The translations under genes and the position numbers were made by a program. A stretch of DNA of 64,000 bases from Mobula hypostoma (taxonomy: Eukaryota): contig NC_086116.1 of assembly GCF_963921235.1 (NCBI RefSeq), positions 51,336,001-51,400,000 of the forward strand, in the 5' to 3' direction. Under the pieces are notes generated by a model. The model was not told where the DNA came from and did no database searches. It was given only the letters and a program-made list of their open reading frames with translations. Shown piece by piece: positions 1 to 64,000 of this stretch. How positions within the stretch are numbered: position 1 is the first letter of the stretch; the number at the start of each line of letters is the position of its first letter.

Positions 1-483
1 TTGTGAAATGTAGGTCTGTTAGAGCAGGAGAGGGCCACCAGGCCCCTCAAGCCTGCCCCATTATTCAATATGATCGTGTCTGATTCACACTTGCCCAGTC
101 CCTCGTTTGCGCCAGATCCCCATAACCCTCAATCCCCACACTTCAGTCGTAGAAATAAAGTGAGCCAATTAGATGACTTACAGCAGATGATGCTGGCTCT
201 GTTAGAAACATTGTAAGTCAATGAATCTAAAACTTTGCTGGGTCCACATATAGAAGATGAGGTGTAGTTCCTCAAGCACATGTGGGGCCTAATTATAATA
301 AGGCTCGAGACAGATGGACCCAAGTAAAATGCATTTAGAACACAGAAACAGGCCCTTTGGCTCACCATGTCCACATCAACCATGACAGCAATTTAAACTA
401 ATCCTATCTGCCTGCACATGGTCAATATCCCTGAAATCTCTGCCTCTTCATGTGCTTGTCTAAATACCATCATATCTACTTCC

Positions 484-1165
484 ATTAGATTATGGGGACA
501 CTCAGTCCTCGTTTATTGTCATTTAGAAATGCATGCATTAAAAAATGATACAATGTTCCTCCAGTATGATATCACAGAAACGCAAGACAGACCAAGACTA
601 AAACTGACAAAAACCACATCATTATAACATATAGTTACAACAGAGCAAAGCAATACCGTAATTTGATAAGAGTAGACCATGGGCACAGTAAAAAAAAAGT
701 CTCAAAGTCCCGACAGCCCCATCATCTCACACAGATGGTAGAAGGAAGAAAAACTCTCCCTGCCATGAACCTCCAGCGCCGCAAACTTGCCGATGCAGCA
801 TCCTGGAAGCACCCGACCACAGCCCGACTCTGAGTCCCTGAAAACTTCGAGCCTCCGACCAGCCCTCTGGCACCGAGCACCGAACACCATCTCTGCCCAG
901 CGTTTCGACCCTGCCCCCAGCCACCCAGCAACAAGCAAAGCTGAGGATTTGGGGCCTTCCCCTCCGGAGATTTCGGATCACACAGTAACAGCGGCAGCGA
1001 AACAGGGATTTCAGAAGTTTCACCAGATGATCTTCCGTGCGCTCACATCTGCCTTCATCAAATCAGAATTGTGCACGGCATCCTACTTGACAGATAACAG
1101 ATATTCATCACCCGAGAGGCCGCGCGCGCTGCATCACGCCACCATCTTCTCCTCCTCCTCCTTTC
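484..1165 (-). mobile_element. ~670-bp non-coding, non-autonomous retroelement (family A)
   Basis: Second copy at 11541-12152. 5' end GGAGGAGGAGAAGATGG; 3' end CAATAAA then TAATCTA tail. Interrupts an old CR1 fragment. Confidence 0.75.
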
Positions 1166-1500
1166 CTCCAGCAGAACATTCCAGACACGTACAGCTCTCT
1201 GTGTGTAAAAAAAACTTGTCTCATAGATCTCTTTTAAACATTTGCCCTCTCACCACAAAGCTAGTTTTTCTGCCCTGGGGAAAAACACTCCACTTACACT
1301 CTCTATACCTCTCATCATTTTATATACTGTCGGTCTTCGACATTCAAAAGAAAGTCCAACCTCTCTTTGTACTCATCCCTCTCCAACCCATGCAGCATCT
1401 TCTCCAAAGCCCCTACATTCCTCCTCTAAAGGGGCAACTAGAATGGCACATAATACTGCCTTTATGGCCTAATCAAAGTTTTATACAGTTGCCAAGGAAC

Positions 1501-2262
1501 TGATTGTAAACTTCAGGAAAGGGAAACCAGAAGGTCATGAGCCAGTACTCATCGGAGGATCAGAGATGGAGAGGGTTGGTAACTTTAAATTCCTGAGAGT
1601 CACTATCTCGGAGGACCTGTCCTGGACGCATCATATAAATGTAATTGCAATGAAAGCACACCAATGCCTCTACTTCCTCCGAGGAGTCCGTGGAGATTTG
1701 GCATGACATCAAAAATCTTGACAAACTTCCATAGATATGTAGTGGAAAGTGTGCTGACTGGCTGCATTACAGCCTGGTATGGAAACACCAATGTCTTTGA
1801 GCGGAAAATCCTACAAAAGATACTGGATTTGGCCCAGCACATCACAGGTAAAGCCCACCCAACCATGAGCACATCTACATGAAACGCTCTCTTAGGAAAG
1901 GAGCATCCATCATCAAAGATCCTCACCACCCAGGCCACGCTCTTCCCTTGCTGCGGCCTTCAGGTAGAAGGCATAGGAGCCTCAGGACTTGCACCACCAG
2001 GTTCGAGAAGTTACTACCCCTCAACCATCAGGCTCTTGAACAAAAGGGGATGATTACACTCATTTAAGGACATTGTCATTTCATGCTCATTATTTATTGT
2101 TTTTTTATTGAAAAAATCTGCATTTGCAGTTTGTTTATAGTTAACAGTTCCTGATGTTTATAGTTAGTATTCTATAGATTTGCTAAGTATGCCTGCAGAA
2201 AAAGAATCACAGGGTTGTATGTGGTGACATGTATGTACTCTGATAATAAATTTTACTTTGAA
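1501..2262 (+). mobile_element. Rex1/Babar-like LINE 3' fragment
   Basis: Frameshifted RT C-terminus LTNFHRYVVESVLTGCITAWYG and ASIIKDPHHPGH. Tail AATAAATTTTACTTTGAAC. Confidence 0.75.
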
Positions 2263-2629
2263 CATGATTTTCCCGACTTTGATGCTGGCTAATGAAAAAA
2301 GCCGTCCTATCTACTTGTTTTGCCATTTTCAGGGAGCAATGGACTTGCACCCTACGCTCTTCTCTGCACATCAAACCTCCTTTGGTTCTGCTCTATATTT
2401 GACCTGTCAAAATGCGTCACTTCACACTTGCCCGGTTTAAACTCCATCTGCACTGCCCACATTTACAAATAATCCATAACCTGTTGAATCCTTTGATAAC
2501 CACCCAACTTCCAATATTTTTATATTCTTAGTGAGGACGTCGAGAATTATCCCTCGGTTTGCGCTTGCTCGGTCACTATGTTCCACTACGCGGTGTTCGA
2601 TACTAAAGCTCCTGCCGTAATAAGTTGCT

Positions 2630-2760
2630 CACACATCACGCATGCTCATTATTGTATTTGTTGCCATTATGGGTGACGTCATTAAGGGGCATGTGGAGGA
2701 GAATTGCGCATGTGTGCAGTCAGAGAGTGCAGTCCAGTGGTGGCCGACACCTACAGACAT
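2630..2760 (+). promoter_or_regulatory. ATP6V1F proximal promoter with CRE and NRF1-like sites
   Basis: Perfect TGACGTCA at 2674-2681 and TGCGCATGTG at 2705-2714, just upstream of the ATG at the edge of a CpG-rich stretch (~2540-3070). Confidence 0.55.
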
Positions 2761-2916
2761 GGCGGTTCGGGGCAAGTTGATCGCGGTGTTGGGGGATGAG
2801 GACACCTGCACCGGTTTCCTGCTCGGTGGTATCGGCGAGCTCAACAAGAACCGGAGGCCCAACTTTCTGGTGGTGGAGAAGGAGACGAGCGTGGCGGAAA
2901 TCGAAGAGACTTTCAA
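2759..2916 (+). CDS. ATP6V1F: V-type proton ATPase subunit F, coding exon 1
   Basis: ATG at 2759 gives [52 protein letters not shown], closely matching vertebrate ATP6V1F. Donor AA|gtgaga, phase 2. CpG-rich context. Confidence 0.97.
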
Positions 2917-3689
2917 GTGAGAGTGGTTGCGCCTGGTGGTGCGGGTTTCAGCTCCCGGCCTCCCGGCCTGCGGTAGTCAGGGAGAGGGACTCGGCCCGGG
3001 GCTCGACTCCTCGCCTCCGAACGACAGGGAGTGTCGGGATCGGTTCCCGGCACCCGGGGGTGGTCTGGTTGGAGGCTGGGGAGGGAAGACTGCACCCCTG
3101 ATGGGAGGAGCTGTTTGCATTGTTTATGTTAAATCAGAATTGGAAGCATTCATCCCAGTTTTCTGCTTATCCCCACTCCACATATTATCTATGTTTTCTT
3201 TCGTTCTGATTGTCATTATCACATTTCAGTTTGTGGGAGTTTACTATGTGCATACAATCCAGTTTTTGAGTTCGCAAGTGCTGGGCATTTGCCTGTGGGC
3301 TGGAACTGAAGGGCTTTAGCCTGATCAGGAAGTTGTGGATTTTTGGGTGAGGAGAGGCAGTGATGACATGTGATTTCCCATATCCAAAATTGGCTCATAG
3401 GCAGAAACCGAGGATTGATGGGTGTTTTGTGATCTGTTAAGGTCCTTACTGTCTGGCACCCAGTGCACTGGTACATACATTAATGGTTCACACCTAGTGC
3501 TTGCTAGAATAGCTGGCAGTAAAAATGGGCATGTAATTAAGAGTGAAGAAGAATATCTTCAGACCATCTATACTGCAGCTTGGTTGAGTAGAAGGTTGGC
3601 AAGAGGAATTTTATCCAGAGAAATGAGGATTTTTTTTTGGGTGGGGGATAATTTGCCATAATTGAATAGTGTGCAGAAAAAAAACAACT

Positions 3690-4110
3690 TATTTGCTGAG
3701 ACATAGAACATTAGTGTAAGAGTATTATATAAACACTTTAGCCAGCAGCTTGGGTACTATATACAGTTCTGGCCAAAACATATTGAGTGGTTTCAGAGAT
3801 TTACAGAGCTTTGGAAGTGATGAAAGATTTAATTGAGGGCTCTATGTATAGAGTAAGTAGGACTGATTTCCTTTAGTGGAGAAGTTAAAAAATAGTGGAG
3901 GGTATTGATTCAAAATGCTAGAAGGGTTAGAGATGATGAAGAATTTTTTTTAAAGTTGGAGGTTGGAAGGGGTCTGAAACTCACCATCCAGAAGCAGGGT
4001 GGAAACAAAGCCTTATGATATTTAAAAAAGTACTTGTCTATGTGTTGAAGAGCCATGGGTGTAGTGCTGAAAGGAGAGATGATGTTGGGTGGAACTTTTG
4101 GGCTGATCCT
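3690..4110 (+). mobile_element. Old, degenerate CR1 3' fragment in the ATP6V1F intron
   Basis: Decayed similarity to the younger CR1 3' ends in this window. Confidence 0.5.
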
Positions 4111-4767
4111 GATTTCCCTCCTGGGGATTTTAGATAAGTGTCCTGGAATGACAAGGGTGTGAGTTACTGTTGACAAACTAGGGAGACTTCTGTAACCCTC
4201 TGCTGTGTTCTCTCTGCTTCCCCCTTTTCCCCAACTTGGATTTTGTACAACTGGTCACAGTCTCGGCACAGCCTGTGCTAAAGGCTTGAGATAGATTGTG
4301 AAATCTTTTAGCAGGAGCTGAGGAAATCTGAAAGTGAGACTGCTGATTTATTTGGGGAAGTGGATTCCTCCTGACTTTGGGGAAGTGTGATTCAGTGCTT
4401 CCCTGTACTTCACTAAATTAGCAGCCCGGTCCTCGGCTTGGGTTAGCTCATCTACTCCTTTACTGTGCATGTCTTTTCAATCTTCCCCAGCCTTGTCTCC
4501 ACTTAATTTGCTTCCTCTTCTCTACCAGCTCGCTTCCTGTTCCCAGAAATAATCCCATATTAGTGGTCCTGAATTTTGCAATAATGGCCTTGCTTAAGGG
4601 GGGAGTGTCTCCAGCAGCAGGAACTGTCTGTTCTGTCAAATTTATTTGAGCAATGGAGCTAGCTTCTGGGTGTTTGGGGTTGCATCTCGATCCTGTGAAT
4701 TGATCATGACCCTACATTTTTGCCAGCAGCTCAGAATTAACCTTACAGTTTCCCGTTTACTCTGCAG

Positions 4768-4969
4768 AAGTTTCTTGAGCCGTGATGACATTGGGATCAT
4801 TCTGATCAATCAGTACATTGCGGAAATGATTCGGCACGTCATTGATGCACATACGTTGTCCATTCCTGCTGTGCTGGAGATCCCATCAAAGGAGCACCCG
4901 TACGATGCCTCCAAAGACTCCATCCTCCGGCGTGCCAAGGGAATGTTCAGTACGGATGACTTCCGGTAG
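4768..4969 (+). CDS. ATP6V1F: V-type proton ATPase subunit F, coding exon 2
   Basis: Acceptor tactctgcag|A. Encodes (K)[66 protein letters not shown]. 158+202 nt = 119 aa plus stop. Confidence 0.97.
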
Positions 4970-5668
4970 ATGGACTCTGCAATGCCAGCTGTGCATCGCC
5001 GCTGTCTCCTGGCGCTGTGTTGTCGTATTATGTGTTGTACAGGGCGTTGATTTGTCTGGTCCAACGTGCAGAGTGCTGATTCCTCTGCTGTCAAATCCTA
5101 GCCAGACTTTGCAGCAAGCAATCCCCACTCCCACTGTGGATTGGTGATCCCAACCCACCGTTTAGTGACCTTTTACCCACTACAAACCTGAGTAATGGAA
5201 TCATAACTGAAGCACTTTTGAATGTGATTTAATTTCCATTCAATTCTGTGCCAGCCCTGGAAGTATTTGATGGGACTGTTTAAAGTGGAGCTCTAGTCTA
5301 TAACAAGTACTGTGCCTGCCCTTAGAAGAAATTAATCTTGTGCTAACTGTTGAAATTTGAGATTGCTCTGAGTTGTGCTGAACAGAGTGAGTGGAGAAGA
5401 AGGAAAACATTTTCAACAGTGAAGCTGATAGTAATTGGCTGCTGTGAGGGATTTGTGCGGAAAGGACTGAGACTCGAGCTGAAAGGGTGGGTACAAGCTC
5501 CAAGTTCTCACTTGGATTATGCGTCACTAAACAGGATGGTTGGTCTGAATTAGTACGGTGAGGCACTGATTTGTGCTAGTTGACAGAAGCTGAATGTGGT
5601 TCTGATCTGGTCCTATCAAGTCTTCAGATTGTATATTTATGATGTTACTTGTCCCTGATCATTATGTC

Positions 5669-5678
5669 AATAAATAAA
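5669..5678 (+). terminator. Probable ATP6V1F poly(A) signal
   Basis: Overlapping AATAAATAAA ~700 nt after the stop, followed by T-rich sequence. Confidence 0.6.
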
Positions 5679-6073
5679 CCAACATCACAGGTTCACTTAA
5701 ATCTTTGGTTTCTGATTTTATACAGGACACAACATCCTTTTTAAACTTTTCAGCTTACTCTTTCTCCTGCCTTTGCATTTACTGTACCTAGCTAGATTAT
5801 GCTTACAGTGCTCTCCTAAACAACATTGACATGCTCGTCTTCACCTTGTAAATAGCAGCTTATCCAAAGCTGATTTCTGCAGGAAACAGTGCCAGAATAT
5901 CATTCATGTATGTGGTAAAAAATGACAAGTTACATTACTGCCACAAGTTCCAGGTGAATTCTGTTTCCAGCAAGAGAGAATCTATATATTACCCTTTTGA
6001 CAATGGAACTGCCAATGGACATTAAGTTTCTCTATCAACAGTAGAGTATTGTAGGGCAGTCACTATTAATTAT

Positions 6074-6842
6074 AGGAAAACAGATTATTATCTGAATGGT
6101 GGCCGATTAGGAAAAGGGGAGGTGCAACGAGACCTGGGTGTCATTATACACCAGTCATTGAAAGTGGGCATGCAGGTACAGCAGGCGGTGAAAAAGGCGA
6201 ATGGTATGCTGGCATTTATAGCGAGAGGATTCGAGTACAGGAGCAGGGAGGTACTACTGCAGTTGTACAAGGCCTTGGTGAGACCACACCTGGAGTATTG
6301 TGTGCAGTTTTGGTCCCCTAATCTGAGGAAAGACATCTTTGCCATAGAGGGAGTACAAAGAAGGTTCACCAGATTGATTCCTGGGATGGCAGGTCTTTCA
6401 TATGAAGAAAGACTGGATGAACTGGGCTTGTACTCGTTGGAATTTAGAAGATTGAGGGGGGATCTGATTGAAACGTATAAGATCCTAAAGGGATTGGACA
6501 GGCTAGATGCGGGAAGATTGTTCCCGATGTTGGGGAGGTCCAGAACAAGGGGTCACAGTTTGAGGATAGAGGGGAAGCCTTTTAGGACCGAGATTAGGAA
6601 AAACTTCTTCACACAGAGAGTGGTGAATCTGTGGAATTCTCTGCCACAGCAAACTGTTGAGGCCAGTTCATTGGCTATGTTTAAGAGGGAGTTAGATATG
6701 GCCCTTGTGGCTACAGGGGTCAGGGAGTATGGAGGGAAGGCTGGGTTCTGAGTTGGATGATCAGCCATGATCATAATAAATGGCGGTGCAGGCTCGAAGG
6801 GCCGAATGGCCTACTCCTGCACCTATTTTCTATGTTTCTATA
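6074..6842 (+). mobile_element. CR1 LINE, 5'-truncated young copy
   Basis: Uninterrupted ORF 6122-6751 with LYKALVRPHLEYCVQFWSP and RRLRGDLIETYKI. (TTTCTATG)n tail. Confidence 0.92.
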
Positions 6843-7859
6843 ATCTTAACCAGCCTAGTCACACAAATGTCACTATGATTAGAGCAGGGCAAAGACTAGG
6901 TGACGTATAGGAAGTGCTTCATCTTGTGGTTTACACCATCTTTGATCAAATACTTTACACAAGCTCAGTACAAAACTCAGAACACCCATGAAGTTTGACA
7001 TCAGCCAAGACAAAATGGGAGACTTAATTGATATGCAATCTAACATCCTTAAATGTTCACCCTCCCCTTCTCCCTCACTGTAGCTGTGAACTCGCCATGC
7101 CTGTAGTCTTTCCCTTTTAGATGAAGGAGCTGTAGGTACAGAGAGATCACTTGTGCTTCTCTCTAAGTCACACACTAACTTAGCCTGGAAATAGTTTACA
7201 GATTTTTCATCTAAATTAGATATTTTTAAAAATTGGTTTATTTAGTTGATATCTTTACTAAACTGTGGTTCAGATAGACAGCTTAACAAATTTTCTTAAG
7301 AGAGAGTGACAAGAAATCACAAATCTTGATTTAAAATAAAATAAAATCTGTGTATCCATTTGTTTATCAGCCCATGGTCCGGCAATGCTGGATTTCAAAT
7401 CTTTCCACAGTCTCATGCATCTGAGATCTCTAATGGTACAAATCTGTCATCATGCACAGCCCAAGTTTTAACTGCAAGGCAGGTGGTGGCTTTGTCTTTC
7501 ATAGTCAAAGACCTCATCTGTGGAATTCCCTCTGTAAACCTGTTGCATAGATTTTTAAAACCTGTTTTTCTGCCTGCTTTCTCTAGCACCCCTTTATTTT
7601 CCTCAATATTGTGTTTGTCTATTATGTTCTTGTTGTGGTCTGTACATCTGGTTTCAATTTCAGGTTGGGGATGCTTTACATTCCTCATTCTGTCATTCAT
7701 CTTTGTGGTGGACTAATTGTAACTTCTATGCCACCTATCAGTAAGAACTGCCTTTATAAAATCTCTAGGAGCCCAGACTCATTAAAGAGGGGCTGCTATT
7801 GAAAATCTAATGTTTTACTATATTGGAGGGTGTCACCAGGTGACAGACTATTGAATGTT

Positions 7860-8275
7860 GTTGTCTTAAATCATTTTCGTGCCTTGAGACGCATTGGGTG
7901 GCAACATTTGCCATTTCTTTAGCATTTTTGTCTTTTGTTTTTATGAAGCCAAGTTGCTAGCTTGATGCTGAACCCAGCACGGATAGAAACCGTGCAAGGA
8001 GCCGGCAGAATTCGAAGCCGGGACCACTCACCTTGAAGTTCCCTATACCAGGGGTCCCCAACCTTTTGCGCACCGCAGACTGATTTAATATTGACGATGT
8101 TCTTGCGGACCGGCCGATTGTGGGGGTGGGGGGGTGGTTTGTTCAAGTTCAACAGTGCGTGACAGGGAATGAAGGAAAGGTGCAACTGACTCGTATTGTT
8201 TCATATTGCCAAATCATATTGTTTCCTCGCGGCCCGGTGGTTGGGAACCACTGCCCTATACCACCGGCTGGCTAT
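7860..8275 (-). mobile_element. tRNA-derived SINE-like element, split by a hAT MITE
   Basis: B-box-like GGCTTCGAATTC on the minus strand. Related copy at ~54060-54231. Confidence 0.55.
8049..8253. mobile_element. hAT (Charlie-like) MITE
   Basis: Termini CAGGGGTCCCCAACC / GGTTGGGAACCACTG. Perfect 8-bp target duplication CCCTATAC at 8041-8048 and 8254-8261. Confidence 0.88.
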
Positions 8276-10024
8276 TGAAGGTTGTGGATTTTGATTAAGT
8301 CCTGTGTGATTAAAAAATTAGTGAGAAAATAGATTTTCAAACCTTGAAACTGTTATAGATCTAGAGAAAACAACATCATATCCTGTCTTATCCACGATAT
8401 GAGAGTTGAAGTACATTAATGGGATATTTGAAGCCCTTATTTGAACGTGCCTCCTGTAACACTGAAGTAATATTCACAGTGTTAATTTGTTGAAAAAATT
8501 TCCGGATCCAGTACTAATCTGTCATCCAATTACACAAACTTAAGATGGACTATGGGAATGGGAGATAATTTTGATCATAATCCAGCAAGTTTTTATTGAA
8601 GGCTTGCACACTCCCCCATGCTGCATATGTTTTAGTGTTCCTTTATAAATGTAGAGAACACAAGGGTCTGCTAAACAAACGGAACAGGAAATTTGAAACT
8701 TGAGGGAAAGTTCACCAAAAGCTGCCTGTAACACTTGCGGCTGTTGTAATACAAGTATTTATTTTTCCTAATAACTTCTGAATAGGAAAGCGACTCACCA
8801 CATGTAGCTTCTGGCCATTGCCCAGTATTGCACGTTCTGTGCATGTGTGTTTGCATTGCAAGAATGGAACAGTCATTGGCTCAGGTTCCCCCTTTCTTTT
8901 TTCCAAAAAAGTTCATCAAAAGTAAACTAAAACCCAGTCCGCGGTGCTGACAGAATTTGACTGGGATGAATCGGAATTGAAATTCCATACTGCTAGAGAT
9001 GTCTGCAGAGGAATCATGTTTGCTTTGTAAGCAGCATTCTTAAGAATTCTGAGTGCTGGCCAACTCCCGTCACCAACGTGCAAACAGCACCAATCCCATC
9101 TCTGCACATGCTGGTTGCCAAGCTATAATTTATTAAACTAATGTGTTCGGGTTCACTAGCTTCTATTATGCCCATGCATTTTGTCCACATCTGTTCTAGA
9201 TTAATGAGTCTTAAAACTACTTATTCTTAAAACTACAGGCACTGTCAGCATTCTGTAATTGTTTGTAAATTTGCATCCTTGGTAAAAATTACCACTATCT
9301 TTTTTATTGTCATATCATCACATAGAAAGGCCAAATGAATTTTGAAATGTTTGAGAGAGAAATATAACCACATAACCGTATAACAATTACTGCACGGAAA
9401 CAGGCCATCTCAGCCCTTCTAGTCCGCGCTGAACACATACTCTCACCTAGTCCTGCCGATCTGCACTCAGCCCATAACCCTCCATTCCTTTCCTGTCCAT
9501 ATAGCTATCCAATTTTACTTTAAATGACAATATTGAACCTGCCTCTACCACTTCTGCTGGAAGCTCGTTCCACACAGCTACCACTCTCTGAGTAAAGAAG
9601 TTCCCCTTCATGTTACCCCAAAACTTTTGCCCCCTGACTCTCAACTCATGTCCTCTTGTTTGAATCTCCCCTACTCTCAATGGAAAAAGCCTATCCATGT
9701 CAACTCTATTTATCCCCCTCATAATTTTAAATACTTCTATCAAGTCCCCCCTCAACCTTCTATGCTCCAAAGATTAAAGACCCAACTTGTTCAACCTTTC
9801 TCTGTAACTTAGGAGCTGAAACCCAGGTAACATTCTAGTAAATCTTCTCTGTACTCTCTCTATTTTGTTGACAACTTTCCTATAATTCAGTGACCAGAAC
9901 TGTGCACAATACTTCAAATTTGGCCTTACCAGTGCCTTGTACAATTTTAACATTATATCCCAACTCCTATACTCAATGCTCTGATTTATAAAGGCCAGCA
10001 TACCAAAAGCTTTCTTCACCACCC

Positions 10025-10213
10025 ACATCACGCTGGAAGGACTCAGCAGGTCGGGCAGCATCCGTGGAAAAGATCGGTTGACGTTTCGGGCCAGACCCCT
10101 TCGTCAGGACCGAAACATCGACCGATCTTTTCCACGGATGCTGCCTGACCTGCTGAGTTCCTCCAGCGAGTTGTGAGTGTCGCTTTGACCCCAGCATCTG
10201 CAGATTATTTTGT
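10025..10213. mobile_element. Fold-back Penelope-type non-autonomous insert with hammerhead motif
   Basis: ~60-bp inverted arms. 16-bp target duplication GCTTTCTTCACCACCC at 10009-10024 and 10214-10229, inside the CR1 RT. Confidence 0.8.
10074..10113 (-). ncRNA. Minimal type I hammerhead ribozyme motif
   Basis: Minus strand reads UCGGUC-CUGACGA-A-GGG(GUCUGG)CCC-GAAA-C-GUC-AACCGA. Core intact; first stem I pair is a C-A mismatch. Confidence 0.72.
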
Positions 10214-11540
10214 GCTTTCTTCACCACCCTGTCCACATGAGATTCCACCTTCAGGGAACTATGCACCATTATTCCTAGATCCCTCTGTTCTACAGCATTC
10301 TTCAAAGCCCTACCATTTACCATGTCTGTCCTATTTTGATTAGTCCTACCAAAATGTAGCACCTCACATTTTTCAGCATTAAACTCCATCTGCCATCTTT
10401 CCGCCCACTCTTCTAACTGGCCTAAATCTCTCTGCAAGCTTTGAAAACTTACTTCGTTATCCACAAGGCCATCTATCTTGGTATCATCTGCATACTTACT
10501 GATCCACCACCCCATCATCCAGATCATTAATGTATATGACAAACAACCTTGGACCCAGTACAGATCCGAGGCACACCACTAGTCACCGGCCTCCAATCTG
10601 ACAAATAGTTATCCACCACTACTGTCTGGCATCTCCCATCCAGCTGCTGCTGAATCCATTTTACTACTTCAATATTGATACCTAATGATTGAACCTTCCT
10701 AACGAACCTTCCGTGTGGAACCTTGTCAAAGGCCTTACTGAAGTCTATATAGACAACATCCACCGCTTTACCCTCGTCAACTTTCCTAGTAACCTCTTCA
10801 AAAAATTCAATAAGATTTGTCATACATGACCTTCCACGCACAAATCCATGTTGACTGTTCCTAATCAGACCCTGTCTATCCAGATAATTGTATATACCAT
10901 CTCTAAGAATATTTTCCATCAATTTATCCACCACTGATGTCAAACTCACAGGCCGATAATTGCTAGGTTTACTCTGAGAACCCTTTTAAAACAATGGAAC
11001 AACATGAGCAATACGCCAATCATTTGGCACCATCCCCGTTTCTAATGACATTTGAAATATTTCTGTCAGAGCCCCTGCTATTTCTACACTAACTTCCCTC
11101 AAGGTCCTAGGGAATATCCTGTCAGGACCCAGAGACTTATCTACTTTTATATTCCTTAAAAGCGCCAGTACTTCCTCTTCTTTAATCATCATAGTTTCCA
11201 TAACTTCCCTATCTGTTTCCCTCACCTTACACAATTCAATATCCTTTTCCTTAGTGAATACCGAAGAAAAGAAATTGTTCAAAATCTCCTGCATCTCTTT
11301 TGGTTCCACACATAGCTGTCCACTCTGATTCTCTAAAGGACTAATTTTATCCCTCACTATCCTTTTGCTATTAATATAATTGTAGAAACGCTTTGGATTT
11401 ATTTTCACCTTACTTGCCAAAGCAATCTCATATCTTCTTTTAGCCTTTCTAATTTGTTTCTTAAGATTCTTTTTACATTCTTTATATTCCTCGAGCACCT
11501 CATTTACTCCATGCTGCCTACATTTATTGTAGATATCTCT

Positions 11541-12152
11541 ACAATAAGGCAGGAGGAGCAGATGGCAGCGCGACGCAGCGCACGCAGCTCTCTGGTGAAA
11601 TGATATAGTTTCTGTTAAAAAGGGGCTGTGGACAATTCTGATTTGATGGAGACAGATGTGAAAGCACAGAGGAACATCTGGAGAAATTTCTGAAACGCCG
11701 GTTTGCTACTGCTGTTACTGCAGGATTGAGAATCTTCCGGAGGGAAGGCCTCAAAATCCCCGGCTTTGCCTGCTGCTGGCGACCGAAGCTGAGGCCGAAT
11801 CGTTCGGATAGAGATGGTGCTCGGTACTTGGTGTTGGAGGGCTGATCGGAGGCTCGAAGTTTTCGGACGACTCAGAGTCGGACTGTGGTCGGGCATGGCA
11901 GGGAGAGTTTTCTTCCTTCTCCCGTCTGCGTGAGATGTGGGACATTTGAGAGACTTTGAACTTTTTTACTGTGCCATGGCCTGTTCTTCATCAAGTTATG
12001 GTATTGTTGCACTGTTGTAACTATATGTTATAATTATGTGGTTTTTGTTAGTTTTTCTGTCTTCGTCTGTCCTGTGTTTTTGTGATATCACAGCGGAGGA
12101 ATATTGTATCATTTCTTAATGCATGCATGTCCTCATAATCTAATCTAATCTA
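11541..12152 (+). mobile_element. Family A non-autonomous retroelement nested in CR1
   Basis: Homologous to 484-1165, with a (TAATC)n tail. Splits CR1 ORF2 between ...GNLVGK and RDIYNK... Confidence 0.78.
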
Positions 12153-14369
12153 TTTCCCAACCAAGTTTCCAATATCCCTTGAAAACCATGGCACGCTCAA
12201 ACTTTTAATCTTTCCTTTCAACCTAACAGGAACATAAAGATTCTGTACCCTCAAAATTTCACCTTTAAGTGACCTCCATTTCTCTATTACATCCTTCCCA
12301 TGAAACAAATTGTCCCAATCCACTCCTCCTGAATCCTTTCGCATCTCCTCAAAGTTAGCCTTTCTCCAATCAAAAATCTTAACCCTGGGCCCAGACCTAT
12401 CCTTCTCCATAATTATATTGAAACTAATGGCATTGTGATCACTGGACCCGAAGTGCTCCCCAACACACACCTCTGTCACCTGACCTCTCTCATTCCCTAA
12501 CAGGAGATCCAACACTGCCCCTTCTTTAGTTGGTACCTCTATGTATTGCTGCAAAAAACTATCCTGTACACATTTTACAAACTCCAAACCATCCAGCCCT
12601 TTTACAGTATGGGCTTCCCAGTCGATGTGTGGAAAATTAAAATCTCCCACAATGACAACCTTGTGCTTACTACAAATACCTGCTATCTCCTTACAAATTT
12701 GCTCCTCCAATTATCGCTCCCCATTAGGTGGTCTATAATACACCCCTATAAGTGATATTACACCTTTCCCATTCCTCAATTCCACCCAAATAGCCTCCCT
12801 AGACGAGCCCTCTAATCTATCCTGTCAGAGCACCGCTGTAATATTTTCTCTGACAAGCAATGCAACACCTCTCCCTCCTGTCCTTCCGATTCTGTCACAC
12901 CTGAAGCAACAAAATCCAGGAATATTTAGTTGCCAATCACACCCCTCCTGCAACCATGTTTCACTAATAGCTACCACATCATACTTCCAGGTATCAATCC
13001 ATGCTTTAAGCTCATCCATCTTTCTTATAATGCTCCTGGCATTAAAATAAATGCATTTAAGATACTTCCCACCTCTTACTCTCTGTTTATCACTAACGGT
13101 GCAAACAACTTTACTATTTCCTTTTACTTCCTTCTCCCCTACATCTGTTCCTACACTCTGGTTCCCCTCCCCCCTTGTATCTAGTTTAAATCCACTGGAG
13201 CCTCTCTAGCAAACCTACCTGCAAGTCCAGTTCCGATGTAAGCCATCCTGCCGGAACAGGCCCCACCTTCCCTGGAAAACTGCCCAATTATCTATAAATC
13301 TGAAGCCCTCCCTCCTGCACCATGCCTTCGGCTACGTGTTGATTTGTGCTATCTTACTATTTCTAAACCGGCCTGCACTTGGCACTGGTAGCAATCCTGA
13401 GATTGCTATCATGGAGGTCCTGTCCTTTAACTTGGCGCCTAACTCCCTAAACTCATCTTTCAGACCTCCTCACTCTTCCTACCCACGTCATTGGTCCCTA
13501 CATGGACCACCACATCCGGCTGCTCACTCTCCCTCTTGAGAATACTGAGAACTCGATCCGAGATATCGCGGACCTTGGCACCAGGGAGGCAACAGACCAT
13601 CCGGAATTCCTGATCTCTTCCATAGAACCTGTTATCTGTCCTCCTAGCTATTGAATCCCGTATCACTACTGCTCTCCTCTTTTCCCTCCTTCCCTTCTGA
13701 GCTGAGGGTCCCGTCTCAGAGACCGACCAGAGACGCAACCACTGCAACTTGTCTCTGGTAGGTCATCCCCATCAACAGTATCCAAAACCATGTACTTATT
13801 ATTGGTGGGAACGGCCACAGGGGTGCTCTGCTCATTCTGTCTATTCCCCTTCCCCCTCCTGACAGTCACCCAGCTACCTGTCTCCTGACTCTTAGGGGTG
13901 ACTATCTCTCTGTAACTCTTCTCTATTTCTGCCACTGCCTCACGAATGATCCGAAGTTTATCCAGCTCCAGCTCCTGTTCCCTAACTCAGCTTGTCAGGA
14001 GCTGCAGCTGGATGCAGCTTTTACGGGTGTAGTCGTCAGGGATGATTGTGCTTGCCCTGACTTCCTACATACTGCAAACGGAGCATTCAACTGCCCTGAC
14101 TGCTGCCTCCATTACCTACTCCTAAGGTAATTAAATTAATTAAAGGAACTTACCTGGCCTTACCTCACTTGGAGTGAAGCTCATCCTTCAGCCTCTGCTC
14201 ACCGAAGCCTCTTGAGCCAAAGCCTTCCTACTCTCTCTCCCACTACTCTGTCGCCCGCTACAATGTCCAAATGATTTGATGTAGAATCGATTGGGGCCTC
14301 AGAACTCACTCCTACTCTAATTATCTTCTTTTTTCTATCCTTAATTTATCTTGCTTCTCTGTAAACATA

Positions 14370-16047
14370 CACTCAGTGGCCACTTTATTAACTTCACGCA
14401 AATTGTTAATGCAAAGATCTAATCAGCCAGTCAGCAACTCAATGCATAAAAACAAACATACATAGAACCATAGAAACCAGCACAGAAACAGGCCCTTTGG
14501 CCCTTCTTGGCTGTGCCGAACCATTTTCTGCCCAGTCCCACTGACCTGCACACGGACCATATCCCTCCATACACCTCCCATCCATGTATCTGTCCAATTT
14601 ATTCCTAAATGTTAAAAAAGAACCTGCATTTACCACCTCGTCTGGCAGCTCATTCCATACTCTCACCACTCTCTGCGTGAAGAAGCCCCCCCTAATGTTG
14701 CCTTTAAACTTTTCCCTCCTCATCCTTAACCCATGTCCTCTGGTTTTTTTCTCCCCTTGCCTCAGTGGAAAAAGCCTGCTTGCATTCACTCTATCTATAC
14801 CCATCATAATTTTATATACCTCTATCAAATCTCCCCTCATTCTTCTACGCTCCAGGGAATAAAGTCCTAACCTATTCAACCTTTCTCTGTAACTGAGTTT
14901 CTCAAGTTCCAGCAACATCCTTGTAAACCTTCTGTGCACTCTTTCAACCTTATTAATATCCTTCCTGTAATTTGGTGACCAAAACTGAACACAATACTCC
15001 AGATTCGGCCTCACCGATGCCTTATACAACCTCATCATAACATTCCAGCTCTTATACTCAATACCTTGATTAATAAAGGCCAACGTACCGAAATCTCTCT
15101 TTACCACCCTATCTACCTGTGACACCACTTTTAGGGAATTTTGTATCTGTATTCCCAGATCCCTCTGTTCCACTGCACTCCTCAGTGCCTTACCATTAAC
15201 CCTGTATGTTCTAACTTGGTTTGTCCTTCCAACGTGCAATACCTCACACTTGTCTGTATTAAACTCCATCTGCTATTTTTCAGCCCATTTTTCCAGCTGG
15301 TCTAAGTCCCTCTGCAGGCTCTGAAAACCTTCCTCACTGTCTGCTACACCTCCAATCTTTGTATCATCAGCAAATTTGCTGATCCAATTTACCACATTAC
15401 CATCCAGATCATTGATATAGATGACAAATAACAATGGACCCAGCACTGATCCCTGTGGCACACCACTAGTCACAGGCCTCCACTCGGAGAAGCAATTCTC
15501 TACCACCACTCTCTGGCTTCTTCCATCGAGCCAATGTCTAATCCAATTTACCACCTCTCCATGTATACCTAGCGACTGAATTTTCCTAACTAACCTCCCA
15601 TGCGGGACATGGTCAAGAGTTTCAGTTATCGTTCAAACCAAACATCAAAATGGGGAAGAAATGTGATCTAGTGACTGTGTCTGGAATAATTGTTGGTGCC
15701 AGATGGGGTGGTTTGGGTATCTCCGATTTTCACACACAACGGTCTCTGGAGATTACAGAGAATAGTGCAAAAAAAAACAAAAAATCCAGTGAGTGGCAGT
15801 CTGTGGGTGAAAATGACTTCTAATGAGAGAGGTCAGAGGAGAATGGTCAAGGCAGATTCAAGCTGACAGGAAGGTGACAGTAACTCAAATAACCATGTGT
15901 TACAACAGTGGTGTGCAGAAGAGTATCTCTGAATGCACAACATGTTGAACCTTGAAGTGGATAGGCTACAGCAGCAGAAGATCACAAACATACATTCAGT
16001 AGCTACTTTATTAGGTACAGGAGGTACATAAATGTGGCAATTGAATG
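14370..16047 (+). mobile_element. Internally deleted Tc1-like element, split by a CR1 insertion
   Basis: TA|CACTCAGTGGCCACTTTATTA and a decayed right TIR ...ATGTGGCAATTGAATG|TA. Remnant N-terminal transposase MGKKCDL...IVGARWGG at ~15650. Confidence 0.75.
14455..15610 (-). mobile_element. CR1 LINE 3' part (RT)
   Basis: ORFs 15273-15554 (GVPQGSVLGPLLF, FADDTK) and 14439-15269. (GGTTCTAT)-type tail. Confidence 0.92.
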
Positions 16048-16824
16048 TATTAATACTATTCATCAGTGTTGCTTGTGGAAGGTTGTTCCATATTATAACT
16101 TTGGGTAAAGATGGTTCTCATGAATTCCTTACTGGAATTTATGGAGTTTGATTTAGTTAACACTACAAGTAGAAACATTCCCTCCATGCCTTTCTTATTG
16201 AAAGCAAATCTGCACCAGGGCAGGCCACCCTTCATCCCTTCATTACCTGACTTTCAGGATAGGATGCTTTGGAAAGCTCTTGCATTTATCTACCACCAAA
16301 CCCAGGGCAATCTCCACTCAGCACCAGATCCTCATTCATTCCCTTCTTCATACTGAAGCCTCAGGATAAGCACCACCTTCCAGACCCCCAGAATAATTCC
16401 ATCATCTTCCCAAAAGTGTTATTTCCTTAACACAAAAGGAAAGCCACAGGAACTTACTTGTCTGCATCAACTCTTGAACTGTGTTTCTGGCAGGGATAGA
16501 TTTATTTCCTGTGGGAAAAGCAGCCACTAGTTGAAAATGGAACTGAATACCTAGCTGCTACTCCATTACTCAAATGAGAATGAATTTCTAGGCAATGGAA
16601 TCTATAGCAAAGCAGGCAATTTCTACCCAACAGATTTATATTTGACTGTTTATACTCAACTCATGGGGGCGTGAAACATCGGGACAGCAGACGGTGTGTG
16701 CAGCTGATGGAAGAAGGCCCCTGTACTCGAGCAATCCCTTTCTGTCTCTCTCTCTCTTGATGAAGTGGGGGAGCCTGTCGGTCCCCAGGTCGGGGGTCTT
16801 GGAGAAGCGACACAGAAGATTGTA

Positions 16825-16970
16825 AGCTACACATATCAAAGTTGCTGGTGAATGCAGCAGACCAGGCAGCATCTCTAGGAAGAGGTACAGTCGATGTTTC
16901 GGGCCAAGACCCTTCGTCAGGACTAACTGAAAGAAGAGCTAGTAAGAGATTTGAAAGTGGGAGGGGGGAT
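16825..16970 (-). mobile_element. Penelope-type terminal fragment with hammerhead motif (16888-16925)
   Basis: Minus strand reads UAGUC-CUGACGA-A-GGG(UCUUGG)CCC-GAAA-CAUC-GACUG. Near-identical to 34240-34390. Confidence 0.72.
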
Positions 16971-17354
16971 TGTAAAAAGGGAACAGTGAGCTGCTGGTCT
17001 CCCACTCTCATTGTTGCAGGAGCAATCTCTCTCCCTCGCTGGCGAGAGACAGAGAGCCTGTATGAGATACCGAAGTGCTGAGATATGTACTGTAGATTTT
17101 GATATAGTCGGTCAAGGTGTCTGGGGGCTTTTGCTATTGCTTGCATGGTGGGGTGGTTGGGGGTCGGTGCTTCTGGTGCAAGTGAGGGGAGGGGGAGGGT
17201 CGATGCTTGTGCGTGGGAAGGGGAGGGAGGCTTTGGAGTTCTGATATTACTATCATTCATTCTTTGGGGTTCTTGTTTCGTGGATGTCTCTGAGGAGTAA
17301 GAATTTCAGGTTATTTACTGCATACATTCTCTGATGTGAAATTGAACCATTTCA

Positions 17355-18345
17355 ACTCTAAACTCAAGATTCAAGTTTTATTATCAAAGCGTGTGTAAAT
17401 TATACAACCTTGAGATTTGCTTGCTCATGGGTAGCCACAAAGCAAGAAACCCCAAAGAACCCAATTAAAGAAGAAAAGAATAAAAATAAAAGAGCAACAC
17501 TTGATGCGCAAGAGGAAGAAAAAATATTTTAACAAATCAAGCAAACAATTGAAGTGAACAACAATATTTGAACAACAATATTCCGAACCAAAACAGAGTC
17601 CTCAGATCCGAACCCTGGAGTAGGTCCAAAGCCTCGCTTATCACAGTTCATCATGTCAGCAGCACGGAGCACAACAGCCGGGGCAGTCTGCTTGGCCTCA
17701 GCACCATGGTGATGACCATCACAGAGAATGAATGAAATTGGCTCTCACTTCAAATCTTGGCACCCTGTCTTTTCAGACTTTCTGGGCCAGCGTTTAAATT
17801 GACTCAACAATGGAACAGCGAAAGGCTTTGGTGACTTGGAGTGAGGAATGAAGATCATGGAGAGCGAGCTAAATTGGCTCTTGCCTCCCATCTGGCTCAG
17901 TGTTTAAATTGTCTAAACAGCGAAATTTACCTCGCCCTAGGACGCAGCTGCAGCGAAGGACTCCGGGCCCAGATTTCATCACCCAGCCTAAAGCCACTCA
18001 AGCTTTTCAAATCAGCTCGGTGCCCAGAGCAATCTGACCTCGCACCTGAACAAGTGGAACGAGCTCTGAATCTTCTCTGCCTGCACCCCGACTTCTTTTG
18101 GCTCTCAGTGTGAACAACCTCGCTCCTGGGCCAGCCGTATGGGCATCAGAACTGCATTTGCAATGATTCTGTAACACACCATCTCGCCTCACCATTGCTC
18201 ACCACTTCACTGTTTGTGGCAATAATATAACACAATTTACCCCAGAAAAGGTAGTTTTAGTGAATTTAAAAAAAATTAGATTCCTTACCTTTTTGACTAC
18301 TAGAAGCTGTCGCACATGTTTGGTGGTGCAATCTTAACTGGAAGC
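17355..18345 (-). mobile_element. ~1-kb non-coding, non-autonomous retroelement (family B)
   Basis: 5' end CTTCCAGTTAAGATTGCACC, read as a decayed CTTCCGGTTAAGATGGCG; (TCTTGA)-like tail. Related copy at ~29945-30760. Confidence 0.6.
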
Positions 18346-18781
18346 TCTTCCCACCCATTAACCAAGCTCATCAATGTATCCTTTCACTGTTTTTTAAAAA
18401 ATCTCTTGGTGGTTTATCAAGCTTTTCATTCAATGTAGCCATAAATCATCTACTCTTTGAGGGAGTGAATTCCATATGGCCACAATTCTTTAATTTTGTT
18501 TGTTCAATTTTTTTACATCAGACATACTGGAACATCATTCTACCAAACAAGTTTAAACCTCAGCCTGCCTTTTAAAATTTACTCTCTCCTATACCTGTGT
18601 CATTGTCCATGTCATTTCCTGTTGTTCATTACAGTTATTAGCATAACATTAATTGCTTAGATACCAGTATGGACACCTCACCAGAATGCAGGGAGCCTGG
18701 GGTTTTGATACCCTTTTCTTGTTCTCTTCATATTTTTGTCTACATTTTACAAAACTTGTGAATAAGACTTACTGAAAATCC

Positions 18782-19229
18782 ATGAGAATGGAGCGAAAAC
18801 TCAACATGGACACCCAGCTGCAAAACTTCTGGAAGGAAAGTATGACAAAAGAAGATCTGCTGAGATTTTGTTGGTTGAGACATTTCAAAGGAGACCTCAG
18901 CAAGCCACCAGCAAGAGTGACTGAACGCAAGAAGGTACCCACACTGCCGCATGGAGGCTTCCAGATACAGGATGCAGCAGTGCAGGGAAAAGAGGGGGGC
19001 CCATCCAAGGAGGTAAAACAGAAGAAGTTAAGAGCTAAGGAACAAGCTCCAACTGTGTCCATGAGCGATATGAGGCCAGTCACCCCTGAGGTTCGGGCCC
19101 TGCTGTATGACGGGTTCTCAAAGGAGGATAAAGGCAGATACCAATACCTTAAAGCCCGAAAGAAGAAAGGGCCCAGTGAGAAATATGAGTACCCTCTCAC
19201 TACTTCCTGGAACTATGGCTGGAAAATAG
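18782..19229 (+). CDS. SPMIP1: ATP6V1F neighbour / sperm microtubule inner protein 1, coding exon 1
   Basis: Motifs TQLQNFWKE and MRPVTPEVRALLYDGFSKEDKGRYQYLKARKKKGPSEKYEYPLTTSWNYGW resemble ATP6V1FNB/SPMIP1. Lies downstream of ATP6V1F on the same strand, as in human. Donor G|gtgaga, phase 1. Start Met is ambiguous (18782, 18788 or the later MDTQ). Confidence 0.85.
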
Positions 19230-19809
19230 GTGAGAGTCTGTTGGCCAGGCTAATTAGCAGAGATGAGATCTATTTTGCTGGGCAAAGGTAATTTGTTTCC
19301 TTACAGGATTAGATGAAGGACAGGAATAGGTTTCCAAATTGATACTCATTGGTCAGAACTGCTTGAGAGGAGATGGGGGTCAAGATCTTTTACACAGGGA
19401 GAAGTTAATGGCAGTGTTAAAACACCAGAAGGGCTGCTGATCCCACTGGTAACAAGATTTATCACAGACAGCAGATGAACTTCTCTGTGAAGCCATCAAT
19501 CTAGCATTGTCCAAAGCACCACGGGCCTGGACTTCATTCCAATCCAGGTACACAACATTCTTTTTTGGAGCATTGCTATTCTCTTCATTTGAGATAGGAA
19601 CAAAGTTTCATCTATTTTGAGTTGAATATGGTCTGTCTGCCTTCATTATAGTTTAATTCCACACTCCTAATAAAATTTTATTTTTAATTTGGTTACTCTC
19701 AAACATTGGAGCACTTCCATCAAATACTTCTAAAGCAGGTACTGCATGGACTAAGAACCACGTAAAGTCCTTTCAGTATTGACCCTCTGTGAGATTGAAG
19801 ATAATTACA

Positions 19810-21770
19810 GAAAATTATAATGATGAGCCAGAAATTAAAATTTTGAATTAGGGGGGAGGCTCACTTCAATATAAGAGGGGACCTGACAAAAATAGACTGG
19901 AAGCACTACTTGCAAGTAAATTTACATCCAATACATGGGAATGATTTACAAGTGAAATAGTGACAGTTCAGCACCAATACTTAGAGAAGGTTAAAAGGGC
20001 GGTAAAACATCATGGTCTGAAGGGCCTGTACTGTGCTGTAACATTCTATGTTTTAATACATTCCCATAGAGTGAAAGGTAACACCTTGATATCAAATGAT
20101 ATCGAGGCTTGGATAAAGGAAAATAGGTGGTATTAAGAATCAAAAACAGTGGAGGCCTTTCAGGAGTGTAGAAAGTGTTCAGGAAGGCAAAGAAGGTAAG
20201 CAAGATTAAGAAAATCCAAAAGCATTTCAGAAGTACAGTATGTGAGGGACTGGAGTGTTAATCTTTGTTTTTAAATCAGATGAAGTAGCTGAAGTCATAA
20301 ATAATCCCCATCCATATTCACAAGAAGGCAGAGAGTGAAATTCTGGAATGTGTTATCATTCCAAAGGTATTAGGTGAGTTAGAGGGCTTAAAGGTGCATA
20401 AGCGCCCAAGGCCTGAAGAAATGTATTCCAAGTTGTTACGGGAGGCAATAAAATCATCATGATTTTATTAATGGAAGAGCATGTTTGACCAATTTGAAGA
20501 CTTAATAAAATGAATTGATATCGGCAGTGCAGTTGGCACGCTATACATAAAGTTCAGAAAAGCATTTGACACGTTCTCATAAAATAGGTTTAACAATAAG
20601 AGTCAGGTTAGAAGGTTATTTTTGTGATTGGAAGCCTGTGATCAGTGTTTGAACCCTTGACATTTATTGTAGACATTAAACTCAGCATATCCATAGAATA
20701 GTAACTATAACAGGATTAACCAGAGTGCAAAAGACAAACTGTGCAAATGCAAATATAAATAAATAATGAGAATATGTGATAATGAGATCCAGTCCTTAAA
20801 GTGAGATCATTGGTTGTGGAAACATCTTAACAGATGGACAAGTGAGTGTGGTTACCCCCTTTTGTTCAACAGTCTGATGGTTGAGGGTTAGTAACAGCTC
20901 TTGAACCTGGCAGTGCAAGTCCTGAGGCTCTTGTACCTTCTACCTGATGACAGCAGTGAGAAAAGAGCATGGCCTGGGTGGTGAGGATCTTTGATGATGG
21001 ATGCTGCTTTCCTATGACACTGTTTCAAGTAGATGTGCGCAGTGGTTGTGAGGGCCTTACCCGTGATGTACTGGGCCGAATCCACTACCCTTTGTAGGAT
21101 TTTCCGTTCAGAGGCATTGGTGTTCCCATGCTAGGCTGAGAGGGAGCCAGTCAGCACACTCTCCACTACACATCTATAGATGTAATAATGATTTAGATAT
21201 GATTGCAGGATGAATAATTTGTAAATACGCAGGCAAGACAAAACTTAGTGGTGCTGCTGAGGAGGATAGCCTTGGGCAATACGACAATACTGATATATTG
21301 GTAAGATGGAGCAGTGTCTGGTTTATGTACTTTCGAGGACTAATAAGAGTGGGACAAGCACAATAAATCATGTAGGGTCCTGGGAGTATTAGGAAACACA
21401 AGAATCTTGGTTTACAAGTTCAATAATCTCTGATGGTGGGGCATAGAATATGAGCATGGAGGTTATTTTGTAACTTTATAAAACATTGGCTAGGTCATAT
21501 CTGGAGTACCTTGTGTATAGTTTTGGTTATCACACTATAGGAGAATCATGACTGCTGGAGGGTGCAGAGGTGGTTCATCAAGATATTGAGTGCTTCATTT
21601 ATGGGCAGAAGCTTGATCTTCTGGGTTTGATTTCCTTGGAGCAAAGGTGGTGAAGGGTTTTGGGGGGAGAGGGGGTACTTCATAAAGGTATACAAAACTA
21701 TGAGGGTTACATAGGAGAGACAATGGAAATTTTTTTCCCATAGCGGGTGTCTGAAACTAGAGGGTATTGG
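19810..21770 (+). mobile_element. Old degenerate CR1 with a nested Rex1-like piece (~20690-21180, minus)
   Basis: Decayed FRKAFD and HLEY-like motifs. Nested ORF 20888-21085 carries ASIIKDPHHPGHALFS. Confidence 0.6.
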
Positions 21771-22878
21771 GGCCTCTTGTTGGTTGGGGTTGATTTTAGA
21801 TGTTGTGTCCCAGCTGTCTACATGACACACAGGCCAGTGCAGTGCGATATGGAGAGCAAGCTGTTGCCCCTGCATCAGGCTCTCCCTCTCCATGCTGGAA
21901 CAGCAGTGACCCATACCAACGGTGTCACAGGAGTTGCCTGTTATCATAGAACTCAAACGAGGACTGCCTTAGGGACATCAGCTCCAGAATTTTCTGTGGG
22001 GTTTACTCCTGAAGCCTTCCCCACGAGTGGGTATAGCTGCAAGGCTGCGGAAGTTTGAGATCAGAGTTTTCCTTCTCCTATATTCAAGATTCAGGATTAT
22101 TCAATATCATTTTCTGCCCACACCTGTAAAGGAGAATGAAATAATAGATGAGCTGCTAGCCACAGTTGTCTGGGACCCCATCTGCCTTTGCCGCTTCTGT
22201 TAGTAGAAGCAGTTTTGCCAGGCTAAGTCACGTGTGAAGGCCAGGAGCTGGACTTGGTTGTCACAAGCTTTCTGAGGCGTGCACTGTTAGGAGCATTTAA
22301 TAGATAGTTGTGCTTATCACCACTACCCCAGCTATAACAACGTTCAGGGGGGTATAGACTTAGGTTAAAGGGTTTGCGGTGTATAGGGGATTAGTGAAGG
22401 AATCTTTTCAACCGGAGGGTGGTTGGAATCAGGAACACACACAGCCCTAGGGATTAGTGGATTCAGACACCCACACAATGTTAAGAAATACTTTGACTAC
22501 TTGAATTACCAAAGAATAAAAGGCTACAGACCAAGTCTGCTAAATGGATTAGTATAGAAATTCACTTGTTTGTTGCCTAGGACATGTTGGTGGAAGGGCG
22601 TGCTTTTGTGCAGCTTTAACTAGATTTTTGTTTTCAATCTCAGAGCAACAAAACTCATGCCCTGGAGCTGAAGTGATTATACTTGTGCCAACTGGTGTTG
22701 TATTGGGAACCACAGGACTTGGAGAGTGAGCCATGCTCTGACCTGTGCTGTGTATCTCAACCCTGAGGCCAGTGCTCATCCAAGTGTATATTATTGTGCA
22801 ACCTGTATCAGGAAGGAGTGAGCACCTGCAGCAATGGGATGAGTGGTTCAATCAATTGCTGTGCTTCTTTCCTAACAG

Positions 22879-22994
22879 AGGATAACGCTGAGTACAAGAA
22901 ACCAGGCTTTGGGCGATCAGCCTTGGTGGAAACTACTTTCTACCGAAGAAATGGGATCTTCAGTGAACCAGAAGCAAGTGATGTCATGAATTGA
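22879..22994 (+). CDS. SPMIP1: SPMIP1/ATP6V1FNB coding exon 2
   Basis: Acceptor ttctttcctaacag|AG, phase-compatible with exon 1. Encodes (E)DNAEYKKPGFGRSALVETTFYRRNGIFSEPEASDVMN*. Confidence 0.85.
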
Positions 22995-23178
22995 TGGACT
23001 GTGCAAGTTCTGAAATCAAGATGGCTTACAGGGCATATCGTCAGATGGAATTCGGCTCCAGGTTACTGTTATGATATAAGACAAGAACTTTGGGCTGTTC
23101 CATTGGTCCAAGAGATGTGTGAGTCAATCAATAATTCAAATTACCTTGAATCTTCACAGATCCTGAGATAAACAGTCT

Positions 23179-23184
23179 AATAAA
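23179..23184 (+). terminator. Probable SPMIP1 poly(A) signal
   Basis: AATAAA ~185 nt after the stop codon. Confidence 0.55.
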
Positions 23185-23809
23185 ACATCAAAAAAAATTA
23201 CAGGGGCATGGTTTTTATTTTGGGGTCGTACAAAGAATGTCAGCTCTCCATTCACGGAAAAAGAGTTGCATTCTTGGCGGGATAGTTGAACTCTCTAAGA
23301 TCTGAACATAGGAGTCACATTATGTGAAGGAAAGTTAATTCCTCTGAGAGACTGTTATCGTCTCTGAGGTAGATGTGCATTGTCAAGGAAAGGAAGCCTC
23401 TGATAGTCATATTCCATAGTTACATTCTCTGAGAATCACTTTTTAGACACGGGTATTCTGAGGAGTCACACTGTCCAACAGAGAATTGCATTCTCTGGAG
23501 ATAAATTCCACTCCAAAGAATGGTATTTTTAGAGGAAGCGTTCACTTTCTTTGGCAGACCCAAGGAAATTGCAATCTTTGTTAGAGAGTTGTATTCGCTA
23601 CTGCTGAAACCCCATTCTTCAGCTTTGAAAGGGAGTCATTACCCCCAAAGGGCATGAACACATTCTGAGCAAAAGTCAAATATGAGAGGTGGAGATTTGT
23701 TCTTGATTCACATTCTCAGCAAGTCACATTTCGTAAGAGGGTTATAGAGCAAGCAGCATTCTTTAATAAATTTGTTGCATGACAGAGACAGTGGATGCTC
23801 CATAGTTAT

Positions 23810-24361
23810 AGCACTGTGCAAAAGTCTTAGGCACATATATATGGCTAGGGCATCTAAAACTCTTGCACAGTACTATATCTGTCAACACAGAGCAGAGATT
23901 GAGTTTGTAAATCTAGCAGGAGCAAAGGATGTTGGGAATGGCGAGAGTGGAGCACCACCGAAGGGGTGTGGGACAGATGGCAGAGAGGGAATGCCAGTGG
24001 TGGGGGTGGGGGGGTGGTGGCCCAGATGCAGTAACACCCAGCTCTGAGATACCAGGCAAGGGGTCATTTGATTCAAAACAATTGGTTTACTGATCATTAC
24101 GGAATGTCTCTCTGGTGCTTGCCGCTCCCTCTCCTCTTCCTTCTGCTTTTCCCAACATGATTCCCCTCTCCCTGCCCCCTTCCCACACTCATTCTACAAT
24201 AGAGTCCTTTGTAAGAATCAGGTTTATCATCACTCATGTCATGAAATTTGTTTTTATTTTGCGGCAGCAGTACAGTGCAATGTATAAAATTACTACAGTA
24301 CTGTGCAAAGGTTTTAGGCACCCTAGTGCATACATATATAAGTGTTTTGCACAGTACTGTA
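23810..24361. mobile_element. Tc1/mariner-type MITE(s)
   Basis: Repeated (CAGTA)CTGTGCAAAAGTCTTAGGCAC-like ends with inverted TTGCACAGTACTGTA and a TA flank. Confidence 0.55.
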
Positions 24362-25636
24362 ATTGTTCCAAGATGTTCAATGAGCAGTACACCACAAAAG
24401 CAGGTCCTTCAGCAAATCTAATTCAAGCCAGGCTGTTACTCTACCTACTCCTATCGACCTGCACCCAGATCATAGCCTCTTTGATCCATCTACCTCTCCA
24501 AACTTCTCTTAAATGTTACAACTGAGCCTGCATTTACCATTTCTGCTGCACTTTCGTCCATACTTGCACAACCCTCTGAGTGAAGATCCCCAACAGTAAA
24601 CTTCATTCAAGGCCCAAAGTTAAATCTGTGATTGGTGAGTATTATTGGATAATGAGATGAGCAACTTTCTTTTGTTGGGCCCAAAGTAGAGGCTGTAAGA
24701 AGGAGGGTGATTCCATTCAGTTCATGGATACTGTTCTCTATGAGGGGGGCTTTATGTGTGCAGAGGATCAAAGGTGTTTGAGTTTCACTGGCTTGATCTG
24801 GTGTACCCTGGCCACAGCTACCTTCTCCCTCCTCCTGCAGCGATCTGGAAAATGAGGTAAACAAGAACTGTGTTTGTGGTTTCAGCAAAGGAGGTTTTGG
24901 TAACAAATGCATCAGAAACAACTGGAGTCTGTTTTATCAACTTGTCCACAGAAATAAAGCACAGCCTGATCCTGAGTAGAATGAGGAGCACATCACACTT
25001 CACTGCGGGGGTCACTGAGTCTCGTGGCTGATGTCAGAATCAGTGTGTGGACTTTATCCACACAGGGTGAAGTTAAACTTTACTTGATTGATTCCTGGAA
25101 GAAAAGAGTGCACCCTCTGAAAAATGATTTGAGCCCCTGGAATTAAAAGTGAGAGATATTACAGTGAAACCCATTACAGTTTTACTGGATGAAAGGATAA
25201 CTGGTTAAATGCTTGGGTGAAGTGCAGAACTAGGGATTGCAAATAACTGACTGGCCACTTAGGAATGAGATAATGAAATTTTTTTTCCATTCAAATATTC
25301 CTTGGAATCATCTAAACAAGGAGAGTTCCACATGCACAGTCAGTGAGTAAACTCAAGGCTGACATTGATAGGGTTGTGGGCACAGGGAAATTGAAGGACA
25401 TGAAGAGAGGAGGAGGCAGAAAATGAGCTGGGTGTTTTGGATGATAGCGGGTCAAAAGCTCTGCTGACTGGCTACCTGCACACATTTCCTTATCAGTGGA
25501 AAGTGGCTTGGCCTGCGACTCCATTCCTCAGTCTGTAGTTGAGTATTTGGGGTCATCTAGTGTCCTGGTGATGCTGAAACATCCTTGCTATCTTTTGACC
25601 ACAGACCCCAACTAAATCCTACTTGAAACAGACCAT

Positions 25637-25775
25637 TCAGCACAGTGGGTTGTGGAAATGTGTCATGTGAATTTCTGTGGGTCCGACCTCCTGTGAATGT
25701 TCACTCCGATTCTTCCCATCAGTAAGGTCCTTGGTTTCCACAGGGTCCAAGAGTTCCTTAAAACTGGCCCTGTTT
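25637..25775 (-). CDS. Unidentified gene, last coding exon r
   Basis: cctcttcacag|(R)NRASFKELLDPVETKDLTDGKNRSEHSQEVGPTEIHMTHFHNPLC*; phase 2. Confidence 0.83.
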
Positions 25776-26002
25776 CTGTGAAGAGGTGAAAGAGTAACAG
25801 CTACAAACCCTTTAAAACTCAGCTCATGCTCTCCAACCTCACACATCATGCTTTTCATCCCTAAGCCCTCACACTCAACCATTCAAATATATCTCACAGC
25901 CCCTCCCTCAGCCTCAACTCCGAAGCTCTACCTCTGATCTCCCAACATCAGCTCAAATCTTCAGTCCCCACATAACCATTTCTCATCCCTCAAAACAACA
26001 GG

Positions 26003-26262
26003 TTACAGCTCGGGCCATTCTGGAGTTCGGAGTTCAACTCTGGCACCATCTGTACGGAGTTGATACGTTCTCCGCACATGAAGCATGTGTGTTTCTGCTA
26101 GTGTTCCAGTTTCATTCCACAGTCCAAAGATATACCAGTTGGTAAGCTCATCAGTTACTGTAAGTTGTCCCATGATTAGGCTGGTGTTGAATAGGTGGGT
26201 TGCTGGGTGGTGCGGCTCATTGGCCCAGAAGAGCCTGTACCGTGGTGTATCTCTAAATAAGC
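26003..26262 (+). mobile_element. tRNA-derived SINE (HE1/V-SINE-like)
   Basis: B-box-like GAGTTCAACTC and core CCACAGTCCAAAGA. Related minus copy at ~53690-53800. Confidence 0.55.
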
Positions 26263-26552
26263 CACTCATTCTTACCCATCAACACAACTCCCACTGTTAC
26301 TTTTATACCTCATCTGTCATTAAACTCACTCTAAACCCCTCACTAATTTATCCCATTATTGCCCCCACTACCACCATTGTAAATTTCCACCCTTTCTCAT
26401 TCCCAGACTCCATCCCCTATACCTCCATCAGTCCCTCCTCACTCCTCAATGTCCCTCAACATCACTGCTGTTTCAACTCCATCCTTTGCTTCACCCTTCA
26501 TGTCCACTCAACTCCAGTTCCTCACTTTCCAATTAAATGGATGATTTCTTAC

Positions 26553-26641
26553 CGTTCACCTTTTGATCTTAGAATGAAGGTACGTTCTTGTCGAAGTTGC
26601 TCCAATGTTTCTCTGACTCTAGTCCTCCAATGTTCAGATTC
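26553..26641 (-). CDS. Unidentified gene, exon q
   Basis: catgttag|ESEHWRTRVRETLEQLRQERTFILRSKGE(R)|gtaaga; phase 0/2. Confidence 0.83.
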
Positions 26642-28039
26642 CTAACATGGGACACAAAAAGACACTGTAATTCCCAGAACATGGAGTCATACTGAAGGGT
26701 TGAATGAGATCTACTGGGAGCGGTAAAGGGAGTCAAGGAGTGAAGAGATGTCCTGGATTAGGTGAATCAGGAATGAGGGAATAGAAGGGGACTGGGAGAG
26801 TGTGGGGGCTGGAGAAGTGAGGTTGTCAGATACGGTAATTGATCCAGAGAAATGTGAGGGATTTAGGAGACTGAGAGACCCAGGTATGACTGTTTAGAGA
26901 CACCAGTCAGTCAGTCCAACCCTCTAGTTTTTTGACTCTAGGGCTACTTTTGTAGAGGGGGGGTGGTGATTGGACTAACAGTCCAGCAATATGCTCACAT
27001 TTCATCCAAGTAGCTAGGAATTTAAATTAAGTAAATCTGAAATAAATTGCCAGTATTAGTGATAATGAAGATAAATCTACCACATTATTATAAAGACCCA
27101 TTCAGTTCACAAGTGTTCTTCAGAGAAGAAATTCTGTCAAACTTACATACTAGCCGATTTGGTTGACGTTTAACTGTCATATTAAACACTGAACAAACAA
27201 CTTACTTGCAGCAAAGATACAAAGTGGACCAGCTGGCATTGACCTAAGCATCTGCTTTAAGATGCTCAAAGGCATCAGGTAATCAGGTAAGCTCTAGCTC
27301 CCTAACGCTTAGAATGTCCCAGAACTGAGAATTGTCCCAGAGACTTGTCACGCCTGGCATTCAACCTCTATCATGATTCTTGGACACATCTTGTGCTCCC
27401 AGGGGTATGCAGTTGGCAGCTTGTGACCCAGAAATATTCCACGTTTGGGTCTGTGACCCATTGAGGAGAACAATGCCAAACATGACAGAGGACATCTCTG
27501 TGGATATATAATGTTTTCCCTTAGCTGATGCCTTGGTGCTCTTTGTTGTTGAACAACACATGGAAGAAGTATTATGAGGTAAAAAATGACTTCGATGTCC
27601 ATTAACATGGATCACTTGGAGAACCTACATGGATCACTTGGAGTACCAACATTTACAAATTTTGCCAAGTACTGAAGGACATATTTGTCAGAATAGGGCA
27701 GAGGGAGATTGTGAGAGAATCTATATGGAAAAATATTTACTTGAAAATTATTATGTTACGGATATAATTGTCCATATATGAAAGGTAGGAATGAACATCA
27801 CTCAGTCCTCAAGTATGTTATGGCTTTTCATACCATACACACCATTGCAACACTCTGCTCAGTAGGATACAATCAAACAGACATAGTTACCGTGCATGAG
27901 AACTATGGCCATCAGCAGCAGAATTTTATTCCATCACAATGTAACCTAATTGGATCAAAAGATCCTCACTCTAATGTTAACAACAAGATCAAGGAACATA
28001 GCTTTGAAAAATGGAGTGGAGAGCGCACAAGAGCACCCG

Positions 28040-28295
28040 AGTAATCCGGTATGTTTTCTCTACAAGGGGAGGGAGGGAACGTCGACTTAGACCATGAGAG
28101 GCCTGCGTCAGGCATTTTCATGCCTTACAAGGTGCAGATTGGAAGTCTGTGTGGGACGCCACTCCTCGCACAGACACTAGAGCAATGTGTGGTTAAGTAC
28201 CTTGCTCAAGGACACAAACACGCTGCTACAGCTGAGGCTCAAACTAGCAACCTTCAGATCACTAGACGAATGCCTTAACCACTTGGCCACGTGCC
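28040..28295 (-). mobile_element. V-SINE-like element
   Basis: Minus strand has tRNA head GTGGCCAAGTGGTTAAGGC (A box), a decayed B box, then GTGTCCTTGAGCAAGGTACTTAACC (V-domain-like). Confidence 0.65.
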
Positions 28296-29944
28296 CAACA
28301 CAAAATCTCTACAAAATCACAGGCAAATCCAATCCAGTCATCAATCTAAATCTTCTCCAAAGTAATGGCAGTGCTATCAACAACACCTACCAACAACCTG
28401 CTCACTTTTGCTCAATTTGCTTCAGAACTTATTACGTCTTTGGTATAAAGATAGATAAAAAGGCTGAGTTCCCATCATACAAAGAGTTAGAGGACATATT
28501 GTACGGAAACTTCAGCAGTAAGGCTCCACCAAAGCCTCATCAAGTCTTTCCCCATCTAAATCTATCAACGCACCCTTTCTTATCTTTTCCCTTGTGTACA
28601 TGTTCTGCCTGCTCTTAAATGTATCTTTTCCAATTGCTTCAGCGACACCCTGCGATAGAGTTCCACATTCTCACTGCTCTGTTAGGAAGTTATTTCAAAT
28701 TCGTCTTGTGTTGATTGACTCCAATTCTGCCCTTTCCTGTGTGAAATATTATCTCAGTATTCACTCCATCAAAACTTTAATAATTTTAGAAATCTCTATC
28801 AGGTCATTCCTTTTACCTTCTCTTCTTGAGAATGAGATCCAGTCTGTTCATCCTTTCCTGAAGTGAATCCTTTTGTATTCCTCCATTGTCTCTATATTAT
28901 TTTATAATACATAGCCCAGAACTATATAGTACAAGTATGGCTTAGTCAAGTTACCATAAATTATAGTGTAACTTCCCTATTTTTCTGTTCTGTCCCTTTA
29001 GAAGTGAATTCTAATGCTTGTTTTCTTTAAATCTTTAAAGCCTGTTTTACAATTTTTACTGGCTCATGTATCTGTACTGGGAGATTCCTTTGTTCCTCCA
29101 ACTCCTGGTCTGCACTTTCCAAGGTAAGGTGGGACTAATATCAAGGCAACATTTGACTGAAAATGGCAACAGTGAGCCCATGCAAGACTGAAGGGAACTG
29201 GTGTCAGGGAAAAATGAAACAAAATGGTTCTGGCTTTTGGAAGCCTTTTCATCCCCAAGAAATCCATGTGGAGTTCTCCAGGGAAGTGTCCAAGACCAAA
29301 CTATCATTAGCTGCTTACTCAATATTATGCTTCCTGCAAAGGTGAGGATATTTGTGAATCATGCAATGTTCAGATCCATTTGCAATTCCTTAGTCAATAA
29401 GGCCTGTGTACAGTCCAACTTGGGCTACATTCATAAGTGACAAGTTACAATAGTGCCATAAAATTGCCAGGCAGTGAATAGCCACCTGCAGCGAGAGTGT
29501 CTAACCATCAGCCATACAATGGCCAAATCATTGACCACCAACACCTTGACCAAAAGCCTAATAAGATCAACCAGTCACACGTGCATTATAGTTATAAGAT
29601 GTCCAAAGCCTTCTACAAGAAAAAAAAGTGTGATGGAATATTTTCTCTTGTTTGGATGAATGCATCTCTTGAAAGTTCAATGTCTTCCAGTAAAGGTGAG
29701 CCTGCTTGATTGACTATCATCCTAAAGATTCACCATATCCATTCCATTTGCAGGTGGCTGCAATGTTTCAATGTAATAGAATTATTTGTCAAGGACTTTT
29801 TTTTGACTATATCTCCAAAAACTGTGACCTCTACAACCTGGAAGGACAGATATCGCAAAAGACTACCATCTGTCACTCACCATCCTAACTTGTCCCTTTT
29901 CATAATGGTTGAAAACTTACAAATTCACAGTCTAATGTAGTTCA

Positions 29945-30760
29945 TAATCAAAGTCAATGTGCACTTATTATCAAAGAATGTATAAATTATACAGCCTCAA
30001 GATTTGTTTGCGTAACAGGCAGTTGCAAAGCAAGGAATCAGATTAACTGTTAAATAAAAATAAGGCCAACCCCCAGTGCCCACAGAGAAAGAGGAGAAGA
30101 AATCAAAACAAATCATGCAAACAACAGAAGTGAGCGACAACAAGAGCATTCCGAACCAAAATTGAGTCCTTAAATCCAAATCCCTGGAGCAGCTCAGAGT
30201 AGGCCCAAAGCCTCAGTATTCAGTCCATCATACTAGCAGGGAAATCACTGCAAAGTCTGCAGACATGAAGCACAGCAGCCAAGGCAGTCTCACAGCCTTA
30301 TGGTTGTAGAGAGAGGAACCCCAAGATATCTGGGCCAGCGTTGAAATTATCTGAACCTTGTACTAGGAACAGGGCCCAACTGTGACGAATCGCTCTGGGC
30401 TTAGATTTCACTGCTGGAGAAGCCATTCTTGACCTGTTCAAATCGGCTCGGCGCTTAGAGTGATCCACCCTCGCACCCGAGCAAACAACCTCATCCAACA
30501 CTTTCCAGTCTATCTGGGCCGGTGTTTAGATTGTCCAAGCAACATATTGTACTTTGCATTAGGACCCAGGTATCGCCGTGATGATTTAGAACATGGTGCC
30601 CAGCGATTCATTTTGGAGCTGGGTTTCACTGCTGAAGAAGCCGTTCTCAACCTCTCCAAATTGGCCCAGTGCTTAGAGTAATCCACTCTTGCACCCGGGT
30701 TAGTTGGAAGGGCATTAGAACTCCTCTGTCCCATCTTCTCCCCTCTGAATTGTCCATTCC
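29945..30760 (-). mobile_element. Family B non-autonomous retroelement, second copy
   Basis: Shares TTATTATCAAAG..TAAATTATAC..GAGATTTG and TTCCGAACCAAAA blocks with 17355-18345. Contains an internal ~215-bp duplication. Confidence 0.6.
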
Positions 30761-31850
30761 AACCAGCACAATGGAGTGTGTTCAGCTCATGGACTGCTAT
30801 GGTTGAAGATTAAGGCTAACTCTCCCTCCCTTGAAGGATTGGGCCAGTTGGCAGATGAAGTATAATATAGGAAAATGCAAAAAAAATGTCTATTTATAGG
30901 AATCATAGGAAACCAGGGTGCTTTAATGAAATGCAAGAGTTTTGTGTGTTATTATTCAAAGAGTCTAGAGTGTCTATGTACATGAGGTTGCAATCAATGA
31001 ACATGTAGACAAGAACAGTGTTTTTGTCTTTAGTACAGAGATTGGTGAATAAGAGAGGCAAGTCTGGTGAAAATCCACAATTAGAGTGCATAGTTTTGTT
31101 TTTTTTTAATCCAAGAAAGGAAGGAATTAAGAATTGTTGGATCCCTTCTCAAGATGAGTGGGTTTTCCAGTTAGTAAGACTGAATGTTGGGCGTATGTTC
31201 CCTGCAGTTTATAAGAATGAGAGATACTAATTGAAATTTATATCTTTAAAGAGGACTTGACTGGGTAAGTGTCGAGAGCCTTAAAAGGAGGCATCAACTT
31301 GATATGGGATGTGGGACAAGTGACCTAAAACAATGAGGTTAGTGAATGAGGTTGAGACTGCAACGAGAGAATTGGGAAATAAAAATGGATGGACTTTAAT
31401 GGGTGATTAAGAGAATTGGATGGGTGGGCTTTGATGTAGTCGTTGGGATGATGAATTTCCCCACTTACTTACAAAGTTGAATTGTCTGCTTCAAGGGATT
31501 GTGCATGTTTAGTCATTGACCGTATAAGAACACTGATCAGTGACTTCTGGGCATTGAGGAAATCAAGGATTTTTGGGAGGGTAGAAAACATATACAATAC
31601 AATACTCCTCCTAATCTCAAACAAAATCCCACCTCTTCAGAACCCTTATTTCAAGCAACAAAACCCAAATATTGTCATCAAAGATGATCCTGCCTGACCT
31701 GTTCTTGTCCCATTCACGCCCTTTCCTCTGTGCCACCTAACAGCCTATGGGCACCTCTCTCTGCATTCCAGATGTATTGGAGGGGCTGTGCAGTCGCACA
31801 ATTGCTGGGTACCGTGAACTGTTTTCTCTTTGTAGTTCATGATATCTCAC

Positions 31851-31952
31851 CTCGTGCAAATAGGTATTGTGAACGACTTGTCCACAGGTCTGAGGGAGTG
31901 GTCTGTCAAGAGCAGATGCTCTGCTTTGGGCAATGGAAAGACCCTCCTGTAC
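31851..31952 (-). CDS. Unidentified gene, exon p
   Basis: ccttctcccatccag|VQEGLSIAQSRASALDRPLPQTCGQVVHNTYLHE|gtgaga; phase 0/0. Confidence 0.8.
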
Positions 31953-32783
31953 CTGGATGGGAGAAGGCGAGAGATAATGATTAGGGGGCAGTGAGTCAGA
32001 GATTGATATTGAATAGCTAAATTTACAGGGCGTAAAATAACAAGAACATTGAACAATGAGCATGGGTTCTCAGCCAAACAAGGGAGAACAGGAGGCAAAG
32101 GGCCTTGAGTAGCAATGTAATCTGAACACTGGGGAGCTGGGCTACACACTTCTGTTTCTGGAATCATGTACTGGAGAGCATACTGACTCCACTGATAGTG
32201 GAGGGATACACATGAATGATTTAAATGAATAGCCAATTTTTTTCTGTGCTTCAGATCTGCGCATCAGGTGTGAATATTGATTCCCTTCGCTGGCTGAGTT
32301 GAAGAAATGCCAGGATGTGCCTGACCCTAACCTCAGCCCTGGAGATCATAGGTCATGAGGTCAGATGGAGTTGCCTGAGATATTGGTTTATGCCCTAGTT
32401 TTAAAGCCAGCTGTAGTTTGTAAAGCTGGGATGGAAGGAGTCCAGGACCCTTTGAGAAGGCGCAAAGCTCATAGTATAAGGAGCAAGGCAACAAAAATAA
32501 TTTAACACAAACAGCACCCTGTGACCCTTCCAACTGGCATGCTCCAGGGCCTAGCTCTTGATAATTAGCCCATACCCTCTATTCTGCTTCTTTGTGTGAA
32601 ATACTCTGGGTCCTGAGGCAGAGAATTTCTGCCCTAACTTTTATACCTTGGAAGTGTGCAAGGGTGACAAATTCTTCATCTCAGATACTTCTGAGGGAGC
32701 AATGCTGGGAATGGTCCACGAGTCTGGCTGCTGTGTTCTGGTGATTGCTTATTTAATCTGTGTCCCAGTTCGGAGCCACTTAC

Positions 32784-32927
32784 CCGCAGTGCTTGCCTCT
32801 CCTTGTCTCTCCTTCGCTTCTCTTCAGCTTTCCTCTGAACATGCGCCAGGCTCCTCAGGACGTTCATCTTCTCCTCATCTGATAGTAATATCATGTTCAA
32901 CTCATTGCGAGGGCCAGCTATGCGAGG
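32784..32927 (-). CDS. Unidentified gene, exon o
   Basis: tctctgcag|PRIAGPRNELNMILLSDEEKMNVLRSLAHVQRKAEEKRRRDKERQALR|gtaagt; phase 0/0. Confidence 0.85.
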
Positions 32928-32997
32928 CTGCAGAGATAACAGTCATCCCTCAAACCCTCAACGCAAACGACCAGAGGACGACTAAGTTATGGCAGGG

Positions 32998-33410
32998 TAC
33001 ATAGAATACTCCAGTACAGTGTAGGCCTTTTGGTCCACAATGTTGTGCTGACCTTTTAACCTGCTCTAAGATCAATCTAACCCTTCCCTCCTACTTAACC
33101 CTCCATCTTTCATTCATCCAAGAGATTTTAAATGCCTCTAACTCTTCTACCACCACACCTCCTATACTTTTCCTTAATCACCTCAAAATTATATCCCCTG
33201 GTACTAGCCATTCCACCTTGGGAAAATGTCTGGCGATCCACTTGATATATGCCCCTTATCACCATGTACAGCTCTATCGAGTCGCCTTTTATCCTCCGTA
33301 GCTCCAAATAGAAAAGCACTGGCTCGCTCAACCTGTTCTTAAATCCATGCAGCATCCTGGTAGATCTCCTCTGCACCTTCTCAAAAGTTTCTACATCCTT
33401 CTTATAATGA
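32998..33410 (-). mobile_element. CR1 3' fragment
   Basis: PHYKKDVETFEKVQRRSTRML motif and CR1 3' UTR. Confidence 0.7.
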
Positions 33411-34239
33411 GGCCCAATGTCAACACAGAGGGTATGCAATCTGCTCCCTCTCCACTGCAAGAGCCTCATATTATAAACAGTCTCTGCCTATTCTCACATC
33501 CTCAGCTTGCATTTCTATGTTACATTCTCTGCTTTGTTCATGTTCCTCCCACAACCGCTGGACTAAACACTAAAGTGGACTGAGATTTATGGTGGATAGA
33601 GTCACAACCAGCAAAAGAAACAGTTTGTAAAAATGTCACACTCCCAGAAAATATCACTAGCGAGAGATGTTCAGTAGATGGATATGCTTTGCACAATTCC
33701 CTGCATTCTGTGTGGGGGCGGTTTATTTTTTAAAAATTTAATGGCTGTGGTTAAAAATGCCGTGACCATGGAAACACCAGCACTGATCAACATTTCCAAG
33801 AAGTTAAGTGAATGTGCTACTAAAGGCCATAATATGGTATAAGATTAATGATTACCAAGTGAGACCTGGGTTAATGGACGAGAATCAGCACCTTGAGAAA
33901 TAGTGGGTTGAAATTCAAAGCAAAATATTAATGCTAAATTTGCGGACCTTAGTCACAGCAAACATCACATGGCTAAGGAATTTCACACTGGGTTTCGAGT
34001 CCTATGCTGGAAGAGGTTGTTCATGTCAGCCCACCCAGAATCACCTTTCTGCACTGCGTTTGCCTCAACTTTGCTAAAAACCATTCAACCCAGATGTGAA
34101 AGTGTGTCCCCAATAAACAGTTTGCAATGGCCAGTAGATCTGAATAACAGAAACATAGAAACATAGAAAATAGGTGCAGGAGTAGGCCATTCGAAACTGA
34201 GCATTCAAAATGGTATTGAGTGAAAGTTCAAGAGTGAGA

Positions 34240-34392
34240 TGCTCTCTTCTTTCATTTAGTCCTGACGAAGGGTCTCGCCCCGAAATGTCGACTGTACCTC
34301 TTCCTAGAGATGCTGCCTGGCCTGCTGCATTCACCAGCATTTTTTGTGTGTGTTGCTTGAATTTCCAGCATCTGCAGATTTCCTCGTGTTTG
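34240..34392 (+). mobile_element. Penelope-type terminal fragment with hammerhead motif (34257-34294)
   Basis: UAGUC-CUGACGA-A-GGG(UCUCGC)CCC-GAAA-UGUC-GACUG, followed by the family 3' end CCAGCATCTGCAGA. Confidence 0.72.
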
Positions 34393-34459
34393 GTTTGGAC
34401 TGGTGTTTCTCTAATATAATCTGGGCACTACTAAATAAGAATTAATGGGGGCAAAGCAG

Positions 34460-34730
34460 AACAGAAAATGCTGTAAGGATTAAGCAGATCATGTAGAATC
34501 TGCGAGAAATAGAAACAGTTCCAGGTTGGAGACCCTTTGTCAGAACCAAGAAAGGAAAACAATTTTTTTTATTCCGGTGTCTTCCCCCTTCCTTTCCAGT
34601 CCTAAAGAAGGGTCTTGGCCCGAAACGTTGACTGTTTACTCATTTCCAAAGATGCTGCCTGACCTGTTGGGCTCCTTCAGCAGTTTGTGTTGATTTGGAT
34701 TTCTAGCATCTGCAGACTTTCTCTTGTTTA
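34460..34730. mobile_element. Penelope-type fragments in inverted arrangement; hammerhead core mutated
   Basis: 34597-34634 reads CAGTC-CTAAAGA-A-GGG(TCTTGG)CCC-GAAA-CGTT-GACTG. Decayed inverted arm at 34460-34545. Confidence 0.62.
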
Positions 34731-35402
34731 AAATAAATAAATGCTTAGGTTTCAAAGAAAGGGAGGAAGGATTAAGTAAAGACAATACGTGACAGGGTGA
34801 CTCCAGTTCAAATGGATTAATATGACAATTTGAGGTTGACTATGCTTCTTTGTCTGTGTTGTCTGTGACTGAGGATATGCCCAATAGGACAGTCTGTACT
34901 CCTGGAGAGAGCAAAGCTGAGCCAAGTTTAAAGGTAAATAATTTTCAGCAACCACGATCAGTTGTGATGAAGGCAGAAAAGCGAGTTGGAGTGCAAAAGG
35001 CTGCACTGTGCTGACATGAACAAATGTGCCTGTTAGTGCTCTTGAATGCAGTGCACTAAATTGGAAGAAATACGAGCGAATCACTGTTTCACCTGGAAAG
35101 ACTATTTGGGTGTCTGGATTGTGGGAAAGACAAGTTTTCCATTTCCTGTGGAAGTGAACAGGAGACCGGTTAGTCGTGCATTTCCCTGCACAGTCTATAA
35201 TAGGATGCAGTTTAGTCGATTTGTAACTGGGTGACATATAGTATGATATTAGCTGCATCCATAAATGTGCTTGGTGGAACCTAGATCTCCATAAAAAGAG
35301 ATTATTGTGAATAATGTTGTGGAGAGACACAGATATCAACACAAAATATTATCTGTGTACTCCATGACATAGGACTAAGATGGTGAAGATATTAACTCTC
35401 AC

Positions 35403-35594
35403 CAGGTCTCTGGGCTTTGAATCAGTCTCCTCTCCTATATTTTGCTGCTCTTGCATCAGATCTTGCTCCTCTTTATACTTGGCTTTCACTGAGACTTGGT
35501 CCAGTAGAAAATTCAGTCCAATTTCCTCCTGCTGTGATTGGTTAGAAGAAATCTGTAACATTTGTTCTCCGTTCTGGGCCACAGAAATGGGATC
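35403..35594 (-). CDS. Unidentified gene, exon n
   Basis: ctcttgaaag|DPISVAQNGEQMLQISSNQSQQEEIGLNFLLDQVSVKAKYKEEQDLMQEQQNIGEETDSKPRDL|gtgaga; phase 0/0. Confidence 0.75.
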
Positions 35595-35959
35595 CTTTCA
35601 AGAGAAGAAATGCAGACCACTACAAGCTCAACGATCACAGAAGCATGTATACCAACCACTCCTGCCTCCATACCCAGCCTTTAGACACTGCAAGACGTTC
35701 TCTGAGGCGACCAATCAGCACTCAGTGATGCCTCTCCTCCCCTGTTTTATAATCTATTCCCTGAGGTTGAGTGAAAGCTTAATTTGCACTACACCAACTC
35801 CAATGTCTTCACAGGGTTTGGTATTCGAGGCTGCTCGTCATGTGGGAATGACAGATGTGGCTGTTTTGTAACTTTTGTGCCCACATGCTTAAAGATGGCA
35901 CCGAATAGCCTGTCAGTGAAATTATAATGAGAAATGTAATCTTGAATCTCTTTAGATAT

Positions 35960-36951
35960 CACTGGACAACAAATTTTTTCAAGTGTTGCTTCCTCAGAAT
36001 TTTTTTTGTTTATGATAGATTGCTTGAAGATGAACACAAATATCATTTCAGACTACTTGTATCATGTAGGAATTTGGAGAAACAACAAATTAACTTTTAT
36101 TGAATATAATATGTTCAATTGCATAATGGTGCTGATGCTTTGCGATAGATCAACTGTTAAAAATATTTTGTTAATGATTTTCATTTGTACTCAGTGTCTG
36201 AGGCTTCTCACTTAAGTGTCCAACAATAATTCACCAGCATTGATGGATTCCAGTTGCCCTGGTATCTTTTCTCCATGACCGCAATGTCGTGGTGAAACCT
36301 TTCACCATGCTCGTCACTAACAGCACCAAGATTTGCAGGAAAGAAGTCTAAATGGGAATGCAGAAATTGAATCTTTAGTGACATATTGCATTTCATGGTT
36401 TTATATTCTTGAAGCATGCTTTCAACCAGCTGCATGTAGTTTGGTGCTCTGTAGATGCCGAGAAAAATTCCAACAAATTCCTTGAATGCTTTCCATGTGA
36501 TTTTTCTCTGGTCCCACTAGAAATTCTTCAAATTGCCTGTCATTGATGACCTGTTTGATTTGTGGACCAACAAAAGTGCTTTCCTTAATCTTGGCATCAG
36601 TTATTCTGGGAAGCATCCATCTCAAATATCAAAATCCTTCATAAAAATTCTTGTGACTGGTAATAGCAAATTCCATCCTTACGGTCCTGTACCCAATAAC
36701 TATTACTAAAACCTGTCCTGCCATGCAGCAGCCGCGTCGCCTAAGCGTGCTGAAGCATGCCTAGACAAGATAGGAAACTTTCCAGCTTACATTGTAGGCA
36801 ACATTTTAATTGACTTGAATTATGAATTGAAAGTGATTTCAAAAAATGGTGCATGACAGGGAAATTTCATGGTGATTTTCATGATCAGTAGTCCAAAATT
36901 CATAAGATACACCTAAAGGTATTCAGGAAGCAAAATCTTTGTTGTCCAGTG
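35960..36951 (-). mobile_element. Internally deleted Chapaev3-like (CMC) DNA transposon
   Basis: TIRs CACTGGACAACAAA / TTTGTTGTCCAGTG. Transposase remnants AKIKESTFVGPQIK and MSLKIQFLHSHLDFFPANLGAVSDEHGERFHHDI. Superfamily assigned from memory of these motifs. Confidence 0.75.
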
Positions 36952-37799
36952 TTTTTACCAGTTTTAATCATGGATAATTTAGAAAAGTTAAATGAATGAT
37001 TCCTTTGCCACAAATTTTCTGTTCAGTTATTAGCCTCTCATTATAAATTGTTAATTTTCCAGTTGTCACAATCATTGGTCATTATAATCAAAAGTTGTCG
37101 ACCCCAACCAATTACATCTGGCCATTTTGAATACTTGTACAAAGATAGTTCATCACTGATCCCATTTCCTTATTTTCTTACAATATCATCATTATGCATT
37201 ATGAAGCAGACTGGATTTCTCCCAACAACCCTATGCGAATAAAACCATTGCCACAAACTGATAAAGCACAAAAAGCCCTTCGCTTCCTTGTGTCTCCACT
37301 GGCTCTTTGAAATAACTGTCTTATGTAGTCACACATCCCAGTTTTTTACCGAATAACCATATAAGTGAATCCTTTTCAATAAATACTAAATAGCCTTTTG
37401 AAAATGTCAATGGAACCGTGTTTTTATCATCCTTTTTATTTTAAGTTTTGTGGCTGTTGGTTACTGCTGAGGAAATAATTTCTCTTGAGTTACAAAATGA
37501 ATTATCATTTTGAACAGCTCTTTAAGGTCTCCCCATACTTTCTTTGTATCTATGAAATGGATGGACAGTGGTGATAAAAAAACAAAAATGCTGGAAACAC
37601 TTGGCAGGTCAGGCAATGGAAAGAGAAGTAATTAACCGAGGTCTGGGATCCTTTTGTTAGAACTGGGGGTGGGAGAGAGAGAAACAAGTTAGTTTTCAGT
37701 AGGAGAAGACGGCATGAAAGGGTGGGTACAACATAGGGAATACAATTTCATATGTTTATAAATAGTTAATTGAGTAAATAAATTAATATTATTAATACA

Positions 37800-38185
37800 C
37801 CGACTCCCTGACAGTGGTGTCTGAAAAGAGGATGCTATCCAAGTTGCATGCCATCTTGGACAATGTCTCCCATCCACTACATAATGTACTGGGTGGGCAC
37901 AGGAGTACATTCAGCCAGAGACTCATTCCACCGAGATGCAACACAGAGCGTCACAGGAAGTCATTCCTGCCTGTGGCCATCAAACTTTACAACTCCTCCC
38001 TTGGAGGGTCAGACACCCTGAGCCAATAGGCTGGTCCTGGACTTATTTCCATCTGGCATAATTTACATATTATTATTTAATTATTTATGGTTTTATATTG
38101 CTATATTTATACTCTATTCTTGGTTGGTGCAACTGTAACGAAACCCAATTTCCCTCGGGATCAATAAAGTATGACTATGACTATA
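37800..38185 (+). mobile_element. Rex1/Babar-like LINE 3' end
   Basis: ILDNVSHPLH...RCNTERHRKSFLPVAIKLYN. Tail CAATAAAG(TATGAC)n. Confidence 0.7.
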
Positions 38186-38570
38186 TTGTTAGTATGTGTT
38201 TGTAATTTATTTTTGGAAGGGAAATTATATTGAATGTGTGTTTATCTTTATCTTTAAGAATTATATAGCCTATTTGGTATAACTTCTGAAGTATTGTACC
38301 AGCCACAGCTACTAGTTCAATGCTGTCAGCTTCCAATAAAGTATGTTGTTTAGTAGATCATACTCATTGTTCGTCTTGGTAAGTAGCAATGCAACAGAGT
38401 CTATGGATGCCCCAGTGAGGACTGGAGCAAAGACCAAACAGTTGGAGGACTTAGTGGGTGAAGTGGCATCCATTTTGGGTAGAGACTCTGCATCAGGCCC
38501 GACCACGTGACCTAACCTGCTGAGTCCCTCCAGAAACCTGTTCTTTGCTCCAGGTCTCTCGTGTTCGCAA

Positions 38571-38807
38571 TGGTGAATCTGTGGAATTCTCTGCCACAGG
38601 AAACAGTTGAGGCCAGTTCATTGGCTATATTTAAGAGGGAGTTAGATATGGCCCTTGTGGCTAAAGGGATTGGGGGGTATGGAGGGAAGGCTGGTACAGG
38701 GTTCTGAGTTGGATGATCAGCCATGATCATACTGAATGGCGGTGCAGGCTCGAAGGGCCGAATGGCCTACTCCTGCACCTATTTTCTATGTTTCTATGTT
38801 TCTATGT
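38571..38807 (+). mobile_element. Short CR1 3' end, same subfamily as 6074-6842
   Basis: Near-identical to 6620-6842, with a (TTTCTATG)n tail. Confidence 0.85.
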
Positions 38808-40166
38808 TTATTTACCAAACAACATCATCACATTTTCCGCTGTGAAGTTGGCAGAGGAAAGTTGAGGATGGTTGTATCAGCACTTTCCAACCCCTATTTG
38901 AGCAATCCTCACCTTCCACAAGGGATGAAGAACACCTCTGCACGGGTAATTCCAAATAAGCCAACTTGAACATTAGTCCTGACACCAGAAAGACTGCAAG
39001 AACTAGAAGTGTCTCACAGCAACAATGAATGTGCCAAAGACCAGCCAACAATAAGAGCTTCAGACAGACTGGGTGAAGCTCACCTCAGACGTGGCAGCAG
39101 TGCTGAATTCATCCCTACTGGATAGTGCAACGTTATGATGGGGGAGGATCACAGAATCACATAAAATAACCTGGTGCTTGAAATAAAGAGTTCTCCAGCC
39201 TCTCTCCATCACCCAGCAGTGCAGGTCGCATCGCTTTAACAGCATATCCACATTAAGTTTATATATGATGAGAGCTTCTACCTCTACCAACCTTCTGAGC
39301 AGTAAATATCAGGCCCCTATAACCCTCTGGTGATTTTTCTTCCACACCTTCTCTTTAATTTTCCACCAATTACTTGACATCTATGACCCTTGGTTTCTGA
39401 ACCCCTTGCTAAGAGAAATAGGTTCATCCTTTTTAACCTGCTGTGGTTCCCTCAACATTTAATGCACAACAACCAAGTCTCCTCTTAGCCACCTCTTTGC
39501 CAGGGAGCAATTCTGGCCTGTTGTCACAGTTTTCCTCAGTCCCTTGCTTTTTGATTTGTTATTGCTTATTTGTAAAAAGCTTAGAGTAAGTGTTAGAGGG
39601 ATAATAAAAAAGTCTGCACACAATGCAAAGATTGGTCAGTGAGGACATCCTTGTAAGTTCCTGCATCATCCCTAGTGCAAATTCACATTTCCTGTAATGC
39701 ATTGATCAGAACTGAACGCTGCACTCAAGCCGAACTGGTATTAAACATGGCTTTGGTATCTGAATTGTTGCTACACTGTTTTGCATGGAACTTGTTAGGG
39801 ACTTGGCCTGTGCTGTATGGAGGCCCACAGTAAGGAAATGCTTCATTAAGTTGTAGGCCTTTCTTTTATTCCATAAAGCACTGCTGTTAGTTTAAACTGT
39901 TGACAGTTTTCAAATATCTTAGGGAGAGATACTGAGGCACAACCTCTTTATCTGTTTTATGTTAATCTTACTTCTACCTCTCTTCACTGTGCCAGTTTAG
40001 GAAGCTGAACATGGTCGAGAAATACATGATATGGACTGAGCAATGAATCAGCAGAGCTGGGTGGGAGGCAGGGTTCAACAGATGGATGCTTCATGTAACA
40101 GATGTCACCATGTAACAGTTCCATTTTGTGGGTTAAAAGCCTCACAATACAGATATTTGTTCCTAC

Positions 40167-40346
40167 CAGTTCTCTAGGCTCTGGATCTGCCTCCTCCTCT
40201 AGGCGCGGTTGATCTCTCACCAAGCCTCCTTGTGCATCACATACCTCACACTTGACATTTGTTGAAACATCGTCATTTGGAATTACCAGACCAATTTCTT
40301 CCTGGCTTTCTTCTTCCTCTACTTTCTGGACTTCTAAAACTGCTTC
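40167..40346 (-). CDS. Unidentified gene, exon m
   Basis: ttcttaaaag|EAVLEVQKVEEEESQEEIGLVIPNDDVSTNVKCEVCDAQGGLVRDQPRLEEEADPEPREL|gtagga; phase 0/0. An alternative in-frame donor GAG|gtatgt would end it at 40245. Confidence 0.68.
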
Positions 40347-40757
40347 CTTTTAAGAAACAGATACATATATGGAAAGCTCGCGAATCTTATCTTGGTCGTC
40401 ATTCACTTAGTATTTTGAAATTTCACAATGTCTTTCCCTGAGAAAATCAACCAATCAGACCCTTTCCCTCCACATCTGTTCAGACTGTCTCCACTGAACT
40501 TCTCACACACAGATACACACATTGTCCAATTTCATGTGGAGGGAACAAAGTGGTCTGACTAAATGGAATATTCTGAAAAAATGGCCAGGCAGCAATGACT
40601 ACAACAAGCAGAAACAGCTCTGCTCCCTCCCCTGAAGGCGCTGACTCTCTATCCCCTCCTCTGAAGACAAAGGTACTGCCTCCTACCCGTTCCCTGTTGC
40701 TGCGTTCATTTCCAGGTGAATGAGAATCATTCCCTGGCGTGATACATGAACACTCAC

Positions 40758-40970
40758 CTTAGACGTCATGTCTGGTGAGATTTCAACCTGGCTGCTGTTA
40801 CCATGGCTCTGAGTGCCTCTCGGCTGCAGCTCGGATAAGCCATTGTTTGATCTTCCCGTGACTCTGGCTGTTTTGATCGTGTCACTTGAAGCAGCACCCC
40901 CTTCATTTTGCAATTCCTGGATGTCATCCATCCGTCTGACTTGCTGGGGAGTCCCAGATGTCAATTCATC
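40758..40970 (-). CDS. Unidentified gene, exon l
   Basis: ccttgcag|DELTSGTPQQVRRMDDIQELQNEGG...QVEISPDMTSK|gtgagt; phase 0/0. Confidence 0.78.
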
Positions 40971-41739
40971 CTGCAAGGATTAGAGAGAAAACACCTCAGG
41001 GAACAGAGAATAATCACTTGCAGAAGGAGAAAAGGGAAAAAAAAATCCTTGCTTGGATGAGATAACATTCAGTCAGCAGTCCCATGAACTCTCTGAGAAT
41101 GACCTAGAATCTCTGGTGATTTAGCAAACTTTACAGGATGGTTACTCGTAGGAACATGGGAGGAGACCATTTGGCCCATCAAGTAAGGAAAATCCAGCTA
41201 ATCCTGTTTTCCAAGCCTCTCTCCACTATCTAGCTAATTTTCTTTCAGATCCTTGTCTAGCTGCCTTTTGAATGGTAGAACTAAATCCACCCCCACTATT
41301 ATCCCTGGTAACTCACTGTGTAAAACAACATTTTTTTTCCCCAGTATGGTTCCTGGGGATCTTAATAGGAACTCAAAGTCATCCGAACGTATGTCCACGA
41401 ACTCAGGACTTGCAAGCTCTGTTTGGAACATGTGTGCATGTGGGATTGGGGAATTATCCACACACTGTTGGAACTTGTAGCCTGGAAATTTTGGGAGGCA
41501 GCCACTGGAAATGTTCCCTGGTATGGAACCCAGAATACTTAAAGTGGAGGAGTATGAAAATGATCTGCCCTCTGTGAGAGGGCAAGATCAGATTTAGCGA
41601 GAAGGCACTGGATAAGACTCCCTTCATGAAGCACAGACTGCGGTGGGTTTGTGTGAGGGAGCCTGTGCTTTCCAGAAACTGGGCCCAGATGAGGGAGCAA
41701 GATTCAGATTTGCATAGAATCCAAGCTCAGCTGGCTCAC

Positions 41740-41882
41740 CTGTGACAATTGTAAGTTATCGCGAGTTGCAGTTATTTCACCGGAAATGATTGTATCTCCT
41801 CTAACCTCGCAGGACATGTCCATCACCAATCCATCATCCATCCTGTCGTGGACTGCAACAGCAGCAGATCCCCAAGCTTGTC
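41740..41882 (-). CDS. Unidentified gene, exon k
   Basis: tctgacag|QAWGSAAVAVHDRMDDGLVMDMSCEVRGDTIISGEITATRDNLQLSQ|gtgagc; phase 1/0. An alternative phase-1 acceptor lies ~28 nt further in. Confidence 0.65.
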
Positions 41883-43209
41883 CTGTCAGATACAGTCACG
41901 TGTTTAGACAATGTGTGAGCAGCTTCTCCCATCAGTGCGGACAACCGCCAGAGTCTATTCTCTATTTCCGAGTTTTCCCTGCCATAATCCCAGTCCCCTT
42001 TCCATGACAAATCTACTACAGATTCTGAACATTTGGAACTTATCTCCAATAAGAACAGCAAAAGAGACAGAAGGTTAGGCCACTTGGCCCCTCGTGATTC
42101 CTGAATCATCAATAGGAGTATGGATGTCCTTTTACCTCAGCACCATTAAACCCAGGTATTCTGTTTACCTTACTATATTAAATATATCCGATGTCTGTGC
42201 AAGCACAATCATATTGGATGGAACACTCCAAAGATTCACTAGCCCATCAGTGAAGAAAATTCTTCTCATCTCAGTCCTTAATGGCCAGTCCCATACTCGG
42301 GATCATGATTCCTAGTTCTAGACACCCTAGCCACCTTAAGCAGACCACACAGAGTAATGGAAAATACAGCCTTCAGTCCATCTGGTCCCTACCGAAAAAG
42401 AAGCCCCATCCAAGCCTGTCCCATTCGTAAGTATTTGGCTCAGAACCTTCTGATCCTTTCCAATCCATACATTTGCTGGCTGTCTTAAAGGTTGCTAAGG
42501 TACACGTCTGAACCATTTCCTGTCATGCCCCAAGAATTTTGTTTTCCAATGAGGTCACTCATTCTTCTAAACTCAGTCTTCCCCAGGATGCCTAATCTCT
42601 CCTCCTCTTAGGATAATTGCCTCATCCTTAGGATCAATGTGGTGAATCCTCAGGGAGACCAATATACAATATTGCACATGGAATTTAATATGGGAAATCT
42701 ATAAATTCAACAGGATACTTCTACCGTTATACAAAAATTCTCTTCTCACTAATACCTTTCATTCACTTTAAATATTTTAGAGGACTACTGAACTTATTCC
42801 ACATTTTATTCTATTAGTCATGCTCCCTGCTTTTCACTTAGCAGCCCAGACCTCACAACACATGCTGCCATCCCAGCAAATTGGATTTATTACATTTGGT
42901 CCTCTTATCCAAATCATTGACAAAGACTGTAACAGATGGAGCCCAACACAGTTTTCAATGGCATTCCTACAGTAAACAACCTTTCACCCTCAGAATAGCC
43001 ACTTCAGAATCACCATCTCCAATTGTGGCTTATTTTTTCAGAAATCGGAGGTGGCAAAGGAACTTGGGAGTCCTGGTTCAGGACACCTTTAAGGTTAAGT
43101 TGCCGGTTGAGTTGATAGTAAAGAAGGCAAAAGCAATGTTAGCATTTGTTTTCAGAGGATAAGAGAATAACATTGAGAGATTACCAGAGTGTGAGACAGA
43201 TGGAATTAC

Positions 43210-43336
43210 CCATTTGATCAATATCCATCTCCGGTGTAACTAGCCCCAGGAACATGGCTGCCAGGTTGTTGTAGTGTTGATTATTTCTCAGATCACTGTG
43301 TAGCGAGCAGTAAGTGTTGATGAGGTCATTCACAGA
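43210..43336 (-). CDS. Unidentified gene, exon j
   Basis: ttttgtttcag|SVNDLINTYCSLHSDLRNNQHYNNLAAMFLGLVTPEMDIDQM(G)|gtaatt; phase 0/1. Confidence 0.75.
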
Positions 43337-43804
43337 CTGAAACAAAAGATGTGATGCATAAGTACACAGAGATCATACAAGTTTACCAATAAAGAGCAAA
43401 CTTACGGCAGTGAATCAATTTAGAGATTCTGATAGTGAACTACTATATAAGTGAACCACAGTTCAGAAACGCCAATAATGAACTCCAGTGCAGAGAACCA
43501 GTACAATGAATCACAATTCAGAGACTACATTAATAAATCCCAATAATTGAATCCCGGTAAAAATATCCTAAGGTAGTGACTTGGAATTCAGAGACCATAA
43601 TTATGAATCCTTAACAGAGAACATAATACAGGGAATCGCAATCCATGGTTCCTGATTGTGAACACCAATACAGTGAATCAGAGATCTAACAATGTACCAA
43701 GACTCTGACAGTGAGACCAAAATGGTGAACAACAATTCAGGGAGATCAATGGTGGATCCCAAATCAAAAAACCCAATAAACCAACCTTTGACACGATGAA
43801 TTCT

Positions 43805-43990
43805 CCAAGAGGACCACAACCTTGTTGTAGGGTTTGGAGGCTTGCGTGCCTCGATGACCCAGAGAGCTATGTTTGCTGTAGTCAGGGCCTTGTGCTCTTG
43901 AACCATATAACCCCATGGCTCTATAACCCATGCCAAACAGGTCAAAGTGTAGAGGCCAGATTGAGGGCCAGCAGTGTAACGGGCCGTAAG
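43805..43990 (+). mobile_element. RTE-clade LINE 5'-UTR fragment
   Basis: ACCTTGTTGTAGGGTTTGGAGGCTTGCGTGCCTCGATGACCCAGAGAGCTATG resembles RTE (Expander/BovB-type) 5' ends, from memory. Confidence 0.45.
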
Positions 43991-44353
43991 TGACACAGAG
44001 AATTCCAAAAGGGGATTTTCAGCATGAATCCATTACACTGAAGCCCCATGAACAGCAAAAAAGTGTGAAGTTGCTTTAGACGTATCCAGAAGTCTGGATT
44101 GAATAATTGAAAGTTCAAAGTTCAAAGTAAAATTTATTACCAGAGTACATACATGTCACCACATACAACCCTGAGATTCTTTTTTCTGCGGGCATACTTA
44201 GCAAATCTACAGAACGGTAACTGTAAACTGTAAACATCAGGAACTGTTAACTGTAAACAAACTGCAGATATAAATAAATAGCAATAAATAACAAGTATGA
44301 AATAAAAATATTTCAGCGACCTTAAATGAGTGTAGCTATACCCTTTTGTTCAA

Positions 44354-46930
44354 TCAGATCACGTCTAACAAGCCTGATAGAGTTCTTTGTGGAGGTGACC
44401 AGACATATAGATGAGGGTAGTGCAGTGGATGTGATCTATATGGATTTTAGTAAGGCATTTGACAAGGTTCCACACGGTAGGCTTATTCAGAAAGTTAGAA
44501 GGCATGGGATCCAGGGCAGTTTGACCAGGTGGATTCAGAATTGGCTTGCCTGCAGAAGGCAGAGGGTGGTGGTGGAGGGAGTACATTCAGATTGGAGGAT
44601 TGTGACTAGTGGTGTCCCACAAGGATCTGTTCTGGGACCTCTACTTTTTGTGATTTTTATTAACGACCTGGATGTGGGGGTAGAAGGGTGGGTTGGCAAG
44701 TTAGCAGACGACACAAAGGTTAGTGGTGTTGTAGATAGTGTAGAGGATTGTCAAAGATTGCAGAGAGACATTGATAGGATGCAGAAGTGGGCTAAGTGTC
44801 ACAATGGGAGCATTGGTGGACCCAAATGCAAGACACATCTTGTGAGGTTAATTAAATTGAGTTTATTGTTTGATACCAGGAGAGCAAAGCACAAGCAGGA
44901 ATAGCGAACTGGACAAGGACTGAGGACTACGACTAGGCTGGGACAAGGGTCTGGGCTAGGACTCGGAATTGGATCCCAGAACTAGAGGAGACATGAAGAG
45001 GCTAGGGTATGGACTCCGAGCCAGGGACTGGGCAAGGACTCAGAACCTGGGTCTTGCCTCGGGCTCGGACCCCAGAACCAGGCATGGACATGACATGGGC
45101 TAGGGAGAGGAGGAACATGGGAACACAGAGCCTCGGTCTCAGGAGAGCAGGTACATGGGACCATGGACACATACACAGAACATAGTGTCGGGACCCCTCT
45201 TTGGGTACAGGACATAGGGCCGGGACTCACACACAGAACAGAGAGTCAGGACCCCTCCTTGGGTACACGACATAGGGCCGGGACTCACACACAGAACAGG
45301 AAGCTGAGACCCCTCCTTGGGTACAGGACATAGGGCTGGGACTCATGACACCCCGTGGGACAACAGCAAGATGGCCTAACTTACCCCACGAAGGCGAAGA
45401 CAAGACATGACAAAACATGACCCCCCACAGGGCAACGGCAAGACGGCCTGACTTACCCCACGGAGGCGAGGACAAGACAAGACAAGACAAGACCAACACG
45501 AAAGAACACCAGACAACCAGACAGTACCTATCTAGCTCCAGTGATAGAACTAGACCGAAGTGCAGGCGAGGGCTAGAGGCGAGAGGGGCAGAGAAGGGAT
45601 TCAGACAGGGGGGTAGGACAGGAATCACAGACCGCCAGGGACGGGACTTGACTTAGTACTTGAATGCCCCCGGAGCCAGGACTTGACTTGGAGCCTCCGG
45701 GTAGTGGCGAGCTCTCGACTCGGCCCGGGAACAGTAGACAGCGGTTCTTGATTCCCTCTGGCGGGTTAACTGACGGACCCACCTCGGTGAGGAAACTTTG
45801 CAGGTTCGCTTTGGCGAGGTAACTTGACAGGGTTGCTCTGGTGAGGAAAGACGAATTACCGGCACTCGCTTCAGGCGGAGAATAGGCTTGCTCCAGCCAG
45901 ATGACACTGGCTCGCAGTACCTTTGGTGACTTTGCAGACGCTTTTGTGCTGAACGGCTGAAAGTCGGAGACTATAAACTACCGGTTCAGCTGAGAGTAAA
46001 TTGCCTCCAATCACCAAGGTCGAGGGACACAGGAAAACAGGGAACCAAAGGAAAACAGGGAGTCAATGGTCCGGATCATAACATAAACAAAGTAAATTTA
46101 AAGGGACCCCGATCCGGACCATGACACCGAGAAGTGGCAGATGGAGTTCAACCCGGAGAAGTGTGAGGTGGTACACTTTGGAAGGACAAACTCCAAGGCA
46201 CAGTACAAAGTAAATGGCAGGATACTTGGTAGTGTGGAGGAGCAGAGGGATCTGGGGGTACATGTCCACAGATCCCTGAAAGTTGCCTCACAGGTGGATA
46301 AGGTAGTTAAGAAAGCTTATGGGGTGTTAGCTTTCATAAGTCGAGGGATAGAGTTTAAGAGTCGCGATGTAATGATGCAGTTCTATAAAACTCTGGTTAG
46401 GCCACACTTGGAATACTGTGTCCAGTTCTGGTCACCTCACTATAGGAAGGATGTGGAAGCATTGGAAAGGGTACAGAGGAGATTTACCAGGATGCTGCCT
46501 GGTTTAGAGAGTATGCATTATGATCAGAGATTAAGGGAGCTAGGGCTTTACTCTTTGGAGAGAAGGAGGATGAGAGGAGACATGATAGAGGTATACAAGA
46601 TAATAAGAGGAATAGATAGAGTGGATAGCCAGCGCCTCTTTCCCAGGGCACCACTGCTCAATACAAGAGGACATGGCTTTAAGGTAGGGGATGGGAAGTT
46701 CAAGGGGGATATTAGAGGAAGGCTTTTTACTCAGAGAGTGGTTGGTGTGTGGAATGCACTGCCTGAGTCAGTGGTGGAGGCAGATACACTAGTGAAATTT
46801 AAGAGACTACTAGACAGGTATATGGAGGAATTTAAGCTGGGGGCTTATATGGGAGGCAGGGTTTGAGGGTCGGCACAACATTGTGGGCCGAAGGGCATGT
46901 ACTGTGCTGTACTATTCTATGTTCTATGTT
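44354..46930 (+). mobile_element. CR1 LINE 3' part (RT), interrupted by a solo LTR
   Basis: ORFs 44326-44904 (YMDFSKAFDKVPH, LADDTK) and 46141-46866. (TATGTTC)n tail. Confidence 0.92.
44797..46126 (-). mobile_element. 1330-bp solo LTR (Gypsy-like)
   Basis: TGTCA...TGACA termini. Imperfect 5-bp target duplication CTAAG/CCGAG; the uninterrupted sister CR1 has CTGAG. Minus-strand AATAAA near 44862. Internal ~58-bp tandem repeats at 45170-45345. Confidence 0.8.
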
Positions 46931-48012
46931 CAAGAGCCTGGTGGTTGAGGGGTAGTAACTGTTCTTGAACCTGGTGGTGTGAATTCTGAGGCACCTGTAC
47001 TTCTACCTGATGGCAACAGCGAGAAAGAGCATGGCCTGGATGGTGAGGATCTTTGATGATGGATGCTGCTTTTCTATGTCAATACTTCATGTAGACGTAC
47101 TCAATAGTTGAGAAGTTCTTACCCATGATGTACAAGGCAGAATCCATTACCTTTTGTAGGATTTTCTACTCAAAGGCACTGATATTCCCATACCAGGCCA
47201 TAATGCAGCCAGTCAGCACACTTTGCACCACACATCAGTAGAAGCTTGCCAAGGTTTTTGGTGGCATGCTGAGTCTCCTCAGACTTCTGAAGAAGCAGAG
47301 GTGCTGTCTCGTTTTCTTGGAAATAATATTTATATGATGGGCCCAGGACAGGTCCTCTGAGATAGATTTAAATTTAAACCCATAAATTTAAAGTTACTGA
47401 TCCTCTCCACCTCTGATCTTCCAAAGATTACTGTCTCGTGGAGCTCTGCTTTCCTTCTCCTGAAGTCTACAATCAGTTCCTTGGTCTTATTAACTTTGAA
47501 TGAGAGGTTGTTGTTATCACATCGCTCAGCCAAGTTTTTAATCTCCCTCCTTTACGCTGATTCATCACCCCCTTTGACTTATGTTTGAATCCTATCATGA
47601 CAATTGGGAATTTAAATTCAACTAATTCTATAGAACTCAAATTAAAAGCTAACACAGATATCAGAAATGGCTTCCATGAAATGAGTAAATACTCATCTGG
47701 TTTACCAATGTCAGGCAGGTCAAGATCGATCAATGTGATTGGCTCTTAACTGGCTTTTTGAAGTGGACTAGCAAGCATTCTGTTCAAGGGGCAGTTAGAG
47801 ATGGATACTAAATTACACCTTTAACACTGAAGCTCACATTCTGTGAATTAACAAAATGTTCAACACATTGAAACCTTCTACAGGTAGAGACCCCAATATA
47901 CATACCATACACTGGATCCCATACAAGACAGAAAGCCCAGTAAGAACCAAGATCTTAACGCAGAGAACCACAATATAATTGCCCCAGTCCAGGAGCAGCA
48001 CACATTTCTCAC

Positions 48013-48189
48013 CTGCCCCTCCATCTGTTGGGTCAGTTGCTGGACTCTGGTCAGCTGCATGAGGTGTAGTTCCATAAGCCCCACAATGGCTGGGCTTTGA
48101 CTCTTCGACTGCACTGTGATCTCCTTCTTTTGACAGTAGAGAATAAAAGCTTCCTCCAAGAGCTTGGGCTGAAGGTAGCCATTCTCAAC
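48013..48189 (-). CDS. Unidentified gene, exon i
   Basis: gccttag|VENGYLQPKLLEEAFILYCQKKEITVQSKSQSPAIVGLMELHLMQLTRVQQLTQQMEGQ|gtgaga; phase 0/0. Confidence 0.8.
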
Positions 48190-50692
48190 CTAAGGCCAAG
48201 AGATTCTTATATCACACAATATCAGAAATTCACATTGAAGAAAGCTACTTGGGCCCTCTTGGCCCATCAAACCCTCCACTCTCTCACTGCAAAATCCATT
48301 TTGGTTTTTGCGGCCTCTGCTCTTGCCAGCAATTGATGTACCACTTCCTGATGTTAATGAAATTGAACTCCTTCCACAAAACGTTGGATAAATCCAGTCC
48401 AGCCCTTGTAACCTCTTGAGCATTAGCAAAGTAATGGTAGATATCAGCAGTGCTACTTACAACTACCTTAAATGCCAGTGCTCAGAGTGTACACTGCAAT
48501 GATCAGTCAGTCCCAGATCTAACTGCAGCCTTAGCCCAAACATGGACAAAAGGAGGTCAATTCCAAGGGTGAAGGGTCTGTGACCAGCAAAACAGATAAA
48601 TGAAAGTTATGCATGCACCATGTAAGTACTAGGCAATCTCCTAGTGGGAATCTGACCACTAGCTCTTAATATTCAATGATATTACCATGCCCATGAAGCC
48701 CTGATTTCAACACCTGGATGCCACCAATGACCAGAAACTTAACTAGATAGTCACACATGTGCAAACATTTGTATTTTGTCTATAAAAGCAGCTTAAAAGT
48801 TTGGTACTCAGGGTTAATTCATTAAAGCCTTTCCATCAAATCAAAAGTGGGACAGGATATTCTCCAACCTCAAACAGAGCAGCTCAAAGAATTCAACAAT
48901 TCCAGCATAAAGCATGTTCTACATACTTCCATGCTTGTGAATGAAATATATTACATTGAAGAAAATCACAGAAGCTTCTTTGACAATACCTCACGAACCT
49001 GTGACCTCCAGTACTGGAAGGATAAGGGCAGTATAAGGATGGGACCCCAACAAGTGCAAGTTTCTTTTGCCAGATTCACGCCTTTCACTGCTGCATGGAC
49101 TTTGGCCATTTAAGGTAGTAGCTTACCACCACCTTTTTAAACGCTATTAGAAATGGAAACTGATCGCTGGCCTTAGACTGTGGTGCCCATAGACCATGAG
49201 TGAACAATAACAACCTCCACAGCAGAATAGCCTGTTAATCCAGCAGCTAAATAATAGTGTCTCTTGAAGAGTATTCATGCACATAGAGCATAGAACAAAG
49301 AAGCTTACAGCACAGTACAGGCCCTTCAGCCCACAATGTTGTGCCCACTTTTTAACCTAATTGAAGATCAACCTAACCCTTCTCTCCTAATCGTGCCAGG
49401 CCGCAGATTAAATTTTTGAAAATGTCTCCCATTAGCAGTAACATCCAAGGAAGAGAAGATAATTACCGATAAGTTACTTACACCCATGAGGTCTCCTGGT
49501 TTGCTTGATGCGAGATTTACCCAGTTATTATTCTGGCTGTTAACAGCAGCACCGCTAAATGAAAACTTCTCTGCGCAAGGGTCATTAGATGGCATCATCT
49601 GCTTGTAAATAAACTGCAGCAGCAACTATTATCAAAAGAAATTTTAAATAAAGGTTGAAGAATTTAAACGACTCTTTGATGAAGTATCCTGATTATTCCA
49701 CAGTATTAAGAGCGAAATAGTAAGGCAGAGATGAAGTTTCCTCTGCAGTGCCATTATCTTAACTCAGACTAAAGCTGCTTCTACTCTGCCCATTAATCTG
49801 TCAGGCAGAGCAGCCCGGATTAGATATAGAAACAGAATCAGAATCAGGTTTATTATCACCGGCATGTGTTGTGAATCTGTTAACTTAGCAGCAGCAGTTC
49901 AATGCAATACATAATATAGAAGAATAAATCAATCAATCAGTCGATCAATCAATCAATATAGGGTATAGCTCCTACTATACAGTCTGAACAAAACTTCTCA
50001 GAGCAGCACACAGGAGATTAGAAACAGAGTAAAGATCCCTATAAACCAATAAAATACTTTGTGGGTAAATGGAATATGACGCCATGGTGCTCCTAATGCA
50101 AACTGACAGTACAAAATGAGACGAAAATAAAAACAAGAATAAAGATACATTATTGAACGACCCTTGGCCTTAAGCGTTGACCATGTTTCTCCCCATGGGC
50201 GCTGCCCAATCTATAAAGAGCAGAGCATTTTCAGATTTTGTTTCAGATTTGCAGCAGCTGCATCTCTAAACAGGAGTGATGCTTTGTCTTTAGTGTAACA
50301 CTGGGCTTGGCACAAGGGAGTTCAAGTTTAAGCTCTTTCACAATGAATAGGGAAAATGAATGCTGTGCGGATTCCCAATGAATAATACGATTGACATCCT
50401 GAGGCTGGATGGGCAAAGCACATCAAGGATGATGGGGACAACCTTATCTAACAATTGAACACGAACAATGGACAGGCATTCACCCTAAGGGATGGCTGTA
50501 CATGGTACCCTAGATTTGAACGGACTGTGAATTCCAGTGTGCATTCTACCTTAAGGATGGATGTGGTTTGCCCATCAAAGAAATGTACAACTTTAAAACA
50601 GTCACACTAATATAGACTCTAATATTGTCAATATCATTTATTTGCAAGAGTACATTGTAGTAGATAGAATCATGTTAGAGATGGTGACTTAC

Positions 50693-50885
50693 TGATTGTT
50701 CCTCATGGTGATTTTTACATAACTGTTCCAGAATCATCTTCTGGATGTGGATCCTCCCCAGCAATGCTAATGCCTTGGGGTCACAGGCTGTGATCACGGA
50801 CTGCTTTCGTTTCCGATCAGCGATTGTGCAGATGAAATCCTGGAGCTGGCTCACCGCTAACATTTCGTTCCTGCCTTCACACAAC
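50693..50885 (-). CDS. Unidentified gene, exon h
   Basis: tttttccaag|LCEGRNEMLAVSQLQDFICTIADRKRKQ...ALALLGRIHIQKMILEQLCKNHHEEQS|gtaagt; phase 2/0. Confidence 0.8.
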
Positions 50886-51321
50886 CTTGGAAAAAGTTAT
50901 TCCAACAGCGTTAGGTTTTCAAGTATCATGCAGTTGGACTTGTTCATAAAATACCATCTCCTCAATCCTCTCTCTGTATCCCAATCATCTCCCACTCTTT
51001 GGATGCTAGTCTCCTCTGATTGCTACTCTCTCTCTTTCATTGAACCTAATCTCAGGGCTTCCCTGTTGTGGATTCAAATCCCCTCATAATCTATTAATCT
51101 ACCTCTGCCTTTACCCTTACCCTTATATCTACTTCAACCTCAGTTTTATTTATATTCTCAAAGTTTTTAATCTGCATTTGTTGCACATTTTTAACCAATC
51201 TTGAAACCACAGCAGGAGTGCCTACCCAACATCCAGAGCTTGGATATCTTTGGCCATCCACATTAAGGTCTTGCCTCTATACTTGGCCTGATTAACGTTG
51301 CAATGTCTATGATTCACGTAC

Positions 51322-51538
51322 TGTGGAGATTCAACACTCTTCTTCCAGTCAGCGAAACCCAACACAAGTGCTGCAGTTTCAAACGTGTCCTGGCTCTGGG
51401 CCTGGCATTGCAGGTAGTGCTGGGAGAGGAAGACCCGGGTCCTCTGTACTGGAGTCATTGGTGTGGACAAAATGGAAGACATTTCATGCTCACAGCATCG
51501 GTGCAAATCCAGGAGCAGTGACAGCAAACTGGACATTT
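51322..51538 (-). CDS. Unidentified gene, exon g
   Basis: ttcattctcag|(E)MSSLLSLLLDLHRCCEHEMSSILSTP...TAALVLGFADWKKSVESP(Q)|gtacgt; phase 1/2. Confidence 0.8.
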
Positions 51539-51864
51539 CTGAGAATGAAAGCAGAAGGTGTTTAGTGACACAGAGGGATCAGCTTCCAATCTCTGAAACC
51601 AAACTTAACCCACCCTTTAACCATGGAGCCCATCCTCAACTCTGATCAAGATACAAGTGATACAAGAATGACACAAGTGGTGGGCAAATTTTTGTCAACA
51701 TCCTTATTAAATGTTAATGAAATAAATGCGTAAGTGTACAGAACCTAAAAGAGACAAGCAGATATCGCATTAAGAGGGAGGAGTAAGGCGGGTATTCCTG
51801 GAAGAGAAGTGACCGTGTCTGTAAAGCAATAAGATTGCACACACTGGAATTCAGAACTGTAAAG

Positions 51865-52310
51865 ATACTGGGAATGAAACGGTTAATGTATGAGGAGCAT
51901 TTGATGGCTCTGGGCCTGTACTCACTGGAGTTTACAAGAATGAGCGGGGGTCTTAGTGAAACCTATCGAATTTTGAAAGGCCTAGATAGAGTGGATGTGG
52001 GGAGGATTTTTCGTATAATGGGAGAGAACAGCCGCAGAGTAGAGGGACGTGCATTTAGAATAGAGATGAGGAGGAATTTCTTTAGGGTGGTGAATCTCTG
52101 GAATTCTTTGCCACAGGTGGTTATGGAAGCCCAGTCATTGGGTATATTTAAAGAAGAGGTTGACAAGTTCTTGGTTAGTCAGGGCATCAAATGTTAAGGG
52201 GGGAAGGCGGGAGAATGGAGTTAGAGGGATAATAAATCAGGCATGATGAAATTGTGGAGTGGACTTGATGGGCTAAATGGCCTAATTCTGCTCCTATGCC
52301 TTATGGTCTT
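51865..52310 (+). mobile_element. CR1 3' fragment
   Basis: ALGLYSLEF...ETYRILKGLDRVD...VVNLWNSLP. Confidence 0.8.
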
Positions 52311-52502
52311 AAGGTCCAGTCAGATTGCTGGAAAGATAGCATCAGTGGAAAATGAAGGAGAGTTAGCATTTCTGCTCATGATACAATTTGCCACTTGTAC
52401 CAATCACTTTTCCTTGGACTCCACTTTAGCACAGATATTCCATCCTCCATCCCAATTCCCTATCCTCCTTCCAATAACCAAACATTGCTCAACCTCAACC
52501 CT

Positions 52503-52668
52503 AATCCCTAACCTCCTCTTCACCCCAAACCATTTTCAGTATCACCCTCTGTTGTAAAATCCCTAACCTCCCCTTCACCCCAAACCATTTTCAGTATCAC
52601 TCTCTGTTGTAAAATCCCTAACCTCCCCTTCACCCCAAACCATTTTCAGTATCACCCTCTGTTGTAAA
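52503..52668. repeat. 55-bp tandem repeat, 3 copies
   Basis: CCCTAACCTCCCCTTCACCCCAAACCATTTTCAGTATCACCCTCTGTTGTAAAAT starting at 52506, 52561 and 52616. Confidence 0.92.
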
Positions 52669-52863
52669 CCTTTCCATTGCCATCTCCAACTTTCAAACAG
52701 TTTACTCATAACTACTTCCTGCCCTGCTCTCTCTTCCCTACATCCCTACACCTCCCTACCCTAATTACATCCCCTTGTCAGCACCATTTCCCACTACTCT
52801 CATCGTTCCCCTGTTTCCTCACTTTATCACATTATGCCTCTCTACCTCATGACCTCTCCATAC

Positions 52864-53036
52864 CCCAATGTTTCTGTAGCCTCTTTTGATGGAGTTGTTG
52901 AACAAGCATTTGGTACTTCTGCTCCACCAACTGCAGAAGGTGTGATTTTGACACGACATCCTTGCCCTCAGGACGCAGACATTCCATATCCTGTCCATCA
53001 TCATGAATGACAGCAGAGACTCCGCCTATTGCCCAC
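52864..53036 (-). CDS. Unidentified gene, exon f
   Basis: ttgttgtag|WAIGGVSAVIHDDGQDMECLRPEGKDVVSKSHLLQLVEQKYQMLVQQLHQKRLQKHW|gtatgg; phase 2/1. Confidence 0.8.
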
Positions 53037-53427
53037 CTACAACAAGAAATGAAGGCAAGGTTAAAGGAATGGTAAGCAAAGTCACCAAGCAACATGGATG
53101 GTGTGAGAAGTGGAACGGATATTACAGCTCTTAAGCCAATGAATGTGTCCAGGAGCAGCAAATGAGTTAAATCCTCCCGTGGAAACTCTCCCACAGATTT
53201 TGAACTGCACAGCCCTGTTTTTAAGCCTTAAAAGTCTGACTTAGTGCACATGATGTACGAACAGTCTGTGACTCAATATCACACTTTTGTACTCCCAGTA
53301 ACTGTGACTCAGTTCAGCACCCAATGACCTGCTACATACACCGTTACTCCTGGTGTGCTTGTCATTAGCAGATCCACATTCTCCTGCAATGGAAATGAAT
53401 GAACGTAGCCCTGTTGCCGATACTCAC

Positions 53428-53513
53428 CTGGTGCTGACTCGGTGCCGCTCCTGCATCACGTGACTGAGACCCTGGAGCCGAGCCTTCAGACTGTCCAGTT
53501 CAAACCTACCGAC
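53428..53513 (-). CDS. Unidentified gene, exon e
   Basis: ttttacag|VGRFELDSLKARLQGLSHVMQERHRVST(R)|gtgagt; phase 0/2. Confidence 0.8.
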
Positions 53514-54459
53514 CTGTAAAAGCACTGTGAAGTCTGTCAGTCATTCACTGCTGCCCGCTCTCACTCACACACAAGCATGTCATAGAACACAGAACAGGAG
53601 AGCACAGCCTAGTAACCTACTCCAAGATCCAACTAACCCTCCCTTCCCACATAGGGATCCATTTTATTTCTATCTGTTTGCTTACCTACCGGAGCACCCA
53701 GAGGAAACCCGCGCGGTCACAGAGAGAACATACCAATGGTGGGAATTGAACCCGGGTGGTCTGTACTGTAAGGCGTTGTACTATGCTACCGTGCTGCCCC
53801 ACTTTCACCATGGCCCCTCACTCCATTATTCTGTCATTCCTTTACTCCCACAGTCTCACACTATGCCATTCCCTCTCTCACATTGGTACTCACTTCCTTA
53901 CCTCTGTTGTTCACCTGTGGGATGCAGCCTCAGACAGCCCAGCTGTACTCTACCCACTCAGTGCCTTAACCATCTAGACTGCACCCTCACGTCATCGCGC
54001 TGGTTCAGTCCACATCCTCTACCCCCTATGTAGCAGCACCAACTGCGAGTTTGATGATTGTTCCTCTGCGCTCCTTGTGTCTCAGTGGGAGGCAACCTTG
54101 CCGTTTCTTTAGTGCTAGTCTGTTTTTCACAGCGGTAAGTTACTAGCTCGATGCTCAGTGTGTGCAGGGAGTTGGCCAGACTCGAACCTGGGACCACTCG
54201 CCTCAAAGTCCACTACACCACTGGCTGGCTACCTGCAAGTGTACTATAATCCTAACAGTGTCCTGATCTGGTAATATATCAATGATCCTTTATCATTACA
54301 GCACGGATTATACAGAAATTAGAACTCCCTCTACCCTGTTCCATCAAACACTCATGGGGCAAACAGGCAGGGTTTGATAGATTCCTCTCTGTAGTCCCAT
54401 CAATACTGATTCGATGCAGAGTCAATGTCTGTGTGCTTTACACTTAGTGATTGACTTAC

Positions 54460-54624
54460 TTTCCGTCCCATCCACACTTTATGCATCCGCATCATTTGCG
54501 GTGGCTGCGGGTGCCGCCTCGTATTCACCGATTTCTGATTCTCGTTACAAGGTGGATCCAGGGACTCTGGCAGTGGCAGAAGATCCCAACTCCAGCAACT
54601 CAGCATCTGAACGTTCCACAGAAG
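54460..54624 (-). CDS. Unidentified gene, exon d
   Basis: ctgcag|LLWNVQMLSCWSWDLLPLPESLDPPCNENQKSVNTRRHPQPPQMMRMHKVWMGRK|gtaagt; phase 0/0. Confidence 0.75.
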
Positions 54625-54784
54625 CTGCAGCCCGAGGAATAGAGAATCAGAGTTACAGACGAAGCCGGGAAGTGCCTCATTACTACAAGGGCTCAGAGTT
54701 CATTCACAGTCCCTGCTGCTTAAGCGCAGCTCAGCCCGAGCACCCTGGACTTCAGCATTTCTGAGTGAATAGGGCATGTGGTAA

Positions 54785-56520
54785 ACATAGAACATAGAAT
54801 AGTACAGCACAGTACAGGCCCTTCGGCCCACAATGTTGTGCCGACCCTCAAACCCTGCCTTCCATATAAGCCCCCACCTTACATTCCTCCATATACCTGT
54901 CTAGTAGTCTCTTAAACCTCACTAGTGTATCTGCCTCCAGCACTGACTCAGGCAGTGCATTCCATGCACCAACCACTCTATGAGTAAAAAACCTTCCTCT
55001 AATATCCTCTTTGAACTTCCCACCCCTTACCTTAGAGCCATGTCCTCTTGTATTGAGCAGTGGTGCCCTGGGGAAGAGGAGCTGGCTATCCACTCTATCT
55101 ATTCCTCTTAATATCTTGTACACCTCTATCATGTCTCTTCTCATCCTCCTTCTCTCCAAAGAGTAAAGCCCTAGCTCCCTTAATCTCTGATCATAATGCA
55201 TACTTTCTAAACCAGGCAGCATTCTGGTAAATCTCCTCTGTACCCTTTCCAATGCTTCCACATCCTTCCTATAGTGAGGTGACCAGAACTGGACACAGTA
55301 TTCCAAGTGTGGCCTAACCAGAGTTTTATAGAACTGCATCATTACATCGCGACTCTTAAACTCTATCCCTCGACTTATGAAAGCTAACACCCCATAAGCT
55401 TTCTTAACTACCCTATCCACCTGTGAGGCAACTTTCAGGGATCTGTGGACATGTACCCCAAGATCCCTCTGCTCCTCCACACTACCAAGTATCCTGCTAT
55501 TTACTTTGTACTGTGCCTTGGAGTTTGTCCTTCCAAAGTGTACCACCTCACACTTCTCTGGGTGAACGCCATCTGCCACTTCTCAGCCCACTTCTGCATC
55601 CTATCAATGTCTCTCTGCAATCTTTGACAATCCTCTACACTATCTACAACACCACCAACCTTTGTGTCGTCTGCAAACTTGCCAACCCACCCTTCTACCC
55701 CCACATCCAGGTTGTTAATAAAAATCACGAAAAGTAAGGTCCCAGAACAGATCCTTGTGGGACACCACTAGTCACAATCCTCCAATCTGAATGTACTCCC
55801 TCCACCACCACCCTCTGCCTTCTGCAGGCAAGCCAATTCTGAATCCACCTGGCCAAACTTCCCTGGATCCCATGCCTTCTAACTTTCTGAATAAGCCTAC
55901 CGTGTGGAACCTTGTCAAATGCCTTACTAAAATCCATATAGATCACATCCACTGCACTACCCTCATCTATATGCTTGGTCACCTCCTCAAAGAACTCTAT
56001 CAGGCTTATTAGACACGATCTGCCCTTCACAAAGCCATGCTGACTGTCCCTGATCAGACCATGATTCTCTAAATGCCTATATATCCTATCTCTAAGAATC
56101 TTTTCCAACAGCTTTCCCACCACAGACGTATGGCTCACTGGTTTATAATTACCCGGACTATCCCTACTACCTTTTTTGAACAAGGGAACAACATTCACCT
56201 CCCTCCAATCCTCCGGTACCATTCCCGTGGACAACGAGGACATAAAGATCCTCGCCAGAGGCTCAGCAATCTCTTCTCTCGCCTCGTGGAGCAGCCTGGG
56301 AAATATTCCGTCAGGCCCCGGGGACTTATCTGTCCTAATGTATTTTTACAACTCCAGCACCTCCTCTCCCTTATTATCAACATGCTCCAGAACATCAACC
56401 TCACTCATATTGTCCTCACCATCATCAAGTTCCCTCTCATTAGTGAATACCGAAGAGAAGCATTCATTGAGGACCTCGCTCACTTCCACAGCCTCCAGGC
56501 ACATCTTCCCACCTTTACCT
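54785..56520 (-). mobile_element. CR1 LINE 3' 1.7 kb, same subfamily as 44354-46930
   Basis: ORFs 55725-56243, 55501-55728 and 54848-55579 are near-identical to the 44-47 kb copy; same tail. Confidence 0.92.
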
Positions 56521-56534
56521 TTACCATATATATA

Positions 56535-56748
56535 TGTTGTAACTGGGTTACCTGTTTGGACATGCCCCTCTGCTGACTGCCCCTGTGGTTCCTCTGACAG
56601 ACCCCTGAATAAAGGCAATTGCGCCACTGCTCCTCCTCTCAGTCCAGGAGCAGATACTCAGCATGGATGAGGACCCATTTTACCGTTTATAAAATCCTTT
56701 CAGTATTTACTCTACTTCCAGTCTTTTGGAATTGTTGATGGTGCATCA
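56535..56748 (+). mobile_element. Possible short solo LTR
   Basis: TGTTGT...GCATCA termini with internal AATAAA/TATAAA. No target duplication is visible. Confidence 0.45.
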
Positions 56749-56894
56749 GGGCAGACATCACTGAGACTAGGAACTCAGAGGAGATCATGCTGGACAAATA
56801 CTTTAAGCACTGTGTGGTTAATCTATGGAGATAGTTTGTAGAATAGGACCTTAACATGAGCAACAATCTTGGGGCTGTAACCAAGACAATCTAT

Positions 56895-57148
56895 GTGAGG
56901 GGAACTGTACTCGGTGTCAGTGCCTGTGGAGCTGTACTCTGTGACTGTCAGCCTTGGGCAACTGTGCCCAGTGAGAGCCAGTGTCAGGGGAACTGTGTTC
57001 CAGTGAGAGCCAGTGTCAGGCGAACTGTGTTCCAGTGAGAGCCAGTGTCAGGGGAACTGTGCCCAGTGAGAGCCAGTGTCAGGGGAACTGTGTTCCAGTG
57101 AGAGCCAGTGTCAGGCGAACTGTGCCCAGTGAGGGTTAGTGTCAGGGG
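56895..57148. repeat. 31/32-bp minisatellite (~6 good copies plus decayed ones)
   Basis: Unit AACTGTG(CC/TTC)CAGTGAGAGCCAGTGTCAGG(G/C)G. Confidence 0.92.
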
Positions 57149-57242
57149 ATCAGCACACCGATGCGAGTCAGTATCTGCAGAAATGTTCCCAACTGAGTCA
57201 ATGTCCGGGGAAATGAACTGCAGTGAGAATTACATCTGATAC

Positions 57243-57332
57243 CTGCTCCAGTTGCTTTTGTCTTCTGTGCTGCTCCAACAGACTCTCCAGGAGAGTTTCA
57301 GGGTCACAGACTCCACTCATCTTGCTATACAT
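57243..57332 (-). CDS. Unidentified gene, exon c
   Basis: tttgtttggcag|MYSKMSGVCDPETLLESLLEQHRRQKQLEQ|gtatca; phase 0/0. Confidence 0.8.
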
Positions 57333-57379
57333 CTGCCAAACAAAAAGGAAAACAAGAGGTTTTACAACAAATATCCTCT

Positions 57380-57758
57380 CACTCTCAGCCAATCGCATGG
57401 CAGAAACGCAAAACATAGAAGTATGCAGACATGGTCAAGAGGTTCAGCTTTTGTTCAAACCAATCATCATAATGGGGAAGAAATGTGATCTGAGTGACTT
57501 TGACCATGGAGTGATTGTTGGTGCCAGATGGGTACTTTGAGTATCTCAGAAACTACGGTTCTCCTGGGATTTTCATCCATAGCAGTCTCTAGAGTTTACA
57601 GAGAATGCTGCAAAAAACAAAAGAAAAACATCCAGTGAGCAGCAGTTCTGTGGCTAAAAACAACTTGCTAACGAGAGAGGTCGGAGGCAAATGGCCAGAC
57701 TGGTTCAAGTTGGCAGGAAGGCGACAGGAGGTAGCTAATAATGTGGCCACTGAGTGAG
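57380..57758 (+). mobile_element. Tc1-like fragment, same family as 14370-16047
   Basis: MGKKCDLSDFDHGVIVGAR HTH remnant. Right TIR TAATAATGTGGCCACTGAGTG. Confidence 0.72.
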
Positions 57759-58639
57759 TGTCGAGGCAACTAATAAACAGTTGCACACAAACAGAAAATT
57801 ACTTCCTAACTGTCCATGATGATACATTCAATTGAGATATAAACTCCAGAGGAAAACTATTCCCTGTAGTTAATTAAAGCAGTTAAAACAATTATTGCAT
57901 AAACTAATATCATTACCAAAAGTAGCATTAAGACTGTGGCATACCAAGGTTTGGAAACAAAAGCATGATGAAGAAGTTGATGAAATATGAGAGCAAAAGT
58001 GCAGAAATTGACTAAATTTCCTTTTCAAACTTCTGCAAAGAATGGAAAAAGGAAGAGGGGAACAGAATTAAACTCTCAGAGCATCACAGTGAAGAAACTA
58101 TTACATGGGATATGGAAAAGCAGTGACATAGAACTAGTGGGCTGGATGGAGAACGCTGAAGTGCTTTGGTGGCCTATGGACAAGTTTCCACCCCACAACA
58201 AATTCAGTCTCACCACGCAGAGGTAATCAAACAACCAAAAGCCAAATGAAAAGCTACAAGGCCTGGGAAAGAGATGGTGTCCCTGCTGAAATGGAGTGGA
58301 AAGGTATTGTGAACATTAATTAGCAACCTCTTCTCCTGCATATGCACATGCGGAGAGTGTTATAGACACTGTAGCCACAATCAGGTAAAGTGACAGATTC
58401 AATTACAAAAGCTACAGGAAGGAGATGGTCTCCCTATTGACTGCGTGTATTTTCCTCAATCGAGTTGCTCCCTGAATCACAGTGTGGATTCAATCCATCC
58501 AAAAGGGCAATGGACATGATCTTCATTGCACCTTAACTTCGAGAGAAGTTTAGGGATCAATAGGCCCTCAATTCCATTAATCAAGAAGGATCTTTCTCAA
58601 TTCTGTTGCTTATATAACATTAGGTGAGAATAGGAGGTG

Positions 58640-59350
58640 TGAAGAGAGCATATGGTTGTTTTAATTAAATGGCCTCAGTGCCAGTCAGATGACAAATAAT
58701 GTGGGAAAATTTTAAGCAATTTATTTTGGTAGAAAAATATAAAAAACAGAATAAATGTTGGTGCTTGGAAGAATCCCTTTGCACTTATTTACAAGTCATA
58801 CATAGCTAACATCAACTGGAAGACAGATGGTATATCGGTATTTATTACAAGACCAGTAAGAAAATTTAGCAGCAATTGTTTAAAGTTGTGGCAGGACAAC
58901 TACTTAAGTATTGTGTGTAGTTTTGGTCTCCATATCTAAGGAAGGATTTTTTGTTCTTGTAGGAATGCAGCTGAAATTTATGATATTGAATGATTGGATG
59001 ATGGGACTGTTCAGTGATGAGAATTGAAGCAGAATGGACCTAAATTTAATGAAGTTTAGAAGAATGAGAGGCAACCTTATTGAAACAGGTCCCATTCTCT
59101 CAGCAACTGGCTGGCTGTAGGTTGCTTCCTTTGCTTGGTGTGCCTAGAACTGGGACGTCTTAGGTAGTGGATTAACTATTTAGGTAATGAGGAAAGGTTT
59201 TTTCATTCAGGGGATTGTAAATCTTTGGAGTACGTTCACGGCTGTGACCAACGTAGTTTGCACTTGGAAATAATCAAGCTATGTGGGCAAGTGAAAGGGG
59301 AGTGCAGTAGTGGTGGATTAACCATGATCCTACTGGAATTATGGAGCAAG
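58640..59350 (+). mobile_element. Highly degenerate CR1 fragment
   Basis: Decayed YCVxFWSPYLRKD and FRRMRGNLIET motifs. Confidence 0.5.
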
Positions 59351-60099
59351 CTGAATGACCCATTCCTGCTCCATTGTTTAATATTTTTTCATAACCTAGG
59401 GTGCAACTTTTCTGGACCAGATAACCTCTTTAATATCAACCTGTTTAATTTTATTACTTTCAATAATACCACTGCCTTCTCCTTTGCTTACACATAAGCA
59501 GCATCTTTTCTCCAGTGAAGACATAACTATTTGACTATTCTATTTCTTTTATTGGATCCACTTTATACTTTCCACGCATAGCTTTGTTTTCTATTCTGTT
59601 CTGCTCAGTTGTCATTAGCATTCTTCTCCTGTCTAGTTTGAATCTCTGTTAGTCATCAGGACAGATCTAGCTGTCAATATAATTCCTTGCTGCCCTTTTT
59701 GAAGATGAAACCCGCTTACGTAAATCCCCTCCTCTAGGAAGACTCCTACTATTCAATTGCAGTTTCATCCAATAATTTTCAATACCAATTCTCCTGTAAT
59801 TTAACAAGATTAGTTCTCTAATATTTAACTATTTTTGTACCTGACTGTACCTTGTATTTTTGTGAAAACTATCCAAACTCTGATGATATTTTGGTCACTC
59901 CTAACAAGGTGTCTCATTCCAATCTTGCAGTTCTTCCTTCCTCCTTGCCCGGTAATACAATAATCAAGATCGTTCTCATTGCCATCCTTCTACTGCACTG
60001 GCTCCCAATTTGTGACAACTTTATTTTCAAAGTTTTGAGATTTATTTACAAATCTGCCCCCTCTCCCTCAGTATTCTCTTCTATGCCTACAAACACCAA

Positions 60100-60316
60100 C
60101 ACACACAACATTCTGGAGGAACTTAGCAAATCAGGCAGCAACAACACAGACAAAATGCTGGAGAAAAGTCCTGATGAACGGCCTCCACCTGCAATGGCGA
60201 TGCCGGTCCCAGTGAAGGGTTTCCCCTCCATAGATGCTGAGTGACTTGTAGAGTTCCTCCAGCATTCAGTGGATGTTGCTCTGGATTTCCAGCATCTGCA
60301 GAATCTCTTGTGTCAG
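60100..60316. mobile_element. Fold-back Penelope-type insert, hammerhead partly lost
   Basis: Inverted arms CTGGAGGAACT / AGTTCCTCCAG. 10-bp target duplication CAAACACCAA at 60090-60099 and 60317-60326. Only AGTC-CTGATGA remains of the core. Confidence 0.65.
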
Positions 60317-60574
60317 CAAACACCAAGAGAGCTGTACTCTTCAATTCTGATCCCTTGCTCTTCAGTTGTTGGCCATTTCATCGGCTCTGAAATTTCCACT
60401 CTAAATCTCTTTGCTCTTCTTTAAAACGCTCTTCAAAACCTAACTCCTTGATCAATCTTTGATTGACCTGTTTAGAAACATCCTTTTGAGGCATGGGTTA
60501 CCTTTCTGCCTGGTTGCGTTCCTGTGAAATACTTAGGAATGTTTTAGTGTGTTCAGAGTGTTTCTTAAAATAAT

Positions 60575-60790
60575 GGTTGGAGGAAGAGGAGAGTTTCTGG
60601 GATTAGAGCAGAAAGAAGGGAAAGAAAAGAGGAATTAGAGGAGAAAGAGGAAGGAATTAGGAGAGAAGTAATTAGAAGACGAGGAGAAGGAATAAATATG
60701 AGGAAAATTAAGAAGTGAAGTTAGAGAGAAAAAAGAGGGGAGGATGTTTGAGGAGGTTGAAGTGGAAAAGGAGGAAGAGCAGAAGCCTGT
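60575..60790. repeat. Purine-rich (GA) low-complexity tract
   Basis: About 200 bp composed mostly of A and G on the plus strand. Confidence 0.75.
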
Positions 60791-60872
60791 TTTTGTTTCT
60801 TACTGACATGCCCGCCACAAGTGGGATTGTTGCTGGGAAGAATTTACTAATTAAAAATGGTTATGATCTTAC

Positions 60873-61035
60873 CAGACTGAGCGCTCCTTGGACAAGCTGC
60901 AGTGAGATCGGCCCCTGACACAGGCACTGGTGGAACCTGAGAAGATCTTCTGCAGTCAAATCTTTCTGGAGTGCCATTTTCAGTACATCACAGCAAGCCC
61001 TGCATTCCAGTTCCATGCTTTCGGAACACTCCTCC
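60873..61035 (-). CDS. Unidentified gene, exon b
   Basis: accag|EECSESMELECRACCDVLKMALQKDLTAEDLLRFHQCLCQGPISLQLVQGALSL|gtaaga; phase 2/0. Confidence 0.75.
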
Positions 61036-61399
61036 CTGGTTTCATTCAAAATGAATGGATAAAGGAAAGAGTTAATTAGTTATGGGGGATGCTGAAGCAT
61101 CTTCATTCTTGGAGTGTAAAAGGTCACCTACTGATCTCTCTTCTCTAGATACCCAAGTCAAATCTAGATTCAAACAGGGCTGATATAAATACGGTATATA
61201 AGATGAAGGAGAATAAAAGTTAACTGCTGGCCTTTCTCCACCAGCTCCTGTTAACTCAGACAAGGCAGTGGATCGCAGGTTGTGTGGAAAGTCAGGGTGT
61301 ATGGTGGTGACTGAAATGACTGGATCAGCAATATCATAGTTATTTTGTAGGACAGACACATGTCCATGCTAACTATTGAGTCATTAATTCATTAATTCC

Positions 61400-61725
61400 T
61401 TGTTGTATGATGTGGATGATCCTGACCTTGATCATATTGTTCTAGGCAAATTTTTCTACAGAAGTGATATGGCATTGCCTTCTTCGGGGCAGTGTCTTTA
61501 CAAGATGGGCAACCCCAGTCATTATCAATGTTCTTCAGAGATTGTCTGGCTGGCGTCAGTGATCAGAATTTGTGATATGCACCACCTGCTCGCATGATTT
61601 CACGTGACCCTGATTGGGGAGGGGAGGGGTGCTAAGCAGGTGCTACACTTTGCCCAAGGGTGACCCGCAGGCTAGTGGAGGGAAGGAGCACCTTACACCT
61701 CCTTTGACAGAGACGTATCTCCATC
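61400..61725 (-). mobile_element. RTE-related non-autonomous element or SINE
   Basis: Minus strand GAAGAAGGCAATGCCATATCACTTCTGTAGAA resembles the RTE-derived GAAGGCAATGGCAAACCAC block of Bov-A and Sauria-type SINEs. Confidence 0.45.
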
Positions 61726-62214
61726 CTACTGCCCTTTAACTACTGAGAATGCATTTATTAATCCCATTTACCGGCACTTGTTCTGTAGCCATTAATGCAT
61801 TGGTGATTCAAGTGCTTCTTAAAAGGCTGCTCCCTCAGGTAATGCATTTCAGTATCCAACCACCCTCTGGGTGAAGAAAATTCTCAGCAAATTCCCTCTA
61901 AATCTCTTACCCCTGTACACTGCTATATGTATATCTTTTATACACTCCCACTACAATATATATCTTATCTTTGCTTCTCACGTTCTTTGTCAGTCCAAGA
62001 TGACCAATCTCACATTGACCTACATAGATATACATTTGCTAGTGTTTAACCTTATATTGATTAATATGTTCTTAAAATGTTCCTTTCTTTTAAACTTTCC
62101 TACAGTACCACCCACCCACCTTTCTAAGAGATTTTACCAAATGCCTTCTGAAAATCCACCTTGAAATTGCTTTCAATTTATAGAAATTCTTTGAAACATT
62201 GACATATCTCTCAC

Positions 62215-62330
62215 CAGGAGCCTGCGTAGACATGGAGAGGGATGGACATACTCTGAAAGCAGCAGGTGCTTTCGAAAAACTTTAAACACAAACTCGGAAG
62301 AGATGCAGCCGTGAAATGGCCAGATCTTCC
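62215..62330 (-). CDS. Unidentified gene, exon a (most 5' found)
   Basis: tcacag|GRSGHFTAASLPSLCLKFFESTCCFQSMSIPLHVYAGS(W)|gtgaga; phase 0/2. Confidence 0.6.
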
Positions 62331-64000
62331 CTGTGAGTCACTAATCTGTGCTCAAAGCAGAATATTATTGAAGTTATTACTTTAATTTCCTACCTTAGTG
62401 CGAGCTGCCTTTCATAGGATATTGGTGAATTATAAATGTTCTCTCCATTGCATCACTGTTACTGTGGTGACACAGTCAGATGGGAAACCCGAGCCAGCCT
62501 CTTGACATCTCTCTTTCTTTATCCTCAGGCCCCCATTTTATGTGCTTTCTTTTGGTTTTGTTGTTTACAATAACATTACTAAATATAATTCAAAATGTCG
62601 CCCTGACACTAGCAGCAAAATCTCCTGCTGCTCCCATTATTATCTGAAGGAGCCCAAAATCCAACAATGGTGAATGAAATTTAAACTGAAGCCCCCTAGA
62701 ATCACCTTCCACTGGTAGACCCTTTCATGAGAATCTTCCTCATAAGAAACCCTGCCCTCATCCGGACCAAGTTTTTCTGGAATCCCCGTTCTTCGGAATC
62801 AATTTCTCTGGAATTACTCACCACTGTCACGACCTTGGGGAGGCAGGAACTGACTCTGCAAAGACTCATTTATCCCTACTCCAAAGCCAGCTGGAATCAA
62901 TGCTCTCTCCAAACCTCAGGAAACCCCTTTCTCCCAGACTTGACTCCCCCAGGCTTACTCATACCTTGCAATTCCTACTTCTTGTAGACCAAACTCTCCA
63001 GATCATCCTTTCCTGTAGACCAGGTCCCTGCAAACATCATTCTTCCCCAGACTGACTCTCTGGGATCATCAGATCCTCCAGATTCACAGCCCTAAGCAGA
63101 ACAACTAGGAACATAGACAACATAACAAGGTAACTATTCAGTTGATTGCTCCGGTTCCCTGAATTATGAAGGCACAAAGCAATGCAAACAATGTCTGGCC
63201 ATTAGACATGAGATTCAGGATGTCTGGAGACCAAAAGCTAGACTAAGGATACCGATTCTATCAGCTATGGGATCAGCACAAAGTTCTTGCCATCTCTTGG
63301 ATGACAGAATAGGTTCCAGTTTAAGTTATTCTCAGGTTTGTCAACTGGGGTGGTTTAGGAACAGCTCTCCTCTTGGCTGGATGACTGGTTTTCTTCATTC
63401 TAAGCTGAGTGCGATTTTGTGATTTACTTAGGGAGTGATCAAAGGAGCTGGTTACTGGGCAGCGGGAGAATCAGAGGCAGCGGAGAACGAACATTGACAT
63501 GTTATCAATGGCGAGAAAAATTACGATTTCAATTGGAACAGCCATTAAACAGAAGAGAAGGTTTTATCAAAAAGAGGTTTACGCTCTTTAGACGATCAGC
63601 ATATTTAGATGATCAGTCGCTCCTGCAGAACTTGACCTTTAGCTCACTCTAGTTTATGCAATGTAGTTTTCAGTTTCAACGTTGGATAAAAACCAGGAGC
63701 AGGTTCTGCGCCTGATTTCTTATCTTTCTCTTAGGATTAGGAGCAGGAACCAATTAATTCCCATTAATTAAAGGGTGAGCGGACAGTTTAAGTTTAATTA
63801 TCATTCAACCATACATGAATATAGCTGAATGAAACAGAGTCCCTCTAGGGCTTAGGTGCAAAACGCGTTAGCAACAGCACACTGCACGTTGCTTACAGCA
63901 CAAATAGCACATATGGTTACGATTTGATGACTTAGCGCAAGTTACAACGCAGTGTAGCATAGAAATTGGATGTCAAATGGTATGCTGTCCTTTATTGAAA

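What the first reader, a model, noticed from the sequence alone, without database searches (positions are those of the whole stretch)
25637..62330. Unnamed gene of at least 902 aa and 18 exons, tail-to-tail with SPMIP1
Seen in sequence: 18 exons chain with matching phases (0,2,0,0,0,2,1,2,0,0,1,0,0,0,0,0,0,2 at the acceptors) into one stop-free frame, which is unlikely by chance. The ORF track does not show it as a unit. Architecture: ~500 aa of Leu/Gln/Cys-rich amphipathic helices, an acidic, probably disordered linker (exons k-n), and a charged helical C-terminus (EEKMNVLRSLAHVQRKAEEKRRRDKERQALRVQEGLSIA...RVRETLEQLRQERTFILRSKGERNRASFKELLDPV). I recognise no domain. From memory, the human gene on this side of ATP6V1F/SPMIP1 is KCP, a VWC-repeat protein, which this is not. 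Inference: an ancient gene lost or unrecognised in mammals; a sperm or cilia role is speculative.
Basis: partly seen in the sequence, partly recalled or inferred. Interest (0 to 1): 0.72.

Follow-up and report, generated by a model that had tools for sequence, protein, structure and literature searches.

The report
Conserved shark-and-ray gene, function unknown
This is a real, spliced gene for a protein of about 905 residues that rays, sharks and a chimaera all keep next to SPMIP1; databases list it only as 'uncharacterized protein', and its function is still unknown.

Summary
The finding is real. On the minus strand, 18 coding exons (61035 to 25637, all GT-AG) encode about 905 aa. The product is 87% identical over 910 aa to a Hemitrygon akajei 'uncharacterized protein', and 40-57% identical to counterparts in skates, an electric ray and three sharks. 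Intron positions and phases are shared with Amblyraja and Stegostoma. SPMIP1 lies tail-to-tail downstream in every locus examined. An HMM of the family finds colinear exons at the same place in the chimaera Callorhinchus. dN/dS is 0.28-0.38 (C-terminus 0.18-0.26).

Spliced contigs from three runs join 25775 to 26553, exactly the predicted last junction.

- It missed the 144-nt exon 49625-49482.
- Its first exon (62330-62215) has no homology support.

The window is Mobula hypostoma, whose annotation holds only a 137-aa fragment here.

No Pfam, PDB or fold match was found, and no homologue outside cartilaginous fishes. The core folds poorly in AlphaFold2 (pLDDT 35), whereas the C-terminus forms two confident long helices.

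My best reading is a soluble helical scaffold with an acidic linker. A sperm or cilia role is unsupported, and 'lost in mammals' could not be tested.

The parts
62394..62422 (-). Homologue of the first coding exon of the Hemitrygon orthologue (reads I-SYERQLAL, donor gt after 62394). Probably 5' UTR in this genome.
   Evidence: Sequence compared with the N-terminus of P0023. ATA replaces ATG, and an in-frame TGA lies at 62455-62453. No RNA evidence was obtained for this exon.
62215..62330 (-).
   Evidence: Splice-site scan. No orthologue aligns here. It may be an alternative 5' exon or a chance open frame.
60873..61035 (-). Coding exon 1 of 18. Holds the likely start ATG at 61016-61014 (MELECRACC...).
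   Evidence: Hemitrygon P0020 and Hypanus P0018 start at the same Met.
57243..57332 (-). Coding exon 2 (90 nt).
   Evidence: 87% identity to P0015.
54460..54624 (-). Coding exon 3 (165 nt). Poorly conserved outside stingrays.
   Evidence: 73% identity to P0015.
53428..53513 (-). Coding exon 4 (86 nt). The conserved core begins here.
   Evidence: Amblyraja has the same 86-nt exon; Stegostoma's is 89 nt.
52864..53036 (-). Coding exon 5 (173 nt; RWAIGGVSAVIHDDG motif).
   Evidence: Amblyraja and Stegostoma have the same 173-nt exon. A Callorhinchus hit has E 9e-7.
51322..51538 (-). Coding exon 6 (217 nt).
   Evidence: Amblyraja and Stegostoma have the same 217-nt exon.
50693..50885 (-). Coding exon 7 (193 nt).
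   Evidence: A Callorhinchus hit has E 1e-8.
49482..49625 (-). Coding exon 8 (144 nt, 48 aa).
   Evidence: All orthologues have it.
48013..48189 (-). Coding exon 9 (177 nt).
43210..43336 (-). Coding exon 10 (127 nt). The conserved core ends here.
   Evidence: Amblyraja and Stegostoma have the same 127-nt exon.
41740..41882 (-). Coding exon 11 (143 nt). The acidic linker begins here.
40758..40970 (-). Coding exon 12 (213 nt). Part of the linker, and aligned only with stingray orthologues.
40167..40346 (-). Coding exon 13 (180 nt), acidic linker.
35403..35594 (-). Coding exon 14 (192 nt), acidic linker with the conserved SQSQQ motif.
32784..32927 (-). Coding exon 15 (144 nt). First conserved C-terminal helix, with the KRRRDKERQ stretch.
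   Evidence: A Callorhinchus hit has E 2e-12.
31851..31952 (-). Coding exon 16 (102 nt).
   Evidence: The RNA contigs continue beyond exon 17 for a length that fits exons 16 and 15.
26553..26641 (-). Coding exon 17 (89 nt). Part of the second conserved helix.
   Evidence: Spliced contigs of three runs cover it.
25305..25775 (-). Coding exon 18 (25775-25637, stop TGA 25639-25637) plus at least 330 nt of 3' UTR.
   Evidence: The joint 25775|26553 stands in X8, X14 and X9, and contigs reach 25373 and 25305.

Best explanation
SHOWN. This is a genuine, single-copy, transcribed and spliced protein-coding gene. It has 18 coding exons plus at least one 5' exon, spans about 37 kb on the minus strand, and encodes about 905 aa. 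It is the Mobula hypostoma member of an orthologous group that NCBI lists only as 'uncharacterized protein LOC...' in rays, skates and sharks. A diverged copy lies at the same place in the chimaera Callorhinchus. The gene has therefore been kept beside SPMIP1 since before the chimaera lineage and the shark-and-ray lineage separated. It is under purifying but rather relaxed selection.

INFERRED from the anatomy. The product is a soluble intracellular protein with no enzyme signature, no signal peptide and no membrane segment. It has:
- a Leu/Gln-rich helical core of about 400 aa;
- a weakly constrained acidic linker of about 230 aa (pI 4.3), probably disordered;
- two long, strongly conserved C-terminal helices, the first carrying a basic KRRRDKERQ stretch.

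My best guess is that it works as a scaffold or adaptor. The core and the C-terminal helices would bind partners, the linker would be a flexible tether, and the basic helix might act as a nuclear-import or polyanion-binding (nucleic acid or microtubule) element. I put the scaffold reading at about 0.3 and any particular compartment at 0.15 or less. The figure of 0.85 below refers to the identity of the gene, not to its function.
For: - Gene model: 18 colinear HSPs. All introns are GT-AG and no frame is disrupted.
- Orthology: 87% identity over 910 aa to Hemitrygon, 54-57% to skates and Narcine, 40-49% to sharks.
- Gene structure: intron positions and phases are shared with Amblyraja and Stegostoma, whose coding sequences I threaded exactly onto their loci.
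- Synteny: SPMIP1 lies on the opposite strand 2-7 kb downstream in Hemitrygon, Amblyraja, Stegostoma and the window.
- Callorhinchus: it has FLNC-like, ATP6V1F and SPMIP1, followed by minus-strand fragments. The family HMM hits these colinearly (E 9e-7, 4e-4, 1e-8, 1e-3, 2e-12, 0.02), while the reversed-sequence control gives nothing better than E 3.
- Selection (NG86): dN/dS is 0.38 against Amblyraja and 0.28 against Stegostoma. By region it is 0.25-0.32 in the core, 0.47-0.75 in the linker and 0.18-0.26 in the C-terminus.
- Transcription: spliced contigs join 25775|26553 (intron ends CT..AC on the + strand, which is GT..AG on the minus strand) in two runs of organism A and one run of a sister species. 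The contigs continue into upstream exons.
- Anatomy: the strongest 19-residue hydrophobic window scores only 1.15. The linker has net charge -26 and pI 4.25; the C-terminus has pI 8.7. AlphaFold2 gives two C-terminal helices of 46 and 50 residues at pLDDT 88-98.
Against: - Only one of the 17 junctions was seen in RNA in this species. The exon-6 words were held by no listed RNA run, so expression is low or restricted to certain tissues.
- The 5' end and the start codon are unresolved.
- The core folds with very low confidence (pLDDT 35 with a 9-sequence alignment), so 'helical domain' rests on secondary structure alone.
- There is no hit to any domain, solved structure or fold, so the functional reading has no positive evidence.
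- Self-association of the C-terminus gave no answer.
- In Heptranchias, nothing was found within 10 kb of SPMIP1.
Confidence: 0.85

Rival explanations
1. It is an ancient jawed-vertebrate gene whose orthologue in bony vertebrates exists under some name but has diverged beyond recognition. Alternatively, it was lost in bony vertebrates or mammals.
For: - The protein evolves fast (dN/dS 0.28-0.38).
- The chimaera copy was invisible to the exhaustive exon-6 HMMER search and appeared only in a targeted search of the syntenic locus. A blank in database searches therefore means little.
- The FLNC-ATP6V1F-SPMIP1 gene order is already present in Callorhinchus.
Against: - A profile search over 5.8 billion proteins found only elasmobranchs.
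- There is no PDB or Pfam match.
- From memory, the human neighbour on this side is KCP, with nothing known in between.
Confidence: 0.3
2. It is a sperm, cilium or centrosome protein whose charged C-terminal helices bind microtubules. This would make it functionally linked to its neighbour SPMIP1.
For: - It has sat beside the sperm microtubule inner protein gene SPMIP1 since before the chimaera lineage split off.
- The nearest named ESM Atlas clusters for the C-terminus are CEP126 (K1377) and CEP295NL.
- Fast evolution is common among reproductive genes.
Against: - The Atlas scores are 0.75-0.77. The tool states that shuffled proteins reach 0.8 a third of the time.
- Pfam K1377 does not match, even at E 10.
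- Adjacency is not evidence of shared function.
- Spliced transcripts appeared at low depth in three of the four runs laid. That does not look like a single-tissue gene, although the tissues are unknown.
Confidence: 0.12
3. It is not a functional coding gene: a decaying pseudogene, or a non-coding transcript whose open frames arose by chance.
For: - NCBI annotates only a 137-aa fragment in this genome.
- NCBI splits the gene in two in Hypanus and in Callorhinchus.
- The start codon of the Hemitrygon-type first exon is lost here.
Against: - The frame is intact over 905 codons and 17 canonical introns.
- dN/dS is well below 1, with the expected contrast between domains.
- The gene structure is conserved in species whose synonymous divergence reaches dS 1.2-1.4.
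- The transcripts are spliced.
Confidence: 0.02

Closest known systems
NCBI gene models 'uncharacterized protein' LOC119973466 (Scyliorhinus canicula), LOC125463400 (Stegostoma tigrinum), LOC116985269 (Amblyraja radiata), LOC129707839 (Leucoraja erinacea), and the Hemitrygon akajei proteins XP_072922826-34
   Same: They are orthologues. They align over the full length at 40-87% identity, share intron positions and phases, and keep the tail-to-tail position with SPMIP1. All have the same three-part layout: helical core, acidic linker and two C-terminal helices.
   Different: These are computational predictions with no name, no domain and no study; no paper in the library cites their LOC ids. 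Stingrays, including this window, carry extra linker exons. Sharks carry an insert of about 90 aa between exons 5 and 6. The N-termini differ.
KCP (kielin/chordin-like protein), the gene on this side of ATP6V1FNB/SPMIP1 in human (from memory)
   Same: Only the position relative to SPMIP1.
   Different: KCP is a secreted protein built of Cys-rich VWC repeats and a VWD domain. The gene here has no signal peptide and no VWC or VWD match.
CEP126 (KIAA1377, Pfam PF15352)
   Same: A long protein with charged helical stretches. It is the nearest named cluster for the C-terminal 130 aa by language-model features.
   Different: The score of 0.77 is below the tool's noise level. There is no Pfam K1377 match and no alignable sequence, so this is a lead and not a relationship.

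Membership tests
Cartilaginous-fish 'uncharacterized protein LOC119973466 / LOC116985269 / LOC125463400' orthologous group | Sequence similarity over the full length | tested here: met
   87.3% identity over 910 aa to Hemitrygon P0023, 55.9% over 835 aa to Amblyraja P0026, 54.3% to Narcine P0003, and 40-49% by segment to the shark proteins.
Cartilaginous-fish 'uncharacterized protein LOC119973466 / LOC116985269 / LOC125463400' orthologous group | Shared intron positions and phases | tested here: met
   Thirteen boundaries coincide with Amblyraja, Stegostoma or both. Exon sizes 173, 217, 193, 127, 144, 102 and 89 nt are identical in all three, and 86, 177 and 139 nt also match Amblyraja. The one-column offset comes from my 3-nt slip in placing the ATG.
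Cartilaginous-fish 'uncharacterized protein LOC119973466 / LOC116985269 / LOC125463400' orthologous group | Conserved position, tail-to-tail with SPMIP1 | tested here: met
   Hemitrygon; Amblyraja; Stegostoma; Callorhinchus; window.
Cartilaginous-fish 'uncharacterized protein LOC119973466 / LOC116985269 / LOC125463400' orthologous group | Intact reading frame under purifying selection | tested here: met
   no stop codon or frameshift; dN/dS 0.28-0.38 overall and 0.18-0.26 in the C-terminus.
KCP / kielin-chordin-like | VWC repeats, a VWD domain and a signal peptide | tested here: not met
   Pfam finds no VWC or VWD in the exons or in five full-length orthologues. There is no hydrophobic N-terminus.
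CEP126 (Pfam K1377, PF15352) | Match to the K1377 profile | tested here: not met
   No hit even at E 10. The Atlas feature score is only 0.77.
SPMIP1 / sperm microtubule inner proteins | SPMIP1 C-terminal domain (PF22589) | tested here: not met
   PF22589 is carried by the neighbouring gene and not by this protein.

The most novel reading that the evidence does not exclude
The family may be a true cartilaginous-fish invention, or an ancestral jawed-vertebrate gene kept only in that lineage. It would then be a protein of about 900 aa with a new helical core and no relative elsewhere, held at one chromosomal place since before chimaeras separated from sharks and rays.
Probability: 0.3. Interest if true: 0.45.

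Novelty: new member of a known kind. Interest (0 to 1): 0.3.

Why it matters
In practical terms, this corrects an annotation. The Mobula hypostoma gene set holds a 137-aa fragment where a 905-aa gene lies, and Hypanus and Callorhinchus carry the same gene split in two.

In biological terms, it adds one well-supported case of a large, conserved, fast-evolving protein family with no domain and no known relative outside cartilaginous fishes. Such families are where lineage-specific biology may hide. Without expression or localisation data, though, it opens no long-standing question. Uncharacterised LOC genes of this sort are common in shark and ray genomes.

Tried and rejected
- A naive exon-chaining program using splice-site and amino-acid composition scores over-predicted 27 exons, including pieces of transposons. 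I dropped it in favour of homology-guided modelling.
- Pfam gave only noise below the cut-offs on single exons, on full-length orthologues and on the C-terminal alignment.
- Family profiles against PDB sequences gave only noise: LPXTG protein, designed Ika repeats and a cyclodipeptide synthase.
- The ESM Atlas gave no usable feature hit for the core, only bacterial membrane proteins at TM 0.37 or less on a poor model. For the C-terminus it gave CEP126 at 0.77, below noise.
- AlphaFold2 on the core with a 9-sequence alignment gave pLDDT 35, so I made no fold search with that model.
- Foldseek with the C-terminal two-helix model against AFDB Swiss-Prot gave E above 1 for every row.
- The homodimer test of the C-terminal helices returned 'no answer' (score 0.00). 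This counts neither for nor against binding.
- No RNA run held the exon-6 words.
- DNA of the Scyliorhinus canicula, Hemitrygon and Mobula loci could not be fetched because the files are too large. dN/dS therefore rests on Amblyraja and Stegostoma only.
- P0015 itself is not on record as a gene product.
- In Heptranchias, there was no hit within 10 kb downstream of SPMIP1. The gene may lie further away, so this does not show absence.
- Rfam found nothing in 25-63 kb.
- No paper cites the LOC ids.
- Bony-vertebrate SPMIP1 loci could not be reached.
Full report
**What is there.** No single exon matches a Pfam family.

I searched a library of 1.84 billion representative proteins exhaustively with HMMER, using the stop-free stretch around exon 6 (window 51225-51578, minus strand). 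Five of the seven hits were relatives: four proteins of 623-828 aa and one 172-aa fragment. The other two matched only the intron part of the query (see 'Seen in passing'). An exact look-up shows that the four long proteins are NCBI models called 'uncharacterized protein' from Rhinoraja, Narcine, Scyliorhinus canicula and Stegostoma; the fragment comes from Logan assemblies and has no name. Word-based searches added S. torazame, Hemitrygon akajei and Amblyraja. Cluster look-ups added Leucoraja, plus Hypanus sabinus, where the gene is split into two loci.

**Gene model.** tblastn with the Hemitrygon protein gives 18 colinear minus-strand HSPs at 54-97% identity. I then chose, for each junction, the donor and acceptor that keep the frame and align best. 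This gives 18 exons from 61035 to 25637. Every intron is GT-AG, the coding length is 2,739 nt, and the stop is TGA at 25639-25637. The product is 87.3% identical to Hemitrygon isoform X1 over 910 aa, 54-57% identical to skates and Narcine, and 40-49% identical by segment to sharks.

The arithmetic (950 - 48 = 902 aa) identifies it as 49625-49482, an exon that every orthologue has.

The counterpart of Hemitrygon's first coding exon lies at 62422-62394. There it reads ATA instead of ATG, and an in-frame TGA lies upstream. The start is therefore most likely ATG 61016-61014, as in Hemitrygon isoform P0020 and Hypanus P0018, which gives 905 aa.

**Which genome, and what its annotation holds.** The neighbouring + strand gene encodes a protein that is 100% identical to Mobula hypostoma 'SPMIP1-like', so the window is from that species. 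ATP6V1F lies at 2.6-5.0 kb.

In the NCBI annotation of that genome, the only minus-strand gene beside SPMIP1 spans what corresponds to window 25640-32870 and yields 137 aa. That is the last four exons, read from an internal Met.

**Is it a working gene?** Three lines of evidence say yes.
- *Structure.* I threaded the Amblyraja and Stegostoma proteins exactly onto their fetched loci. Thirteen intron positions, with their phases, coincide with those of the window. Exon sizes 173, 217, 193, 127, 144, 102 and 89 nt are identical in all three species, and 86, 177 and 139 nt also match Amblyraja.
- *Selection.* By the Nei-Gojobori method, dN/dS is 0.38 against Amblyraja (dS 0.57) and 0.28 against Stegostoma (dS 1.39). 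It is lowest in the C-terminus (0.18-0.26) and the core (0.25-0.32), and highest in the linker (0.47-0.75). This is purifying selection, but looser than for an average vertebrate gene.
- *RNA.* Contigs from two runs of organism A and one run of a sister species skip exactly 25776-26552. The intron ends read CT..AC on the + strand, which is GT..AG on the minus strand. The contigs then continue beyond exon 17 for a length that fits exons 16 and 15. Such contigs can only come from cDNA. Depth is low (5-7). An earlier look-up found no RNA run holding exon 6. The other 16 junctions are therefore inferred from homology, not seen in RNA.

**How old is it?** SPMIP1 (PF22589) lies on the opposite strand 2-7 kb downstream in Hemitrygon, Amblyraja and Stegostoma.

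In Callorhinchus milii the locus reads FLNC-like, ATP6V1F, SPMIP1, and then two minus-strand models of 174 and 233 aa without Pfam families. tblastn and a family HMM hit that stretch in colinear order, at exons 5, 6, 7, 9, 15 and 17 (E 9e-7, 4e-4, 1e-8, 1e-3, 2e-12, 0.02). Reversed sequences give nothing better than E 3. The gene therefore predates the separation of the chimaera lineage from the shark-and-ray lineage.

In Heptranchias, nothing was found within 10 kb of SPMIP1, which is inconclusive. No locus from a bony vertebrate could be reached.

**What is the protein?** It has no signal peptide and no membrane segment. The layout is as follows:
- a weakly conserved, Cys-containing N-terminus;
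- a Leu/Gln-rich core of about 400 aa;
- a linker of about 230 aa with pI 4.25 and net charge -26;
- a C-terminus with pI 8.7.

AlphaFold2 gives the core only helices, at pLDDT 35, so I made no fold search with that model. The C-terminal 174 aa fold into two helices of 46 and 50 residues at pLDDT 88-98, but their mutual arrangement is uncertain (pTM 0.29). Foldseek with that model finds nothing.

Pfam, PDB sequence profiles and the ESM Atlas give nothing usable. The CEP126 likeness of 0.77 is below the Atlas's stated noise level. A homodimer test of the helices gave no answer. No paper cites the LOC ids.

**Reading.** The identity of the gene is secure. Its function is not. The anatomy fits a non-enzymatic scaffold or adaptor:
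- a helical core and two conserved helices that could serve as binding surfaces;
- an acidic flexible tether between them;
- a basic KRRRDKERQ stretch that could serve nuclear import or bind a polyanion.

I hold this at about 0.3. A sperm or cilia role has no evidence beyond the neighbouring gene. Whether bony vertebrates have an orthologue remains open. The chimaera copy was invisible to database-wide searches and appeared only in the syntenic locus, so a blank search means little.

**Seen in passing.**
- The introns hold several reverse-transcriptase open frames.
- There are three tandem arrays.
- One short repeat has very high RNA word depth.
- A conserved in-frame extension follows the exon 6 donor. 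It resembles a repeat motif, and one skate gene model includes it.

Noticed in passing
window 28000-28399 and 29800-29999: All four runs laid show a summed contig word depth of about 2,900-17,800 at 28.0-28.4 kb, and 37-578 at 29.8-30.0 kb. It comes from many short contigs (45-85 nt) at 95-99% identity that run on into unrelated sequence. This points to a dispersed, highly transcribed short repeat inside intron 16. Rfam finds nothing there.
   Followed up: partly
window 51226-51321 (minus strand, just after the exon 6 donor): The reading frame stays open for 32 codons beyond the donor, up to a weak in-frame GT at 51226. The Rhinoraja model P0001 includes a similar 20-aa insert here. The stretch also resembles a motif (HRHCRVEGARERGRPTRTW) that is repeated 7-8 times in two unrelated proteins, P0004 and P0007. 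It may be an old transposon fragment or an alternative donor.
   Followed up: partly
window 54851-56345 (-), 46141-46866 (+), 44326-44904 (+), 33131-33487 (-), 6026-6748 (+): Long open frames that look like reverse transcriptase (LINE-like) lie in the introns of the gene and upstream of SPMIP1. The copies at 54851-55582 and 46141-46866 are nearly identical in protein sequence but lie on opposite strands.
   Followed up: no
window 56956-57149, 52503-52668, 45165-45345: Three intronic tandem arrays: period 32 (also 63 and 95) with 6.2 copies, period 55 with 3.0 copies at 97% identity, and period 58 with 3.1 copies.
   Followed up: no
window 2624-2917 and 4598-4966 (+): Exons of ATP6V1F (V-ATPase subunit F) lie upstream of SPMIP1 on the same strand. 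Callorhinchus and Heptranchias have the same ATP6V1F-SPMIP1 order.
   Followed up: partly
Hypanus sabinus LOC132404306 + LOC132403641; Callorhinchus L003 13203-17404 and 18511-20789: The same gene is split into two separate gene models in the NCBI annotations of Hypanus (502 + 330 aa) and Callorhinchus (174 + 233 aa). In Callorhinchus, a 'SHHSNTITGSATH' tandem repeat follows exon 7 in frame.
   Followed up: partly
window 25640-24800 (minus strand, downstream of the stop): There is no AATAAA or ATTAAA within 840 nt after the stop codon. RNA contigs end at 25373 and 25305, so the poly(A) site is undefined.
   Followed up: no
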